This document shows positions 1 through 64,000 of a stretch of 64,000 bases of DNA, piece after piece. The DNA lies in assembly GCA_050949315.1 (NCBI GenBank), contig JBMNFL010000001.1, forward strand, positions 448,001 through 512,000, written 5' to 3'. This DNA is from Bacilli bacterium (GTDB taxonomy: Bacteria; Bacillota_I; Bacilli_A; RFN20; UBA1709). Numbering within the stretch: the stretch's first letter is position 1; each line of letters opens with the position of its first letter. A program made the translations under genes and the position numbers. Under the pieces are notes generated by a model. It had not been told where the DNA came from, made no database searches, and saw only the letters and a program-made list of their open reading frames with translations.

Positions 1-153
1 TATTTTTCTAAAGCCCGTTACTCCTCCACGGTGCCTGTTAACTATACCCTAGTCAAAGAAGTAAAAAAACACCCTAGTAATAAACCAGGGCTGGTGCTTT
101 TAAAAACCTATAAAACTATTTATATTGATCCTAAAAAAGTTGAAGAAAACTAG
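1..153 (+). CDS. rqcH: C-terminal fragment of RqcH/FbpA (NFACT-R domain) ribosome quality-control protein, truncated by window start
   Basis: Frame +1 reads YFSKARYSSTVPVNYTLVKEVKKHPSNKPGLV...YIDP*, the typical NFACT C-terminal pattern; absent from the ORF track because it has no start. Confidence 0.8.
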   Translation, partial: YFSKARYSSTVPVNYTLVKEVKKHPSNKPGLVLLKTYKTIYIDPKKVEEN

Positions 154-687
154 TTATCGAAACAGATAGACTAGTTTTTTATTGCCATAATGATACTCTT
201 TAATTTGATAAGAAGTCTTTAGTTTTAATTCGTAATCCTCGTCCATTTCAATCATGATTTTAATATTTGGACTAAACAAATTTCTTTCTTCCATCATAGA
301 GATTATTTCTTCATAAATCCCCAGTTTATAAGGTGGATCTAGAATTAAAATATCTACCTGATTATTCAGGACTTTTAACATTTCCTTATAAGATAGTTTT
401 GTAAGTGCATATCCTGATTCAATTCCTAAATTCTCGAGATTCTTTTTAATGACATCGTAGGCCTTTTTAGCCACATCATTAAAGTAAACTTTCTTGGCAC
501 CTCGCGATAGAGCTTCAATACCTAAAGCCCCACTTCCGGCAAATAAGTCTAAGACGGTGGCATCGATAACTTCTTGACCTAAAATATTAAACATCGCTTC
601 TTTAATGCTATCTAAACTTGGTCGCGTATCTAAACCTTTAGGGGCTAGTAAGCGACGAGAACGATACTTCCCTGCTATAACTCGCAT
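154..687 (-). CDS. rsmD: 16S rRNA m2G966 methyltransferase
   Basis: MRVIAGKYRSRRL, TRPS, LDLFAGSG, DPPY motifs. Confidence 0.95.
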   Translation of the reverse strand: MRVIAGKYRSRRLLAPKGLDTRPSLDSIKEAMFNILGQEVIDATVLDLFAGSGALGIEALSRGAKKVYFNDVAKKAYDVIKKNLENLGIESGYALTKLSYKEMLKVLNNQVDILILDPPYKLGIYEEIISMMEERNLFSPNIKIMIEMDEDYELKLKTSYQIKEYHYGNKKLVYLFR

Positions 688-1049
688 TATTTACTTCTCC
701 ATAAACTCTGCCCAAAAGACAGGGGTGAAAACTCAGTAAAGAGTTCATCATTAATTTCTTTTAAAAGGCTATTAGCCACCTTTAAAGCTTCAAGATAGTC
801 TTTAACCTCTTGTCTTTGATAGAGTTCTTCTTTTGCCTGACTGAGTTTTTGTTGATAGGGCTTTAGTTCAAGTTTAAAACGCATCGCCTCTTTTAATTCT
901 TCTTGGGCCGCTTGAAAAGACATGATTAAAAGACCAACTTCTTCGTTTGCTAACATCAGTTGTTCCTTGCTTTTAACCTCTTTAATCTTGGAATTCTTAA
1001 GCAAAGCCTCTCGTAAAAGTTTTACCTTTTCAATAATTTCAATTTCCAT
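687..1049 (-). CDS. YlbF/YmcA (Com_YlbF) family helical regulator
   Basis: 120-aa helical protein with 'VKDYLEA...LLKEINDEL' pattern; 1-bp overlap with rsmD as in Bacilli ylb regions. Confidence 0.65.
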   Translation of the reverse strand: MEIEIIEKVKLLREALLKNSKIKEVKSKEQLMLANEEVGLLIMSFQAAQEELKEAMRFKLELKPYQQKLSQAKEELYQRQEVKDYLEALKVANSLLKEINDELFTEFSPLSFGQSLWRSK

Positions 1050-1155
1050 TTATTCACCTCTATCATTTTAACAATTAGTCCAGAACTGCTCAAGTGTTTT
1101 GATTGTTTTCTTAGGGGTACTAGTTTATAATTAACTCGCATAGGAGGTGGGAAAG

Positions 1156-1731
1156 ATGTTTGAAGCTAAACCAATTCTCCAAGATGGCAATAAACTTTTA
1201 AGAAAGAAATCTAAAAAGGTTAAAAAACCCTATAGTCAAGAAGATCGTGATTTAGCTAAATATCTTCATGACTACCTAGCCTTCACGCAAAAGCCTGAAA
1301 ATATCGAAAAATATAATCTTCGTGCTGGGGTGGGCCTAGCTGCCCCACAACTAGGCGTTTTAAAGCGCATCTGTGCAATTAGAATTGAATATTTTAATGA
1401 TGAAAATGATAAAGAAAAAGTCACTTCGGTGACTAGTTTTGCTTTCATAAATCCTAAAATTATCTCTTATGCCCAAAGAAAAGCCTACATCATCGCTGGT
1501 GAGGGCTGCCTTTCCATTACTGAAGAACACAAGGGTTATGTTCCTAGAGCCGCCTTTGTAACTGTTCAAGGCTACGATGCCCTAACTGAACAGGAGTTAA
1601 CTGTTAAACTACGGGGCTATGAAGCGATTGTCATTCAACATGAATTAGATCACCTTGAAGGCATTCTCTTCTATGACCATATTGATAAAGAAGATCCCTT
1701 TAAAAAGATACCTGGAGCTTTAGAAATCTAA
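1156..1731 (+). CDS. def: Peptide deformylase
   Basis: GVGLAAPQ, EGCLS, QHELDHLEG; RBS AGGAGG at 1142 favours ATG 1156. Confidence 0.97.
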   Translation: MFEAKPILQDGNKLLRKKSKKVKKPYSQEDRDLAKYLHDYLAFTQKPENIEKYNLRAGVGLAAPQLGVLKRICAIRIEYFNDENDKEKVTSVTSFAFINPKIISYAQRKAYIIAGEGCLSITEEHKGYVPRAAFVTVQGYDALTEQELTVKLRGYEAIVIQHELDHLEGILFYDHIDKEDPFKKIPGALEI

Positions 1732-1746
1732 TCTTTGGTGGTTTTT

Positions 1747-2628
1747 ATGTTTAAACGCATTAGAAGAAAAGCCTTATTCTCTACTCTACTTACTTTAACC
1801 ATCTTTCTTTTACTTGCCTGTAATAAACAAACAAGTTCTAGTTCAACAAGCAATAGTTCTACTACAAGTTCAAGTACCTCTACCACAAGCTCAAGTTCCT
1901 CCACTTCATCAAGTTCTAGTTCTTCCTCTACTAGTTCTCCTAGTAGTTCCTCATCATCTTACTATGGTGCGGCAACAGAACAAAGCGGACTTATTCTTAA
2001 AAACACTTTAAGAACCATTATGACAAATAATCATTATCAAACAACTTATAGCGAGATTCGTTATATGTTTGTTGGTAGTGATGCTGATCCTAATCAAGCG
2101 GGAAATCTAATTCTTTTTTATAGTCGTGAATCGGTTTTGGGTGCTTGGGATAACGGAGTAACCTTTAACCGTGAACACGTCTGGCCTCAATCCTTGGGTG
2201 GCTTTGGTAGAGAACTAGCTGGCTCTGATCTCCACCATATACGACCAACTGCTCCTAATGTTAATACTTCTAGAGGAAATAAACCCTTTGCTGAACTAGG
2301 TAATAGCTACACTGCTACAACTAAATATGGCGAGAAAATTGTCGGCTATTCAGATAATAACTATTGGGAGCCACTAGACGAAGTTAAAGGTGACATTGCT
2401 CGTATTATCATGTATCTTATTGTGCGCTACTCTGAATTAGAAACTCGCTTTTCAGAAACAGAACATAGTCCAATCAAAGATGGGAGTTATACTTTATTAC
2501 TCCAGTGGCATAACGATGACCCCGTTGATGATTTAGAAAGAAACCGTAACGAATATATCTATTCCGTCCAAAACAATCGCAATGCCTTCATTGATCATCC
2601 TGAATTTGCTGACCTAATTTGGTCATAA
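1747..2628 (+). CDS. Lipoprotein endonuclease I family (Bsn-like extracellular nuclease) with Ser/Thr linker
   Basis: Lipobox LLAC, poly-Ser/Thr tract, NREHVWPQS, DLHHIRP, KGDIARIIMY, QNNRNAFIDHPE. Confidence 0.9.
   Translation: MFKRIRRKALFSTLLTLTIFLLLACNKQTSSSSTSNSSTTSSSTSTTSSSSSTSSSSSSSSTSSPSSSSSSYYGAATEQSGLILKNTLRTIMTNNHYQTTYSEIRYMFVGSDADPNQAGNLILFYSRESVLGAWDNGVTFNREHVWPQSLGGFGRELAGSDLHHIRPTAPNVNTSRGNKPFAELGNSYTATTKYGEKIVGYSDNNYWEPLDEVKGDIARIIMYLIVRYSELETRFSETEHSPIKDGSYTLLLQWHNDDPVDDLERNRNEYIYSVQNNRNAFIDHPEFADLIWS
1830..1960 (+). repeat. Low-complexity Ser/Thr-coding tract (AGTTCT/AGTTCA-type units)
   Basis: About 43 nearly consecutive Ser/Thr codons after the lipobox. Confidence 0.9.
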
Positions 2629-2640
2629 ACAAAACAATTA

Positions 2641-2711
2641 GTGCCATAATGGCACTTTTTCTATGTTTATTGGTGCCAAATTGGCACTTTTCCTATTGAC
2701 AAAAGATGCCA
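2641..2711 (+). promoter_or_regulatory. Operator/promoter of TA module: two GTGCCA-N3-TGGCAC palindromes (2641-2655, 2673-2687), TTGACA at 2696 and a TGCCA half-site at 2707
   Basis: Perfect palindromes 32 bp apart, directly upstream of an XRE-HTH gene. Confidence 0.75.
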
Positions 2712-2741
2712 TTATTTATTATTATATCGTTGGTGGTAAAA

Positions 2742-3230
2742 ATGAATTTAAGAGAGTATAGAAATAGTCTTGGGATTACAATACAAACGGCAGCCGATGC
2801 TGTTGGCGTGCCTCTACGTACCTATAAGCGATATGAATATGACGAAAACCATGGTGATATTTTAAAAAGAAAATCCATTATTAACTTGCTTAAATCAAAG
2901 TACGAGATAACCGAAGACAAAGGAATACTTAGTATTGATATGATTAAAAATGTAACAAAATCTATATTTGACAAATATGCCGACAAAATAGAATTCTGTT
3001 ATTTGTTTGGCAGTTATGCCAAGGGCAATCCTACCGATACAAGCGATATTGATCTTTGCATTTCTACTTCGTTAACCGGATTAAAATTTGTGGGTTTGAT
3101 AGAAGAATTACGTATTTCATTACATAAAAAAGTGGATTTATTACGCTTCTCTGATTTAAAAGATAATATGGATTTATTGAATGAAATAATGAAAGATGGG
3201 GTCAAAATTTATGAACAACAAAAAGAATGA
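2742..3230 (+). CDS. XRE-HTH fused MNT nucleotidyltransferase antitoxin (MntA-like)
   Basis: N-terminal HTH (LREYRNSLGITIQTAADAVGVPLRTYKRYE); GSYAKG...SDIDL = GSx10DxD. Confidence 0.9.
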   Translation: MNLREYRNSLGITIQTAADAVGVPLRTYKRYEYDENHGDILKRKSIINLLKSKYEITEDKGILSIDMIKNVTKSIFDKYADKIEFCYLFGSYAKGNPTDTSDIDLCISTSLTGLKFVGLIEELRISLHKKVDLLRFSDLKDNMDLLNEIMKDGVKIYEQQKE

Positions 3231-3543
3231 TTATTACTATATTAGTAAAGTGATTAACGATGTCAATTCTATAATAAAATATACCAAAGGGATTACATAT
3301 GATGACTTTGTTTCTGATGAAATGCTTATAGACGCCACAATGTTTAGACTTGTTCAAATGGCCGAAAATATTAATCATCTTTCAAAAGAATATCGTGACA
3401 ATCATAAAAAAATCCCTTGGGAAGAAATAACGGGATTCAGAAACAAAATTGTTCATGAATATGGAAAAACTGATTACACAATTGTCTATGAAATCATTTC
3501 TGAAGATATTTATAAATTAAAAGATGAAATAGAATCCAAGTAA
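3211..3543 (+). CDS. HEPN/DUF86 ribonuclease toxin (HepT-like)
   Basis: IPWEEITGFRNKIVHEY = Rx4HxY; overlaps the MNT gene. Confidence 0.92.
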   Translation: MNNKKNDYYYISKVINDVNSIIKYTKGITYDDFVSDEMLIDATMFRLVQMAENINHLSKEYRDNHKKIPWEEITGFRNKIVHEYGKTDYTIVYEIISEDIYKLKDEIESK

Positions 3544-3580
3544 CACTATCTATTTCTTGTTGATTGGTTTATATATTACT

Positions 3581-4441
3581 CTAAACAGAAAAATAATTTT
3601 GTATTTTAGTAGCAACTTCTGCGGGTTGTTCAAGTTGTACAGGATGATAAGACTTCATAATTTTAGCAGTCTCACAATGCGTTAGTTTTTGATATGATGC
3701 AAGCATTTCACTCTTCAATTCATCAAGTTCAAGGGGTAAGGAAGATTGAAGTAATAAGATAGAACAATCTTGATAATCCATCTTCTTTACCAAACTAGAA
3801 ACCGTTGGAGCATAGTGTAAGGCATAAAAAACTAAAGGGGCTGCTATATTTAATTTAGGTATAACTTCTAAAGGACGATGTCCGAATTCATTGATATAAC
3901 GATAGCTGGCATTATCCTGATAGTAAAGAGCTAATTCTTCTTCACTAAGTTCCTCTTTAAGTTCGGGAAAATATGGCCGACAAATGTTTTCTAAACTTGT
4001 GATAAAAGGTTCTAGTTGTTTTTGTTCATTATACTTTTTAATATAACTTAAATCATGGTAGCCACCATCTAAAAGGACACTTTTAATAACTTCATCCTTA
4101 TACATTGATAGATAAATGGTCCCAATCGCCGCCCCATAAGAATGGCCGACTAAGTAATATCTTTTTAGACCCAAGGCCTGAACAATATTATGGATATATT
4201 CTTGGATTAAAGGATAAGAATAGGCTTCTAATTTAGGTATGGCTTCCGCTTTCCCATGCCCTGGTAAATCAATAAGATAGCAACAAAAGCCTTTTAAGTG
4301 TTTAAGAACCTTTTTAAAAGTCAAGGCATTAGCCCCAAAACCATGAATAAAAACAATGGCTGGATCAGTCAATCTGCCATAACGCAAATATGAGCATTTA
4401 TAACCTGATATAAAAACAAAATTTCTATCTATTTTATCCAT
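3581..4441 (-). CDS. Alpha/beta hydrolase
   Basis: FIHGFG, DLPGHG, GHSYG nucleophile elbow, C-terminal His (YHPVQLEQP); start uncertain. Confidence 0.85.
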   Translation of the reverse strand: MDKIDRNFVFISGYKCSYLRYGRLTDPAIVFIHGFGANALTFKKVLKHLKGFCCYLIDLPGHGKAEAIPKLEAYSYPLIQEYIHNIVQALGLKRYYLVGHSYGAAIGTIYLSMYKDEVIKSVLLDGGYHDLSYIKKYNEQKQLEPFITSLENICRPYFPELKEELSEEELALYYQDNASYRYINEFGHRPLEVIPKLNIAAPLVFYALHYAPTVSSLVKKMDYQDCSILLLQSSLPLELDELKSEMLASYQKLTHCETAKIMKSYHPVQLEQPAEVATKIQNYFSV

Positions 4442-4537
4442 GTTTTTCCCTTTCATCATAAATACGACACAAACTAATCTTCGTATATACAGTATACGCA
4501 AAACTTTTATTTTTCAAAAGTTTTACGCATAGTTTCC

Positions 4538-5902
4538 TTATTTTTGCTTCTTTAATAACATAGATTTATCGAATTTCGTGTTTTTTAGATAATCTTTGAC
4601 TCTATAAACTAGGAATAACGGTAGACTGTATGTTTTCGTGCTTCCCTCTATGTTTTCTCCTATATTATTTAATGAAAATTTAAAACCCACTTCGCTTTCA
4701 TATCTTTTTACAAACACATTATAACTTTTAGCCTTCGTATTTACATTTGCCTTTACTTCCAGCGGAATAACTCTCCCATCATCTTCAATAAGAAAATCTA
4801 GTTCTGCGCTGTTACCTGATCTCCAAAAATAAGTCTTGTATCCTAATAAAACGAGCTCATTATTTACAAAGTTTTCAGTTAAAGAACCCCTAAACCCTCC
4901 TGTTGATTCATCCTTTTCGAGTAAGGATTTAAGCGTAAAACCGGCCATTCGCGATAGGAGCCCTACATCGCATAGATAAATCTTGTAAAATGAGGAGTCC
5001 CTATAAAATGATAAGGGAACTTGCGGATTATCTACTTTGGTAACTACATGAATCAGCCCAGCATCTATCAGCCAGCCTATTGATTTTTCCAAATCTTTTG
5101 CTCTTGTCGATTTTTTGACCCTTGAAAACACGAATTTATTATTATCTTTTGCAAGTTGCTCAGGAATAGATCTCCAGATAAGTTCCAAATTAGTTAATTC
5201 ATTCTGTGGACTATGTCTCGAAAAATCATTTTCATAACCTAAAATGATATTGTCTTGTATCTCATTGACTTTTGATAAATTATGACTTTCAAACCAAATT
5301 TTAACAGCCTCTGGCATGCCTCCCACTAAAAGATAGTTGACATATTCCCTGTTTAAATTTTCTAAAATATAAACAGGTAATGGTTTTGTCATCTCATAGT
5401 TCTCTATACTATTTACTATCTTCCTGCTATCGGATTCAAGCAAGAATTCTTTAAAACTCATGGGATGCATTTCTAAACGATCCACCTTGCCCACTGGAAA
5501 TGACGCCCCTTCTTCCCTAATAGATACTCCCAATAAAGAACCCGCGCCAACTACGCACAATTTTGGCATATCTTCCGCAAAATACTTAAGGGATGTTATG
5601 GCCTTAGGATTGATTTGAATTTCGTCTATAATTAAAAGAGTTTTGCCCGGTATAATTGCCGGCAAAAGGCTTAAATTACTTATGTCTCGCAAGATTCTTT
5701 TTACATCATAGTCATAATTAAAGACATCGGCAATTTGTGGATCTCTTTCTAGGTTTACATAGACATAGCTATCAAAATGTTCTTCGGCGAATTTTCTTAG
5801 AATATAAGTTTTACCACATTGCCTTACTCCAGTTAAAAGAAGTGGCTTGCGGTTTTTCTTGTTTTTCCAAGAAACAAGATCCTTCATAATTTCTCGTTTC
5901 AT
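4538..5902 (-). CDS. AAA_14 ATPase with DUF4143 and C-terminal PD-(D/E)xK-like domain (copy 1)
   Basis: GVRQCGKT Walker A, IIDEIQ Walker B, GGMPE, KIYLCDVG, ELDF...PLEVK; RBS at 5911-5916. Confidence 0.9.
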   Translation of the reverse strand: MKREIMKDLVSWKNKKNRKPLLLTGVRQCGKTYILRKFAEEHFDSYVYVNLERDPQIADVFNYDYDVKRILRDISNLSLLPAIIPGKTLLIIDEIQINPKAITSLKYFAEDMPKLCVVGAGSLLGVSIREEGASFPVGKVDRLEMHPMSFKEFLLESDSRKIVNSIENYEMTKPLPVYILENLNREYVNYLLVGGMPEAVKIWFESHNLSKVNEIQDNIILGYENDFSRHSPQNELTNLELIWRSIPEQLAKDNNKFVFSRVKKSTRAKDLEKSIGWLIDAGLIHVVTKVDNPQVPLSFYRDSSFYKIYLCDVGLLSRMAGFTLKSLLEKDESTGGFRGSLTENFVNNELVLLGYKTYFWRSGNSAELDFLIEDDGRVIPLEVKANVNTKAKSYNVFVKRYESEVGFKFSLNNIGENIEGSTKTYSLPLFLVYRVKDYLKNTKFDKSMLLKKQK

Positions 5903-5932
5903 AAAGAAGTCCTCCCGAACCAATTTTATAAC

Positions 5933-6046
5933 ATTCCTATGCTTTTTGCAATTATTTTAAAATTATTCGTGCCATTTTTGCAGTTATTTTAGAATTATTC
6001 GTGCCATTTTTGCAATTATTCTTAAATTTTTCCTATCCTTTTTGCA
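5933..6046. repeat. 32-bp-period tandem array over the promoter of ATPase copy 1
   Basis: TTTTTGCA anchors at 5943, 5975, 6007, 6039; first two units differ at 2 positions; minus-strand TTGCAA(5951-5946)-17-TAAAAT(5928-5923). Confidence 0.9.
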
Positions 6047-6054
6047 AAACGTCA

Positions 6055-7041
6055 CTAGTTTTCTTTTGTAAAAGCGGCGATACGGGTCTGGACATTTTTC
6101 TCTAAATTTCTATAAAAAAACTGATAATCATATAGATGATAAACCCCATCTTGAAAGATGTCTAATACGGGTGGATATTCTGTCGCAGTCACATCTGTTA
6201 CTTTTAAAGCCCCACGCTCACTATCAATATACGCTCCTGTAAGAGCGGGAATTTCCTTTACGATATTCCCATCGTAATCAGTAAAACAAGCGCCTAGATT
6301 AAGTGTTTTATCAGCCTTAGTTCCATCTGTCTTCCAATTAAGTGGATTGATGGCCAAAGTCTTAGTCCCTTGGGGAATTAACAAAGAATCAGTAACACTT
6401 ATAGCTTCACTATTGAAAGAAATTATTGAGCCAGTATCACTTTCACCACTGGCAAATTCAAGGCCAGGATAAGCCTCTAGTTCAGCTTGAGTTACACTCC
6501 AACCTATTGCATAGCTGGCCACAAGTTTGCTTGTAAAACTCGTGTTCTTAGCATAATCTTTCATAAGACGAATACATAAGTCGGCTCCTTGCGAAAAGCC
6601 AGCGAGAACAAAGGGACGCTCATCATTACAATTCTTTAGATAATAGGAAAAGGCATTCTTGATATCAGAATAGGCGAAGCTAAGATACTGCTCTCTTTCC
6701 GCAACTGGTAACTTATACACATTAAGCCCTGCCTGCCGATAATAGGGGGCAAAGAAACGAGCGTTATCATCGTAAATCCCCTTTTCCATATTCGTGGCCC
6801 CAAGAAAGCTTCTCTTGGTTTCTTCATCATCTATAGCCATATTGAACTTATCTTCAGTACCGCCAAAAACCGTAGGACAAACAAAAAAAACATCAGCGGC
6901 TTTTGTAGACTCCTCATTTTCAAAATAAGCCCAATTGTTTTTATTAGCATAGGATATTTTATTGCTCTTCGTACAAGACGCTAGCAATAGAATTAAACAA
7001 AAGGATAAAAGTGTAGATATGAGCTTTATTCCTCGTTTCAT
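6055..7041 (-). CDS. DUF3089-family lipoprotein (alpha/beta hydrolase fold)
   Basis: Lipobox LASC, ADVFFVCPT, FAPYYRQ, GFSQG, INPLNW, YHLYDY. Confidence 0.85.
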   Translation of the reverse strand: MKRGIKLISTLLSFCLILLLASCTKSNKISYANKNNWAYFENEESTKAADVFFVCPTVFGGTEDKFNMAIDDEETKRSFLGATNMEKGIYDDNARFFAPYYRQAGLNVYKLPVAEREQYLSFAYSDIKNAFSYYLKNCNDERPFVLAGFSQGADLCIRLMKDYAKNTSFTSKLVASYAIGWSVTQAELEAYPGLEFASGESDTGSIISFNSEAISVTDSLLIPQGTKTLAINPLNWKTDGTKADKTLNLGACFTDYDGNIVKEIPALTGAYIDSERGALKVTDVTATEYPPVLDIFQDGVYHLYDYQFFYRNLEKNVQTRIAAFTKEN

Positions 7042-7084
7042 AAGCATCCTCCTTTGGCCCTTTGTTTCCCTCAAAAAGGGCCTT

Positions 7085-8272
7085 TTAAAAACTAACTACG
7101 CGATTTCTTCCTGCTTCCTTAGCTTTATACAAGGCTTGATCGGCATTATCAATAAAATGCTGGATATTCCTTTCGCTAGTTGGCAGGCTAGAATACACGC
7201 CTACACTGACCGTACACTTAAATTCACTATTTTCTTTAAACTCTAATTCTTGGACCTTTTGACGTATTCTTTCGCCCGCGGACACGGCCTGTTCGCTACT
7301 AGTCTCATGTAGGAGAATTAAAAACTCCTCGCCACCATAACGACAGTAAAAATCTAAGGGACGGACATTTTCCGCAATAACCTTAGCGACTACTTTTAAT
7401 ACTTCATCACCAAACAAATGGCCATAGTTGTCATTTACCTTTTTAAAAAAATCAATATCAATAAAAAGGAGTGACACAGTTTTCTTATCCATCAAAGCCC
7501 TTTTATAATAGGCTTCCGCCTTACTCATAAAATACCTTCTATTATAGATTTGTGTCAAAGGATCTAAGTTGCTACTAGCCTTAACCATTTCATACGAACG
7601 CTCATACATCACTAGTAAGAAACCTGAGCCATTTACAAACATCAGTAATACTAACACTAAGAAGGTTCCTATTTGAATATAATTAGTAGTAAACAAACTT
7701 ACATCGGCATTAATCAGTGAATATACGGCCCTAAGCAGAAGCAAGACAAGAAAGAACAAACTAATCGAGCCAATAAATCTTTCAAACTTGCTACCCTGTT
7801 TGTTAGTGATATTTAAGATATTGGGAATTACAAAGACAAGAAAAACACCTAAAGATGCCAGCGCAATGCGAATATTTCCTGTACCACTTATAATTTCAAA
7901 AAGCACAAATAAACCAATTGATAAGGCTAAACAAAGCCCTTGTAAGTTAAACCAGAACCCTTTTTCCTTTTTGTTCATTTTTAGAATAATTAATGAATCC
8001 ACATAAAAACCGACAAAAAGTAGAATATTACCAAAGTAAACGGAAAACACATCACTTATATTCCCACGGAAAAACAAAAAGATCCAGGCAACTGCCTGTA
8101 ATATCTTGGCGATACCAAATCTTTTTAATAGATCCTTTTCGTGATTTGATTCATGATAAAAATAATATCTTAAGGTTAAAAAGGCTAAAGCTAAGTTGCC
8201 CCAGATTAAAATGCCAATTATGGTTTTTACATCTAAATTGAACAAGATTTCCAGTAACTCTTTAAAACTCAT
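7085..8272 (-). CDS. Membrane-bound diguanylate cyclase (GGDEF)
   Basis: About 7 TM helices, DPLTQIYNRR, DIDFFKKVND, RYGGEEF with RPLD I-site. Confidence 0.93.
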   Translation of the reverse strand: MSFKELLEILFNLDVKTIIGILIWGNLALAFLTLRYYFYHESNHEKDLLKRFGIAKILQAVAWIFLFFRGNISDVFSVYFGNILLFVGFYVDSLIILKMNKKEKGFWFNLQGLCLALSIGLFVLFEIISGTGNIRIALASLGVFLVFVIPNILNITNKQGSKFERFIGSISLFFLVLLLLRAVYSLINADVSLFTTNYIQIGTFLVLVLLMFVNGSGFLLVMYERSYEMVKASSNLDPLTQIYNRRYFMSKAEAYYKRALMDKKTVSLLFIDIDFFKKVNDNYGHLFGDEVLKVVAKVIAENVRPLDFYCRYGGEEFLILLHETSSEQAVSAGERIRQKVQELEFKENSEFKCTVSVGVYSSLPTSERNIQHFIDNADQALYKAKEAGRNRVVSF

Positions 8273-8434
8273 CTTTCTGTTTCCTTTCTTTTATGCTCTA
8301 AAACGTGCCGCTAGTTATTATAACATAGCAAGGCCTTCTAAATAAATATCAAGACATATGTTACACTTTCAAAAATGGGGTCTTTAAAGTGGCGACCCGT
8401 TTTATTTCCACCTTTTATTTTTTTCGCTTTCATT

Positions 8435-9649
8435 TTAAATCAAAGACAAAATATCATCCTTTAACAGAAAATCAATTATATTAGCCTTTTTATAACCGTT
8501 TCCTAAATGAACATAAGGGTCACGATCCATCGTTAAAACAATTTTCTTATAGCCATCAGCTAAATTTTTAAAAGCCCTTAGTTCGCGCTCTTTTAAAGAA
8601 GGATCACTTACTGTGTAACTAACCTGAATATAATAAGTATCTTGATTATTTTTAGCAATAAAGTCAATTTCATTATCATAATTTTTTCCAATATCAACGA
8701 TATAGTCTCTTCTTAATAACTCTAAGTAGATAATATTTTCTAATGCATGCGTTATTTCTAATTGTCTAAAATTAATTTTTGCATTTCTAATACCAATATC
8801 CGCTGCATAATACTTATTTTGCGTCTTTAAATAGTTTTTCCCTTTAACATCATATCTATTTACTTTATAAAATAAATAAGCATTAGTTAAGAACTCTAAA
8901 TAATTACCAACGGTATCACTAGTAATGGTTTTATAGCCCTGGCTTTTTAAGGTGTTAGCTATCTTGTTAGCACTTACATAGGAGCCGATATTTGAACATA
9001 AAAACTCATATACGGCATTAAAAATATGAGGATTTCTAATATTGTATCTTTCTACTATATCCTTTATAACTACGGTTTCATTAATCATCTTTAAATACTC
9101 AATTTTCCCATTACTACTATCTTCATTTATTAAATATGGCAAGCCACCATATAAAAGGTATTCATTAAAATCATCAGTTAAGGCTCTTTGATAATAATTA
9201 TGAAACTCAAAAAAAGATAAGGGGTAGACCTTAATTTCAATACTTCTTCCTCTTAACTTGGTATTGATGTCTTTAGAAAGCAGTTTTGAATTTGAACCAG
9301 TCAAATAAATATCTACCTTTAAATCAACTTTTAAGCCGTTAATAACATCTTCAAAACCAGCAACATGTTGAATTTCATCAATAAAGAGATAGTATTTATC
9401 ATCGTTAATAATTTTTTGATTTACATATTTAGATAATTCGCTTGGATCTCTTAAGAATCTCATTTTATCGGATTCTAGATTAATTTTTATAATATTCGCT
9501 TCATCAATTCCTAATTTAATTAGATAATCATAATACAAATTAAATAATAAGAAGGATTTTCCAACTCTTCTTATACCAGTAATTACTTTAATCAAATCTT
9601 TATCTTTGTAATAGATAAGTTTATTTAAATAATAATCTCTTTTTATCAT
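8435..9649 (-). CDS. AAA_14 ATPase with DUF4143 (copy 2)
   Basis: GIRRVGKS, FIDEIQ, TGSNS, GGLP, KYYAADIG, EIDF...YIQVS. Confidence 0.9.
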   Translation of the reverse strand: MIKRDYYLNKLIYYKDKDLIKVITGIRRVGKSFLLFNLYYDYLIKLGIDEANIIKINLESDKMRFLRDPSELSKYVNQKIINDDKYYLFIDEIQHVAGFEDVINGLKVDLKVDIYLTGSNSKLLSKDINTKLRGRSIEIKVYPLSFFEFHNYYQRALTDDFNEYLLYGGLPYLINEDSSNGKIEYLKMINETVVIKDIVERYNIRNPHIFNAVYEFLCSNIGSYVSANKIANTLKSQGYKTITSDTVGNYLEFLTNAYLFYKVNRYDVKGKNYLKTQNKYYAADIGIRNAKINFRQLEITHALENIIYLELLRRDYIVDIGKNYDNEIDFIAKNNQDTYYIQVSYTVSDPSLKERELRAFKNLADGYKKIVLTMDRDPYVHLGNGYKKANIIDFLLKDDILSLI

Positions 9650-9664
9650 AATATCGCCCTCTTT

Positions 9665-9724
9665 AACAAACTCTACTCGAAAAACTAAAAAAAATCAAGA
9701 GTTTTCCGAGTAGGCTCTAATTTT
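9665..9724 (-). promoter_or_regulatory. 14-bp inverted repeat (9673-9686 / 9700-9713) bracketing a putative -35 of ATPase copy 2
   Basis: CTACTCGAAAAACT-N13-AGTTTTCCGAGTAG (13/14 match); minus-strand TTGATT-17-TAGAGT. Confidence 0.7.
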
Positions 9725-9848
9725 ATTCAATTTATTAGCCTTCTTTTAATTAGCAACAGTCTATCTTCCCTATGCACATTTTGACTATTTAACATTAAAC
9801 TTACTTTCTTTTATGATTAGGTGCTATAATGGTCATGGTGATAGACAC

Positions 9849-11693
9849 ATGGATAAAAAACATTATGATTTTAACCAAGGCTTTGATAACCAAAAACTTA
9901 AAGGACTAAACTATCGTGAACTCAATTCTTTAAGTGCGGACTTACGTGAATATATCATCAAAAAATGTTCCATCAATGGTGGCCATTTAGCCTCTAATTT
10001 AGGGGTTATTGAGCTAACAGTTGCTCTCCACCATTTTTTTAATCTCCCCACTGATAAATTGATCTTTGATGTTGGCCATCAGTGTTATGCCCATAAGGTC
10101 TTATCCGGTCGCAGCTTAGAAAACCTGCGGAAAGAAAACGGCATCAGCGGTTTTCAAAAGAAAGATGAGTCACCTTATGACTGCTATGAAGCCGGCCATT
10201 CCTCAACCTCTATTTCTGCCGCCATGGGCTTTGCCCTAGCTAGGGATTTAAATAAAGAAAAGCATGAAGTTATTGCCGTAATTGGCGATAGTTCTGTCGC
10301 TAATGGATTGGCATTAGAAGCCATCAATAATATCTCGGATTTTAAACATAAAGTCATTATCATCATCAACGATAATAGTCGCTCTATCGGCGCCCCTGTT
10401 GGGCTTTTACATAATGTCTTTGAAAAATTAAGAATGTCTAAGCATTACTTATTTGCTAAGGAAAAATCCCGTCGTTTTGCCGAGAAGTATAAAATTTTTA
10501 AACCCTTTTATAAATTAGGCGTCAAGTGCAAAAACATTCTCAAATATCACTTGCTGCGTAGAAACATTTTTGAAGCTATGGACTTCTACTATATCTCGCG
10601 TGTTGATGGTCATGATATCGCGGCCTTAGAAGGTGCTTTTAAATACGCTAGAAACGCCACTAAAAGTGTGGTAATCCATGTTACCACCACCAAAGGAAAA
10701 GGCTATAAACCAGCCGAAGAAGATGAAGTTGGCTCTTGGCATGGAGTTGGCCCCTTTGATGTGCTAACTGGTCAAGACCTAAAAGAAAAAGATGCCAATC
10801 AATTAAGCTGGAGTCAAGTCTATGCTAACTTCCTAGATGAAGCTCTTGCTAAAGATGAAAAAACCATCCTTTTAACGCCAGCAACGGCTGTTGGCAGTGC
10901 CATTGATAAATTGATTGATAAATACCCCAAACGCTGTTTTGACGTCGGTATTGCCGAAGAACATGCTGTTGTTTTAGCCGCTGGTATTGCTACTAACGAC
11001 TATCATCCCTATATCTCAATATACTCCACCTTTCTCCAACGTAGTTATGATGAACTAAGTCACGACGTTGCTAGGATGAATCTAGGGGTAACACTTCTTA
11101 TTGATCGAACAGGTCTAGTGGGTGAAGATGGTGAAACTCATCAAGGCATCTATGATGCCGCCTACTTAATGAGTATCCCTAATATCGCCATTGCGATGGC
11201 CAAAGACTATAAGGAAGCTCAAGAACTCTTTAATTTCTCCTTAACTTATAATTATCCCTTAGCCATTCGCTATCCCCGTAGTTTAGTAACCGTTAACGAT
11301 ACTAAAGATGATGAAGCTCTTAACTTGGGAGAGTGGCGCCTATTAAAAGAGGATGATGGACCAACAGCCGTCATAAGCTATGGCCCAGTTTTAGAACACC
11401 TAAAGGATCTCAAAGTCGAACTCATCAATGCCATCTTCCAAAGACCCTTAAATATCGAGTTTTTAAAGAGTCTTTTGGATAAGAAAAACATCGTCATTTA
11501 TGATATTTACGGGACAGTTGAGGGTTTTGGTAACAGTGTTCTCAATGCCCTTAATACTTTAAATTATCAAGGGAAAGTTTACATTAAATGTGTACCTACT
11601 ACCTTTATCAGTCAAGGAACTATCCTACAACAATTAAAACGCTACTCTTTAGACCCCGAAAGCTTTAAAAAGTTTATTGAGGATTTAGAATAA
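9849..11693 (+). CDS. dxs: 1-deoxy-D-xylulose-5-phosphate synthase
   Basis: GGHLASNLG, FDVGHQCYAHK, AGHSSTS, GIAEEH, GEDGETHQG; TATAAT at 9825 favours ATG 9849. Confidence 0.96.
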   Translation: MDKKHYDFNQGFDNQKLKGLNYRELNSLSADLREYIIKKCSINGGHLASNLGVIELTVALHHFFNLPTDKLIFDVGHQCYAHKVLSGRSLENLRKENGISGFQKKDESPYDCYEAGHSSTSISAAMGFALARDLNKEKHEVIAVIGDSSVANGLALEAINNISDFKHKVIIIINDNSRSIGAPVGLLHNVFEKLRMSKHYLFAKEKSRRFAEKYKIFKPFYKLGVKCKNILKYHLLRRNIFEAMDFYYISRVDGHDIAALEGAFKYARNATKSVVIHVTTTKGKGYKPAEEDEVGSWHGVGPFDVLTGQDLKEKDANQLSWSQVYANFLDEALAKDEKTILLTPATAVGSAIDKLIDKYPKRCFDVGIAEEHAVVLAAGIATNDYHPYISIYSTFLQRSYDELSHDVARMNLGVTLLIDRTGLVGEDGETHQGIYDAAYLMSIPNIAIAMAKDYKEAQELFNFSLTYNYPLAIRYPRSLVTVNDTKDDEALNLGEWRLLKEDDGPTAVISYGPVLEHLKDLKVELINAIFQRPLNIEFLKSLLDKKNIVIYDIYGTVEGFGNSVLNALNTLNYQGKVYIKCVPTTFISQGTILQQLKRYSLDPESFKKFIEDLE

Positions 11694-12562
11694 TGGAAGT
11701 TTATCTTATCAAACCCATGGGTTATTGTTATGGGGTTATAAGGGCTATAAAACTCGCCCAGGAAGTTAAAGAAAAGTATCCTCATAAAAATGTCTATGTC
11801 TGGGGTTTACTCGTCCATAATCGCCTAGTTGTGGCTTCTTTAGAAAAGCAAGGTATCCATACCATTGATTTAACTAAAACTGAGCCTCTAGTAAGGCTTA
11901 AAGAATTATCAAAGGAAGATATTGTTATCTTTAGCGCCCACGGACACCTGAAAAAACATGAAGAATACCTAATTAAACAGGGAATCAAATTCTTTGATGC
12001 CACTTGCTTTAAAGTCCAACAGAATATGGATTTAATCCAAAAAGAAGAGGAAGTCATCTACATTGGTAAAAAGGGCCATCCTGAAACCGAAGCGGCTCTA
12101 GCCGTTAATCCAACCGCCAAGTTTTATGACCTTGACCAAGACTTTAACTATCAAGCAATCAAACGAGAAGATCCCTTAGTTGTCAATCAGACTACCCTTT
12201 CTTTTCTTGAACTACAAACTATTCATCAAAAAATTAAAGAGCATTTACCTAAGGCCCGCATCAGCGATGAAATCTGTGATGCCACTAAACTACGCCAGGT
12301 AGAAATCCAAAAACTCGATTCTTCCTATCAAGCGGTTATTATTGTAGGTTCTAAGGAATCATCAAACACCACTAAACTCTATCAACTAGCTAAAAAATGT
12401 CATCCTGAAAAAACGATCTATCAAGTTGAAAATCTTGAAGATTTACTTAACTATCCCCTAAACTTTAAAAAAGTGGCCCTCGGTAGTGGTACCTCCACTC
12501 CACCCAAAGCCATCTTAGAAATCAAAGATTATTTAGAAAGGAGAGCGCAAAATGGCGAATAA
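11693..12562 (+). CDS. ispH: 4-hydroxy-3-methylbut-2-enyl diphosphate reductase
   Basis: GYCYGV, LVHN, SAHG, DATC, ICDATKLRQ, SSNT, SGTSTP. Confidence 0.95.
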   Translation: MEVYLIKPMGYCYGVIRAIKLAQEVKEKYPHKNVYVWGLLVHNRLVVASLEKQGIHTIDLTKTEPLVRLKELSKEDIVIFSAHGHLKKHEEYLIKQGIKFFDATCFKVQQNMDLIQKEEEVIYIGKKGHPETEAALAVNPTAKFYDLDQDFNYQAIKREDPLVVNQTTLSFLELQTIHQKIKEHLPKARISDEICDATKLRQVEIQKLDSSYQAVIIVGSKESSNTTKLYQLAKKCHPEKTIYQVENLEDLLNYPLNFKKVALGSGTSTPPKAILEIKDYLERRAQNGE

Positions 12563-13274
12563 ACAAGAAACACTGCAACACGTCGCTCTTATTATGGACG
12601 GTAATGGCCGCTGGGCTAAACAAAGAAATCTTCCCCGCCACTTGGGTCATAAAGAAGGTTGTGAGCGCATTATTGAAACCTTTGAGGTCTGTAAAAAAAG
12701 AAACATTAAGGTCTTAACCCTTTATGCTTTTTCTACGGAAAACTGGAATCGCCCCAAAGCCGAAATTCGCCATTTATTTAACTATCTAGAATCTTTCTTT
12801 AAGAAAAACATCAAGAAATTCGAAAGAGATGGCGTACGCGTTCAAGTGATGGGCGATGTCACTCGCCTCCCTCTTAAAACTCAAAAAACCCTAGAAGAAG
12901 CAATCGCTAGGACTAAGGATTTTGATAATTTTGTTTTCAATATCGCTTTAAACTATGGCTCACAACAGGAATTAGTCAAAGCCACTAAAGAGATTGCTAA
13001 AGAGGTTCAAGATGGAAAACTAGACATCCAAGATATAAATGAAGATACGATTTCTAAGCATCTCTATACCCACAATTTACCACCAGTTGATCTGATGATC
13101 CGCACCAGTGGTGAGTGTCGTCTTTCTAACTATCTACTCTATCAATTAGCCTATTCGGAATTTATCTTTACCGAAACCTACTGGCCCGATTTTAAGGAGA
13201 AAGAATTCGAGGCTTGCCTTGATGAATACTACAAACGTGACCGCCGTTATGGAGGTTTAAGCAAGAAGAAATAA
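12552..13274 (+). CDS. uppS: Undecaprenyl/polyprenyl diphosphate synthase
   Basis: IMDGNGRWA, FSTENW, IRTSGECRLSNY. Confidence 0.96.
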   Translation: MANKQETLQHVALIMDGNGRWAKQRNLPRHLGHKEGCERIIETFEVCKKRNIKVLTLYAFSTENWNRPKAEIRHLFNYLESFFKKNIKKFERDGVRVQVMGDVTRLPLKTQKTLEEAIARTKDFDNFVFNIALNYGSQQELVKATKEIAKEVQDGKLDIQDINEDTISKHLYTHNLPPVDLMIRTSGECRLSNYLLYQLAYSEFIFTETYWPDFKEKEFEACLDEYYKRDRRYGGLSKKK

Positions 13275-13297
13275 AAAAAGTGGCGTTGCCACTTTTT
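13275..13297. terminator. Bidirectional intrinsic terminator between uppS and etfA
   Basis: AAAAAGTGGC-GTT-GCCACTTTTT between convergent genes. Confidence 0.85.
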
Positions 13298-13300
13298 AGT

Positions 13301-14299
13301 TTACTGTTTATACTTTTTTATCTCTTCAATCAGGGCTGGTACCACCTGTTTGATATCGCCAACAATACCCACATCCGCCACTTTGAAAATCGGCGCGTAG
13401 CGGTCTTTATTAATGGCGACAATGAAGTCAGATTCTTCCATTCCCGCTAAGTGTTGGATAGCCCCTGACACCCCAAGAGCAATATACAAATTGGGTCTTA
13501 CGGTTTTACCGGTTTGACCGACTTGTCTTGCCTGTTCAATGGTACCACAATCAACGGAAGCTCTCGAACCAGAAATCGTTCCATTGAGTACCTTAGCTAA
13601 TTCCACCGCTAAGGGATAGGTTTCTTGACAGATACCACGACCCACCGAAACCAGAATCTTAGCATCCTCAATCCTATCACTGGACTGAACTTTTCTAATA
13701 ACCTTGACAATCTCTACTAATGATTTTGGACGATCAAGTTGGAAGGTAACATTAGTCACCGTTCCTTTTCTTTGACTATCAGCTTCCAGCTTCTTCATAA
13801 CACCCGGCCGTACCGTTGACATTTGGGGACGGTGATTAGGCGAAATAATGGTCGCCATTAAATTACCACCAAAAGCTGGTCTTGTCATAAACAAGGAGCC
13901 ATCCTCTTCCACCTCTAATTTGGTGCAGTCAGCGGTTAAACCTGTTCTCAACCTTGCGGATAAGCGCGGCGCTAAATCGCGACCAATCGAAGTCGCTCCA
14001 ACCAAAATGATATTAGGCTTGCGCTCTTCAACCACCGAATAAACCGCCTGAACATAGGGTTCAGTTAAATATTCTTGCAAGTCCCTACTATCAATAACAA
14101 TAACCTCATCAGCCCCGTGAGCAATTAAATCTTGAGCGGCATTCTTAATGTTGTAGCCCGCTAAGATCACGTGGAGGCTACTATGGGTCTTGTCGGCAAT
14201 TTCCCGACCTTTGCCTAATAATTGATAAGATACATCTTGCACCTTCCCATCTCGGGTTTCGGCAATGACATAGACATTTTTATATGCACTTAATTCCAT
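13301..14299 (-). CDS. etfA: Electron transfer flavoprotein alpha subunit
   Basis: GLTADCT, RPAFGGN, RQVGQTGKTVRP, GVSGAIQH. Confidence 0.96.
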   Translation of the reverse strand: MELSAYKNVYVIAETRDGKVQDVSYQLLGKGREIADKTHSSLHVILAGYNIKNAAQDLIAHGADEVIVIDSRDLQEYLTEPYVQAVYSVVEERKPNIILVGATSIGRDLAPRLSARLRTGLTADCTKLEVEEDGSLFMTRPAFGGNLMATIISPNHRPQMSTVRPGVMKKLEADSQRKGTVTNVTFQLDRPKSLVEIVKVIRKVQSSDRIEDAKILVSVGRGICQETYPLAVELAKVLNGTISGSRASVDCGTIEQARQVGQTGKTVRPNLYIALGVSGAIQHLAGMEESDFIVAINKDRYAPIFKVADVGIVGDIKQVVPALIEEIKKYKQ

Positions 14300-14311
14300 T
14301 ATTCTACCCTC

Positions 14312-15103
14312 CTATAAAAGATTTTTGTCAATTAGGGCTTCCAAGATTAATTTGGCCCCTTCAGCGGCACTGACATTATCGTAAGTGTGTCCTGCGGCCT
14401 TTAATTGTTTACCAAAGGATTGTTTGACTTGAGTGGGAGAGCCCTTTAAACCTAAAGTTGTCACATCAACATCAATTTTATCAGCACTCCAGATTTCAAC
14501 TTCCATTTCTCTAAAGGCTTTTAAAATGCCAGCAACACTCATATAACGCGGCTCAACTTCTTCACCAAGCACGGTTAAAACAACAGGTGTCTTAACCCTT
14601 AAAACATAACTGCGATCTTCCACTTTTCTAGTAACAAGACAAGTGCCATCCTCTTTATATTCTAAAGATTTCACATAAGAAACTTGTGGTAGATCTAATA
14701 ACTCGGCCGTCTCTGGTCCAACTTGCGCGGTATCGCCATCAATCGCCTGCCGACCCATAATTATAATGTCATAGGGTTCTAATTTTCTTATAGCTCCAGC
14801 TAGCGCACTAGAGGTAGCTAAAGTATCCGCACCGGCAAATTTAAAATCACTTAAAAGAATACCGCGATCGGCCCCCATCGCAAAGGCTTCACGAATGATC
14901 TCTGTCGCCTGCATCGGCCCCATAGAAAGGACAACAACTTCCGCACCATACTTATCCTTAAGCTGTAAAGCGACTTCTAAACCCGCCTTATCATCAGGAT
15001 TCATAATGCTAGGTACGCCTTCACGAATCAAGGTGCCTTTAACTGGATCAATTTTGATTTCCGTTGTATCAGGAACTTGTTTTAAACAACAAATAACACG
15101 CAT
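14312..15103 (-). CDS. etfB: Electron transfer flavoprotein beta subunit (clostridial bifurcating type)
   Basis: KQVPDT, MNPDD, FAGADTLATS, GRQAIDGDTAQVGP, GLKGSPT. Confidence 0.96.
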   Translation of the reverse strand: MRVICCLKQVPDTTEIKIDPVKGTLIREGVPSIMNPDDKAGLEVALQLKDKYGAEVVVLSMGPMQATEIIREAFAMGADRGILLSDFKFAGADTLATSSALAGAIRKLEPYDIIIMGRQAIDGDTAQVGPETAELLDLPQVSYVKSLEYKEDGTCLVTRKVEDRSYVLRVKTPVVLTVLGEEVEPRYMSVAGILKAFREMEVEIWSADKIDVDVTTLGLKGSPTQVKQSFGKQLKAAGHTYDNVSAAEGAKLILEALIDKNLL

Positions 15104-15115
15104 TTTCTTGTCCTC

Positions 15116-16252
15116 CTATCGTAAGATGGCCCCAGCGATAACCATTCTTTGAACCTCGCTAGTTCCTTCATAAATTTCTGTAATCTTCGCATCGCGCATC
15201 ATCCTCTCAATTGGATAATCGCGAGTATAACCATAGCCACCGAAGAGCTGTAAGCACTTAGTGGTAACTTCCATCGCCACTTCAGCACCAACTAATTTAG
15301 CCATCGCGGCTTTAAGACTTAAATCTTTAAGTTTCTGCTCTTTAGCTTCCGCGGCTTGTTCGACAAGCAAGGCGGCTGCCTGTGTCTTCGCGTAAAGCGA
15401 AGCTAGAACAAATTGAGTATTTTGGAAAGCGGCAATTGGCCGATTGAACTGTTTTCTTTCCTTGACATATTTGATGGTCTCGTTGATGGCGCCTTCCGCA
15501 ATACCAACGGCTTGAGCGGCAATGCCAACCCGGCCGCCATCTAAGGTCTTCATAGCAATAGAGAACCCTTGACCAACTTTACCAAGTAAGGCCTCTTTTC
15601 CTAAATGCACATTATCAAATATTAATTCACAGGTAGAAGAGCCTCTAATTCCCATCTTGTTTTCGGGTTTACCAACCGTAAAGCCTGGGGTTCCTCTCTC
15701 TAAAATAAAGGCGGTGATGCTCTTAACACCAATATTGCGATCGGTCATGGCAAAAATGATAAAGACATCCGCATAACCGGCATTGGTAATAAAGATTTTA
15801 GAACCATTTAAAATCCAACCATCCTCTACCTCAGTAGCTAATGTTTGCTGACCCGAAGCATCGGTTCCCGCATTAGGCTCAGTTAAGCCGAAGGCTCCTA
15901 CATGTTCCCCACTGCATAACTTAGGTAGATACTTAGCCTTTTGTTCAGGTGTCCCATACTCTAAAATTGGGGTCACACAAAGAGAGAAGTGGGCCGATAA
16001 GATAACCCCTGTGCTCGCACAAGCACTGGAAATCTTTCTTACGGCATGTGCATACATGGGAACACTAGCTCCTGCACCCCCATACTCTTTAGGAACACAG
16101 ATACCCATTAGACCAATCTCACCCATCTTTTTAACGGTATCAACGGGGAAAATCTCTAATTCATCGACTTCAGCGGCCCGAGGTTTGACTTCCGTTTCTA
16201 CAAACTCATCGAGCAATTTCTCATAGAGTTTAAATTCTGCTGTTTTTTCCAT
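15116..16252 (-). CDS. bcd: Butyryl-CoA/short-chain acyl-CoA dehydrogenase
   Basis: FGLTEPNAGTD, GIRGSST, GGYGYTRDYPIERMMRDAKITEIYEGT; adjacent to etfBA. Confidence 0.9.
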   Translation of the reverse strand: MEKTAEFKLYEKLLDEFVETEVKPRAAEVDELEIFPVDTVKKMGEIGLMGICVPKEYGGAGASVPMYAHAVRKISSACASTGVILSAHFSLCVTPILEYGTPEQKAKYLPKLCSGEHVGAFGLTEPNAGTDASGQQTLATEVEDGWILNGSKIFITNAGYADVFIIFAMTDRNIGVKSITAFILERGTPGFTVGKPENKMGIRGSSTCELIFDNVHLGKEALLGKVGQGFSIAMKTLDGGRVGIAAQAVGIAEGAINETIKYVKERKQFNRPIAAFQNTQFVLASLYAKTQAAALLVEQAAEAKEQKLKDLSLKAAMAKLVGAEVAMEVTTKCLQLFGGYGYTRDYPIERMMRDAKITEIYEGTSEVQRMVIAGAILR

Positions 16253-16273
16253 AAAACTGTCTCCTTTTCTAAA

Positions 16274-16672
16274 CTATTTGTATAAAACTGTCGCTTCACC
16301 AGTAGTAACCACTTTACCAAGCTGATTAACACATTCGGTTTTTAAAGTATAGATGTGTTTTTCCTCATTGGCAGCAATGATCTCTACCGTGGTAGTGATA
16401 GTATCGCCAAGATAAACAGGCTTTAAGAATTTTAGGCTCTGACCTAAATAAATTGTCCCCTGCCCTGGCAATTGATTGCCTAAAACCGCGGAAATATAAC
16501 CAGCGGAAATAATACCATGGGCAATTCTTCTACCAAACATCGATTTGGCGGCAAACGCCTCATCTAAATGCACGGGATTGCAATCACCAGAGACCTTGGC
16601 AAACATCTCGACATCTTCGGCAGTAACGGTTCTTGCCATACTGTCCTTCATACCAATTTTTAATTCTTTCAT
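16274..16672 (-). CDS. MaoC/PhaJ-type (R)-specific enoyl-CoA hydratase
   Basis: SGDCNPVHLD...RIAHG, LPGQGTIY hydratase-2 motif. Confidence 0.9.
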   Translation of the reverse strand: MKELKIGMKDSMARTVTAEDVEMFAKVSGDCNPVHLDEAFAAKSMFGRRIAHGIISAGYISAVLGNQLPGQGTIYLGQSLKFLKPVYLGDTITTTVEIIAANEEKHIYTLKTECVNQLGKVVTTGEATVLYK

Positions 16673-16693
16673 AAACTTCCCCTCACTTTTTAT

Positions 16694-17515
16694 TTATAAA
16701 TTTTTAATAATAAAGCCTAACATTATTGAACTCAGTATCCCTGGCTGCTCAAGAATAGGCACATGCCCACTATGTGGGAAAACGGCAAATTCACAATTAG
16801 GGATATTTTGATAGATAATCTCACTGAATTTTTGAGGCTTTAAGATATCATTCTGCCCACAAACAACTAGGGTTGGACATTTAATGTTCTTTAAAATATC
16901 CGTCATATAAACATCTTGAACAAAGGTATCGTAGAGGATTTTTTGACCATCATAATAACTCTTGTCTAAGGCCTTAAAACCCTTACCTCGCTCTAATAAC
17001 ATCGCTCGCTCTTTCTTTAAAAAGTCGGGGCCGTAGATAGCTGGAGCCATGACCCAAAAGAAAGTCTCTCCATCACCAATATCACAAAGAGCCTTCCAAC
17101 TGAGAACAAAGTTTTTACAGACCTCATCGAATTCTGAGATAGAATCAATAATCGTTAGGGTTTGAACATACTCGGGAAAAAGGCTAGCAAACTTCATGCC
17201 CACCTCTCCACCATAGGAGATGCCGGCGATATTGACTTTCTTTAAACCCAAGAAATCAAACAATTCCTTAGCTTCCTCGGCATGTTCTTTAAAAGAATAA
17301 ATACCGCTTTCGGGCACGGGTTTAGCCGACTTCATCTGACCTTTAAAATCATGGCAGACAATCTTAAAACCCGCCTTCTCAAAAATGGGAACACATAAGT
17401 CCCAACTATTAGTTGAGGCCATCACTCCGTTGAAAAAGGCAATTACCTTATCGGATTTAAGATCACCTTTGACTTCGTAATAGAGTTCTATACCTTTTTT
17501 GGTTTTAAAAATCAT
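16694..17515 (-). CDS. Alpha/beta hydrolase (enol-lactonase/esterase-like)
   Basis: FNGVM, GISYGG, ND, SGH. Confidence 0.88.
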   Translation of the reverse strand: MIFKTKKGIELYYEVKGDLKSDKVIAFFNGVMASTNSWDLCVPIFEKAGFKIVCHDFKGQMKSAKPVPESGIYSFKEHAEEAKELFDFLGLKKVNIAGISYGGEVGMKFASLFPEYVQTLTIIDSISEFDEVCKNFVLSWKALCDIGDGETFFWVMAPAIYGPDFLKKERAMLLERGKGFKALDKSYYDGQKILYDTFVQDVYMTDILKNIKCPTLVVCGQNDILKPQKFSEIIYQNIPNCEFAVFPHSGHVPILEQPGILSSIMLGFIIKNL

Positions 17516-17536
17516 TTTTCCCCCTCTTTCTCAATG

Positions 17537-18358
17537 TTAAACTTTATATTCTTCAGTAACTGTATTGATAAAACCTAAGGCTAGAGTCGAAAATAAGATG
17601 GGTTTTTCATACATTGAAGCATGACCCACATCGGGTATTTTGACATAAAAGCCGTTTTTAATACTCTTGAGTAACTGTTCTTGATTAGCAAGTGGCGTTA
17701 AATAATCCTGCTCCGCCCCAATGATTAAAGTGGGCGCTTTTAAATCCTTTAAAAGAGGACGCACATCGTAATTAGAAGAACTCTTAGTAAGCCTAATCAT
17801 CGCATCCGTAAAGTTTTTATCACTAAAGAGCGGGAACAAAATCTTTTCCCGATTGCGCATCCAATCAAGACGCCCTTCGTAGAAGGTTGGCGAATAGATA
17901 ATAGGAATCGCCGTATAGTAGTAATGCTCGCCTTTTCCGGTCTCGGCCGCCATATTCCAGGCTTTGCCAATATCATCTAACCAGGGCGTGGTATAAGCAC
18001 AGGTATTGAAAAGCACGAGCTTATCGACATATTCTTGATAACGGCAAGCGAATTCTAAAGCGACTTCCCCACCATAAGAAATACCAACTAAATTAACTTT
18101 TTTAAGTTTTAGTTCATCACATAAGGCCTTAAGAACTCTAACTTGAATATCGTGATCATAGGGGAATAAGTCGGCAATCTTACTACTCTGCCCCTGATCT
18201 AAAAAATCTACGAGAATCAGCTGATTATGGCAAGAAAAGTCCTCAATAAAAGGTACCCAACTCTTAGTTGACATCATAATGCCATTTAAGATGATCACGG
18301 GTTTTCCTTGACCATAGACTTCATAGTAAACTTCTTTGTTCTGAAAATTAAACTTCAT
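17537..18358 (-). CDS. Alpha/beta hydrolase (paralog of neighbour)
   Basis: LNGIM, GISYGG, QD, VGHASMYE. Confidence 0.88.
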   Translation of the reverse strand: MKFNFQNKEVYYEVYGQGKPVIILNGIMMSTKSWVPFIEDFSCHNQLILVDFLDQGQSSKIADLFPYDHDIQVRVLKALCDELKLKKVNLVGISYGGEVALEFACRYQEYVDKLVLFNTCAYTTPWLDDIGKAWNMAAETGKGEHYYYTAIPIIYSPTFYEGRLDWMRNREKILFPLFSDKNFTDAMIRLTKSSSNYDVRPLLKDLKAPTLIIGAEQDYLTPLANQEQLLKSIKNGFYVKIPDVGHASMYEKPILFSTLALGFINTVTEEYKV

Positions 18359-18360
18359 AA

Positions 18361-19689
18361 TTAATCCTCATCATCAAGATTGCCAATAATGCCATATTCT
18401 ACAGCTTCTTGATATAATTGCTCTCTAAACTTGGGATGGGCGATGGAAATAAGGGCTAAAACACGTTCTTTAACATTTAAACCCCAGAGATTTACCATGC
18501 CGTATTCAGTCACAATGTAATGAACATCTTGCCTTTGTAAAGTGACAATTGCCCCCGGTCTTAACTGGCTGACAATCTTAGAAACTTCTTCTCTTTCACC
18601 CGTCTTGGGATTTTTAACCATCGCGGTTGAATATAGACAAATAAAGGCTCGGCCGCCTTTTGAAAGTTGAGCACCAATTGCTGTATCGGCTTGACCACCC
18701 GCCCCACTAAATTGTCTAGACCCAATGGATTCCGAACAGACTTGACCTGTTAAATCAACTTCTAAAGCGGTATTAATGGAAACTTGATTATCGTTTTGGG
18801 CGATGACATGAGGATCATTAACATAACAACCGTCCAATAAGGAAACGGCGGGGTTATCATCCACAAAATCGTATAATTCTCTAGTCCCCACAATCATGGT
18901 GGTAACTGCCTTACCAGGGTGTAAATTCTTCTTGCTGTTATCAACGACACCAGCCTTCATTAATCTCATTAGCCCCGTTGTCAAGAGTTCGGTATGAACA
19001 CCTAAATGTTTCTTGTTAGCTAAAGCCGCACATACGGCATCAGGAATGCCCCCAATACCAATTTGAATGCAATCACCATCACGGATCTGGGAAGCGATAT
19101 AGTCACCGATAATTTTATCCTTCTCACTAAAAGTACCTTCAGGGACAATAGGTGGTTGATAATCAACTTCGATAAAGTAATCTACTTCATCAACTTTAAC
19201 TAAACAATCCCCCCAGGTTCTTGGATAATTGGGATTAACCTCTAAAATGACTAGTTTTGCCGCCGCCAATATTCTTTTCTCATAGGTGTTAGAAAGCGAT
19301 AAAGATACATAACCATGCTTATCGGGAAGTGAACAAACACCTATAAAAAGATCAGGATGAGGAACGTGATGTAGACGCCTAATGGCTGCAAAATGCAAGT
19401 GGTTAGGAATAAAAGACACGTTGCCATTGGGATGAGCTTTCCTAAGCGGTGGTGAATAAAACCAGCCATCACAAGCAAAGGAATGCCGGTATTTACGATC
19501 TAAATAAGCAAGATCGCTGAAAGGTAGGCAGTTGGTGATCTTCACGTTCTTAACGCGGTCAGCAATACTTGGTAAAGCCCCCATGAAGGCTCTAGCCTCG
19601 CCGCCACCTAAACCCGTCACGATGTGATAATCGGATTTAACAAACGATAAAGCCTTTTCTAATGTGATAATCTTGTCTTGATAGTTCAT
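18361..19689 (-). CDS. Acetyl-CoA hydrolase/transferase family CoA-transferase (Cat2/But-like)
   Basis: IQIGIGGIP, GVHTE, EVDLTGQVCSE, SGAGGQ, VTEYG. Confidence 0.92.
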   Translation of the reverse strand: MNYQDKIITLEKALSFVKSDYHIVTGLGGGEARAFMGALPSIADRVKNVKITNCLPFSDLAYLDRKYRHSFACDGWFYSPPLRKAHPNGNVSFIPNHLHFAAIRRLHHVPHPDLFIGVCSLPDKHGYVSLSLSNTYEKRILAAAKLVILEVNPNYPRTWGDCLVKVDEVDYFIEVDYQPPIVPEGTFSEKDKIIGDYIASQIRDGDCIQIGIGGIPDAVCAALANKKHLGVHTELLTTGLMRLMKAGVVDNSKKNLHPGKAVTTMIVGTRELYDFVDDNPAVSLLDGCYVNDPHVIAQNDNQVSINTALEVDLTGQVCSESIGSRQFSGAGGQADTAIGAQLSKGGRAFICLYSTAMVKNPKTGEREEVSKIVSQLRPGAIVTLQRQDVHYIVTEYGMVNLWGLNVKERVLALISIAHPKFREQLYQEAVEYGIIGNLDDED

Positions 19690-19776
19690 AGTGAACTCCC
19701 TCCTTTTTTATATTTAAACTATTTAAAAAGCAACAAAAGCTAAATACTTTTTAAATTGATCAAACATTTGATAGAA

Positions 19777-19804
19777 AGTCGAGGGGGTGGCCTACCCCTC
19801 GACT
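19777..19804 (-). terminator. GC-rich hairpin after the substrate-binding protein gene (mRNA stabiliser/partial terminator)
   Basis: AGTCGAGGGG / CCCCTCGACT 10-bp stem, weak U tract. Confidence 0.7.
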
Positions 19805-19823
19805 ATACTATTAATGAGATAAA

Positions 19824-21323
19824 CTATTTCTTTAAATTGGTTGGAATATGATCCATGACGTCTTTAAGTGTCCTAATACCATCAACAGCAACTAAGGTGT
19901 AAGCACCGGTAGAAGTCTTTTCTAAACTGATAGTATTTAAGGCTAAACTAGTAACACCAAATCTGTTACCATCTGAGTAATCAAGTGTGCCACCCATTGG
20001 AAGTGAAACTTCTTTTTCTTCCATGGCCTCAATGTAGTTCTTCCAAGTTAAGTCCTTATTAGCAGCTTTAACTCTCTTTAAACCTTCCACGAAAATCTTA
20101 CCAGCGATGTAGCCAGCCATACCATAGGAGTTGGCCATATACTCTGGATGACCATTTCTAGCAACACATTCGGCATAGTCCCAGTAATCTTGGCTATAGG
20201 CGGTAGCTACTTGGACCCAATAGAAATCTCCATTTGCTAGAACAGCAAAGCCATACTCATTTTTCTTCTCGTTAATTTCAGTCTTTACAGTATCGGTTGG
20301 AACTGCAAGCGTATACTGATACTTCGTAGCATCAGCTGGATTATCAGGATCGACTGTCACTTTGTAATAGGCCGTATGAGTAACTGCTCTAGTTACATCT
20401 GTAATATCTAACCAAGCGGTGGTATAAACGGGTCTATCCTTAGTGATAACTTTGTTATCAACTAAATCCCCTAGCGTTTTCGTATTGGCACTAACATAGG
20501 ATGTGATTACCTTAGCATCGTAGGCTGCCGCTTTCATGTAGTTAAGAATCTCCGTAAACGGAACTTGGTTAGCCGCCACGATGACGACATCACATTGAGC
20601 ATTCTTTAATTTGTTAACCGCTGCACTGTGATCAGTGCCCTGATCAGCCGCAGTAGTAACATAAGTGATACTCATCTTAACTTCTTTAGCTTGCTTCTTA
20701 ATGCCGGCTAGCATACCAGTACCAGCATCATCAGTAGTGGAAATGACACCGACTTTTGTGCCACCTAAACCCCAGTCTTCTTCAGTTGCCGCCACGGCTC
20801 TGGCTAATAAAACCTGACCTTCGGCGTCAAAAATTGGTTGCACAGGCATAACCGCTCTGTTGTAACCTTTGGCTTTTTCTTGGTATAAGCTACTAACACC
20901 AGTGGCAGCATATACCATTGGTACACCTTTTTCCTTGATGTAATCAACTGTTTGGGTGACAGTATTGGTCCCAAAGTGACCAACTAAAGCAAAAATCTTG
21001 TCTTCTTCGACTAATTTTTTGGTGTAGGTTAAGCCTTTGGCGCCATCAAAGTCGTCATTATAGTGCTTTAATTTGACATGAGCACCACCAAAGCCACCCG
21101 CGGCATTGTAATCGGCAAAGACCGCTTCAATTGCAGCATTGAATGGAACGCCAACGACAGCAAAGCCGCCAGCAGTAGCCGCAGTATTACCAACAACAAT
21201 TTCGCTTGCGCTAACGCCTTGGACTTCTGTTCCATCATACTCGACAACTTTTTGCCCACAAGAAGTGATCATGATGCCCAGCAAGGCTAGTAAGCCTACA
21301 AACCCTAAACTTCTCTTCTTCAT
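19824..21323 (-). CDS. Liv/HAAT-family ABC substrate-binding lipoprotein
   Basis: Lipobox ITSC, periplasmic-binding type 1 features (ALVGHFGT, VYAATG). Confidence 0.88.
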   Translation of the reverse strand: MKKRSLGFVGLLALLGIMITSCGQKVVEYDGTEVQGVSASEIVVGNTAATAGGFAVVGVPFNAAIEAVFADYNAAGGFGGAHVKLKHYNDDFDGAKGLTYTKKLVEEDKIFALVGHFGTNTVTQTVDYIKEKGVPMVYAATGVSSLYQEKAKGYNRAVMPVQPIFDAEGQVLLARAVAATEEDWGLGGTKVGVISTTDDAGTGMLAGIKKQAKEVKMSITYVTTAADQGTDHSAAVNKLKNAQCDVVIVAANQVPFTEILNYMKAAAYDAKVITSYVSANTKTLGDLVDNKVITKDRPVYTTAWLDITDVTRAVTHTAYYKVTVDPDNPADATKYQYTLAVPTDTVKTEINEKKNEYGFAVLANGDFYWVQVATAYSQDYWDYAECVARNGHPEYMANSYGMAGYIAGKIFVEGLKRVKAANKDLTWKNYIEAMEEKEVSLPMGGTLDYSDGNRFGVTSLALNTISLEKTSTGAYTLVAVDGIRTLKDVMDHIPTNLKK

Positions 21324-21379
21324 AGTTTTCCCTCCTTGAAAAGTTTTTTATTATTATTGTCAATGACAATTAATAACCA

Positions 21380-22141
21380 TTATTTTTTGCCTCCTAAATA
21401 GGCGGCGACTAAGCGCTCATCATTGATAAGATCAGACGCTAAGCCATGCATTGAGATTGTACCTAATTCCAAAACATACGCATAATCAGCAATTTTTAAA
21501 GTGGCAAGAGCGTTTTGTTCAACAATTAAAATTGAGGTACCACTAGCCCGAATTTTTACTAGTGTTTCGAAAATATCTTTAATGATTAAAGGGGCAAGAC
21601 CTAAGGATGGTTCATCTAAAAGCAAGATTTTAGGACTGGCCATTAGGGCCCGACCAATCGCTAACATCTGCTGTTCGCCACCTGACAAGGTGCTAGCTTG
21701 TTGTTTTCTTCTTTCCTTGAGTATGGGGAAAAGGTCAAATACTTTTTCCATATTTTCTAACAACTGAGCTTTCGCACTTTTGCTTACTTCTTTACCTTCA
21801 ATCATAAACTTTTTGGTTTTTAAACCATAAGCGCCGACCCTTAAATTTTCTTCAACCGTGAGGCCCATTAAAATCAAACGCCCCTCAGGTGACTGTGATA
21901 AGCCCATTCTAGCGATGGCATAAGCCCTTCTGTTAGCAATATTCTTGCCCTCAAAAAGAATTTCACCCTTAGTTACTTTAGCCATACCGCTGATCGCTTT
22001 AAGTACCGAGGTTTTACCCGCACCATTGGCCCCTAACAAGGCCACAATCTGACCTTCTTTAACCGTAATGTCAATACCCTTAACCGCTTGAATGGCCCCA
22101 TAATTTATGACCAGATTCTTAACTTCTAATACCTTAGACAT
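21380..22141 (-). CDS. livF: Liv-type ABC ATPase (LivF-like)
   Basis: GANGAGKT, LSGGEQQMLAIGRALM, LDEPSLGLAP. Confidence 0.92.
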   Translation of the reverse strand: MSKVLEVKNLVINYGAIQAVKGIDITVKEGQIVALLGANGAGKTSVLKAISGMAKVTKGEILFEGKNIANRRAYAIARMGLSQSPEGRLILMGLTVEENLRVGAYGLKTKKFMIEGKEVSKSAKAQLLENMEKVFDLFPILKERRKQQASTLSGGEQQMLAIGRALMASPKILLLDEPSLGLAPLIIKDIFETLVKIRASGTSILIVEQNALATLKIADYAYVLELGTISMHGLASDLINDERLVAAYLGGKK

Positions 22142-22144
22142 AAA

Positions 22145-23548
22145 TCATTCACCTTCCTCTTCTTGTACACCTAAGTAGGCGGTTTGGACATCAACGTTCG
22201 CTTGAATTTCAGTTGGAGTTCCGATGGCTAATTTCTTACCAAAAGAAATCGCACAAACAGTGTCACAAATCTCCATAACTAAGCCCATATCATGTTCGAC
22301 AAGTAGAATCGTACACTTATAGGTCTCTTGGATTTTCCTAATTAATTTTGCTAATTCCTCAGTTTCGCTATCATTTAAACCAGCTGCTGGTTCATCGAGG
22401 ATAATGAGTTGAGGATCAGACATCAAGGTTCTAGCAATCTCGATCTTTTTAAGGACACCATAAGGTAGTCCCATCGCATACCAGTTGGCATAAGGTAGTA
22501 AGCCCATAAAATTTAAAACCTTTAGGGCTCTCTGCCGAATGATGATTTCTTCAGCGGCTAGTTTTGATGAGTGGAACATATGTTCAAAAATGTTGGTGTG
22601 GTATTGACGATGAGCAGCGATTAGTAAGTTATCTAAAACGCTGACCTCTTTCACGACCTCAATATTTTGGAAGGTTCTAACGATGCCTTCTAAAATAACA
22701 TCGTGAACCACTTTACTATTTAAATCGATGACTTTCCCCCGTTTATTTTCAAAATAGATTTCACCTCTGGTAGGCTTATAAAACTGGGTAATACAGTTAA
22801 AGACCGTAGTTTTACCGGCCCCATTAGGACCGATTAAACCAAAGATTTCACCCTTTTTAACTTTGAAGCTTAAATCTTCAACCGCACGAACACCACCAAA
22901 GAACATACATAGATCCTTGACCTCTAAAACAATGCCTTCATCTAGATGGTATTCACTTTGCTCTTCAAGATTTAAACGACTCTCTTTTTGCTTTCTTTTA
23001 GCCTCCATTTTTTCAATTCTTTGGGCATATCTTTTAGCAAACTTTTCTTTCAAAATAGCATATTTTGCTTTGATTTTTTCTGTTTCCGTGGTCACGTTTT
23101 GTTGATATTCGGCCTCGGCCTTATCTAAATCAACACCGGTTGCATCTTTAACAATCTGAGCTTGAATTTCTTTTTGAAGGGCTTCTTTATAACTAGCAAG
23201 TTCTTTTGCAATCTCCTCTTCAATGGCCTTAAATAATTCCTCGCTCATTTGAACTTTCTTCTTGGTGTTCTCTAATTTATAGGCCTTTCTTAACTCTTCT
23301 TTTTTAGCCTCAACTTTACGCTCAACGATGTAATCAAAAGCCTTAGGATCTTGAAGCGTTTGAAAACGCAGAGCCTCAAGTTTTAATTTTTTATTTTGAG
23401 TGGCCTTAGCTATCTCAGTTTGGCATTTCTCTTCTAACAAATAATCCTTCGCTGCCGCGGCATCTTTATAAAGCGCGATCCGACCAACTAAATTCCGATA
23501 ACGCGCGAGATGAAAGTCGGCTTTTAACGTCTTAAGCTTTGCTGCCAT
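22145..23548 (-). CDS. livG: Liv-type ABC ATPase (LivG-like) with ~200-aa charged N-terminal extension
   Basis: GPNGAGKTT, LDEPAAGL, VEHDM in the C-terminal part; K/E-rich helical N-terminus. Confidence 0.9.
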   Translation of the reverse strand: MAAKLKTLKADFHLARYRNLVGRIALYKDAAAAKDYLLEEKCQTEIAKATQNKKLKLEALRFQTLQDPKAFDYIVERKVEAKKEELRKAYKLENTKKKVQMSEELFKAIEEEIAKELASYKEALQKEIQAQIVKDATGVDLDKAEAEYQQNVTTETEKIKAKYAILKEKFAKRYAQRIEKMEAKRKQKESRLNLEEQSEYHLDEGIVLEVKDLCMFFGGVRAVEDLSFKVKKGEIFGLIGPNGAGKTTVFNCITQFYKPTRGEIYFENKRGKVIDLNSKVVHDVILEGIVRTFQNIEVVKEVSVLDNLLIAAHRQYHTNIFEHMFHSSKLAAEEIIIRQRALKVLNFMGLLPYANWYAMGLPYGVLKKIEIARTLMSDPQLIILDEPAAGLNDSETEELAKLIRKIQETYKCTILLVEHDMGLVMEICDTVCAISFGKKLAIGTPTEIQANVDVQTAYLGVQEEEGE

Positions 23549-24626
23549 AACGTTTTACCTCCCTTTCAATCTTTTTTAATTTTGCTTTATAACGGATATT
23601 GAAAACCATCTGGGCAAAACCACCAGGGTAGTACATGACGATGACAATCATCAAAACCCCAGCTAAAAGGGTGACAATTGTCGGGTGGGCGGCAAAGAAA
23701 GCGATGCGTGAAAGAACCATGGTATCTAAGGCATAGATAAAGAAAGTGCCCGCGGTAACGCCCCACAAAGATTTGTAACCGCCGATAATGACTGCTCCTA
23801 AAATGTAAAGCGAGGTCGCTAAAGTAAATAAGGTTGAGGTTGCGGTCACGACCGCCCGATAGTAAAGCATATACAACACACCGGCAATCGCCGCGTAAAT
23901 AATTGAAATAATAAAGGCTAACAAGCGATACTTCATAAGACTAATTCCCATGGCCTGGGCGGCGGAAGTACTGCTCTTCATGGCTACCATCGCTCGCCCT
24001 GTTGGACTTTGAATTAGATTGGCAACTAGCACTGTTAAAAAGACAAACATGATAACAATTACAAAGTAAACCACTCTAGTATTTAATTGAAACACCCAAA
24101 ATAAGGTAATATTATTTGCCTGAATTTTAATGGTAGCGGCCAAAGTTTTTAATAACTTAACAATCATCTCTGAGAAGGCTAGAGTCATGATTGCTAAATA
24201 GATACCCTCAATTCTCAGCGAAATAAAACCAACAAGTACCCCAATGATAATAGACACTATTAGAGTAACTATTAAGGTTGTAAAATAATCTAGACCTATT
24301 CCTTGCATCATATAATAGGCCGTATACGAACCTATCGCGACAAAACCCGCGGTACCAAGAGAGGCTAATCCTGAATAACCGAGCAATAGACAATAACCAA
24401 CCGTGACAATACTGTAAATTATCGCTTGCGTAATTGCCATCTCATAACTGGCTGGTAAAACACCGGCTAAAATCAGGAATTCAACCAAGAATAAAATAAG
24501 CCCAAAAACAACAAACTGATAGGATTGTTTTTGTTTGATCTTCTGCCAAAAGCTGATTTTTTGATTAGCTCTTGGATCCGTTTTTTGAAGTTCTAGATAC
24601 TCTTTCTTTAAATCAAAATTTTTCAT
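23532..24626 (-). CDS. livM: Liv-type ABC permease (LivM-like)
   Basis: GYSGLASLG, SPTGRAMVA, YPGG; multi-TM. Confidence 0.88.
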   Translation of the reverse strand: MKNFDLKKEYLELQKTDPRANQKISFWQKIKQKQSYQFVVFGLILFLVEFLILAGVLPASYEMAITQAIIYSIVTVGYCLLLGYSGLASLGTAGFVAIGSYTAYYMMQGIGLDYFTTLIVTLIVSIIIGVLVGFISLRIEGIYLAIMTLAFSEMIVKLLKTLAATIKIQANNITLFWVFQLNTRVVYFVIVIMFVFLTVLVANLIQSPTGRAMVAMKSSTSAAQAMGISLMKYRLLAFIISIIYAAIAGVLYMLYYRAVVTATSTLFTLATSLYILGAVIIGGYKSLWGVTAGTFFIYALDTMVLSRIAFFAAHPTIVTLLAGVLMIVIVMYYPGGFAQMVFNIRYKAKLKKIEREVKRYGSKA

Positions 24627-24628
24627 AC

Positions 24629-25534
24629 CTATACCTTCTTTGCTACCTTTTTACCAAACAAACCCTGTGGCTTGATGAGAATGGCTACTAACAGAAGCAT
24701 ATAAACAATGACTTCATTCCAATTTAAAACTCCATCAATAAAGTTATCAAAGAAACCCACAAAACTCATGGCTAAAGGAATGATAACCGCCCCGATAATC
24801 GGACCATAGAAGGTGGAAAAACCTCCAAGTATACCCGCCAAGAAAGCGTTGACTTGATATCTAGTCATAAAGGTTGAGGTTAGTTGACCGGTGCCGCCGG
24901 CTAACATGATCGCGGCCAGTACTCCTAATCCACCAGCAATCGCCCAAGTAGCCGCTGTTATCACATGGGTGTTGACACCCATGAGTTCTGCTGTAGTTTC
25001 ATTGGAAGCGGTCGATCTAACCGCTAAACCCCACTTGCTGAACTTTAATAACAAGAAAATTGCGGCAATCACAACTATAGTTATGCCGGCACTAATCAAG
25101 GCATGGTAAGTAAAGACAACTTCACTTCCCCCAACTTCAAAAATTAAGTTACCTTCCACAAAGGGTGGAATCTTCGGTGCTTCTTGTACTCCAAAGATGA
25201 TGGGAATGATACCAATAATAATGGAAACTAACCCCATGGTAATAATTTGTTTACCAATCGCATTGACCTGGCGACCGCGCCTAAAGATAACCGCATCTAC
25301 AAATAAACCAAATAAAATACCTACGACTAAGCCTACGGCGATACTGAGATAAAAATTCCAGCCAGCATCACAGGCTAAATAGGTCGTAAAATAACAGCCC
25401 AGAGCCGCGATTGAACCCTGCGCAAAATTGGTGGTCGTTGAGGTCTTAAAGATGAGCGAAATGCCCATCGTGGCCACCACGGTCACACAAATTGTCAATA
25501 ACGATGTCGCAAGTGTTGCAAAAAGCGCTCCCAT
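24629..25534 (-). CDS. livH: Liv-type ABC permease (LivH-like)
   Basis: NFAQG, GLAVRS...AELMGVN, KPQGLFG. Confidence 0.88.
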   Translation of the reverse strand: MGALFATLATSLLTICVTVVATMGISLIFKTSTTTNFAQGSIAALGCYFTTYLACDAGWNFYLSIAVGLVVGILFGLFVDAVIFRRGRQVNAIGKQIITMGLVSIIIGIIPIIFGVQEAPKIPPFVEGNLIFEVGGSEVVFTYHALISAGITIVVIAAIFLLLKFSKWGLAVRSTASNETTAELMGVNTHVITAATWAIAGGLGVLAAIMLAGGTGQLTSTFMTRYQVNAFLAGILGGFSTFYGPIIGAVIIPLAMSFVGFFDNFIDGVLNWNEVIVYMLLLVAILIKPQGLFGKKVAKKV

Positions 25535-25537
25535 TAA

Positions 25538-26563
25538 CTATTTCCCCCATCTAATAACGTTGGCTGACCAAACATAGCCGATTCCCGCCGCAATCATGCA
25601 GACGATGGAACCATCTTTGACTTTCCCTTCCTTTAAAGCTAAGTGCAGGGATAAAATCTGATCAATTTGACCAACATGACCATAATGTTCTAAATAAATG
25701 GATTGTTCTTCTTTTAAACCGAGATCTTTAAGCATGCCTAAATGACCGGAACGTTTCATATGCAAGACGGCTAAATAATCAATCTTTTTATCTAAGCCCG
25801 CTTTTTCAAAAGACTTATCAATGCACTTATACCAATTGGGCATGGAAACTTGATTTAAACGATTTTTCATTGTAACCGGATCTAATAACCTTAAAGACTT
25901 CGCAGCTTCTTCGACATTATCAGGCGTGATAGGATTAGCAATACCGCCAATTTCCACCCCCGCTGTTCTTGCTAAAGAGCCATCGGAAATTAGATGCGAG
26001 GCTAACAAAAGATTTTTACCATAATTTTTCTTTAAGATGAGGGCGCCGCCCCCGGCACCTAAATTATACATCATCGACATATTATTGTCCGTGTAATCTA
26101 CAAAATCGCCATTGCGATAACCACCACAAACTAAGATGGTATCAATGGTATCATCGGCAATCAACATCGTACGCGCTACTTCCATGGCTGCGACACAGGT
26201 GCAGCAACGATTCTGAACATCTAGTGCCCAAGCATTATCAGCCCCAATCCGTCCTTGAATGTAGCAAGCTGAGGTTGTTAGAGGATACTCCTTATATTCT
26301 TCACCAATGCAGAGGATGACATCGATATCTAAGGGATCAACGCCTGTGTTTTTTAAACAATCTAAGGCGGCTAAAGCCCCCATCTCTTGAGTTCCATCTT
26401 CAGGTCCTTTGCCCGGCACGCATTTCTCAATAATGCCTAATTTGTTAATTACGGCTTCTTCACTCCAATGGCCTAAAGTGGCCTCAGAAATCTGTTTAGC
26501 CGTCATTTTTGACTTCGGCAAATAGATGCCGGTACCGACAATTCCCACGTTGACTTTTTTCAT
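25538..26563 (-). CDS. FabH/KAS III-like thiolase-fold enzyme with Cys-His-His triad
   Basis: GTGIYLP, DVQNRC (catalytic Cys), LHMKRS, YGHVGQ (His in place of the FabH Asn), AAGIGYVW. Confidence 0.85.
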   Translation of the reverse strand: MKKVNVGIVGTGIYLPKSKMTAKQISEATLGHWSEEAVINKLGIIEKCVPGKGPEDGTQEMGALAALDCLKNTGVDPLDIDVILCIGEEYKEYPLTTSACYIQGRIGADNAWALDVQNRCCTCVAAMEVARTMLIADDTIDTILVCGGYRNGDFVDYTDNNMSMMYNLGAGGGALILKKNYGKNLLLASHLISDGSLARTAGVEIGGIANPITPDNVEEAAKSLRLLDPVTMKNRLNQVSMPNWYKCIDKSFEKAGLDKKIDYLAVLHMKRSGHLGMLKDLGLKEEQSIYLEHYGHVGQIDQILSLHLALKEGKVKDGSIVCMIAAGIGYVWSANVIRWGK

Positions 26564-26681
26564 AAATTTTCTTTCTCCTTCATGGCTTTAAGCTCTCTTA
26601 TTTATATTTCTAACTTGCATTTCACAAATGTTTTAACCTAAGCTCTGAACGATATTCTTGTTGGGCGCAATTATTATTTTT

Positions 26682-26695
26682 TGTTAGCGCTTACA
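26682..26695. promoter_or_regulatory. cre-like (CcpA/LacI-family) site
   Basis: TGTTAGCGCTTACA fits TGWNANCGNTNWCA at every position; ~120 bp upstream of the catabolic operon. Confidence 0.65.
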
Positions 26696-26835
26696 AAAAT
26701 GAAACACGAATCTTTCTTCAGTATTATTTTTTCACATCCGTTCAATTAAGTCAAGCGAAAGAATGCAATTTCTTTTGCTAAAAGCAAGTTTTTTTAAAAG
26801 TACTAGTAAGGTAGTTTAAAAATCAAACCAAAACA

Positions 26836-26849
26836 TGAATGATTATTCA
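26836..26849. promoter_or_regulatory. Candidate TetR operator TGAAT-N4-ATTCA (copy 1)
   Basis: TGAATGATTATTCA in the divergent intergenic region. Confidence 0.6.
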
Positions 26850-26937
26850 AACTACCGTGCATTTATTTTATTTACGAAAAAAGTGCGATTTTTACGAATT
26901 ATTTTCTTAAAAACCCGAACGATAAGAAAAGTTTTAC

Positions 26938-26992
26938 TTGCAATTCGTCCTTATTTATTGTATCTTAACAATCAGTGTTGAATACTGATTCA
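26938..26992 (+). promoter_or_regulatory. tetR promoter (TTGCAA-17-TATCTT) and operator TGAATACTGATTCA (26979-26992)
   Basis: Second perfect TGAAT-N4-ATTCA lies between the -10 and the RBS (AGGAGG 26998). Confidence 0.6.
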
Positions 26993-27010
26993 CTTTTAGG
27001 AGGAATAAAT

Positions 27011-27634
27011 ATGTTTCGTTATGACAATATCAAACAACCAAAGACAAGAAAGGGGCGCGAAACTTTTGAAAGAATCGTCCGCGCTGGTGAAAAACTATTT
27101 CATCTTTTAACCTACCCTGTTGCCTCTATCACCGATATTGCTAGGGAAGCGAAAATCGGTATTGGAACCTTCTATTTATATTTTGAAAGCAAACAAAGTC
27201 TTTTTAGATATCTAGTTTTATCTTACCATCACGAAATTCGCCGCGACATCGCTGAACTTGCCCGTGATGGCAAAAACCGGCAAGAAGTGGAGCGTCTAGG
27301 TTTTAAAGCCTTCTTCCGCTACATCTTCAAAAATCCTTATGCCTACACTATTATTTGGCAATCGCTAGTCGTTGACAAAGAACTTTTTAATTATTATTAC
27401 ACAACCTTTGCCGATAAATATCGCATCGGTATTCAAAAAGCCATTGACGATGGGGAAATCTATCCCGATATGAGTGCCATTGATATCGCCTATGCCTTGA
27501 TGGGCATCACTAACTTTGTCGGTCTTAAACTTTCGGTCTTTAATGATGGGATTAAACCGACAGCCAAAGACATTGACAAAACGGTTGATGAGGCGATGAA
27601 ACTCGTCAGCCATGGAATTTTTATTAAGAAATAA
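27011..27634 (+). CDS. TetR/AcrR family regulator
   Basis: SITDIAREAKIGIGTFYLYFESK HTH; divergent from the catabolic operon. Confidence 0.93.
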   Translation: MFRYDNIKQPKTRKGRETFERIVRAGEKLFHLLTYPVASITDIAREAKIGIGTFYLYFESKQSLFRYLVLSYHHEIRRDIAELARDGKNRQEVERLGFKAFFRYIFKNPYAYTIIWQSLVVDKELFNYYYTTFADKYRIGIQKAIDDGEIYPDMSAIDIAYALMGITNFVGLKLSVFNDGIKPTAKDIDKTVDEAMKLVSHGIFIKK

Positions 27635-27640
27635 GCAGTA

Positions 27641-27665
27641 AAAAAAGGTTCAAGCGAACCTTTTT
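27641..27665. terminator. Bidirectional terminator
   Basis: AAAAAAGGTTC-AAGC-GAACCTTTTT. Confidence 0.85.
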
Positions 27666-28557
27666 ATTTTAGATGCTCTTTGAAGCTCTGGGCTAAAAAA
27701 TCTGTTTGGTCAATGATAGGGGAATGCCCTGAATCTTTAATGACCACGAATTCCAACTGTTTAAAACCTTCCTTATTTTCTAAGGCCATGTAAGAAGGAA
27801 CTGTAATATCCTTTTCACCCCAATAGCTCACAATAGGACAGGTGACCTTAGCAGCTAAACCATTACCAGGATTATAGCCATTATGCTTATCGGACATATT
27901 GAAGTTAGCTAAAGCCCAGTCAACATCTATCAAGCAGCGTTGCTTAAGAGTTTCCGTTAAATAGATGTGACCATCCTCTGGACTTGGTCCTCTACCAGCA
28001 CTATAGATAGCAAAATTCCAAACATTCTCCATTAACTCATAATTTTTAGCCTCAATGGCCGTTTGGACTGGCAAAACCTGAACGGGATCTAGAGCCATCT
28101 CTTCTTTGCTCTTATAGACTTGCCCTAATAAAACTTGACCATTGGCGTCTTTCTTGTAAACAGGATAACCACGATATGACATCGAATTGACTAACAATAC
28201 CTGTTTGACAAGTTTGGGATAAGTGGCCGCTAAATACAGGACCACACCCCCGCCCGCTGACCAGCCAGCAAAGGCGGCCTTCTTAATGGCGAGTTTGTCA
28301 CAAAAGGCTTTGATGTCTTCACCTAATTCTTCAAGACTATCAAAGGGCTTATTGTAGGAACTGTCACCAAGACCGCGAAAATCGGGAGCATAAATTTTGT
28401 AATCATGCTCTAGTTTTTCAATCAAAGGTGTCCAGTGAATAGAAGAAGACATGTTGCCATGGAGCAAGACTAAAACCTTGTCTCCCTTGCCCTCTTCAAG
28501 GTAGGCGATTTTCTCGCCACTAGGAATTTCAACATACTTTTTAATATACTTTTTCAT
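27664..28557 (-). CDS. Alpha/beta hydrolase resembling Bacillus-type intracellular PHB depolymerase (PhaZ)
   Basis: LHGNMSSSIHW, DFRGLGDSSY, GWSAGG, SYRGYP, SGHSP; family assignment is from recall. Confidence 0.7.
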   Translation of the reverse strand: MKKYIKKYVEIPSGEKIAYLEEGKGDKVLVLLHGNMSSSIHWTPLIEKLEHDYKIYAPDFRGLGDSSYNKPFDSLEELGEDIKAFCDKLAIKKAAFAGWSAGGGVVLYLAATYPKLVKQVLLVNSMSYRGYPVYKKDANGQVLLGQVYKSKEEMALDPVQVLPVQTAIEAKNYELMENVWNFAIYSAGRGPSPEDGHIYLTETLKQRCLIDVDWALANFNMSDKHNGYNPGNGLAAKVTCPIVSYWGEKDITVPSYMALENKEGFKQLEFVVIKDSGHSPIIDQTDFLAQSFKEHLK

Positions 28558-28640
28558 ATTTTACCTCCTATTTTTAAACCCCTATTTTCAGGGTTTCTTT
28601 CCCTCATTATACAAACGATTTTCCCTTTTGTTAATAATTT

Positions 28641-31124
28641 TTATTCACTTCTTAAAGCTTCGACCGGATCTTTCTTAGCAGCGGCTCGAGCCGGAATAAT
28701 GCCGGCAATAAGCGTTAAAACAACACTTATAATCACCAAAATCACCGCCCCTTGCCAAGGCAAGGCCGCCACATGGCCAATATCGGCTAAGGCATCAATA
28801 ATGAAATTAACTGGGATGTCTAAAATCACCGTAGCCACCACCCCAAGCAGGCCTGCTGCTAGGCCTTCAATAAAGGTCTCGCAGTTAAAAACCCGAGAAA
28901 TATCGCGCTTGCTGGCCCCAATCGCTCGTAGAATGCCTATCTCTTTAGTTCGCTCCAAAACTGAGATATTGGTAATTATGCCAATCATGATAGAAGAGAC
29001 AATTAAAGAAATGGAAACAAAGGCAATCAGAACATAAGAAATCGCATTGATGATGGTGGAAACTGAAGCCATCAGTAAACCCACATAATCTGTGTACTTG
29101 ATCTGTTCATCTTGTTCATGATTTTGGTTATACTCCTCAATCAAGTCATTGATATTTTCCTTGGCCGCAAAACTGACTGGATAAATATTGATTCTACTTG
29201 GCCTTTCATAGTCCACTTGTCCTAAACTCACAAGGACTAAATTCAAGGCCGTCTCATCTTCAATCGCTTCACCCGTCAACAAATTTTTATTAGGTGAATT
29301 CCTTTGATCAGTAAGTAGCTGCGAGGCGTTGGCATAGTCAATCAAGCGAGTGGATAATTTTGGTGAGTAAGCGATGGCACCGCGCAAAACATTTGAAGAA
29401 GCATCTTCAGCCGGTTTAACAATACCGGAAATCTTTAAATCAAAACCCTTATCAATCAGGACCTGTTTAACAAAGGCGGCATCATCATGTTTATCAACAT
29501 AAGAACCATCAGCCTGTTTTTCATAATAATCAACCGAACTTGCAACTCGATAAGTTAAACCTAAAATATCCTCATATTCATAACTCTCGCTTTCAAAAGG
29601 CGTGGTATCCCCACCTACAGTGCGTATAATTAGTTCATCGATCTCCGAAGCTTCTCTTAAGCCAATCGCATAGAGTAGATAGTCGGCGATACCATTATCT
29701 TTATCCATAACTAAAACCACTTCATTATCGGTTGTGGGCCAAGCTCCCGCCGCTAATTGATACTGCGACTCTAAGAATTCTTGATTTCCTATTAGTTCCT
29801 GCCAAACATCAGCACGCTGCATCATAGAATCAAAAGATGCTAGATAGGGACGAGTGTAAGGACTTAGATTCTCACTAAGAGAATAGGGATTCAAACACTC
29901 AAGTTTAGTTTCATAATTGCTCTTATAAATATTCAAATCAACATCATAAATATATTGGATATCGGTGACTAAAGGCTCAAATTTTTCCTTGTTTTCATCA
30001 AGATAAGTTTTAAAAGTTTTTAAGTCATTCTCACTAAAACTACTAGCCATAGCCGTGATAATCGTGGTTAAAACATCATTAGAATAGACATGCTGATCAT
30101 CTCTTTCTGTTTTATCGGCTTCTTTTAAATTAGCCAAACTATTCAAATCGGTTGAAACCGTTTCAATGGTTATAGGATAAGAAGAAAGCGTCTCCTCTTC
30201 CACACGACTGATATAATTTTGGAAGCCGCTGGAAAGGGAAAGGATTAAGGCGATGCCAATTATGCCAATACTTCCAGCAAAGGCCGTTAGAATCGTTCGA
30301 CCTTTTTTAGTCAACAAATTATTAAGACTAAGCATAAAAGCCGTTTTTAAAGACATCCCCACTCTTTTTTCTTTACCGACTTTGTTTTCGGCTACTAAAC
30401 GCTGATAATTCTTCACCTCTTCTTCTAACATTTGAACTTCTTCCTCATTCAAGGGATTAGAATCGCTTTGAACCTCACCATCTAATAAACGAATGATTCT
30501 AGTCGCATATCGCTTAGCAAGCTCAGGATTATGCGTCACCATAATTACCAGATGATCCTTAGAAATATTCTTAAGAATTTCTAGTACTTGGACACTGGTT
30601 TCCGTATCTAAGGCCCCAGTTGGTTCATCGGCTAAAATGATATGGGGGTTATTGACAATCGCTCGAGCAATCGCCACTCTTTGCATCTGTCCCCCACTCA
30701 ATTGATTGGGTTTTTTATTAATCTGATCAGCTAGACCGACTTTCGTCAAAGCCTCAACTGCCCTTTTACGGCGTTCACCTTTACTAATACCTGATAAAGT
30801 TAAGGATAATTCAACATTGCTTAAAACACTTTGATGAGCGATAAGATTATAAGTTTGAAAAACAAAACCGACACGGTGATTACGGTAGGTATCCCAATCA
30901 TGGTCATTAAATTTTTTGGTAGATTTCCCATCAATGACTAAATCGCCATGACTATACTCATCTAGACCGCCGATAATATTTAGTAGAGTGGTCTTACCAC
31001 AACCACTAGGTCCTAAAATCGCCACAAATTCCTTCTGCCTAAACGCTAGATTAACTCCTTTTAAGGCCCGAACACTTAAATTGCCTGAAATATAGTCCTT
31101 AAAGATGTTTTTTAAGTTAAGCAT
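28641..31124 (-). CDS. MacB/LolD-type ABC transporter, fused ATPase and FtsX-like permease
   Basis: GPSGCGKT, LSGGQ, DEPTGALD, ERTKEIGILRAIGA, DPVEALRSE. Confidence 0.93.
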   Translation of the reverse strand: MLNLKNIFKDYISGNLSVRALKGVNLAFRQKEFVAILGPSGCGKTTLLNIIGGLDEYSHGDLVIDGKSTKKFNDHDWDTYRNHRVGFVFQTYNLIAHQSVLSNVELSLTLSGISKGERRKRAVEALTKVGLADQINKKPNQLSGGQMQRVAIARAIVNNPHIILADEPTGALDTETSVQVLEILKNISKDHLVIMVTHNPELAKRYATRIIRLLDGEVQSDSNPLNEEEVQMLEEEVKNYQRLVAENKVGKEKRVGMSLKTAFMLSLNNLLTKKGRTILTAFAGSIGIIGIALILSLSSGFQNYISRVEEETLSSYPITIETVSTDLNSLANLKEADKTERDDQHVYSNDVLTTIITAMASSFSENDLKTFKTYLDENKEKFEPLVTDIQYIYDVDLNIYKSNYETKLECLNPYSLSENLSPYTRPYLASFDSMMQRADVWQELIGNQEFLESQYQLAAGAWPTTDNEVVLVMDKDNGIADYLLYAIGLREASEIDELIIRTVGGDTTPFESESYEYEDILGLTYRVASSVDYYEKQADGSYVDKHDDAAFVKQVLIDKGFDLKISGIVKPAEDASSNVLRGAIAYSPKLSTRLIDYANASQLLTDQRNSPNKNLLTGEAIEDETALNLVLVSLGQVDYERPSRINIYPVSFAAKENINDLIEEYNQNHEQDEQIKYTDYVGLLMASVSTIINAISYVLIAFVSISLIVSSIMIGIITNISVLERTKEIGILRAIGASKRDISRVFNCETFIEGLAAGLLGVVATVILDIPVNFIIDALADIGHVAALPWQGAVILVIISVVLTLIAGIIPARAAAKKDPVEALRSE

Positions 31125-31201
31125 TTAATCATCCCTTTCTTGTATTTTCCTAAGTTTCAGTATAACACAAGGCAATTTAATTTTGTCAATAATATGCTTT
31201 T

Positions 31202-31225
31202 AAAAAACCGAGAAAAATTCTCGGT
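31202..31225 (-). terminator. Intrinsic terminator of the XRE two-gene operon
   Basis: ACCGAGAA/TTCTCGGT stem followed by T run on the minus strand. Confidence 0.7.
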
Positions 31226-31476
31226 CATAATTTTATTTTAACTATCGTCCCATCTTTGGCCTCAATATCCACTAAAATAAAGCCCTTATAATCGCGAGCA
31301 TGTTTTTTAAGTATCTTTAGAATTTCAAGGCCATTTTTGATTTCAAAACGACTTTTTTTATCTAAATTGGCTTTTTTCTTAGTTAAAATTCTATTTATCA
31401 ATCTTACTGGGACAAGGGGAAGGAAAATCGGAATAGTAATCGCTCGTTTATTACCCTCTTTGATTTTAATTAACAT
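31225..31476 (-). CDS. Small basic hypothetical protein
   Basis: Overlaps upstream XRE gene; ends LVDIEAKDGTIVKI, echoing the partner's C-terminus. Confidence 0.7.
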   Translation of the reverse strand: MLIKIKEGNKRAITIPIFLPLVPVRLINRILTKKKANLDKKSRFEIKNGLEILKILKKHARDYKGFILVDIEAKDGTIVKIKL

Positions 31477-31975
31477 CTTGATCTAAAGTCTCAACATAAA
31501 TTTCGACTTTGTCGCCATCTCCCGTGTCAATATCTACGAGTTTTCCTAACACGCCCTGCTCGATAAGCGTCAATAATTCATCCCAATTTATGAAGGAAGA
31601 GATATCTTTGCCATTGATGCTGGGATCAACACCTTTTTCAATCATCAATCTGACTAAAGTCAAAGGTAGATTGATATTAACCTTATCCCCATCTTCCGAA
31701 AGCACTCTAATCCTTAAAATCATCTTCGCTAAATCTTTTTTACTGGGCTTTTCAATAGAAAGCACCTCCGGCTTCTTTTCTCTCCCTAGTAATTCATCAA
31801 CTGTTGTCCCTAATAATTCGGCAATGCTTAATAATAAGGAGATATCCGGATAGGAATTATCCGTTTCCCATTTAGAAATCGCTTGGGTGGAAAGTCCTAA
31901 TTTCTCAGCTACCTGTTCTTGGGTATAACCCTTTGCCTTTCTTAATTCGGCAAATCTTTGACCAAAAGTTTTCAT
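31466..31975 (-). CDS. XRE-family HTH regulator with C-terminal YvlB/DUF2089-like domain
   Basis: LRKAKGYTQEQVAEKLGLSTQAISKWE...YPD; KVNINLPL...LVDIDTGDGDKVEI. Confidence 0.85.
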   Translation of the reverse strand: MKTFGQRFAELRKAKGYTQEQVAEKLGLSTQAISKWETDNSYPDISLLLSIAELLGTTVDELLGREKKPEVLSIEKPSKKDLAKMILRIRVLSEDGDKVNINLPLTLVRLMIEKGVDPSINGKDISSFINWDELLTLIEQGVLGKLVDIDTGDGDKVEIYVETLDQDVN

Positions 31976-32057
31976 CTTTTTTTCCTCTCTTTCACTAAGA
32001 TTATTAAACAAAATCCCTTAAAAGTTAAGATAATATTAGTTGATATTGATTATTTTT

Positions 32058-32096
32058 TAACAACTATTGGTTGTAAATTCTAACAACTATTGGTTG
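32058..32096. promoter_or_regulatory. Duplicated 16-bp operator TAACAACTATTGGTTG (CAAC-N5-GTTG), 23 bp apart
   Basis: Exact direct repeat at 32058 and 32081 upstream of the XRE gene. Confidence 0.75.
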
Positions 32097-32103
32097 AAAA
32101 ACC

Positions 32104-33018
32104 CTATTTGAAGAGCTTTTTAAATTCCAAAGGCAAAGGAACTTCAAAACGCAGCTTTTTTCGATTTAAAGGGTGCGTTAATTCTAAAACACTGGCATGC
32201 AGACCTAAACGTTTAAAAGGACTCTGACCAGCACCATATTTCTCATCGCCGACAACTGGATGGCCAAGATGCTGCAGCTGAACACGAATCTGATTCTTGC
32301 GACCTGAGGCTAAGCTTAGTTCTAACAAAGAATATGGACCCTTTTCTTTTAAAACACGATAGTGGGTAATCGCCTCGCGACCCTGCTTGCCCTTGCTTAC
32401 AAAAACCACATGGGTTGAAGTCTCCGCTAGATAATTTTTTAAGGTCCCTTCTTTGCTTACTAATGTCCCATTGACCACTGCAAAATAAATTCGCTTGCTT
32501 ACTAATTCATTCCACTTTTTTTGTAATAAATCGCGCACCTGTAAATTTTTAGCAAACAGCATAATTCCTGAAGTATCACGATCTAAACGATGAAGAATAA
32601 AAATTTGATTTTTCGGATTTTCTTTACGAACATAGTTCATTAAAAAGTGATAAGCCGTCTTTTCTTTTTCGCGCTCTGTAGCGATACTAAGCAAGCCACT
32701 CGGCTTATTAATAGCGATAAAATCCTCATCTTCATAAAGGATATCAAAAGGCGTTTTTAGTCCACTGTTCCTACCTTTTCGCATACTTTGCTTGCTAATC
32801 TGCACCAGTTGCTTAGGAACTAAAAGTTGGTCAAATTGGGTAGTCACAACCCCATCAACTAAGACATGATGATTCTTTAAAAGGTTCTTAACAGTATTGC
32901 GCGATTTGTCATTCATTTTCATTAACAAAAACTCTAATAAGGCCTGTTTGTTATTGACCTTAAACTCGGCACTGTAAGTCTTAATTTCGCTTTTTAAAAC
33001 CTTTTCCTTTTGCTTCAT
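32104..33018 (-). CDS. RluA/RluD-family pseudouridine synthase
   Basis: S4-like N-terminus, INKPSG, HRLDRDTSG, GRKNQIR, GDEKYG. Confidence 0.93.
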   Translation of the reverse strand: MKQKEKVLKSEIKTYSAEFKVNNKQALLEFLLMKMNDKSRNTVKNLLKNHHVLVDGVVTTQFDQLLVPKQLVQISKQSMRKGRNSGLKTPFDILYEDEDFIAINKPSGLLSIATEREKEKTAYHFLMNYVRKENPKNQIFILHRLDRDTSGIMLFAKNLQVRDLLQKKWNELVSKRIYFAVVNGTLVSKEGTLKNYLAETSTHVVFVSKGKQGREAITHYRVLKEKGPYSLLELSLASGRKNQIRVQLQHLGHPVVGDEKYGAGQSPFKRLGLHASVLELTHPLNRKKLRFEVPLPLEFKKLFK

Positions 33019-33107
33019 TTTTTCTTTACCTCGGGCTTTATTGTAGCATATTCTTTCCCTTTCTTAAAATTAAGTGTTATAATTTTTTAGGTAAGGAGTG
33101 AGCAGAA

Positions 33108-33512
33108 ATGCGAATTAGAAAATCAGCGGAAGATTATTTAGAAACAATCCTTATTCTCGAGGCACGATTAGGCAATGTTCATGCTATCGATATCGCTAGT
33201 GAAATGAATTTTTCTAAACCCAGTGTCAGTGTGGCCATGAAAAACCTTAAAGAGGCGGGTTTGATAACGATTGATGAAAATGATCATATTAGCCTAACTG
33301 CTTCTGGGCATAAAATCGCCGACGCGGTCTATGAACGCCATGTCCTTTTAACCGATTTCTTTATCCTATTAGGTGTTGATGAAAAACAAGCCGAGGCCGA
33401 TGCCTGTTTAATTGAACACGACTTAAGTAATAAAAGCTTTCAAGCGATAAAAAAACTCTATAATCAATTGATTAAAAACGAAAAAGTTTTAACAAAACAA
33501 AAGGTTAAGTAA
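33108..33512 (+). CDS. DtxR/MntR-family metal-dependent regulator
   Basis: SAEDYLETI, SKPSVS, ERH, DACLIEH. Confidence 0.9.
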   Translation: MRIRKSAEDYLETILILEARLGNVHAIDIASEMNFSKPSVSVAMKNLKEAGLITIDENDHISLTASGHKIADAVYERHVLLTDFFILLGVDEKQAEADACLIEHDLSNKSFQAIKKLYNQLIKNEKVLTKQKVK

Positions 33513-33514
33513 TT

Positions 33515-34207
33515 ATGGATTTTGTCGGTATCGAAAAACTCTCGCTTGTAGATTATGAAGGCAAACTGACCTGCACCTTATTTATGGCAGGTTGTAATTT
33601 TCGTTGTCCTTTTTGCCATAATGCTAGTTTAGTCTTACAAGACTATTCAATAAACCCTATCCCTTTTGAAGAAATTTTAAGTTATCTAAAAAACGCTAAA
33701 GGTAAACTTGAAGCGGTCTGTATCAGTGGTGGCGAACCAACCTTAATGCGGGATTTAAAAGAAAAGATAAGGCCAATAAAAGACTTAGGCTATCTAATTA
33801 AAATTGATACTAATGGCACTAATCCCGAACTTTTAAAAGAACTATATCAGGAAAAATTACTTGATTATGTGGCTTTAGATGTCAAAAACTGTGAGGAAGC
33901 TTATCCTGAAACCATCGGTCACAACTATCAACCCTTTGCTAATATTCAAAAATCCATCGCTTTTCTTATGAACTCCGGTATTGAGTATGAATTTCGCACT
34001 ACCTTAGTTCAAGAATTTCATAGTAGAAAGAAAATTGACGCTCTAGGAAAGATGATTAAAGGCGCCAAAAAACTCTATCTACAAAAATTCGTTGATACTG
34101 GCTCCACCATTAAAAAAGGTCTTAATCCCATTCCTTTAGAAGAAGCGAAAGAGTACCAAAAGATTTTAGAAAAATACATCCAAAAAGTAGAACTAAGAGG
34201 CTATTAA
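33515..34207 (+). CDS. nrdG: Anaerobic ribonucleotide reductase activating radical-SAM enzyme
   Basis: GCNFRCPFCHN, SGGEPT, DTNG, EFRTT; nrdD nearby. Confidence 0.9.
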   Translation: MDFVGIEKLSLVDYEGKLTCTLFMAGCNFRCPFCHNASLVLQDYSINPIPFEEILSYLKNAKGKLEAVCISGGEPTLMRDLKEKIRPIKDLGYLIKIDTNGTNPELLKELYQEKLLDYVALDVKNCEEAYPETIGHNYQPFANIQKSIAFLMNSGIEYEFRTTLVQEFHSRKKIDALGKMIKGAKKLYLQKFVDTGSTIKKGLNPIPLEEAKEYQKILEKYIQKVELRGY

Positions 34208-34244
34208 AAAAGCAAATTAACTATTACTTGGTAATTAAACAAAC

Positions 34245-34274
34245 AAAAAAGTCCCGATTTAATGGGACTATTTT
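34245..34274. terminator. Bidirectional terminator
   Basis: AAAAAAGTCCC...GGGACTATTTT between convergent genes. Confidence 0.75.
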
Positions 34275-34295
34275 ATTAGATGTTTCTTTCACGTT

Positions 34296-35567
34296 CTACG
34301 GTTTTAAACATGTTACAGGGACCACATAAACTCCATCTTTTCTCCGGTACGCAAAGGGAGCTTTGGCGCACAAAACGAGCATAAAGGCTGGTTCTTTCAT
34401 TTTGTTTGTATCGATCTTTGAAGCCAATTCTTTCAAGTTTTTTGCGCCTTCTTCAATCAAACTATCCCCACCTAATTTTATTTCAATTAAGCCATAAGAT
34501 CCGTCTCTTAAGTGAATTACTGCATCACATTCCAAGTTGTTGTTATCTCTATACTGATAAATACTACCGTCTAGGTAGTCTGCATATATTCTTAAATCAC
34601 GGATACACAAATTTTCAAAAATGAGCCCCATGGTATTTAAGTCGTTTAACAAGTCCTTTGGGCCGAGTTGTAAGGCCGCAGCAGCAATTGAAGGATCAAC
34701 AAAATATCTCACATCTGTTGTTCTAATAGCAACTTTTGACCTTAAATTTGGATTCCAAGCCGGTGAATCCTCAATAACAAAGATTTTAATTAATGCATCT
34801 CTATATGAGTAAAGCGTAGCAGGATCAAATGTGCCAGCATGATTAGCCAATACATCTTGCCTAATAGTCTCCAGGGCGGCTCTGGTTCCGACATTTCTAG
34901 CATAGGATTTTAGAAATCTTTTTGCTTTTTCTTTATCTCTTTTCACAGAATCTACCCTGCTTATGTCATTAGAGACAACGGCATCAAAATAGTCTATGGC
35001 TTGAAAAAGAGCCTGTTTCTCGGCTAACCCTACTGCTTTCGGCCAACCTCCCCTGCAAATTAGAAAGGCTATTTTCTCTAAATCGGCATCGCTTTCAGCA
35101 GATATTTCCTTATTTTCGAATAGGTCCCTGATTGCAACTTTGCCGTTTGAATCCTTAGACTCATACAAACTCATTGGTCTCATATAAAGTCTTGAAATCC
35201 TTCCGGTTCCGGTATGCATAGACTCATCTATTTTTGCAGGAACGGCAGAGCCTGTTAAAATGAATTGGCCAAATTCATCTCTCTGATCAACTTCATATCT
35301 AACCGCATTCCATAAATTTGGAGCTATCTGCCACTCGTCTATTAATCTCGGGGTCTTACCTTCCAGTAGTGTTAGCGGAGAAAGTTCAGCCATAGATTGA
35401 TACTGCTTACTCATTTCAGGTTGATCCATCGATATAAAACTACCTGCAATCTCTTTGGCGCTGGTAGTCTTGCCACACCATTTGGGTCCCTCTAGTAAAA
35501 CAGCACCTTTGGCTTCTAATCTTTCACTTAATAATTTATCTATAATCCTTGGTAAATACGTCTTCAT
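34296..35567 (-). CDS. AAA_14 ATPase with DUF4143 (copy 3)
   Basis: GPKWCGKT, LIDEWQ, HTGTGRI, RGGWP, FVDPSIA, ECDA...IEIK. Confidence 0.9.
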   Translation of the reverse strand: MKTYLPRIIDKLLSERLEAKGAVLLEGPKWCGKTTSAKEIAGSFISMDQPEMSKQYQSMAELSPLTLLEGKTPRLIDEWQIAPNLWNAVRYEVDQRDEFGQFILTGSAVPAKIDESMHTGTGRISRLYMRPMSLYESKDSNGKVAIRDLFENKEISAESDADLEKIAFLICRGGWPKAVGLAEKQALFQAIDYFDAVVSNDISRVDSVKRDKEKAKRFLKSYARNVGTRAALETIRQDVLANHAGTFDPATLYSYRDALIKIFVIEDSPAWNPNLRSKVAIRTTDVRYFVDPSIAAAALQLGPKDLLNDLNTMGLIFENLCIRDLRIYADYLDGSIYQYRDNNNLECDAVIHLRDGSYGLIEIKLGGDSLIEEGAKNLKELASKIDTNKMKEPAFMLVLCAKAPFAYRRKDGVYVVPVTCLKP

Positions 35568-35596
35568 AAAGCTCACCTCACTTCTAAGACAAAGAA

Positions 35597-35730
35597 ATTA
35601 TAACATGTTTTCAAGTATTCGTGCAACTTTTATTCAAGTATTATTACAACTTTCATTCCAGTGTTTGAGCCTTTTTCATTCCAGTGTTTGAGCATTTTTC
35701 ATTCCAGCGTTTGAGAAAGCACATTCCAAT
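35597..35730. repeat. 23-bp-period tandem array and promoter upstream of ATPase copy 3
   Basis: TTC(A/C)AG anchors at 35610, 35633, 35656, 35679, 35702 (degenerate sixth at 35724); minus-strand TGnTATAAT at 35605-35597. Confidence 0.9.
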
Positions 35731-35923
35731 AATTCAGCTTTAAAAAACGAGGGGAAGGATTGATGTATTACTTAGAATTATCAAAAAATCCAATCAAAAA
35801 AATCTAAAACAACTTTAAGCAACACAACAATTTTCGAATTTCACGCTTTGTAAAAACTTCGAAACCCTATTCGTTACTATGTTTTTCCTTTTTAATATTA
35901 TTATGACATCCCCTTAGGGAATC

Positions 35924-36829
35924 TTATAAGTTATTAAGGTAATTAACTGCCGCCAAAGCGGCACTGGTGCCATCTGCTAACGCCGTTGTTAACTGCCTTG
36001 TTTTTTTATTACGGCAGTCACCGGCGACAAAAAGACCAGCGACTTCAGTTAAACAGGATTCATCGGCTACAACATAGCCATCTTGATTTAAAGTTAATAG
36101 ATTAGTAAAGGGCTCATTAACGGGAACTTGACCAATACAGACAAAAACAGCAGCAACCTTAAATTCCACTAACTCGGAAGTTTTAGTATTACGAAAAACC
36201 GCCTTTTCAAGTTCTTCTTCCCCTACTAATTTATTTAGAAGAATCTCTTTAGTAATGGTGATATTTGGGCTTGCTAAAACCTTTTCAACTAAGACTTCTT
36301 CGGCGAAAAAACGGTCAAACAGTAGACAAAGATGGACCTTTTTACAAATATTTGCTAAGAGTAAAGCCGACTGTAGAGCACTGTTGGCATCACCGATCAA
36401 ACAGACCTCTTGATCCGCATAAAATGGACCATCGCAGACCGCACAATAAGACAGTCCACGCCCTACCCATCTTTCCTCATCTTCAAGACCAATTTTCTTA
36501 TGTTCCGCCCCAGTTGCCACTATCACAGCCTGAGCTTCATAATCATTAAATTTGCACTTAACTTTAAAGATTTCAGCCTTTTCAATTGCTACCACTTCAT
36601 CTAATTCAAACTCAATACCTAATGCTAAAACCTGCTCAAAGAGACGATTGGCTAAGTCAGCACCGCTCAAAGAAGAAAGGGCAGGATAGTTTTCCACCCG
36701 TGGGGAACTTGCTATCTGCCCACCGATAGTCTCCTTTTCTATCAGCAGTACTCTTTTGCCATTTCTTAAGGCATAAATAGCGGCGCCTAGACCAGCTGGG
36801 CCACCGCCAATTATGATAATGTCGTACAT
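35924..36829 (-). CDS. trxB: Thioredoxin reductase
   Basis: GGGPAG, VENYP, SYCAVCDG, FVAGD. Confidence 0.88.
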   Translation of the reverse strand: MYDIIIIGGGPAGLGAAIYALRNGKRVLLIEKETIGGQIASSPRVENYPALSSLSGADLANRLFEQVLALGIEFELDEVVAIEKAEIFKVKCKFNDYEAQAVIVATGAEHKKIGLEDEERWVGRGLSYCAVCDGPFYADQEVCLIGDANSALQSALLLANICKKVHLCLLFDRFFAEEVLVEKVLASPNITITKEILLNKLVGEEELEKAVFRNTKTSELVEFKVAAVFVCIGQVPVNEPFTNLLTLNQDGYVVADESCLTEVAGLFVAGDCRNKKTRQLTTALADGTSAALAAVNYLNNL

Positions 36830-36833
36830 TTTA

Positions 36834-39209
36834 TTAATGTTTAACCGTCTCTATATACTGCCTGATAAAACTGGCATTTTCATAACGGTCATACTCTTGT
36901 TTAGCATTAGGAACTAGTAAAGTTGGCGCCTTCATAATCTTATAATTAAGGCTTAATTCTTTGTTTTCTTCAGCATCGATAAGTCTATATTTTATGCCCG
37001 CTTTTTTCAGCATCATCTGGGCCATTTGACAATTGGGACAGGTTTTGGTCGTGAAAAGCAGTAACTGCTCATCATCAGCATGAATGACACTTTCTTCACA
37101 AATCTCTTTATTTACGTGATGGTGTTGACCCAGAATGGAATTTTCGGGGACATAAACCATCCGCTCTTTAAACTCTTCAGTTTTCCCGGCATTCCAGTTT
37201 TGAACAGGACGGTAGTACCCAGTAATCCGACTATAGATCTCCGTCTTCTCACCACAAACCGGACAAACCACTTCTTCCCCTGCTAAGTAGCCATGACGTT
37301 GGCAGACAGAATAAGTCGGCGAGATGGTGTAGTATGGTAATTTATAATTTTCGGCAATGGTTCTAACAAGCTTAGCGGTAGCCTGCCAAGAAGGCAGTTT
37401 TTGACCAAGGAAAGTATGAAAAACCGTTCCCGAGGTATAGAGGGTCTGAAGCTCATCTTGAACGTCTAAGGCCTTAAAAAGGTCGTCAGTAAAATTAACT
37501 GGTAAATGAGAACTGTTGGTATAGTAAGGTACCGTATCATCTTGCGAAGCTGTGATGATATCCGGATAACGCGTCCGATCGTGTTTAGCCAAACGATAGG
37601 CCGTCGATTCCGCCGGCGTGGCTTCAAGATTATAGAGATCGCCATATTGCTCTTGATAATCCGCCAATTTGTTCCGCATGAAATTCAAAACCTCTTTAGT
37701 AAATTCAACCGACTTCTTGTGGGTTAGATCTAAACCAAGCCAATTAGCATTCAAACAGGCCTCATTCATACCTACTAAGCCAATGGTTGAAAAGTGGTTC
37801 TCAAAGGTTCCTAGATATCTTTTGGTATAAGGATAAAGACCGGCTTCTAAGAACTTCGTGATGACCTCGCGTTTAATTTTTAAAGAACGCGCGGCCAAAT
37901 TCATCATCTTTTCTAAGCGAACATAAAAGTCTTCTTTATTGCTGGCAAGATAAGCAATGCGCGGCATATTGATGGTCACCACACCCACCGAGCCTGTACT
38001 CTCACCACTGCCAAAGAAACCGCCGGATTTCTTTCTTAACTCCCGTAAATCCAAACGCAAGCGGCAGCACATCGAACGCACATCACTTGGCTCCATATCA
38101 CTATTAATATAATTACTAAAATAAGGTGTGCCATACTTAGCCGTCATGGTAAACAATAAGCGATTGTTTTCGGTATCCGACCAATCAAAATCTTTGGTTA
38201 TTGAATAGGTTGGAATGGGATATTGGAAACCACGACCATTGGCATCGCCTTCAATCATAATCTCAATAAAGGCCTTGTTGATCATCGCCATTTCCTTAAC
38301 GCAATCCTTATACTTGAAAGGCATTTCCTTGCCCTTAACAATAGCTGGTAATTCGGCTAAATCATCAGGAACAACCCAGTCCAAGGTAATGTTGGTAAAA
38401 GGGGCTTGTGTTCCCCAACGACTTGGAGTATTAACCCCATAGACAAAAGACTGAATGCATTGCTTAGTCTCTTTATAACTTAAATTATCTACCTTGACAA
38501 AGGGTGCCAGATAAGTATCAAAAGAAGAGAAAGCTTGGGCTCCAGCCCATTCATTCTGCATGATGCCTAAAAAGTTAGTCATTTGGTTACAAAGCGTTGA
38601 TAGGTGCGCTGCTGGGGAAGAAGTTATCTTCCCAGGAATGCCGCCTAGTCCTTCGACAATCAATTGTCTGAGCGACCAACCAGCACAGTAACCAGTTAAC
38701 ATTGATAAATCATGAATATGGATATCCGCATTTTTATGGGCGGCTTCTATCTCGTTATCGTAAACTTCAGAAAGCCAGTAGTTAGCGGTAACCGCCCCCG
38801 AGTTAGATAAGATTAAACCACCGACGGAATAGGTAACCGTGGAATTTTCCTTAACCCGCCAATCGTTAATCTTGAGGTAGTTATTAACAGTATCTTTATA
38901 ATCTAAGATTGTCGATTTGACATTTCTTATATTTTCATGTTGCTTCCGATAGAGGATGTAGGCTTTCGCTACATCATCATAAGCCGCTTGAATTAAAACG
39001 ACTTCCACGCTATCTTGGATGTCCTCAACCGCGATGCATTCTTCTTTGATTTTGGGTTCAAAGTTCGCGGTCACTCTTAAGGACAGCAGCTCGATAATGT
39101 CCTCGCTATATTGACGATTGACGGCTTCAAAAGCCTTCTTAATCGCGTTTTCAATTTTGGTGATGTCAAAGGAGACAATGCTCCCATCTCTTTTTAAAAC
39201 TCTAATCAT
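36834..39209 (-). CDS. nrdD: Class III ribonucleotide reductase with ATP cone and fused C-terminal glutaredoxin-like domain
   Basis: VLKRDG cone, SMCCRL finger loop, EATPAES, YSRITGYY glycyl motif, C-terminal TCPNC...KAPT. Confidence 0.95.
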   Translation of the reverse strand: MIRVLKRDGSIVSFDITKIENAIKKAFEAVNRQYSEDIIELLSLRVTANFEPKIKEECIAVEDIQDSVEVVLIQAAYDDVAKAYILYRKQHENIRNVKSTILDYKDTVNNYLKINDWRVKENSTVTYSVGGLILSNSGAVTANYWLSEVYDNEIEAAHKNADIHIHDLSMLTGYCAGWSLRQLIVEGLGGIPGKITSSPAAHLSTLCNQMTNFLGIMQNEWAGAQAFSSFDTYLAPFVKVDNLSYKETKQCIQSFVYGVNTPSRWGTQAPFTNITLDWVVPDDLAELPAIVKGKEMPFKYKDCVKEMAMINKAFIEIMIEGDANGRGFQYPIPTYSITKDFDWSDTENNRLLFTMTAKYGTPYFSNYINSDMEPSDVRSMCCRLRLDLRELRKKSGGFFGSGESTGSVGVVTINMPRIAYLASNKEDFYVRLEKMMNLAARSLKIKREVITKFLEAGLYPYTKRYLGTFENHFSTIGLVGMNEACLNANWLGLDLTHKKSVEFTKEVLNFMRNKLADYQEQYGDLYNLEATPAESTAYRLAKHDRTRYPDIITASQDDTVPYYTNSSHLPVNFTDDLFKALDVQDELQTLYTSGTVFHTFLGQKLPSWQATAKLVRTIAENYKLPYYTISPTYSVCQRHGYLAGEEVVCPVCGEKTEIYSRITGYYRPVQNWNAGKTEEFKERMVYVPENSILGQHHHVNKEICEESVIHADDEQLLLFTTKTCPNCQMAQMMLKKAGIKYRLIDAEENKELSLNYKIMKAPTLLVPNAKQEYDRYENASFIRQYIETVKH

Positions 39210-39239
39210 ATTTTGTCACTCCTCGACTAGGTAATGCCA

Positions 39240-39268
39240 AGTCTAACAATTGGTTTTTTGCCTGTCAA
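39240..39268 (-). promoter_or_regulatory. Sigma-A-like promoter of nrdD-trxB
   Basis: TTGACA-17-TAGACT with extended TG. Confidence 0.65.
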
Positions 39269-39529
39269 CAACTTTACTTAATTTTTTTAAGAAATTTTTT
39301 TTGTTTTTAAAAAGGGCCCTATTTTAAGTGTAATTTTTAGTAGTTTTTTGGAAGTCCATAAAGAAACCTCCATATTAAAATAGCCGATATTACCGACTGT
39401 TTTTGAATTATTTTTTTATGAAAACCCTTCCAGCCTCTAATACTATGCAAGTCACAGGATTAAAAACATAAAAAGCTGTAATTAAAAACTTTTGGTCTTA
39501 AATATTAGGAAATTCTTAGTAAAAGTAAA

Positions 39530-40297
39530 TCAAGTTCCTTGTTTTTGTTTCCACGCTTTTTGGATGAGATCTAAGACTTTTTCGGCCTCATCAAGGTAAT
39601 CTAAAGAGTAAAAATATTGACCTGAACTCGCGCTTTTATCCTTAAAATCAAAGTAGAGATGCTGGTAACCTTTTTTATCTTTTTTAAGATGAATAAAACG
39701 CAGTTGCTCATACATAATCTCATAGCGCTTAGGACTGCCAACTTTAAAAATATTCTCCCGCACCAAACGCGTTTTGGTAACATAGTATTTTATTTCAAAA
39801 TCCGCATGACTATACTTGCCGATGATTAAATACAAGCCCACGCCTGTTAGGATAAAGGTACCTACTAAAAAGATAATAGTTATCACTTTAAAGCCAAAAA
39901 GAATTAAGCCTATTGCTAAAAGGGCAAGACCTAAAAAGATTAAAAGTCCGGCTAAAAAATTAGTCTGCTTGCGCACTCTTTTAGAAAAGTCCACACAGGG
40001 CTTACCTGACCATAAAATCTCTTCATTAACTTCACTAGCATATTGGCTTTTTGCTATGCTTGGCATAAAGTCGCTAGTTTTACTAGAGTTCTTCTCTTCT
40101 TCTAAACTAGCTAAATAAGAGCTCAAAGGAATATTAAAGAGCTTAAGCAATTTTAAAACCTGCTCATCAGGAATTTTTAAACTACCCTTCTCCCAGGCAC
40201 TAACGGTTTTTCTTTCCTCGCCTAACATGTCCGCTAACTCGCTTTTGCTAAGCCCCATGTTAAGACGCGCTTCTTTAATCTGATCTTTAAAAAGCAT
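39530..40297 (-). CDS. XRE-HTH membrane protein (HTH + 2 TM + PH-like domain)
   Basis: N-terminal HTH; EEILWSGKP, two TM helices, YYVTKTRL. Confidence 0.75.
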   Translation of the reverse strand: MLFKDQIKEARLNMGLSKSELADMLGEERKTVSAWEKGSLKIPDEQVLKLLKLFNIPLSSYLASLEEEKNSSKTSDFMPSIAKSQYASEVNEEILWSGKPCVDFSKRVRKQTNFLAGLLIFLGLALLAIGLILFGFKVITIIFLVGTFILTGVGLYLIIGKYSHADFEIKYYVTKTRLVRENIFKVGSPKRYEIMYEQLRFIHLKKDKKGYQHLYFDFKDKSASSGQYFYSLDYLDEAEKVLDLIQKAWKQKQGT

Positions 40298-40332
40298 TAC
40301 CTCACCTCAAACTAATAAAAGGAAGTAGCGGT

Positions 40333-40803
40333 CTACTTCCCCTTTTGTTCTTTATCTTCTTTTAACTCTGCGGCTTTCTTTGCCGCTTCTTCTTTCCGCT
40401 GATAATAGTTCTTATAACCTTCCTTTTTGTTATCGCCCTCATCCCATTTGCGCCCTTTTAAAATAAAGACACTAAACATGAAGGCACAGGCTATAACTAG
40501 CATAATTAAAGGTAGGATAATCTTGGCTGGCAAAAGAGCTGTCCAAACAATGGCTAAAACACAAAAGATAAGTAAAACGGCACCGCCAACTATTTTGGCT
40601 TTCTTAACACTCAAACTATTACTCTGATCGGTAGTCGCATCAATGAGAACGGCTACCCCCCAAAAGCCCGTGACAACCGCAACAAAAGTTGCTAACTTAA
40701 ACCAACCAAAAGCCTCGGGTGCTACAGTTGCTAAAATCCAAAGCACCGCGGCAACTAAAAGACCAATAACAGCTACTAATTGAAAAGCAAATCTCCGTTT
40801 CAT
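40333..40803 (-). CDS. 4-TM membrane protein
   Basis: Four hydrophobic segments, charged tail; in operon. Confidence 0.75.
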   Translation of the reverse strand: MKRRFAFQLVAVIGLLVAAVLWILATVAPEAFGWFKLATFVAVVTGFWGVAVLIDATTDQSNSLSVKKAKIVGGAVLLIFCVLAIVWTALLPAKIILPLIMLVIACAFMFSVFILKGRKWDEGDNKKEGYKNYYQRKEEAAKKAAELKEDKEQKGK

Positions 40804-40805
40804 AT

Positions 40806-41909
40806 CTATTTACCTCCAAAAAAGATTAAGACGATTAACGCCACAACTACTAAAGCTACTAAAACTACTATACCCACTTTAAGCACTGATAAGGGGGTCT
40901 TACCCGTAACCTTACCATTATGACCATTGACATAAAAGTTATAGAGTTTACTCTTCCAATGACAATGACCGATATAAAGTGGTAAAAGCAAATATTTATA
41001 AGTCATTTTTGAACAGGCGGTTTCCACATTCAAATAATCGACAACATCATAACTATAACGAGCAAGAATCGCCTCTCTTATCTTACGATCAATAATTCTT
41101 TTAGCATAATCCCAAGCCTCTTCTCCCGTTCTTTCAGTAGCCGTTGCTACAAAACCGTGGAGAAATTCTGAAGAGTATTGCTGACTCTTATTGGTATCAA
41201 AAGGTTGCAACTTATCAAGAGTCTGCTGACCGATTTTGGAAGAAGCATGGACTAAGATATCGTCAAAGAAAATATCAATATTACCATGGACTCTAAACCA
41301 ACGCGTCTTAGTAACGGTTGTTGTCTTCCCGTTAACTCTCCTTTGTTCGGTATAATGCTTTCCTAAGCGCCCCTTATAAGAAGAGGCCGTATCGGTATCA
41401 AAAGTAAAGGCTGGGGAATAAACGCCATTTAATCCTTCAGGCTTAACACTTCTTTTAAAAGCGATTGGGGCAAATAATTTCTTTTTGGCCCAGGCGATAA
41501 CTTTTTCAGTAGCGACTTTCACATCGATAAGAAAAGGGACGACACCATTAGGTTTAACACCTGATAGTTCTTCAACTTCTACGACATTAGTCGTGCCACA
41601 AAAAGGACAAATCTTAGCAATTTCATTCCTATTTAAGACTTCGGAAGCCCCACAATTATTACAACGATAAATATGGGTTTCTTTGCCCCACTCATTGTCC
41701 TGCTTCTGAATTAACTTACCAAAGGATTGTTCAACACTAATATTGCCAAAATTGATTTCTTTCTTACTGCCACAATAAGGGCACTTTAAAGCTAAATCAT
41801 TGGGCGAATATTCCATGTTGGCGCCACAGACTGGACACTTAGCAACCTCGGTTGTGTTTTCGGTTTCTTCAAAAACTTCTTGTTTTTGTTCTTCTTGCAC
41901 CTTATTCAC
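40806..41909 (-). CDS. Zinc-ribbon membrane-anchored protein (YdjG-like)
   Basis: Four CxxC pairs, LLLPLY...VNGHNGKVTGKTP, C-terminal TM. Confidence 0.75.
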   Translation of the reverse strand: MNKVQEEQKQEVFEETENTTEVAKCPVCGANMEYSPNDLALKCPYCGSKKEINFGNISVEQSFGKLIQKQDNEWGKETHIYRCNNCGASEVLNRNEIAKICPFCGTTNVVEVEELSGVKPNGVVPFLIDVKVATEKVIAWAKKKLFAPIAFKRSVKPEGLNGVYSPAFTFDTDTASSYKGRLGKHYTEQRRVNGKTTTVTKTRWFRVHGNIDIFFDDILVHASSKIGQQTLDKLQPFDTNKSQQYSSEFLHGFVATATERTGEEAWDYAKRIIDRKIREAILARYSYDVVDYLNVETACSKMTYKYLLLPLYIGHCHWKSKLYNFYVNGHNGKVTGKTPLSVLKVGIVVLVALVVVALIVLIFFGGK

Positions 41910-43019
41910 CTACTCGGCAATTTTGCTGCCACATTCGGGACAAAACTTCGTCCCCGCCTCTAACTCTTTCTCACATTTTGGACAGGTTAACTTTAAAGAA
42001 GTCCCGCATTCTGGACAAAAGCGGGCGTTTTCACTAACCGCCGCCCCACACTTAGGACAAGACTTACCTGTCGGTTTACCACATTCAGGGCAGAATTTAA
42101 CTCCCACTTTAATCATCTTGCCACAAGAAGGACAAGGCATGGTCGCTTCGGCTGCCTTAGGCGAGGCCATCTCTTGGGTCATACTACCAAAGGCTTTACC
42201 TAGGTTAGCCCCAACACCAAGACCAATTCCAGCTCCCATCATCGTGCCAGCGGCCCCAGGATTCTTAGCCGCTTCCTTCAAAGCTTCGGCCTGAGCAAGT
42301 TGAGTGTAGATATCGATATTCTTTCTCATCATCCCTAGCCGTGTCTGCTCATCAAGCGCCTTTTCAAGTTCTTCAGGCATCGAGAAGTTTTCAAAATTAA
42401 CCTTGGCAAGTTCAATACCAATATCCTTTAAATGCGATGACAAAACTGTTTGAACATAGGTTCCTAATTCAACTAGGTTGGCCGCCATATCTAAAACGGG
42501 AATCTTGGATTCACCAACGGCATCGGAAATGTTGGTAACCACAATTGAACGCAGCCAATCAGTTATATCTTCTGTTTTATAAGTGGAATTGGTGCCCGAT
42601 AATTCTTTCATAAATAGATAGGCATCTTGAACCTTAAAAGTATAAGTACCATAAGCTCTTACTCTAACCGCCCCAAAATCCTTATCTCGGATGATAATCG
42701 GATTGGTCGTCCCCCACTTGTTATTGGTGAACATCTTAGTATTGACAAAATAAACATCCGATTTAAAGGGGCTTTCAAAGCCGTACTTCCATGATAACAA
42801 TTTGGTGATCAAGGGGATGTTATCCGTATCTAAAGTATAGGTTCCGGGTTCAAAAACATCAGCCATTCTGCCCTTATCAGCAAAGATGCAAACTTGGGAA
42901 TCGCGAACGATTACCTTGGAGCCACGACTAATAAAATCTCTTTTAATGTTGTACTCATATTTGTAGACGATGGTATTTGAGGAACTATCCTTCCATTCAA
43001 TTACCTTTAATAATCCCAT
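41910..43019 (-). CDS. SPFH/band-7-like protein with C-terminal zinc ribbons (YdjI-like)
   Basis: FEPGTYTL, SPFKSDVYFVN, KWGTTNP, repeated FCPECG; RBS at 43027. Confidence 0.85.
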   Translation of the reverse strand: MGLLKVIEWKDSSSNTIVYKYEYNIKRDFISRGSKVIVRDSQVCIFADKGRMADVFEPGTYTLDTDNIPLITKLLSWKYGFESPFKSDVYFVNTKMFTNNKWGTTNPIIIRDKDFGAVRVRAYGTYTFKVQDAYLFMKELSGTNSTYKTEDITDWLRSIVVTNISDAVGESKIPVLDMAANLVELGTYVQTVLSSHLKDIGIELAKVNFENFSMPEELEKALDEQTRLGMMRKNIDIYTQLAQAEALKEAAKNPGAAGTMMGAGIGLGVGANLGKAFGSMTQEMASPKAAEATMPCPSCGKMIKVGVKFCPECGKPTGKSCPKCGAAVSENARFCPECGTSLKLTCPKCEKELEAGTKFCPECGSKIAE

Positions 43020-43197
43020 AATTCTTCCTCCTTTTAGCAAGCTAACAATGTTTGTTCTTAAAATAATCACATACAATAAAAGTATACTATGCTTCTTTAA
43101 TAAAAAAAAGAACTTTTATAAAGTTCTCTATTTTTGACATCCCTATCACGGCCTTGAAAAGATTATAAATATTAGAATAAGAGAGCGCTAATATACC

Positions 43198-43258
43198 AAA
43201 ATTAAATTCCTACTCGCAAAACTCTTAATTTTTTCAAGTTTTTCGAGTAGAGTTTGTT
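43198..43258 (+). repeat. Second copy (inverted) of the 9665-9724 inverted-repeat element
   Basis: CTACTCGCAAAACT-N13-AGTTTTTCGAGTAGAGTTTGTT aligns with the reverse complement of 9665-9724. Confidence 0.85.
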
Positions 43259-43417
43259 TGAGTGAGAAATATGTTATTAAATATAATATATTTTTCAGTG
43301 TTTATGAAAGCATTCTGTTATTTGGACTAACTTTGATTAGTAAATAAATAAGATACCTAGATATATAGGAATAAAGAATAGATATAATAGATATATTAAA
43401 ATATAAAATGATATAAT

Positions 43418-43515
43418 CTGCAATTTATGGAATATAATCCTTACATTTTTTGGAATAAAACCCTTGCAATTTATGGAATGAAACGCTTGCAATTTATGGA
43501 ATTGAGTTGTATAAT
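43418..43515 (+). repeat. 23-bp-period array and promoter upstream of ATPase copy 4
   Basis: TGGAAT anchors at 43428, 43451, 43474, 43497 (unit TTGCAATTTATGGAAT); TTGCAA(43487)-17-TATAAT(43510). Confidence 0.9.
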
Positions 43516-43532
43516 GTGGTCGGGTGATATAA

Positions 43533-44792
43533 ATGGCAACTATTAATTATAGAAAAAGATTAATTGAATCAAGAATTAAAAAGACCATGGGCTTTAGTGG
43601 TGGTGTAGTCATTGAAGGGGCTAAATGGGTTGGTAAATCAACAACAGCAAGTAGATTTGCGAATACGGTGGTGAAACTGCAAGATCCTATCGTAAGAGAA
43701 AAGTATAAAACTTTCGCAACCATTTCCAAAGAAAAAGTTTTAGAAGGAAAAAAACCTATTTTATTTGACGAATGGCAAGATGTTCCAGAAATTTGGGATT
43801 TTATTCGTATTGATATTGATGATTATAATCATAAAGGTGCCTATCTTCTAACTGGTTCAACAAGAAAACAAAACGTAAAAACATATCACACCGGAACAGG
43901 AAGAATAAACTCTGTTTATATGCGACCAATGAGTTTATATGAAAGTGGCGAGTCTAACGGATTGGTCTCTTTAAACGATTTATTTAATCATCAAAACAAC
44001 ATTCCAAGTGTTGCAATATCTAATGTTAGCATAGATGATATAACAAAATTAATTTGTAGAGGAGGCTGGCCAGGAAGTCTAGATTTAGAAGAAGACTTGC
44101 AATTTGAGCTTCCGAAACATCTTTTAAAAAGTATTATCGAGAAAGACTCTGATGAGATTGATGGAATATCAAAAGATAAAGAAAAATTGGAAAAAGTTAT
44201 TAGGAGTTATGCAAGAAACGTTTCTACATTAGCTTCTGATTCAACCATCTACAAAGATCAATCAACAAGAGAAATAGTAAGTGTTAAAACTTTTGATACC
44301 TATATGAACGCTTTAAAAAGATTATTTATTGTTGAAGATGTTTTACCTTGGTCGGTAAATATTAGAAGTTCTAGTAGACTTAGAAAAGGCAGTAAAAGAC
44401 AATTTGTAGATCCTAGTATTGCTGTTGCTGCTCTTGACCTTTCTCCTAAAAAATTGTTAAACGATTTTGAAACTTTTGGCTTTTTATTTGAATCTATTGC
44501 TACCAGAGATATTAGAATTTATGCAGAAGAACTTGAGGGTAAAGTATATTATTATAATGACTCGACCGGACTTGAAGTGGATTTAATTGTTGAATTAAGG
44601 GACGGCTCATGGGGAGGTATTGAAGTTAAGCTAGGGAGTAACGAATTAGATAAAGCCTGTTCTAATTTACAAAAATTAAGCAGTATCTCAAGCGTTAAAC
44701 CTTCTTTTCTTATGATACTAACCAATACTCAAATGGCTTATCAAAGACCAGATGGCGTATATGTTGTACCACTGGGTTGTTTAAAACCCTAA
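43533..44792 (+). CDS. AAA_14 ATPase with DUF4143 (copy 4, same subfamily as copy 3)
   Basis: GAKWVGKS, FDEWQ, HTGTGRI, RGGWP, FVDPSIA, EVDL...IEVK. Confidence 0.9.
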   Translation: MATINYRKRLIESRIKKTMGFSGGVVIEGAKWVGKSTTASRFANTVVKLQDPIVREKYKTFATISKEKVLEGKKPILFDEWQDVPEIWDFIRIDIDDYNHKGAYLLTGSTRKQNVKTYHTGTGRINSVYMRPMSLYESGESNGLVSLNDLFNHQNNIPSVAISNVSIDDITKLICRGGWPGSLDLEEDLQFELPKHLLKSIIEKDSDEIDGISKDKEKLEKVIRSYARNVSTLASDSTIYKDQSTREIVSVKTFDTYMNALKRLFIVEDVLPWSVNIRSSSRLRKGSKRQFVDPSIAVAALDLSPKKLLNDFETFGFLFESIATRDIRIYAEELEGKVYYYNDSTGLEVDLIVELRDGSWGGIEVKLGSNELDKACSNLQKLSSISSVKPSFLMILTNTQMAYQRPDGVYVVPLGCLKP

Positions 44793-44906
44793 ATTTTAGA
44801 AAGTTTTGCTAATTTTTTCTTTTGTTCCAAACTGTGTTTCATAATAAAAACTCCCTTTTCATTGTGCCAACTTTGGTCCAAATTAAGGGAGCCTTTTTAT
44901 ATTAAG

Positions 44907-44982
44907 TGGTGGAGATGACGAGGCTCGAACTCGCTACCTCCTCGTTGCGAACGAGGCGCTCTCCCAGATGAGCTACACCCCC
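44907..44982 (-). tRNA. tRNA-Ala (anticodon CGC)
   Basis: 76 nt GGGGGTG...CATCTCCACCA; G3:U70 pair; anticodon stem CCTCG/CGAGG with loop TTCGCAA; TTCGA T-loop; encoded CCA. Confidence 0.95.
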
Positions 44983-45031
44983 ACAAAGCGTTTTTATGAT
45001 AGCAAAAAACGCTCTACTTGACAAGTTGAAA

Positions 45032-45784
45032 CTACAAATCTAAAAGTAGGGCTACTGGGCAATGATCACTGCCATATATCTCATCATGAATTAAACTATC
45101 TTTGAGGTAGGGAAGAAGCCCTTTGGAAAGCACAAAATAATCAATCCGCCAACCAATACCCTTGGGGCGGGCAAAAGAACGATAACTCCACCAGCTATAC
45201 TTCACTCGCGTTGGATATAGATGACGGAAGCTATCGATAAAACCCGCTTCTAAAAGCAAGGAAAACTTCTCGCGTTCCTCTATGGTAAAACCTGGATTGC
45301 GCGTATTAATAGAGGGGTTTTTTAAGTCAATCTCTTGGTGAGCGACATTTAAATCCCCACAAATAATAACCTCTTTTTGACTCTTTAATTCAATTAAATA
45401 GGCCCTGAGAACATCTTCAAAGGTCTGCCGATAATCTAACCTTAATAAGCCCTCTTGAGAATTCGGTGAATAAACCGTCACTAAAAAGAATTGGGGGTAT
45501 TCAAGGGTAATCACTCTACCCTCATCTAAATAGTCGCCATTAATGCCATAACTAGCCTTTAGGGGTTTATGTTTAGTAAAAATTGCTGTCCCAGAATAAC
45601 CTTTTCTTTCCGCACTATTCCAATACTGATAGTAACCATCTAAAACTAGGCTGACCTGCTCTTCTTGAGCCTTTATTTCTTGCAAACAAAAGAAGTCGGC
45701 AGCATAATCTTTAAAAAAATCTAAAAAGCCCTTTTTTAAGCATGCTCGAATTCCGTTGACATTCCACGAAACAAATTTGAGCAT
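45032..45784 (-). CDS. xth: Exodeoxyribonuclease III / AP endonuclease
   Basis: SWNVNG, LQEIK, GDLNVAH, GWRIDY, GSDHCP. Confidence 0.95.
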   Translation of the reverse strand: MLKFVSWNVNGIRACLKKGFLDFFKDYAADFFCLQEIKAQEEQVSLVLDGYYQYWNSAERKGYSGTAIFTKHKPLKASYGINGDYLDEGRVITLEYPQFFLVTVYSPNSQEGLLRLDYRQTFEDVLRAYLIELKSQKEVIICGDLNVAHQEIDLKNPSINTRNPGFTIEEREKFSLLLEAGFIDSFRHLYPTRVKYSWWSYRSFARPKGIGWRIDYFVLSKGLLPYLKDSLIHDEIYGSDHCPVALLLDL

Positions 45785-46987
45785 CTAGGCTTTCTCCTTT
45801 TCATCGAGAATCTCGGAGATACGAGAAGTTTGTAATTGACTGAACTTAGTGGTGATTTTACCAACCGTGGTCGACACTTCTCCTGATTCTTTGGAAAGTT
45901 TTTCAATGCTATTAGCAAGCTTTTCCCATCTTTGACCAAAGCGCTCAAAGTCTTGGCTGAGTCTGTTTAGTTGTAGACCGATTTCTTTGGCATACTTACT
46001 GCGCTCATAATCAATGCGCACAATGCGATAAGAGGCAATCAAAGGAATAATGGTCGTTGGTGAAACGATGAGTACACCTTTTTTATGTGCATACTCAATC
46101 AAGTCCCCTAAACGAGAGTGCAGCAAGGCTAAAACACCATCACTTGGTAAAAACATAATGGCAAAATCTGATGTTTGACCCGTGACGATATACTTATCTG
46201 CCATATCATCAATATGCTTTTTAACATCAACTTTTAAAGCTTTTATGGTGGCTTCTTCCTCGGCCGCACTCAACTTTTCTTCAAATAATTTACGATAAGC
46301 ACTAAAGGGGAATTTGGAATCAATACAAATATCCCCATTAGGCATAAAGATAACAGAATCAACGCGCACTTTACCCTCACGTTTAGGATTTTTAAATTCA
46401 TACTGCATCGCATAGAGCTTGGAATTTTCACCAAAGGTGGCGTAGAGAATCTGCTCTAATTGATATTCACCAAAGGCCCCACGCTGTTGATTATTGCTTA
46501 AAATATCTTGGAGGGAAATCATCTCATTCGATAGACCTTCAATCTTTTGTTGAGCCTGTTCCATGACCGCCATGCTTTCCTTAATTTTACCAAAGGTTTC
46601 ATTCGTCGCTTCAAAGCCCTTGCTCAAGCGTTCTTCCACCTTCTCATTAATAGCCCCCATCTTCTTATCAACACTCTCAGTAAGGCTAGTAAATTCCTGC
46701 TGTAAATTCTCTGCTAATTTGCCTTTAAACTCAACTAACTCCTTGTTAACAGCCACCCGAAAATCCCCTAGGGTCTGCCCTACTTGATTGGCGTTTTCTA
46801 CTAACTGTTTATTAAGTTTACTTGCTAAATTAAAGACTTCTTCATTTAATTCTTTACTGAGTTGCTTCTTAAAATCATCGAGACTAATCTCTCTTAAATC
46901 CTGTTTCTTTCTTACCAAAAGGAAGATGAGAATGACAATTATTAAAGCCTGTAAAACTAAACTTATTATTACTAGTGTGTCGGTCAT
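45785..46987 (-). CDS. rmuC: DNA recombination protein RmuC
   Basis: N-terminal TM, coiled coil, RGAFGE, IDSKFP, FAIMFLPS, VSPTT. Confidence 0.93.
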   Translation of the reverse strand: MTDTLVIISLVLQALIIVILIFLLVRKKQDLREISLDDFKKQLSKELNEEVFNLASKLNKQLVENANQVGQTLGDFRVAVNKELVEFKGKLAENLQQEFTSLTESVDKKMGAINEKVEERLSKGFEATNETFGKIKESMAVMEQAQQKIEGLSNEMISLQDILSNNQQRGAFGEYQLEQILYATFGENSKLYAMQYEFKNPKREGKVRVDSVIFMPNGDICIDSKFPFSAYRKLFEEKLSAAEEEATIKALKVDVKKHIDDMADKYIVTGQTSDFAIMFLPSDGVLALLHSRLGDLIEYAHKKGVLIVSPTTIIPLIASYRIVRIDYERSKYAKEIGLQLNRLSQDFERFGQRWEKLANSIEKLSKESGEVSTTVGKITTKFSQLQTSRISEILDEKEKA

Positions 46988-46997
46988 ATAATCCTCC

Positions 46998-49900
46998 CTA
47001 ATCTAAGCTTGCGAATTCACCGCCTAAGCCTGTGAAATAACGATTGAGATTGACGTGGCGTAAGCTTGCTGCATCAATATAAGCCATGGTGTAAAGATCA
47101 GTCTCTGCATAGACTCTTTCAAAGACATCGTTGTAACAGGTATCGAAGTCGGTATATTTTAATGCTACAGCTGGATTAACAAACAAGGGTTCCCAATAGG
47201 TTTTGAAGAACTTGGGTAAGCTACCGTTAGTAACGTTGGAATTATTCAAAGCTCTCAGTGAAGTTCTAAGGGTTCGACCTGTATCCGCTTCAGTAGCGCC
47301 TACATTAGCCGTGAAGTTTTCGAACTGATTAATCGCATTTAGAAGATTAACTAACTGGCAATCATAGTAGTCATTTGCCCCATCATTATAGGCATAAGTT
47401 TGAGCGCGACCTGCTTTATCAACCTTATTGTAAGTAGCCAAAACTTCTGTTTCAACATAACTCTTCCATTCACGGTTATTAATATTGTCAATGTTGGCCT
47501 TAATCGTATCGGCACTAAAGTAAGGGTTCGCACCAAAGACCGATTCAACGGCTTTAGTAACTAATTGTTTAACGTTCATGGTCATCAGCACAGACTCACT
47601 AATAGCCGTGGCGACACTTTCACGTTTATCATCCTTATAGATTGCTTTCATCGCTTCATCAGTAACTTTGAATTCATCGCCAGTATCACCCATAATTACT
47701 CTGAATGCACCAATTATCGCTTTTAGTTCCTTGGTTCCAAAGCGGACGATTGGTTCCACCAGATAAGCATCGTAGATGTCACTATCGTAAGCCGATTTTT
47801 CACCATCAAGGAAGTAAACAATTCGATTGGCATAAGTAGGAGCCACAAGTAAAGCAGTCCCATCCTCATTTTTGAAACCCTTGATTTCTTCGGACATCGT
47901 ATGCCAGACAATTCGTGACTTGAGTAGATAATCTATCTTTTTGTTTTCCTCGCCGGTGGCGCCTGGATATTCTTCATCTAAACTATTAAATAGCGTACTC
48001 AAACTCAGTTTAGCCGTCTTGAAATCACTAACACCAAGCAGTTCTAGGGCAACTAAGAATTTCTTCATTTCATCACCCGTAATAACTTTGATATCTATAG
48101 CGGGCCCTGCTAAGACCTTGCCATCGGCATCACACTTGGTTTGCTGCTCATTATCGTAAGCATCTCTTTCCATCTTCAAGGTGTCGGTAAGTTTTGAAGT
48201 AATCGTCGCTGTTAAAATGCGCGAAGCACTGACTTCATCTTTATTATCAAAAGTATTAGCCATTAGATCATTAACATCTCTAACTTTATTATCGTCACCA
48301 ACGGCACCAATGCCATCAGGTCCAAGACCGATAATCAAACTTTTAAGCTCATCTTTTTTAATAATAGGTACATCATTAGTTTCTGAAGTAGCCGCAAAAA
48401 GTTCAACTTCAACACTTGGCGTCACAATTTGCTCTTGCTGAATTATATATTTAGAGAAAGTAGCCTTTAAAACCCAAGAACCAGTGTTGGTTTCATAACC
48501 AGTAATATAATCCACTGGGCGCTTATCAAAGACATAGTCTCTAACATCATAACCCTCATCACCTGGAACTTTATTGGCGGGAATAATACACATCTTATTG
48601 ATTAGACTCACGCCAATATTTTTGCTTAAGCCCTCTTCGGTAACTAAACCCAAAGAGTTAATGGAGGTCACCATATTGACAAACTCCTCTTTTTTAAGCA
48701 GTCTTACCTCGCCATCTTTTTCTAAAACTCTATTATCGTTGACGATTACCAAGGATTTTTCAGCAGCAGTCAGGTTACTCTCATCGATGACAAATTTACT
48801 AATTGTCGCTCGAATGATTTCAGAACCTGTAATACTCTTAGGTACACTACCTACAATGTAATCAATTCGTCTTGGGGCATTAGGAGCAACGGTACCATCT
48901 TCTTGAACCTCAGTCGCATCTAATAAATCGGTGATTAAATTGATGCTGGTATTCACCTTTGATGGTCCCTCTTCTTGTTCTTCAACAACTCCTAAAACCT
49001 TTAAAGCCTTAACTAAAGCTTTTAATTCGCCCTTTTCTAAAGCGTCCAATACATTTAAGGTTTCCCAAGCCGTATAGATAGTACTATCTTTAACACTTGG
49101 TGGTATGGTGATGCTCTTGCCATCTAAATCAATGATGACATCAGATAAAGTGGCATGGAAAATCATAGACTTTAGAGTAACTTCAAGTTTAGTTGAAGTA
49201 TCGGCGGTCTCAGGATAAGCCACATCATTCATACTATTGATTAAACCAATATAATCTAAATCATTTAAGTTTTCAAAATCGATATCGACCACGCCAATCG
49301 CCTCAAAAAGATTGACAAGTTCTAGTTTAAGAATGGCCTTAATATCGCCTTCCATCACACTTGTCTCTTCAGGTAGTAACAGCTTACTGCCTTCTTTTTT
49401 GGCCATATCGCTTAACTTCTTAGAAATAGTACAGTGATAAACAGCCGAATCTAAAACCGTGTCTGATACTTTCTTAGTTGGATCTATGGGATCTTCAGCA
49501 TTCAAAGTAGCAACTAAGGTGGTAAGATTTAAATTCTCTAATTCATCAAAGTCTAAATCAAGACGTTTGGTGGCTACTACTAAAGCTCTTAACTCCACTT
49601 TGGTAATGACATTTTTATCAGCCTCTAAAGCCTTAACGGTATTAGGCACTGTTACAATAGGTTCATCTTTATTTGTAAAGTCTAAGAGATATTTAGAAAG
49701 GGTACAGTGCATAATCTTAGAAGTTAAAATATCATCCACCACTAATTTAGTGGGATCATCCGCACTTGGTTCATTTAATCTATCATTAATCTCCGCAAGT
49801 TTTAAATCCTTAAGATCATCGGATAAATCCAAATCGGCTAAAGCCTTTACTAGGGCTTTTAATTCATCTTTCTCTAAAGTGACTAGAACATTTACCGTGC

Positions 49901-52900
49901 CCCAAGCCTTATAACTGTCATTATCTTTAACACTGGCTGGTACGGTTATACTATCGCCATCTAAGTCAATGATGACATCAGAGAAGGTGGCATGGAAAAT
50001 CGCTGACCTTAAAGTCACTTCAAGTTTAGTTGAAGTATCGGCGCTATCAGGATAGGCCACATCATTCATACTATTGACTAGCTCAACATAATCTAAATCA
50101 TTCAAGTTTTCAAAATCAATATCAACTACCCCAATCGCCTCTAAAAGATTGACAAGTTCGGGCTTTTGAATCGCTTTGATATCGCCTTCCATTACACTTG
50201 TCTCTTCAGGGAGCAACAACTTACTATCTTCTTTAGTTGCCATATCACTTAATTTCTTGGAAATCGTGCAGTGATAAATCTTGGAAGTTAAAACCGTATC
50301 CGATACTTTTTGAGCAGGATTTATGGGATCCGCGCCATTTAAAGTATTAATCAGCGTTGTAAGATTCAGATTTTCTAATTCATTGAAATTCAAGTTGAGG
50401 CGCTTAGTTGCCACCACTAAAGCTCTTAACTCCTCTTTAGTGATGATGTCTTTGTCAGCCTCTAAAGTCTTGACGGTATTAGGTACCGTTACAACGGCAT
50501 CTTCTTTATCTACAAAGTCTAAGAGATATTTAGAAAGGGTGCAGTGGATGATTTTAGAATTCAAAACATCATCAACGACTAACCTAGTCGTATCATCCGC
50601 ACTTGGTTCATTTAATTTATCATTAATATCATCAAGTTTTAAATTTTCAAGATTATCAGTTAAATCTAAATCGTGAATCGCCTTCATCGTATTTTCAATT
50701 TCAAGTTTAGTGATAACCTTAATTGCTGGTCCTGTTTCATCGGCGTTTTCCTTCATATTGATAACCGAATTAGGTATCTGTAAAACCGAATCTTCATCCT
50801 CACCATACTTAACTAACAACTTTGATAAGGAGCAGTAGAAAATTCTAGAATTCAAGGCCCGATCAAGATTGGTTACCAGCGGCTGCCAATTATCTTTTTC
50901 AGCCGCAGCTAAGTCATTAAATTCTTCTACGGTTATATTATGTCCTTCAGTATAGGTTCCATAGGGAACTACACACTCATAGGCATAGGCCTTATAGACC
51001 TCTTTGAAATAAGCTTTGCTTATCTCATCTAAGGCTTCGTAGGCTTCTTTAGTGATAACTGAGCCAATAACCCCACCGGCTGGATTCACACAGCGGTAAG
51101 AGTCCACTGGATAACGGGCTTGCCAGTAGTCTTTATCATCACTAGGTAAGTCATTATAATCATCAACACTTAAAACCTGACCGAGAGTATACTCGCCATA
51201 AGCTTCCTTACAGACATAATCATCAACTAGATAAGGATTTAATAATTCAGCTAAAACATCAAGCCCAACATTACCCATATCGGAAATATCAATATGCGTT
51301 GATAGGACTTGGAAAGAACGAATTATAGCCCGCATCTCATTATGACCATCGTCACATTTTAACATCTTATATTCATCGGCTGTTCCTTTATCAATATAGT
51401 CAACCGCCTCTTTAGGAACGACGATAAAATCCTCATAACCGCTTTCGTTAGAAAGCTTTAATATCTGTTTAGTAATTGAAGCATTGAGAACAGTTGATGA
51501 GGCCAGTGAATCAATGGTGGCATCACTAACCTTACTTAAAAGATTAACATATTCGGCTGGTTTACTTGGGAAGGCTTTATAACTTACGATATCCATCTCC
51601 GTAATCGCCTGTTTCAAACCATCAACGGCTTGATAAAGTTCACCTTGATAGGCTTCTCTTTGCCAATTATCAGCGGTGATTTTACCAGCTGTAACTGCTG
51701 CTTTATAAGCCGCATTGCTGATGATGTCGCCAACTTCACCAGAGCCATAATTATCTTTATAGACTTGATCTTGTTTTTCACAGACATAGCGATAACTGAG
51801 CCAATCTTCGGCATCCTTATTGGCTAAATTCTTAGGAATAACAATTACATCTTCTAAGTGTGATAAAAAGCCTTTACCCGCCTTGGCATTCAGCAGTAAC
51901 TGCACCGTCGCCTTAGCAAGTAAGGTCGAATTTAAAATTGTTTTAGTTCTTAAATTATTTAAAACTTTGAAATTGATTTGGCCATCGGTGGTCATTAGAT
52001 CCATCGGTGACTCACTACCCTCATTTTTCGCTTCACTAATTAAGCGAATCAGGGTATCAAACTCTTTGGACCAGCCACTTTCTCTAACGGCCTCAAAATC
52101 AAAGAGACTGCGTACATCTTCATCCTTAATGGATTTTAAAACCACTTTAGACATTATTTCTGGGAAAAGACGATCGACAAGTTTCACACCAAATAAAGCT
52201 TTAGTAAACTCTCTAAGCCCTGGTAAACTAATCTTATCGAAAATCTCTAAGCCCTTTACTTCATCGAAACTTTTAATACCGACATCTAAGAAAGCATTGA
52301 CAATATTGCCGAGTTGATTGATCTCTTCACTCCAAACTAGATCATCAATCTCCAGTTCAAGCTCACCGATGTTTTCTTTAACCGGTTCTAATTCTAAGGC
52401 AAATTTAACCACCCCATCTAAGGTGTAACTTAAGAAAGTTAATTCACTTAAACCCTTAAAGAAATTGGTTACACCTTCTTTTTGGAAATTTTCAAATTTC
52501 AGACCAGTTATATCCTTCCAGTCAGCGATACTTTCTAAATCCAAGACCGTTTGGGCTAAGGTTTGGAAATCTTTTTTCCATTCAATCTTTTTCAAACCTT
52601 CAAGGTCAAAATCCTCGGGTAAAACTTCTTTTACCTTCTCGTGATTGAAGAAACTATCCGTGAGAACTGGTAAGACCGACATTAGATATTCAGAATTAGA
52701 CAAACCCTCAATCACTTCACTTAAGGAAACGAAGGTTTCATGATCTACTTCGACATTACTACCATCAACCTTACCGAAGAGTTTCATGGCACTGGCTGCA
52801 ACATCGGTCAAGGCGCCAATTTCCTTACGCAAACTGATGGAATACTTACCATAACTACCCTTCCAGATATTATCATTGACCATGGAATTGATAGAAAAAC

Positions 52901-53720
52901 CTTTACTATCGCCCCCGGCCACCACATAAAAGGGACTCTTCTTATAACTACTGACAAAATTCTTTATTTCTGTCCAAGTCTGTCCATCCACATTGATGGG
53001 AATACCCTGTGAGGTCGTGGTAACTAGCTCATCGGCTAGGTTTTCACTCGTGCTAGGCTCCTCATTGGTAAAGAACTCATCAAGATTAGGCACAACCGAA
53101 AGTGGTCCAGTTAAAAGCACGGTTACTAGTAAAAAGTAACAGATTAAACCTTTAGCTGCCCCAACACCCATACCAAGCAAGCGTCTTTTGCCCCTCTTTT
53201 TGATATGGACATCTCCTTTAACTTCCTCTTCACCATCGCCATCAGATACCGTTACAAGATCTTCTTTTTTACGGCGTTTGGGTTTGATAAACAACCAAAT
53301 AATCCAGGTGACGATAAGATAAAACCAACGAACAACGGTCATCATAAAAACAAAATAGATAACCATACACGCCAAGGATACAATCGCTAAGACGGCATCG
53401 CGCAATTCTGTCGTGGCTGCGCTGCCTAGATTACTCTCTAGCAAACTTCCAACGATATCCCTGATGGTTCCACCTGTCGCCCCCTCTGGCAAAGTGATAT
53501 TAAATTGATCGAGATACTGACTGATGTCCGTATTGATGAGCGTGTTGGTGAAAACACCACCAAAGAGCAAGAGCAAGACAATGAAAACCGCAAAGGTAAT
53601 CAAACGATATATCGACTTTCTAAAACCATTGATTAGTCCAAACAGGGCGAAAATGACCATAAAGGCCGCTAAACCCATATATAGATAGGACATAATCTGA
53701 CTACTCATTCCAACTGGCAT
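46998..53720 (-). CDS. Giant 2240-aa acidic membrane-anchored repeat protein
   Basis: Four N-terminal TM helices (CvpA-like), many ~90-aa helical repeats, 279-aa tandem duplication. Confidence 0.85.
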   Translation of the reverse strand: MPVGMSSQIMSYLYMGLAAFMVIFALFGLINGFRKSIYRLITFAVFIVLLLLFGGVFTNTLINTDISQYLDQFNITLPEGATGGTIRDIVGSLLESNLGSAATTELRDAVLAIVSLACMVIYFVFMMTVVRWFYLIVTWIIWLFIKPKRRKKEDLVTVSDGDGEEEVKGDVHIKKRGKRRLLGMGVGAAKGLICYFLLVTVLLTGPLSVVPNLDEFFTNEEPSTSENLADELVTTTSQGIPINVDGQTWTEIKNFVSSYKKSPFYVVAGGDSKGFSINSMVNDNIWKGSYGKYSISLRKEIGALTDVAASAMKLFGKVDGSNVEVDHETFVSLSEVIEGLSNSEYLMSVLPVLTDSFFNHEKVKEVLPEDFDLEGLKKIEWKKDFQTLAQTVLDLESIADWKDITGLKFENFQKEGVTNFFKGLSELTFLSYTLDGVVKFALELEPVKENIGELELEIDDLVWSEEINQLGNIVNAFLDVGIKSFDEVKGLEIFDKISLPGLREFTKALFGVKLVDRLFPEIMSKVVLKSIKDEDVRSLFDFEAVRESGWSKEFDTLIRLISEAKNEGSESPMDLMTTDGQINFKVLNNLRTKTILNSTLLAKATVQLLLNAKAGKGFLSHLEDVIVIPKNLANKDAEDWLSYRYVCEKQDQVYKDNYGSGEVGDIISNAAYKAAVTAGKITADNWQREAYQGELYQAVDGLKQAITEMDIVSYKAFPSKPAEYVNLLSKVSDATIDSLASSTVLNASITKQILKLSNESGYEDFIVVPKEAVDYIDKGTADEYKMLKCDDGHNEMRAIIRSFQVLSTHIDISDMGNVGLDVLAELLNPYLVDDYVCKEAYGEYTLGQVLSVDDYNDLPSDDKDYWQARYPVDSYRCVNPAGGVIGSVITKEAYEALDEISKAYFKEVYKAYAYECVVPYGTYTEGHNITVEEFNDLAAAEKDNWQPLVTNLDRALNSRIFYCSLSKLLVKYGEDEDSVLQIPNSVINMKENADETGPAIKVITKLEIENTMKAIHDLDLTDNLENLKLDDINDKLNEPSADDTTRLVVDDVLNSKIIHCTLSKYLLDFVDKEDAVVTVPNTVKTLEADKDIITKEELRALVVATKRLNLNFNELENLNLTTLINTLNGADPINPAQKVSDTVLTSKIYHCTISKKLSDMATKEDSKLLLPEETSVMEGDIKAIQKPELVNLLEAIGVVDIDFENLNDLDYVELVNSMNDVAYPDSADTSTKLEVTLRSAIFHATFSDVIIDLDGDSITVPASVKDNDSYKAWGTVNVLVTLEKDELKALVKALADLDLSDDLKDLKLAEINDRLNEPSADDPTKLVVDDILTSKIMHCTLSKYLLDFTNKDEPIVTVPNTVKALEADKNVITKVELRALVVATKRLDLDFDELENLNLTTLVATLNAEDPIDPTKKVSDTVLDSAVYHCTISKKLSDMAKKEGSKLLLPEETSVMEGDIKAILKLELVNLFEAIGVVDIDFENLNDLDYIGLINSMNDVAYPETADTSTKLEVTLKSMIFHATLSDVIIDLDGKSITIPPSVKDSTIYTAWETLNVLDALEKGELKALVKALKVLGVVEEQEEGPSKVNTSINLITDLLDATEVQEDGTVAPNAPRRIDYIVGSVPKSITGSEIIRATISKFVIDESNLTAAEKSLVIVNDNRVLEKDGEVRLLKKEEFVNMVTSINSLGLVTEEGLSKNIGVSLINKMCIIPANKVPGDEGYDVRDYVFDKRPVDYITGYETNTGSWVLKATFSKYIIQQEQIVTPSVEVELFAATSETNDVPIIKKDELKSLIIGLGPDGIGAVGDDNKVRDVNDLMANTFDNKDEVSASRILTATITSKLTDTLKMERDAYDNEQQTKCDADGKVLAGPAIDIKVITGDEMKKFLVALELLGVSDFKTAKLSLSTLFNSLDEEYPGATGEENKKIDYLLKSRIVWHTMSEEIKGFKNEDGTALLVAPTYANRIVYFLDGEKSAYDSDIYDAYLVEPIVRFGTKELKAIIGAFRVIMGDTGDEFKVTDEAMKAIYKDDKRESVATAISESVLMTMNVKQLVTKAVESVFGANPYFSADTIKANIDNINNREWKSYVETEVLATYNKVDKAGRAQTYAYNDGANDYYDCQLVNLLNAINQFENFTANVGATEADTGRTLRTSLRALNNSNVTNGSLPKFFKTYWEPLFVNPAVALKYTDFDTCYNDVFERVYAETDLYTMAYIDAASLRHVNLNRYFTGLGGEFASLD
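49010..50683. repeat. 837-bp intragenic tandem duplication
   Basis: TCATCCGCACTTGGTTCATTTAAT at 49756 and 50593; protein blocks NEPSADD...ELKALVKAL repeated; ends approximate. Confidence 0.9.
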
Positions 53721-53721
53721 C

Positions 53722-54858
53722 TCAACTTACCTCCTCGCGAATTTTTCGCTGATAACAACGACGACGACGAACAATTTCATATTCAAAATCATCCCAAAGA
53801 CTCATAACGGGAAGATTATCAACTAATTGGGGTCCCGTTTCCGCCCACTTGATTCCATCGCGAATCATCTTGCTAGCCACTTCTTCTAAAATCAAAGAAG
53901 GAATTCCTAAACCTTGTAATTCTGGCAAGACGGCGATCCAATACATATCTAAACACTCCTTGGGACGTTTAAAAGCCTTGACAATAGAAACCCAACCAAA
54001 GGGAAATAGATGGCCTTTAGCTTTCCTAGCCGCCTCATAAAGTGAACCAGCCAGCAAGGCAAAAGCGACAATACGCTCCTTAGTGTCGCGAACGATAATT
54101 ACATAATCGCGATTAATAAGACCAATATAATCATCAACATACATCTTAATCTGCTCTTTAGTTAAAGGAACAACACCATGTAATTTAGCAAAAGCCGCAT
54201 TGTAAACTTCAAAGGCCTCATAGACCACATTATTAAATTCTTTGTTACTATCAAAACGAACAATGTGATAGCCAAGTTCTCGCATCCGCTTAGCAATTTT
54301 GGCATGCCGCGGGTGAACAGTCGTAGGGGTTTTAACTAAAAACTCCTGCCACTCAACATCGGTCTCAAAGCCTAGTTTCGCCATATGCTCGGGATAGTAA
54401 GAGTAGTTGTAATTGGTAATATACATCCCTGGTTTATCAAAACCTTCAACAAGCATGCCCTGGCGATCAAAATCGGTAAAGCCAATGGGACCATTAAACT
54501 CTTCCATACCTTTGGCAAGACCCCACTCACCAAGTGTTTCTAATAAGGCTTTCGAAACTTCTAGATCATCAATAAAGTCAAAAGTAGTAAAACGCAGCTG
54601 CTTTCTATCAACCTTTTCATTGTAACGATGGTTGAGAATCCCGCCAATACGCCCAACAACTTTTCCATCTTTATAAGCTAAAAAACACACGGAGTCACAG
54701 TAACTATGACTTTTATTTTGTTCTTTATCGTAAAACTTTTTCTCACCGTTATGTAGGGGTGGAACATATTGCCAAGTGTCTTTATACAAAGCATCGTAAA
54801 ATCTAACAAACTGACGCATTTGTTTAGCCGTGTTAACTTGGACGATGTCAATGCTCAT
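53722..54858 (-). CDS. Two-domain GNAT acyltransferase (YghO/bacterial ceramide synthase-like)
   Basis: YVPPL, FLAYKDGKVVGRI, GPIGF, GMLVEGF, YNYSYY, AVLPELQGLG. Confidence 0.75.
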   Translation of the reverse strand: MSIDIVQVNTAKQMRQFVRFYDALYKDTWQYVPPLHNGEKKFYDKEQNKSHSYCDSVCFLAYKDGKVVGRIGGILNHRYNEKVDRKQLRFTTFDFIDDLEVSKALLETLGEWGLAKGMEEFNGPIGFTDFDRQGMLVEGFDKPGMYITNYNYSYYPEHMAKLGFETDVEWQEFLVKTPTTVHPRHAKIAKRMRELGYHIVRFDSNKEFNNVVYEAFEVYNAAFAKLHGVVPLTKEQIKMYVDDYIGLINRDYVIIVRDTKERIVAFALLAGSLYEAARKAKGHLFPFGWVSIVKAFKRPKECLDMYWIAVLPELQGLGIPSLILEEVASKMIRDGIKWAETGPQLVDNLPVMSLWDDFEYEIVRRRRCYQRKIREEVS

Positions 54859-55027
54859 GTTTACCACCTAACTTTTTTTTGATTATACCATGTAATTCTC
54901 GCAAAATATACTACTTTGTAATTTTTTTATCGTTCGATAAAAAATCTTACAAAAGGCAAAAAAACGAAAAAGGTAGCAAAAGCAAGGCCTTTACCCTTAT
55001 AATACTAGTAAGAAAGGTGGGATTAAT

Positions 55028-55759
55028 TTGTCAGAAGTTGCTAAGTTAAAAGATGTGATCAAAACAGCTAAAAAAATTGTTTTCTTTGGTGGTGCGGGAG
55101 TTTCAACCTCTTCAGGCATCCCCGATTTTCGTGGCGAAAAAGGACTCTATGCTATAAGATCCGAATATGGTGTTAGCTATGAGACCATGCTTTCTCATAG
55201 TTATTATGTTGACTATCCTGAGACGTTCTTTGATTTTTATAAGAAGAAAATGCTCTTCCCCAATGCCTTGCCAAATAAAGCCCACACTTGCTTAGTTAAG
55301 TTAGAAGAAATGGGCAAAGATGTCAGTGTTGTCACCCAAAATATTGATGGACTTCATCAACTAGCTGGTAGTAAAAAAGTCATTGAACTCCATGGCTCAG
55401 TTTTACGAAATTATTGTGAAAAGTGCCATACATTTTTCGATTTAGACCATATTATAAATTCTAAGGCTGTCCCCCTTTGCAGTAAATGCGGGGGCCGGGT
55501 TAAACCCGATGTGGTTCTTTATGAAGAACCCTTAGATTCTCAGAGTATTCAAGAGGCTGTTGAAGCCATCGCTAAAGCTGATTTAATCATCGTAGGTGGG
55601 ACCTCTTTAAATGTTTACCCAGCGGCCGGTCTTATTCGCTACCGTAAACAAGGCTCCTGTCTTACCATCATCAATTATGAAAGAACCAATTACGATAGTT
55701 ATGCTGATATTGTCATTCACGACGATATAGGTAAAACCTTAGAAGCGGCTATTGAATAA
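55028..55759 (+). CDS. cobB: NAD-dependent protein deacylase (sirtuin)
   Basis: GAGVSTSSGIPDFRG, TQNIDGLH, HGS, two CxxC, KPDVVLY, GTSL. Confidence 0.93.
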   Translation: MSEVAKLKDVIKTAKKIVFFGGAGVSTSSGIPDFRGEKGLYAIRSEYGVSYETMLSHSYYVDYPETFFDFYKKKMLFPNALPNKAHTCLVKLEEMGKDVSVVTQNIDGLHQLAGSKKVIELHGSVLRNYCEKCHTFFDLDHIINSKAVPLCSKCGGRVKPDVVLYEEPLDSQSIQEAVEAIAKADLIIVGGTSLNVYPAAGLIRYRKQGSCLTIINYERTNYDSYADIVIHDDIGKTLEAAIE

Positions 55760-55788
55760 AAACACAGGTAAGAACCCTGTGTTTTTTT
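55758..55788. terminator. Bidirectional terminator
   Basis: AAAAACACAGG...CCTGTGTTTTTTT. Confidence 0.85.
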
Positions 55789-55791
55789 ATC

Positions 55792-58431
55792 TTAATTTTC
55801 TTTTTTCAAGCGGAGAAAGAATTTAACAATCTCCACTACGACTATCATCATAAAGGCTAGACCAAGGGCTATAAGCTCATGAATAAAATCTAAATTAATC
55901 AAATTAAATAAGTCGGCTAAAAAAGGCACGTAGACAACTAACATCATAATGCCAACCCCCGCAAAGAAGGCTAGCCACAAGGCTTTATTATCAAATAAGC
56001 GCTTAGAAAAAATGCTGCCTGTTCTAGATTTTACATTAAAACAATGGAATAATTGGGCGCTTGATAAGGTGATAAAAGCCATCGTTTGCCCAGCAGCTAA
56101 GGAGGCTTCTGTCGAACCAACACTTAAGTTACAGCCGATAGCAAAGGAAATTAAAGTCAAAATACCAACAAGACTTCCTTGCCAAAGTAAAGTCTGACCA
56201 AAGCCCTTACTAAAGATACCTTCACTCTTAAGTCGGGGTTTTTGTTGCATGATTGTTTCTTCAACTGGCTCCATACCCAAGGCAAAAGCCGGTAAAGTAT
56301 CGGTAATCAAATTGACAAAAAGCAGATGAACCGGTAAAAGAGGAACACCCCAAATTGCCGTATCACCCAAGGCAAAAGCCCCAATGATAGAGGCGATAAA
56401 GATAGTTAAAACCTCACCAATATTACTCGATAAGAGGAAATGAATAACCTTTTTAATATTGGCATAGATACCTCTTCCCTCTTTAACCGCTAGAATAATT
56501 GTCGCAAAATTATCATCGACTAAAATCATAGAAGAAGCGCCCTTAGCCACTTCTGTACCAACCTTACCCATCGCACAGCCAATGTCGGCTTTCTTAAGTG
56601 CGGGCGAGTCGTTAACCCCATCGCCCGTCATCGCCACAATCTCCCCTTGTTTTTGCCAAGCCTCAACAATTTGTACCTTGTGTTCAGGAGCAACCCTAGC
56701 ATAGACACTATACTTGCGGATATTATTAGCAAATTCTTCTGGATCCATGTCAACTAAGTCACTGCCAGAAATGGCCTCTTGTCCTTCTTCAAGGATACCT
56801 AAATCCTTAGCAATCGCACAGGCCGTTGAGATATAATCACCCGTAATCATAATGGGGCGAATTCCTGCTTTTTTTGCGAGCATTATCGCTTCTTTAACCT
56901 CTTCTCTAGGTGGGTCAATCATGCCCACTAAACCTAATAAAGTAAAATCGTTTTCCACCTCTTCTATCGTCGGCTTTTTTATAGCACTATCTAGTTTTTT
57001 ATAGGCCACGGCTAAAACCCGCAAGGCCTTTTTAGACATTTGATCATTGGCGGACTCAATTTTAGCTAAATTTTCCATGTTACAGCAGCGCTTGAAAACC
57101 ACATCAGGAGCCCCTTTAGTAATTGAATAGATTTGTCCATTATACTCCCCAATAACTGTCATCATCTTTCTTTCCGAATCAAAAGGAAATTCATATAGAC
57201 GTTTAAAGGTGGCCTTAGAACCAAAACCATAGTCATCATGGGCTACTAAAATCGCCGTTTCTGTCGGATCACCAACATAGATTTCCTCACCATTTTCATC
57301 TAAGGTTTTAGTCCCATCACTAGCAAAGGCAAAGAAGGCTAAAATCTTTTTATACTCATCGTTAAGTTCAGGGGAAATTTTAACCGAATTATGGCTGATA
57401 TAGGAATAAAGTTCCATAACAGTCATCTTGTTTTGGGTAAGGGTACCCGTTTTATCACTACAGACAATAGAGGTACAACCTAGGGTTTCAACCGCTGGCA
57501 ACTTACGAATAATCGCTTTGTTTTTCACCATCTTTTGGACCCCAATTGCTAAGACCAAGGTCACGATAGCTGCTAGTCCTTCCGGAACGGCAGCCACCGC
57601 CAAAGCAACAGCCGTTTTAAAAGCATCTAAAACAGTAAGGCCAGTGGCCCACTCCATTATAAAAACCACCGCACAGATGGCAATAGAAACAATACCTAAA
57701 GTCTTTCCAACCTTGGCCAATTGATTTTGAAGCGGGGTGTTTTCAACTTTTTGCTTGATAAGTAAGCCGGCAATCTTCCCAACTTCAGTTTCCATACCAC
57801 TGCCAGTAACGATTAACTTTCCTCTTCCATAAGTCACAACTGTAGAAGAGTAAACCATATTTTTACGGTCCCCTAAAGGCAAGTTCTCCGCCTTTAAAAC
57901 CGTGTTTGTTTTTTCAACAGGAACCGATTCTCCTGTTAAAGCACTCTCATCAACTTTTAAATTATGACATTCAATTATCCTAGCATCCGCGGGAACTAAA
58001 TCTCCTGCCTCAACCCAGACAATATCGCCAGGTACCACTAAATTGGCAGCGATGACAACTAAGTCCCCATCGCGCACAACCTTCGCTACAGGAGCACTCA
58101 TCTTCTCTAAGGCCTCCAAAGATTTTTCAGCCTTCGTCTCTTGAACTAATCCTAAGACGGCATTTAAAATCACCACGATTAAAATAATTAAAGAATCGGT
58201 CCATTCATTGATATCCACAATTAAAGAAATGGCGGCGGCCGCTAAAAGAATGAGAATTAAAACATCGGCGAATTGTTGAAAAAAACGAACAATTAAAGGG
58301 GTTTTCTTCTTTTTTGTCAATTCATTAGGTCCGTACTTAACTAAGGCTTCCTTAGCCTTTGTCGTACTTAAACCCTTATCTACATCACTTTGGAAAAGAC
58401 TGACAACTTCTTTAATGCTTTTACTATACAT
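55792..58431 (-). CDS. P-type IIA cation-transporting ATPase (Ca2+/Mn2+)
   Basis: TGES, VPEGL, CSDKTGT, GDPTE, GDGVND. Confidence 0.95.
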   Translation of the reverse strand: MYSKSIKEVVSLFQSDVDKGLSTTKAKEALVKYGPNELTKKKKTPLIVRFFQQFADVLILILLAAAAISLIVDINEWTDSLIILIVVILNAVLGLVQETKAEKSLEALEKMSAPVAKVVRDGDLVVIAANLVVPGDIVWVEAGDLVPADARIIECHNLKVDESALTGESVPVEKTNTVLKAENLPLGDRKNMVYSSTVVTYGRGKLIVTGSGMETEVGKIAGLLIKQKVENTPLQNQLAKVGKTLGIVSIAICAVVFIMEWATGLTVLDAFKTAVALAVAAVPEGLAAIVTLVLAIGVQKMVKNKAIIRKLPAVETLGCTSIVCSDKTGTLTQNKMTVMELYSYISHNSVKISPELNDEYKKILAFFAFASDGTKTLDENGEEIYVGDPTETAILVAHDDYGFGSKATFKRLYEFPFDSERKMMTVIGEYNGQIYSITKGAPDVVFKRCCNMENLAKIESANDQMSKKALRVLAVAYKKLDSAIKKPTIEEVENDFTLLGLVGMIDPPREEVKEAIMLAKKAGIRPIMITGDYISTACAIAKDLGILEEGQEAISGSDLVDMDPEEFANNIRKYSVYARVAPEHKVQIVEAWQKQGEIVAMTGDGVNDSPALKKADIGCAMGKVGTEVAKGASSMILVDDNFATIILAVKEGRGIYANIKKVIHFLLSSNIGEVLTIFIASIIGAFALGDTAIWGVPLLPVHLLFVNLITDTLPAFALGMEPVEETIMQQKPRLKSEGIFSKGFGQTLLWQGSLVGILTLISFAIGCNLSVGSTEASLAAGQTMAFITLSSAQLFHCFNVKSRTGSIFSKRLFDNKALWLAFFAGVGIMMLVVYVPFLADLFNLINLDFIHELIALGLAFMMIVVVEIVKFFLRLKKEN

Positions 58432-58444
58432 ATGCTCCTCCTAT

Positions 58445-58556
58445 AAAAAAACAAGACCGTCAAAAGAGACGAAGGTCTTGCCGATCAATCATATTGACTA
58501 TAGTATCCGGGAGTTTATCCGTGCTGACGAATACCATATAGTAGCTACTCTCCTTC
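58445..58556 (-). ncRNA. yybP-ykoY (Mn2+) riboswitch with overlapping terminator
   Basis: Minus strand GAAGGAGAGTAGC...CGTCAGCACG...CCGG...GGCAAGACCTTC, then the alternative hairpin CAAGACC/GGTCTTG-T7; TATAAT at 58569-58564; upstream of a P-type ATPase. Confidence 0.85.
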
Positions 58557-58579
58557 AAACACCATTATAATAACATAAA

Positions 58580-59671
58580 TTATTCTAATTTAAAACAAGA
58601 ATTCTTAATCCAACCAAGGATACCCTCTTTTTTGGCTAAAGAGTAACGTGAGCCATAATAAACTAGACCTAGTTTTTCTCCCTCATAAGCTTTTAAGTGA
58701 TTGGTAGTCGCATCAGAACAGTAGGTTTTGCCATTTTCTTGATAAAGATTGCGAGCCAAAACTTTAAATTCATGGCCACTGGTCAAATGGCGTACATTAC
58801 TAAATTCACCTAGATGTTCCAAAACCTCAACCTGAGAATCTCGCCAACTGACACTTATAGGTGAATAAGAATCCTTACTTAAATAAGCCTCCGTTACAAT
58901 GATTTGGGGTAAATTGTCAACATAAGCGGAACTAAAACGCCCATTTTCAATAATTAAGGCATTTAATTGACCACTGCTTTTTAAAACATTCCCGCCGTCA
59001 ATGGAGATTATGCGTTGTTTTTCATTGATGCGGGGATTAAAGGAAATAATTTCTTTGGCATAATTAGAAACTGGCCAATGTCCTACGATTACATATTTAT
59101 CAAAATAAAAACCCCGACCCTCAAAATTATCGCATTTCATCAATTGATAGGGATCATCACAAAAACCCTCTTTATTAGGATTGATGCCCCCATGAACAAA
59201 GAGATAATCTTCACTTTCAATGATGTGCGGTAAATTGGTTAAAAATTCCCATTCCTTGGGAAAATGTTCCTTTAGAATATCGGCAATTTTGTAACAATCG
59301 CTATCAAAGTTTACCTGAAGATTGATCTTGCGACACAATTCCTTAACCAAAGAATTTCTATCATCCAAAAGATACTCAATATAAAGGTCAGGCCTTATGG
59401 TTCTACTCATCATATACCAAACATCATCAGAATTACCCAAAACTACATGAACATTTTTCTTCTTACTTAAATCCATGAAGTAATGCAGGGTTTCTAAAGA
59501 ACTGCCACTACCTCTTTCTAAGAAATCGCCCACTATAAAAAGATAGTCATCCTCGCTGTAATTGATTTTGGCCAGTAATCTTTTAAACAAGGCTAACTCC
59601 GTATGAATATCTGAAACACAGATGATTCTCCTATCAGGTAGAAAATCTATTTTTTGAATACGCGCTTGCAT
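58580..59671 (-). CDS. Calcineurin-like metallophosphoesterase with C-terminal SH3-like domain
   Basis: SDIH, GDFLERG, GNSD, FVHGG, VGHW, IDGG; ends GWI. Confidence 0.85.
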   Translation of the reverse strand: MQARIQKIDFLPDRRIICVSDIHTELALFKRLLAKINYSEDDYLFIVGDFLERGSGSSLETLHYFMDLSKKKNVHVVLGNSDDVWYMMSRTIRPDLYIEYLLDDRNSLVKELCRKINLQVNFDSDCYKIADILKEHFPKEWEFLTNLPHIIESEDYLFVHGGINPNKEGFCDDPYQLMKCDNFEGRGFYFDKYVIVGHWPVSNYAKEIISFNPRINEKQRIISIDGGNVLKSSGQLNALIIENGRFSSAYVDNLPQIIVTEAYLSKDSYSPISVSWRDSQVEVLEHLGEFSNVRHLTSGHEFKVLARNLYQENGKTYCSDATTNHLKAYEGEKLGLVYYGSRYSLAKKEGILGWIKNSCFKLE

Positions 59672-59686
59672 CTTTCCTCCCATAAT

Positions 59687-59714
59687 AAAAGCCACACCGG
59701 AAGATGTGGCTTTT
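59687..59714 (-). terminator. tuf terminator
   Basis: AAAAGCCACA...TGTGGCTTTT. Confidence 0.8.
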
Positions 59715-59733
59715 AACCTCAGTCCTTTTTATT

Positions 59734-60921
59734 TTATTTAATAATGGCACTGACGTTGCCAGCACCAACGGTCCTGCCACCTTCACGGATGGAGAATTTG
59801 GTTCCCGGCTCAATGGCGATGGGGTGAATTAATTCAACTTCCATCTCGACATTATCGCCAGGCATAACCATCTCGACACCAGCTGGTAGTTTGATAACAC
59901 CAGTAACATCGGTGGTCCGGAAATAGAATTGGGGACGATAGTTAGCGAAGAAGGGAGTGTGTCTTCCACCTTCATCTTTAGAAAGAACATAGACTTGGGC
60001 CTTAAAGCTGACGTGGGGCTTAACTGAACCTGGTTTTGCGATAACTTGACCACGGACAACTTCCTCACGGTTCACACCACGGAGTAAGACACCAACGTTG
60101 TCGCCAGCCTCCGCATAGTCTAACAATTTACGGAACATTTCAATACCAGTAGCTACTGACTTGCGGGTTTCCTTAATACCGACAATTTCAACATCATCGT
60201 TGAGATTCAAGCGACCACGCTCAACTCTACCCGTAGCCACGGTTCCACGACCAGTGATGGTGAAGACGTCTTCAACTGGTAGTAAGAAGGGCTTATCAAT
60301 TTCTCTAACTGGTAGAGGAATATAAGTGTCAACCGCCTCCATTAATTCATAAATGGGTTTGACATTCTCTTCAGTGGGTTTTTCAAGGGCCAGTAAAGCG
60401 GAACCGCGAATAACTGGGCAATTATCACCATCAAAACCATATTCGTTTAAAAGGTCACGAACTTCCATTTCAACTAAGTCAATTAATTCAGGATCATCGA
60501 CTTGGTCGGTCTTGTTTAAGAAGACGATAATTTTGGGAACACCAACTTGTCTTGAAAGTAGGATGTGTTCTCTAGTTTGGGGCATGGGGCCATCGGTGGA
60601 AGCGACAACTAAAATCGCGCCATCCATCTGGGCGGCACCCGTAATCATATTTTTAATGTAGTCCGCGTGTCCTGGGCAGTCAACGTGGGCATAGTGCCGC
60701 GTTTCCGTATGATATTCGATATGGGCAGTATTGATTGTAATACCCCGAGTCTTCTCTTCGGGAGCGGCGTCAATTTGGGAGTAAGAGCGAACTTCTCCAC
60801 CATATTTCTTAGCCAAGGCCATTGTAATAGCAGCTGTTAAAGTGGTTTTACCATGGTCAACGTGACCGATAGTTCCGATATTAACGTGGGCTAAACTTCT
60901 GTCAAATTTTGCTTTTGCCAT
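59734..60921 (-). CDS. tuf: Elongation factor Tu
   Basis: [27 protein letters not shown]. Confidence 0.99.
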
Positions 60922-60955
60922 AAAAATTACTTTCCTCCTTGTGTAATCTTATTCT

Positions 60956-60984
60956 ATTTTACTTATTTTTTTTGTTAAAATCAA
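60956..60984 (-). promoter_or_regulatory. Internal promoter for tuf
   Basis: TTGATT-17-TAAAAT in the fusA-tuf gap. Confidence 0.5.
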
Positions 60985-60990
60985 TAACAA

Positions 60991-63063
60991 TTAAACAGCA
61001 CCATGCTTTTTAATAATCTCTTCGCTAACCAAACGTGGTGCTTCCTTGTAGCAAGAGAATTGCATTGAATAATTCCCACGACCCTGGGTATTGGATCGCA
61101 GGTCCGTCGCGTAGCCAAACATTTCAGCTAGTGGGACTAAAGATTTGATAATCTGAGCATTACCCCTCTGCTCCATGCCCTCAATGCTGCCACGCCTGGC
61201 GTTGATATCACCCATGACATCACCCATATATTCATTAGGAACCGTCACTTCCACGGCCATGATGGGTTCAAGAATAACAGGTTTACATTTTTTAGCAGCT
61301 TCCCTAAGGGCCAAACTAGCAGCCACCTTATAGGCCATTTCGCTAGAGTCCACATCGTGATAGGAACCATCAAATAAAGTTGCCTTCACATCGATGACAG
61401 GAAAACCTGCACTAATACCCGTAGAAAGAGCATCCTGTAAACCTAAATCAATGGGCTTGATATATTCTTTGGGTATCGCTCCCCCAACAATCTTGTCGAT
61501 AAATTCGTACCCGCGGCCTGGGTTGGGTTCAAACTTAATCCAACAATGACCATATTGTCCACGACCCCCAGATTGCCGAATGTAACGACCCTCACAATCG
61601 CCTTCTTGGGTTATTGTCTCGCGATAAGAGACCTGAGGCGCTCCAACATTGGCATCAACCTTATATTCTCTTCTTAGGCGATCGACAATGATATCGAGGT
61701 GCAACTCACCCATACCTGCGATAATAGTCTGCCCAGTTTCATTATCGGTATAGGCCTTAAAGGTGGGGTCTTCTTCGGCTAACTTGATAAGAGCCGCCGC
61801 TAATTTATCTTGATCGGCTCGTGATCTTGGCTCAATCGCCTGATGAATAACCGGTTCTGGAAAGATCATTGATTCTAAAATGATAGGCTTATCAAGATCA
61901 CAAAGGGTATCACCCGTACTCGTACTCTTAAGGCCAACAGCCGCCGCGATATCGCCAGCATAAACATCACTGATATCCGCCCTATTGTTGGCGTGCATCC
62001 TAACAATACGACCTAATCTTTCTTTAGTTCCTTTAGAGGCATTATAGATATAAGTCCCCGCCGAGGCATGACCTGAATAGACTCTAAAGAAGGCTAATTT
62101 ACCGACAAAGGGATCGGTAACAATCTTAAAAGCCAAAGCGGCAAAGGGGGCCTTATCATCAACCTCACGAATTTCTTCCTCGCCTCTTTCATTGCTACCC
62201 TTAATGGCCTCAACATCACTAGGAGAAGGTAGGTAATCGATAACCGCATCCAGTAAGGGTTGAATGCCCTTATCTTTATAGGCCGAGCCACAGAGGACAG
62301 GGAAGAAGGAGCCAGAAATAACACCTTTACGAATGGCTGATTTGATTTCCTCAATGCTGGGTTCTTCACCCTCTAAAATCTTCATCATTAAATCATCGTC
62401 AAATTCCGCAATTTTTTCTAACAGTTCTAATCTTAGTTCCTCACACCTATTAACTAGATTAGCAGGAACACTTTTTTCAACTAACTTTTCGCCCTTTTCT
62501 CCTTCAAAGTAATAAGCCACACGCCGAATAATATCGACGGCTCCTTCAAAGTCTTGGGCACTGCCGATGGGATATTGGACGGGATGAGCATTAGCCTCTA
62601 AACGGCTATGGATACTTCTTACACTCATCTCAAAATCCGCCCCTACGGCATCCATTTTATTAACAAAAACAATTCTGGGAACTTGGTAAGTTGTACCTTG
62701 GCGCCAAACCGTTTCGGTCTGGGGTTCAACCCCGTTTTTACCATCCAGAATGGTAACCGCCCCATCTAGGACCCTTAATGAACGCTCAACTTCAACCGTA
62801 AAGTCAACATGTCCTGGGGTATCGATAACGTTGATGCAATAACCCTTCCAGTGGGCCGTAGTGGCCGCTGAGGTAATGGTGATGCCTCTTTCTTTTTCTT
62901 GAGCCATCCAGTCCATAACCGCCGTGCCTTCATGGGTCTCACCTAATTTATGGGTGATGCCTGTAAAATAAAGAATTCTCTCCGTACAGGTGGTCTTCCC
63001 CGCATCAATATGCGCCATAATTCCGATATTACGGGTCTTTTCTAAGGGATATTCACGCGCCAT
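60991..63063 (-). CDS. fusA: Elongation factor G
   Basis: [30 protein letters not shown]. Confidence 0.99.
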
Positions 63064-63117
63064 ACACTTTCCTCCTCCCTTCTTCTAATACTTTCTTCAT
63101 ACAATCCTTATCAGTGA

Positions 63118-63588
63118 TTACCAACGGAAGTGGGCAAAGGCCTTATTGGCTTCTGCCATCTTATGGGTATCATCACGTTTCTTAACTGAATTTCCCACTC
63201 CATTGCTAGCATCAATGATTTCATTACAGAGTCTTTCCTCCATCGACTTTTCGTTACGAGTTCTTGAATAACTGACCAACCATCTTAAGCCTAAAGAAAT
63301 TCTTCTTTCAGGCGAAACTTCCACAGGAACTTGATAGTTGGAACCGCCAACCCGACGAGCCTTTAATTCTAATGAAGGCATAATATTGTTGATGGCGACA
63401 TCAAAGACTTCAATTGCCGGTTTATTGGTCTTCTTCTCCACCATATTAAAGGCGGTATAAAGTAAATCCTGAGCCGTACCCTTCTTGCCATCTAACATAA
63501 TCTTATTAATCAAACGTGTAACTAATTTAGAGTTATAAATTGGATCTGGTAAAACATCTCTTCTAGCTACACTACCTTTACGTGGCAT
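63118..63588 (-). CDS. rpsG: 30S ribosomal protein S7
   Basis: [28 protein letters not shown]. Confidence 0.99.
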
Positions 63589-63612
63589 AATACATTTCTC
63601 CTTTCTTGAAAA

Positions 63613-63999
63613 TTATTTAGGCTTTTTAGCCCCATAATGTGAACGCCCTTGTCTACGCGCATCCACCCCCGCACAGTCAAGTGTTCCCCTGACGATGTGA
63701 TAACGCACACCAGGTAAATCCTTGACACGGCCGCCTCTAATCATGACGACACTGTGCTCTTGTAAGTTATGGCCTTCACCACCGATATAAGCGGTAACCT
63801 CATTGCCATTGCTTAAGCGAACACGAGCATACTTACGTAAAGCCGAGTTAGGCTTTTTAGGTGTCATGGTTCCAACCCGTGTACAAACCCCTCTTTTTTG
63901 AGGCGAATTGGTTTTGGTAACCTTCTTTTGTAACGAGTTCCAACCTTTATTTAAAGCCGGAGCTTTGGATTTGAAAGTAACCTTTTTTCGTCCCTGACG
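63613..63999 (-). CDS. rpsL: 30S ribosomal protein S12, N-terminus beyond the window end
   Basis: Frame continues upstream of the listed ORF: [22 protein letters not shown]...[18 protein letters not shown], with the Bacilli-type insertion. Confidence 0.98.
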
Positions 64000-64000
64000 A

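What the first reader, a model, noticed from the sequence alone, without database searches (positions are those of the whole stretch)
13301..28557. Candidate anaerobic PHB-oligomer/(R)-3-hydroxybutyrate uptake and butyrate-forming locus
Seen: one minus-strand run (FabH-like, livHMGF + SBP, CoA-transferase, two hydrolases, MaoC, bcd, etfB, etfA), a divergent tetR and an adjacent third hydrolase with HGNMSS/GWSxG motifs. Known: MaoC/PhaJ hydratases are (R)-specific; Bcd-EtfAB reduces crotonyl-CoA by electron bifurcation; Cat2/But-type transferases swap CoA; Bacillus PhaZ is a PcaD-like hydrolase of this type. Inference: 3HB esters/oligomers are imported, hydrolysed, activated, dehydrated to crotonyl-CoA and reduced to butyrate, yielding reduced ferredoxin. 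The canonical thl-hbd-crt genes are absent from the locus, so it is not the standard clostridial bcs operon. A related hydroxy-acid ester or lactone is an alternative substrate.
Basis: partly seen in the sequence, partly recalled or inferred. Interest (0 to 1): 0.85.

Follow-up and report, generated by a model that had tools for sequence, protein, structure and literature searches.

The report
3-hydroxybutyrate scavenging and butyrate-forming operon
A tiny-genome anaerobe from digesters carries an operon that most likely imports fragments of the bacterial storage plastic PHB, splits them and reduces them to butyrate, and it includes a strongly conserved FabH-like enzyme whose job is unknown.

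Summary
On the minus strand lie a FabH-like gene, livHMGF, a lipoprotein binding protein, a 4HB/But-family CoA-transferase, two cytoplasmic esterases, a PhaJ-like MaoC hydratase, and bcd-etfBA of the bifurcating type. A divergent tetR and a Bacillus-type PHB depolymerase sit beside them.

Comparative evidence supports the 3-hydroxybutyrate (3HB) reading:
- In 399 scored genomes, all 54 with the FabH-like family also carry the depolymerase family. None has a class III/IV PHA synthase.
- The usual form of the locus adds a thiolase and a PhaB/FabG-like reductase.
- Two Shouchella loci place an extracellular PHB depolymerase next to the FabH-like/CoA-transferase pair.

The window's 1.01 Mb genome has lost the reductase. 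I found no Hbd, crotonase, AbfD-type, KamA or carboxyltransferase gene. The PhaJ-like step is therefore the only evident entry to Bcd-Etf, which makes 3HB look like an electron sink. Rnf and an [FeFe]-hydrogenase are present.

The FabH-like protein is unexplained. It has Cys-His-His instead of Cys-His-Asn, the genome has no FASII or acetyl-CoA carboxylase, and natural fusions join it to the CoA-transferase. No substrate was tested; everything here is inference from sequence.

The parts
25538..26563 (-). FabH-like KAS III-fold protein of the PRK06840 family, with Cys120-His268-His296. First gene of the operon. Role unknown.
   Evidence: NF005308 scores 464.5 bits against a cut-off of 315. Alignment to FabH 2EBD shows the Asn position replaced by His. 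C120, H268 and H296 are invariant in 13 sequences. The AF2 model has pLDDT 84 and TM about 0.8 to FabHs at 20-24% identity.
24629..25534 (-). ABC permease, LivH/UrtB-like.
   Evidence: PF02653. All equivalog models score below their cut-offs.
23532..24626 (-). ABC permease, LivM/UrtC-like.
   Evidence: PF02653; NCBIfam.
22145..23548 (-). ABC ATPase, LivG-like, with an N-terminal K/E-rich extension of about 205 aa.
   Evidence: ABC_tran begins at residue 224. The LivG model matches residues 207-460. Translation.
21380..22141 (-). ABC ATPase, LivF-like.
19824..21323 (-). Substrate-binding lipoprotein of 499 aa, Peripla_BP_6 family. Ligand unknown.
   Evidence: PF13458 covers residues 42-278 only. 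The LivJ-type model gives 31.9 bits against a cut-off of 477. The N-terminus ends in ...IMITSCGQ. Best PDB hit is 3LOP at E 6.9e-8. Identity to relatives' binding proteins is only 27-47%.
18361..19689 (-). CoA-transferase of the 4-hydroxybutyrate/butyryl-CoA:acetate family. Proposed 3HB activation and butyrate release.
   Evidence: PF13336 and PF02550. TIGR03948 gives 289.5 bits against a cut-off of 674.8. PDB hits 9VAG and 3GK7 at E about 1e-90.
17537..18358 (-). Cytoplasmic alpha/beta esterase A, with nucleophile motif GISYG. Conserved partner in relatives' loci.
   Evidence: PDB 4Q3L (MGS-M2 esterase), E 2.5e-80. Orthologues of 36-71% identity stand next to the CoA-T in relatives.
16694..17515 (-). 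Cytoplasmic alpha/beta esterase B, a divergent paralogue. No orthologue seen in relatives' loci.
   Evidence: PDB 4Q3L, E 1.2e-31. The best match in relatives' loci is 31% identity and lies at the esterase A position.
16274..16672 (-). PhaJ-like (R)-specific enoyl-CoA hydratase, a single hot-dog domain of 132 aa.
   Evidence: PF01575. PDB 1IQ6 at E 5.7e-33 and 5CPG at 8.3e-32. The sequence SGDCNPVH is present.
15116..16252 (-). Butyryl-CoA dehydrogenase.
   Evidence: PDB 9W60 at 503.9 bits, 5OL2_C at 488 bits, 4L1F at 413 bits.
14312..15103 (-). EtfB of the bifurcating type.
   Evidence: PDB 5OL2_B at E 1.7e-83, then 6FAH_B and 4KPU_B. AIDGDTAQVGP is identical to 5OL2_B.
13301..14299 (-). EtfA.
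   Evidence: PF01012 plus PF00766. AcrA-type model at 364 bits, below its cut-off.
13275..13297 (.). Bidirectional terminator-like hairpin that closes the operon.
   Evidence: 10-pair stem with T runs on both strands.
26726..26754 (-). Promoter-like site upstream of the FabH-like gene: TTGACT, 17 nt, AAAAAT, with a TG. Consensus match only.
   Evidence: The number of such sites in the region is not above the shuffled expectation (43 found against 38.6 expected).
26975..27634 (+). Divergent TetR-family regulator. The likely start is the ATG at 27011.
   Evidence: PF00440. A divergent tetR orthologue is present in 10 of 12 class-level loci.
27664..28557 (-). Bacillus-type 'intracellular' scl-PHA depolymerase homologue. 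No N-terminal hydrophobic stretch by eye. Has its own promoter-like site at 28634-28606.
   Evidence: NF050089 at 336.4 bits against 300. 8YNV at E 1.9e-74 over residues 6-291, with HGNMxSS, GWSxGGG and GHSP kept. Promoter-like site with 11 of 12 matches.

Best explanation
The locus is a scavenging pathway for exogenous (R)-3-hydroxybutyrate, probably taken up as short PHB oligomers or esters and possibly as monomer.

Proposed steps:
1. A Liv-type ABC importer with a divergent lipoprotein receptor brings the substrate in.
2. Cytoplasmic esterases (the PhaZ homologue, esterase A, and in this genome also esterase B) release 3HB.
3. The CoA-transferase forms (R)-3HB-CoA. The CoA donor is most economically butyryl-CoA, which closes a CoA loop and releases butyrate.
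4. The PhaJ-like hydratase dehydrates (R)-3HB-CoA to crotonyl-CoA.
5. Bcd-EtfAB reduces crotonyl-CoA with NADH while reducing ferredoxin. Rnf or the [FeFe]-hydrogenase re-oxidises the ferredoxin.

Most relatives also oxidise 3HB-CoA through a PhaB/FabG-like reductase and a thiolase encoded in the same locus. The window's lineage has lost that reductase, so here 3HB serves mainly as an electron acceptor, much like caffeate in Acetobacterium.

Shown by sequence: gene content, family memberships, conservation and linkage.
Inferred: the substrate, the direction of flux, the CoA loop and energy conservation.
Unassigned: the FabH-like enzyme. It works together with the CoA-transferase.
For: Family assignments
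- PhaZ homologue is over the curated cut-off and aligns with 8YNV.
- The hydratase is PhaJ-like.
- Bcd and EtfB are closest to bifurcating complexes.
- The CoA-T is closest to 4HB-CoA-transferases.

Linkage
- Among 41 relatives, the same 12 genomes hold the FabH-like gene and a PhaZ hit of 215 bits or more. The best hit in the other 29 is 86.6 bits.
- Among 399 scored genomes, 54 have the FabH-like family and 56 have PhaZ at E<=1e-50. All 54 are among the 56, and the two genes often lie adjacent or within about 10 kb.

Locus structure in 12 class-level loci
- 12 of 12 carry SDR, FabH-like, CoA-T and esterase A.
- 11 of 12 carry the thiolase, and 11 of 12 carry phaZ within the fetched stretch.
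- The SDR is FabG/acetoacetyl-CoA-reductase-like.

Other PHB links
- An extracellular PHB depolymerase (NF050058, 306.7 bits against 150) follows FabH-like/CoA-T in L040, with a homologue in L042.
- One family member carries a TIGR01840 esterase on the locus contig.

MaoC-bcd-etf
- It joins the locus in three different arrangements: the window's family, L108 and L109.

No PHA synthase found
- PhaC_N has no hit in G000.
- TIGR01836 gives only 18 bits in G000 and no match in 399 genomes.

No other route to crotonyl-CoA found in G000
- ECH_1 none; Hbd none convincing; carboxyltransferase none; HpaB_N/AbfD none; KamA only 17.5 bits.
- The only c4-like SDR is a ketodihydrosphingosine-reductase-like gene beside a serine-palmitoyltransferase-like gene.

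Supporting context
- Rnf and an [FeFe]-hydrogenase are present.
- The DNA is held by anaerobic digester and bioreactor metagenome runs. Contigs from RNA libraries at 99% identity or more cover most of the locus and bridge seven gene junctions.
Against: - No enzyme or ligand was tested.
- The binding protein is only weakly like any solved one and is poorly conserved, so it says nothing about the ligand.
- All three esterases belong to broad families. The solved homologue of esterase A (4Q3L) is deposited simply as a metagenomic protein.
- The CoA-T is far below the But equivalog cut-off.
- The FabH-like gene, the best conserved member, has no role in the scheme.
- The genome is rated 92.85% complete, so absences are not proof.
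- The PHA synthase search had no positive control over its cut-off.
- Related genomes are not independent, so the co-occurrence counts overstate support.
- Contigs from RNA libraries cannot prove transcription or a single transcript.
Confidence: 0.65

Rival explanations
1. The locus acts on a different short hydroxy-acid ester, oligoester or lactone. Candidates are 3-hydroxyvalerate or PHBV fragments, lactate oligomers, or other 3-hydroxyacyl esters. The logic would be the same: import, de-esterify, activate, dehydrate, reduce.
For: Esterases A and B match only a generic metagenomic esterase structure. Their NCBIfam hits (enol-lactonase, RutD, macrolide esterases) are all far below cut-off. 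The binding protein gives no information on its ligand. The chain-length preferences of PhaJ-like and Bcd-like enzymes cannot be read from these scores.
Against: The PhaZ equivalog call points to 3HB units specifically. So do the extracellular scl-PHB depolymerase neighbours and the acetoacetyl-CoA-reductase-like SDR with thiolase in the canonical locus. Bcd is closest to butyryl-CoA dehydrogenases.
Confidence: 0.15
2. The genes form a CoA-dependent, FAS-like reductive route that builds butyrate from acetyl units. The steps would be FabH-like condensation, SDR reduction, MaoC dehydration, Bcd-Etf reduction and CoA-T release. The transporter and esterases would be unrelated neighbours.
For: In relatives the set FabH-like, FabG/PhaB-like SDR, MaoC and Bcd covers all four chemical steps. 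KAS III enzymes normally condense. Natural fusions of FabH-like with the CoA-T, and one with an AMP-binding enzyme, exist.
Against: The window has no ketoreductase. No carboxyltransferase was found, so there is no evident malonyl-CoA source. MaoC-bcd-etf is missing from 10 of 12 class-level loci, whereas PhaZ and esterase A are nearly always present. This reading does not explain the 54-of-54 linkage with PhaZ or the extracellular depolymerase neighbours.
Confidence: 0.08
3. It is a branched-chain amino-acid or short-chain acid uptake system joined to a Stickland-type or fatty-acid reductive branch.
For: The permeases and ATPases are Liv/Urt-like. Bcd-Etf modules also serve the reductive branches of amino-acid fermentation.
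Against: No 2-hydroxyacyl-CoA dehydratase, aminotransferase or keto-acid oxidoreductase lies in the locus. The binding protein scores 31.9 bits against a cut-off of 477 for LivJ/K. MaoC acts on 3-hydroxyacyl thioesters. There is strong linkage with PHB depolymerase genes.
Confidence: 0.05

Closest known systems
Classical PHB/3HB catabolism: depolymerase, oligomer hydrolase, then oxidation to acetoacetyl-CoA and thiolysis (recalled textbook pathway)
   Same: It has a PHB-depolymerase homologue, further esterases, a CoA-transferase and, in the canonical form of the locus, a reductase/dehydrogenase plus a thiolase.
   Different: The host has no PHA synthase. The 'intracellular' depolymerase type is paired with an ABC importer. 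Activation comes before oxidation, and the SDR looks like an acyl-thioester reductase rather than a free-acid 3HB dehydrogenase. A FabH-like enzyme is always present. This window replaces the oxidative branch with PhaJ-Bcd-Etf.
Clostridial bcs operon (thl-hbd-crt-bcd-etfBA) and the four butyrate routes of Vital et al. 2014 (PMC3994512; passages read)
   Same: The final step is crotonyl-CoA to butyryl-CoA by Bcd-EtfAB, and butyrate is released by a CoA-transferase.
   Different: Crotonyl-CoA is reached from an (R)-3-hydroxyacyl-CoA through a MaoC/PhaJ hydratase. Hbd, Crt, AbfD-type, KamA and Gcd-type genes were not found. Vital et al. name a PHB-to-butyrate route in KEGG and set it aside.
Caffeate respiration (CarA-E) of Acetobacterium woodii and the acrylate pathway of Clostridium propionicum (recalled; 6FAH subunits are among the hits)
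   Same: An organic acid is activated by a CoA-transferase in a CoA loop. An enoyl-CoA is reduced by an acyl-CoA dehydrogenase with a bifurcating Etf. Reduced ferredoxin feeds Rnf.
   Different: The substrate is a 3-hydroxy acid that must first be dehydrated. Uptake and de-esterification genes are part of the operon.
FabH (KAS III) of type II fatty-acid synthesis
   Same: Same fold, with TM about 0.8. The nucleophilic Cys and the first His are kept.
   Different: Asn is replaced by His. No FabF and no carboxyltransferase were found in the genome. Identity to solved FabHs is only 20-24%. It is genetically tied to a CoA-transferase and to PHB depolymerase genes.

Membership tests
Intracellular scl-PHA depolymerase, Bacillus type (NF050089) | Whole-protein score over NCBI's curated cut-off | tested here: met
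   336.4 bits against 300.
Intracellular scl-PHA depolymerase, Bacillus type (NF050089) | Alpha/beta-hydrolase nucleophile and His motifs shared with a solved member | tested here: met
   HGNMxSS, GWSxGGG and GHSP align with 8YNV over residues 6-291. Which residues are catalytic is recalled, not tested.
Intracellular scl-PHA depolymerase, Bacillus type (NF050089) | Acts on the cell's own PHB granules, which requires the host to make PHB | tested here: not met
   No PhaC_N hit. TIGR01836 gives only 18.1 bits and no match in 399 related genomes. The protein may be a family member by sequence, but a granule-mobilising role is unlikely.
Intracellular scl-PHA depolymerase, Bacillus type (NF050089) | Hydrolysis of PHB or 3HB oligomers | not testable with these tools
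   Needs an enzyme assay.
Electron-bifurcating Bcd-EtfAB | Bcd and Etf subunits closest to proven bifurcating complexes | tested here: met
   5OL2_C at 488 bits. 5OL2_B, 6FAH_B and 4KPU_B are the top EtfB hits.
Electron-bifurcating Bcd-EtfAB | EtfB segment that binds the second FAD/NADH (motif recalled from the literature) | tested here: met
   AIDGDTAQVGP is identical to 5OL2_B in the alignment.
Electron-bifurcating Bcd-EtfAB | NADH-dependent ferredoxin reduction coupled to crotonyl-CoA reduction | not testable with these tools
   Needs an enzyme assay. Rnf and a hydrogenase are present as ferredoxin sinks.
(R)-specific enoyl-CoA hydratase PhaJ (MaoC family) | Single hot-dog domain closest to solved PhaJ enzymes | tested here: met
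   132 aa. 1IQ6 at E 5.7e-33 and 5CPG at 8.3e-32.
(R)-specific enoyl-CoA hydratase PhaJ (MaoC family) | Hydratase-2 motif with catalytic Asp and His (motif recalled) | tested here: met
   FAKVSGDCNPVHLDEAFA is in the translation. It was compared with the motif from memory only.
[quoted passage not shown] | Score over the curated equivalog cut-off | tested here: not met
   289.5 bits against 674.8. It is a member of the wider 4HB/But family, not of But proper.
FabH / KAS III of FASII | Cys-His-Asn catalytic triad | tested here: not met
   The Asn position holds an invariant His (H296).
FabH / KAS III of FASII | FASII partners and a malonyl donor in the same genome | tested here: not met
   No FabF/B and no carboxyltransferase. 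One carrier-protein gene only.
PRK06840-type KAS III-like family (NF005308) | Score over the curated cut-off | tested here: met
   464.5 bits against 315. Sources name the family only '3-oxoacyl-ACP synthase'.
Clostridial bcs operon | thl, hbd and crt together with bcd-etfBA | tested here: not met
   None is in the locus. No crt and no hbd in the genome.
LIV-I branched-chain amino-acid importer | Binding protein of the LivJ/LivK type | tested here: not met
   31.9 bits against a cut-off of 477. PDB matches are no better than E 6.9e-8. Permeases and ATPases match only at superfamily level.

The most novel reading that the evidence does not exclude
The FabH-like Cys-His-His protein may be a new kind of thiolase-superfamily enzyme of polyester catabolism that works hand in hand with the CoA-transferase.

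One possibility is thiolytic cleavage of the oxo-ester bond of 3HB oligomers, or of 3-(3-hydroxybutyryloxy)butyryl-CoA, with CoA. The ester bond would then be conserved as 3HB-CoA rather than lost to hydrolysis. Another possibility is a thiolase- or aldolase-like cleavage of the C4 unit.

Together with the importer and the esterases it would define a widespread, undescribed 'exogenous PHB-oligomer' pathway in bacteria that do not make PHA. In this lineage the pathway would be rewired into a 3HB-reducing, ferredoxin-generating electron sink, a fifth entry to butyrate.
Probability: 0.2. Interest if true: 0.85.

Novelty: new variant of a known kind. Interest (0 to 1): 0.7.

Why it matters
PHB and other PHAs are abundant in sludge and sediments and are used as bioplastics, yet the genes for their anaerobic fate are poorly known.

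This locus gives a testable genetic marker for uptake of PHB breakdown products by bacteria that do not make PHA themselves, including reduced-genome, wall-less relatives of Bacilli. It suggests a butyrate-forming route that the usual four-pathway catalogues leave out, with 3HB acting as an electron acceptor coupled to ferredoxin reduction.

It also points to a very large protein family: 5254 proteins reached E<=1e-30 among the 8000 candidates scored. That family is annotated everywhere as a fatty-acid synthase component, yet here it sits in a genome with no fatty-acid synthesis. It is probably mis-annotated, and its chemistry is open.

Tried and rejected
Tools and sources that gave nothing
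- The paper on the MGS-M2 esterase (4Q3L) could not be read. It was not held by DOI or by a guessed PMC id, and a search for 'MGS-M2' found no paper. I saw only a reference list that names the Alcaide 2015 and Tchigvintsev 2015 papers. I therefore claim nothing about its substrates.
- 'PRK06840' occurs in no paper.
- Four searches for an earlier description found none in the listings I read. They covered anaerobic 3HB/PHB degradation genes, Izemoplasma with butyrate or PHB, Acholeplasma/Mollicutes with PHB depolymerase, and KAS III with CoA-transferase and depolymerase. I read titles and abstract starts only. Subscription journals are not covered, and supplements are closed.

Tests without a verdict
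- Complex prediction on FabH-like plus CoA-T gave no verdict (score 0.00, controls not run). This is no evidence either way.
- The protein atlas returned only generic KAS III names.
- The fold search returned only FabH-like folds.

Leads that failed
- The candidate TetR operator palindrome at 26678-26699 was not found by exact pattern in relatives' loci. The only locus with a match, of 113, is the window's own copy. The operator idea is left open.
- The only SDR resembling the locus reductase (G000:C1:942250-943044) is a ketodihydrosphingosine-reductase-like gene next to a serine-palmitoyltransferase-like gene. I rejected it as a PhaB substitute.
- The atoDAEB-like cluster is flanked by housekeeping genes and is not part of a lysine-fermentation cluster.
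- The Kce-like gene scores higher for a 3,5-dioxohexanoate enzyme than for lysine Kce.

RNA-library contigs
- None of the four runs covers 14948-15484, and X17 and X18 cover only 16 of 30 bins. I draw no conclusion from these holes.

A caution on counts
- Loci and loci taken from G handles may come from the same public genomes, so counts from the two sources are not additive.

Full report
**What is there.** The window lies in a single-contig genome of 1,011,443 bases with 37.7% G+C. It is rated 92.85% complete and reads normally under table 11. Between 13301 and 26563 thirteen genes run on the minus strand, mostly with gaps of 21 nt or less or with overlaps. The larger gaps are 56 nt before the binding protein and 134 nt after it.

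These are a KAS III-like protein, two Liv-type permeases, two ATPases, a Peripla_BP_6 binding protein with a lipoprotein signal, a CoA-transferase, two alpha/beta hydrolases, a MaoC hydratase, an acyl-CoA dehydrogenase, and EtfB and EtfA.

A 10-pair bidirectional hairpin follows etfA, and no comparable terminator-like site lies inside the run. A TetR gene is divergent. Beyond it lies a third hydrolase with its own promoter-like site and the HGNMSS and GWSAG motifs. None of the three hydrolases has a hydrophobic N-terminus by eye.

**What the parts are.**
- The third hydrolase passes NCBI's curated cut-off for the Bacillus-type intracellular short-chain PHA depolymerase (336.4 bits against 300). 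It aligns over 286 residues with the solved PHB depolymerase 8YNV, keeping the motifs around the nucleophile and the His.
- Hydrolase A matches the solved metagenomic esterase MGS-M2 (4Q3L, E 2.5e-80). Hydrolase B is a distant paralogue of it (E 1.2e-31).
- The hydratase is closest to the (R)-specific PhaJ enzymes 1IQ6 and 5CPG.
- The CoA-transferase is closest to 4-hydroxybutyrate CoA-transferases (E about 1e-90). It is far below the But equivalog cut-off.
- Bcd is closest to butyryl-CoA dehydrogenases, including that of the bifurcating complex 5OL2.
- The five best EtfB hits include 5OL2_B, 6FAH_B, 4KPU_B and 7QH2_B, and the AIDGDTAQVGP segment is identical to 5OL2_B.
- The binding protein is only remotely like Leu/Ile/Val-binding proteins (31.9 bits against a cut-off of 477; best PDB E 6.9e-8).

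**Conservation.** The FabH-like gene occurs in 12 of 41 related genomes. The same 12 genomes have a PhaZ-family hit of 215 bits or more, while the best hit in the other 29 is 86.6 bits.

In a phylum-wide sample of 399 scored genomes, 54 have the FabH-like family over its cut-off and 56 have the PhaZ family at E<=1e-50. All 54 are among the 56, and the two genes are often adjacent or within about 10 kb. Related genomes are not independent, so this shows linkage and is not a statistical test.

Twelve loci taken from that sample all carry SDR, FabH-like, CoA-transferase and esterase A. Eleven carry a thiolase, eleven carry phaZ within the fetched stretch, and ten carry the divergent tetR. The SDR scores best with FabG and acetoacetyl-CoA reductase models.

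Named records with the same core include Alkalibacterium putridalgicola, Vagococcus salmoninarum, Neobacillus niacini, Athalassotoga saccharophila, and metagenome bins labelled Izemoplasmatales, Tenericutes, Mollicutes and Bacilli.

In two Shouchella species the FabH-like and CoA-transferase genes sit between a sigma-54 activator with a sodium/solute symporter and a depolymerase. In L040 that depolymerase is an extracellular PHB depolymerase (NF050058, 306.7 bits against 150), and L042 carries a homologue of it. One member of the window's own family has a PHB-depolymerase-family esterase on the same contig as the locus.

**Why the substrate should come from outside.**
- No PHA synthase was found. 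PhaC_N has no hit in this genome.
- The class III/IV model gives only an 18-bit hit and no match in 399 related genomes. That last search had no positive control over its cut-off.
- A depolymerase of the 'intracellular' type, with no granules to act on and joined to an ABC importer, fits cytoplasmic cleavage of imported oligomers.
- Public runs that hold this DNA are labelled anaerobic digester or bioreactor metagenomes. From general knowledge, such habitats receive PHA-rich sludge.

**What is special in this window.** In seven of ten relatives' loci from the same family and order, the SDR lies between tetR and the FabH-like gene. It is missing from the window and from one of its closest relatives, and no remnant remains.

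The only SDR in the genome that resembles it is a ketodihydrosphingosine-reductase-like gene next to a serine-palmitoyltransferase-like gene.

The signature genes of the four catalogued routes to crotonyl-CoA (Vital et al. 2014; passages read) were not found:
- no crotonase;
- no convincing Hbd;
- no carboxyltransferase for a Gcd;
- no AbfD-type protein;
- no KamA.

MaoC-bcd-etfBA is fused to the end of the operon in the window's family. It appears next to the locus in two other arrangements in two other families (L108, L109), and it is missing from the other ten class-level loci.

I read this as a reductive branch added to an ancestrally oxidative 3HB pathway. In this genome it is the only evident fate of (R)-3HB-CoA. 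One Pta and one acetate-kinase-family gene lie elsewhere. Butyrate is therefore most simply released by the CoA-transferase, which would close a CoA loop. Rnf genes and an [FeFe]-hydrogenase are present to take the reduced ferredoxin. The direction of flux, the CoA donor and energy conservation are all inferences.

**Expression.** Four metatranscriptome libraries from bioreactor sludge hold contigs at 99% identity or more over most of the locus; run X15 covers 28 of 30 bins. Single contigs bridge these junctions: esterase A/CoA-T, SBP/livF, livF/livG, livG/livM, livM/livH, livH/FabH-like and bcd/MaoC. Such contigs may contain DNA and cannot prove one transcript, so this is weak support only.

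**The unexplained part.** The FabH-like protein is the best conserved gene of the locus. It is 64-91% identical across 11 of the 12 other sequences in alignment A1 (the remaining two are 54% and 41%), against 49-77% for the CoA-transferase.
- It has the KAS III fold.
- Its triad is Cys120-His268-His296, with a His where FabH has Asn. All three residues are invariant in 13 sequences.
- The genome has no FabF, no other KAS III and no carboxyltransferase. A role in fatty-acid synthesis or a malonyl-dependent condensation is therefore unlikely here.
- In many Bacillota the gene lies directly before the CoA-transferase gene.
- Full-length natural fusions of the two exist in four protein clusters (784-798 aa; checked). 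There are also two hydrolase::FabH-like fusions and one fusion with an AMP-binding enzyme. Some of these could be gene-calling artefacts.
- Sources annotate the family only as '3-oxoacyl-ACP synthase'.

I propose that it handles the acyl-CoA made or used by the transferase. Possible chemistries are CoA-dependent cleavage of the oligomer ester bond, a thiolase-like reaction or an aldolase-like reaction. None of these was testable here.

**Rivals.**
- A related hydroxy-acid ester as substrate remains possible, because the esterases and the binding protein are uninformative.
- A FAS-like reductive synthesis of butyrate fits the enzyme chemistries in relatives. It does not fit this genome, which has no ketoreductase and no evident malonyl-CoA source, and it does not explain the depolymerase linkage.
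- An amino-acid importer joined to a Stickland-type branch lacks the needed enzymes.

**Verdict.** It is a new variant of known kinds, 3HB catabolism and Bcd-Etf butyrate formation. It contains one component of unknown chemistry. In this lineage it looks like a rewiring that makes 3HB an electron sink.

Noticed in passing
G000:C1:941076-943044 (L101 5077-7045, + strand): A serine-palmitoyltransferase-like gene (541 bits, cut-off 640) is followed by a 3-ketodihydrosphingosine-reductase-like SDR (234.7 bits, cut-off 400). This may be sphingolipid synthesis in a 1 Mb genome that has no FASII.
   Followed up: partly
G000:C1:145497-149839 (L014 6698-11040): An atoDAEB-like cluster: 3-oxoacid CoA-transferase subunits A and B, a TIGR00366 short-chain fatty-acid transporter-like protein and a thiolase. 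It is flanked by housekeeping genes. It could handle acetoacetate. Its relation to the 3HB locus is unknown.
   Followed up: partly
G000:C1:999608-1004713 (L013 6609-11714): A beta-keto-acid cleavage enzyme (402 bits against a cut-off of 430 for 3,5-dioxohexanoate:acetyl-CoA acetone transferase) lies near the second thiolase and an IS481-like transposase.
   Followed up: no
window 22937-23548 (-), the N-terminal 205 residues of LivG: A lysine/glutamate-rich extension that looks like a coiled coil precedes the ABC domain. Relatives align over 324-328 of the 467 residues, so about 70 residues of the extension are shared.
   Followed up: no
window 26564-26974 and relatives' loci L002-L011: The FabG/PhaB-like SDR that lies between tetR and the FabH-like gene in 7 of 10 relatives' loci is missing here and in L003. 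No remnant is detectable.
   Followed up: yes
window 26678-26699: A near-perfect 22-bp palindrome, TTTTTGTTAGC/GCTTACAAAAA, lies between the promoter-like site and the FabH-like start. It is a candidate TetR operator, but the exact pattern was not found in relatives' loci.
   Followed up: partly
window 28641-31124 (-): A MacB-like fused ABC ATPase/FtsX permease of 827 aa lies directly upstream of phaZ. A link to the locus was not examined.
   Followed up: no
window 3581-4501 (-): A fourth alpha/beta hydrolase of 306 aa, with only weak MenH-like and lipase-like matches.
   Followed up: no
window 46998-53720 (-): An open reading frame of 2240 aa. Not examined.
   Followed up: no
window 33515-34207 (+) and 36834-39209 (-): Anaerobic ribonucleotide reductase NrdD and its activase NrdG. 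This is consistent with an anaerobic lifestyle.
   Followed up: no
P0121-P0128: There are natural fusion proteins of the FabH-like domain with a CoA-transferase (4 clusters), an alpha/beta hydrolase (2), an ABC ATPase (1) and an AMP-binding enzyme (1). Some may be gene-calling artefacts.
   Followed up: partly
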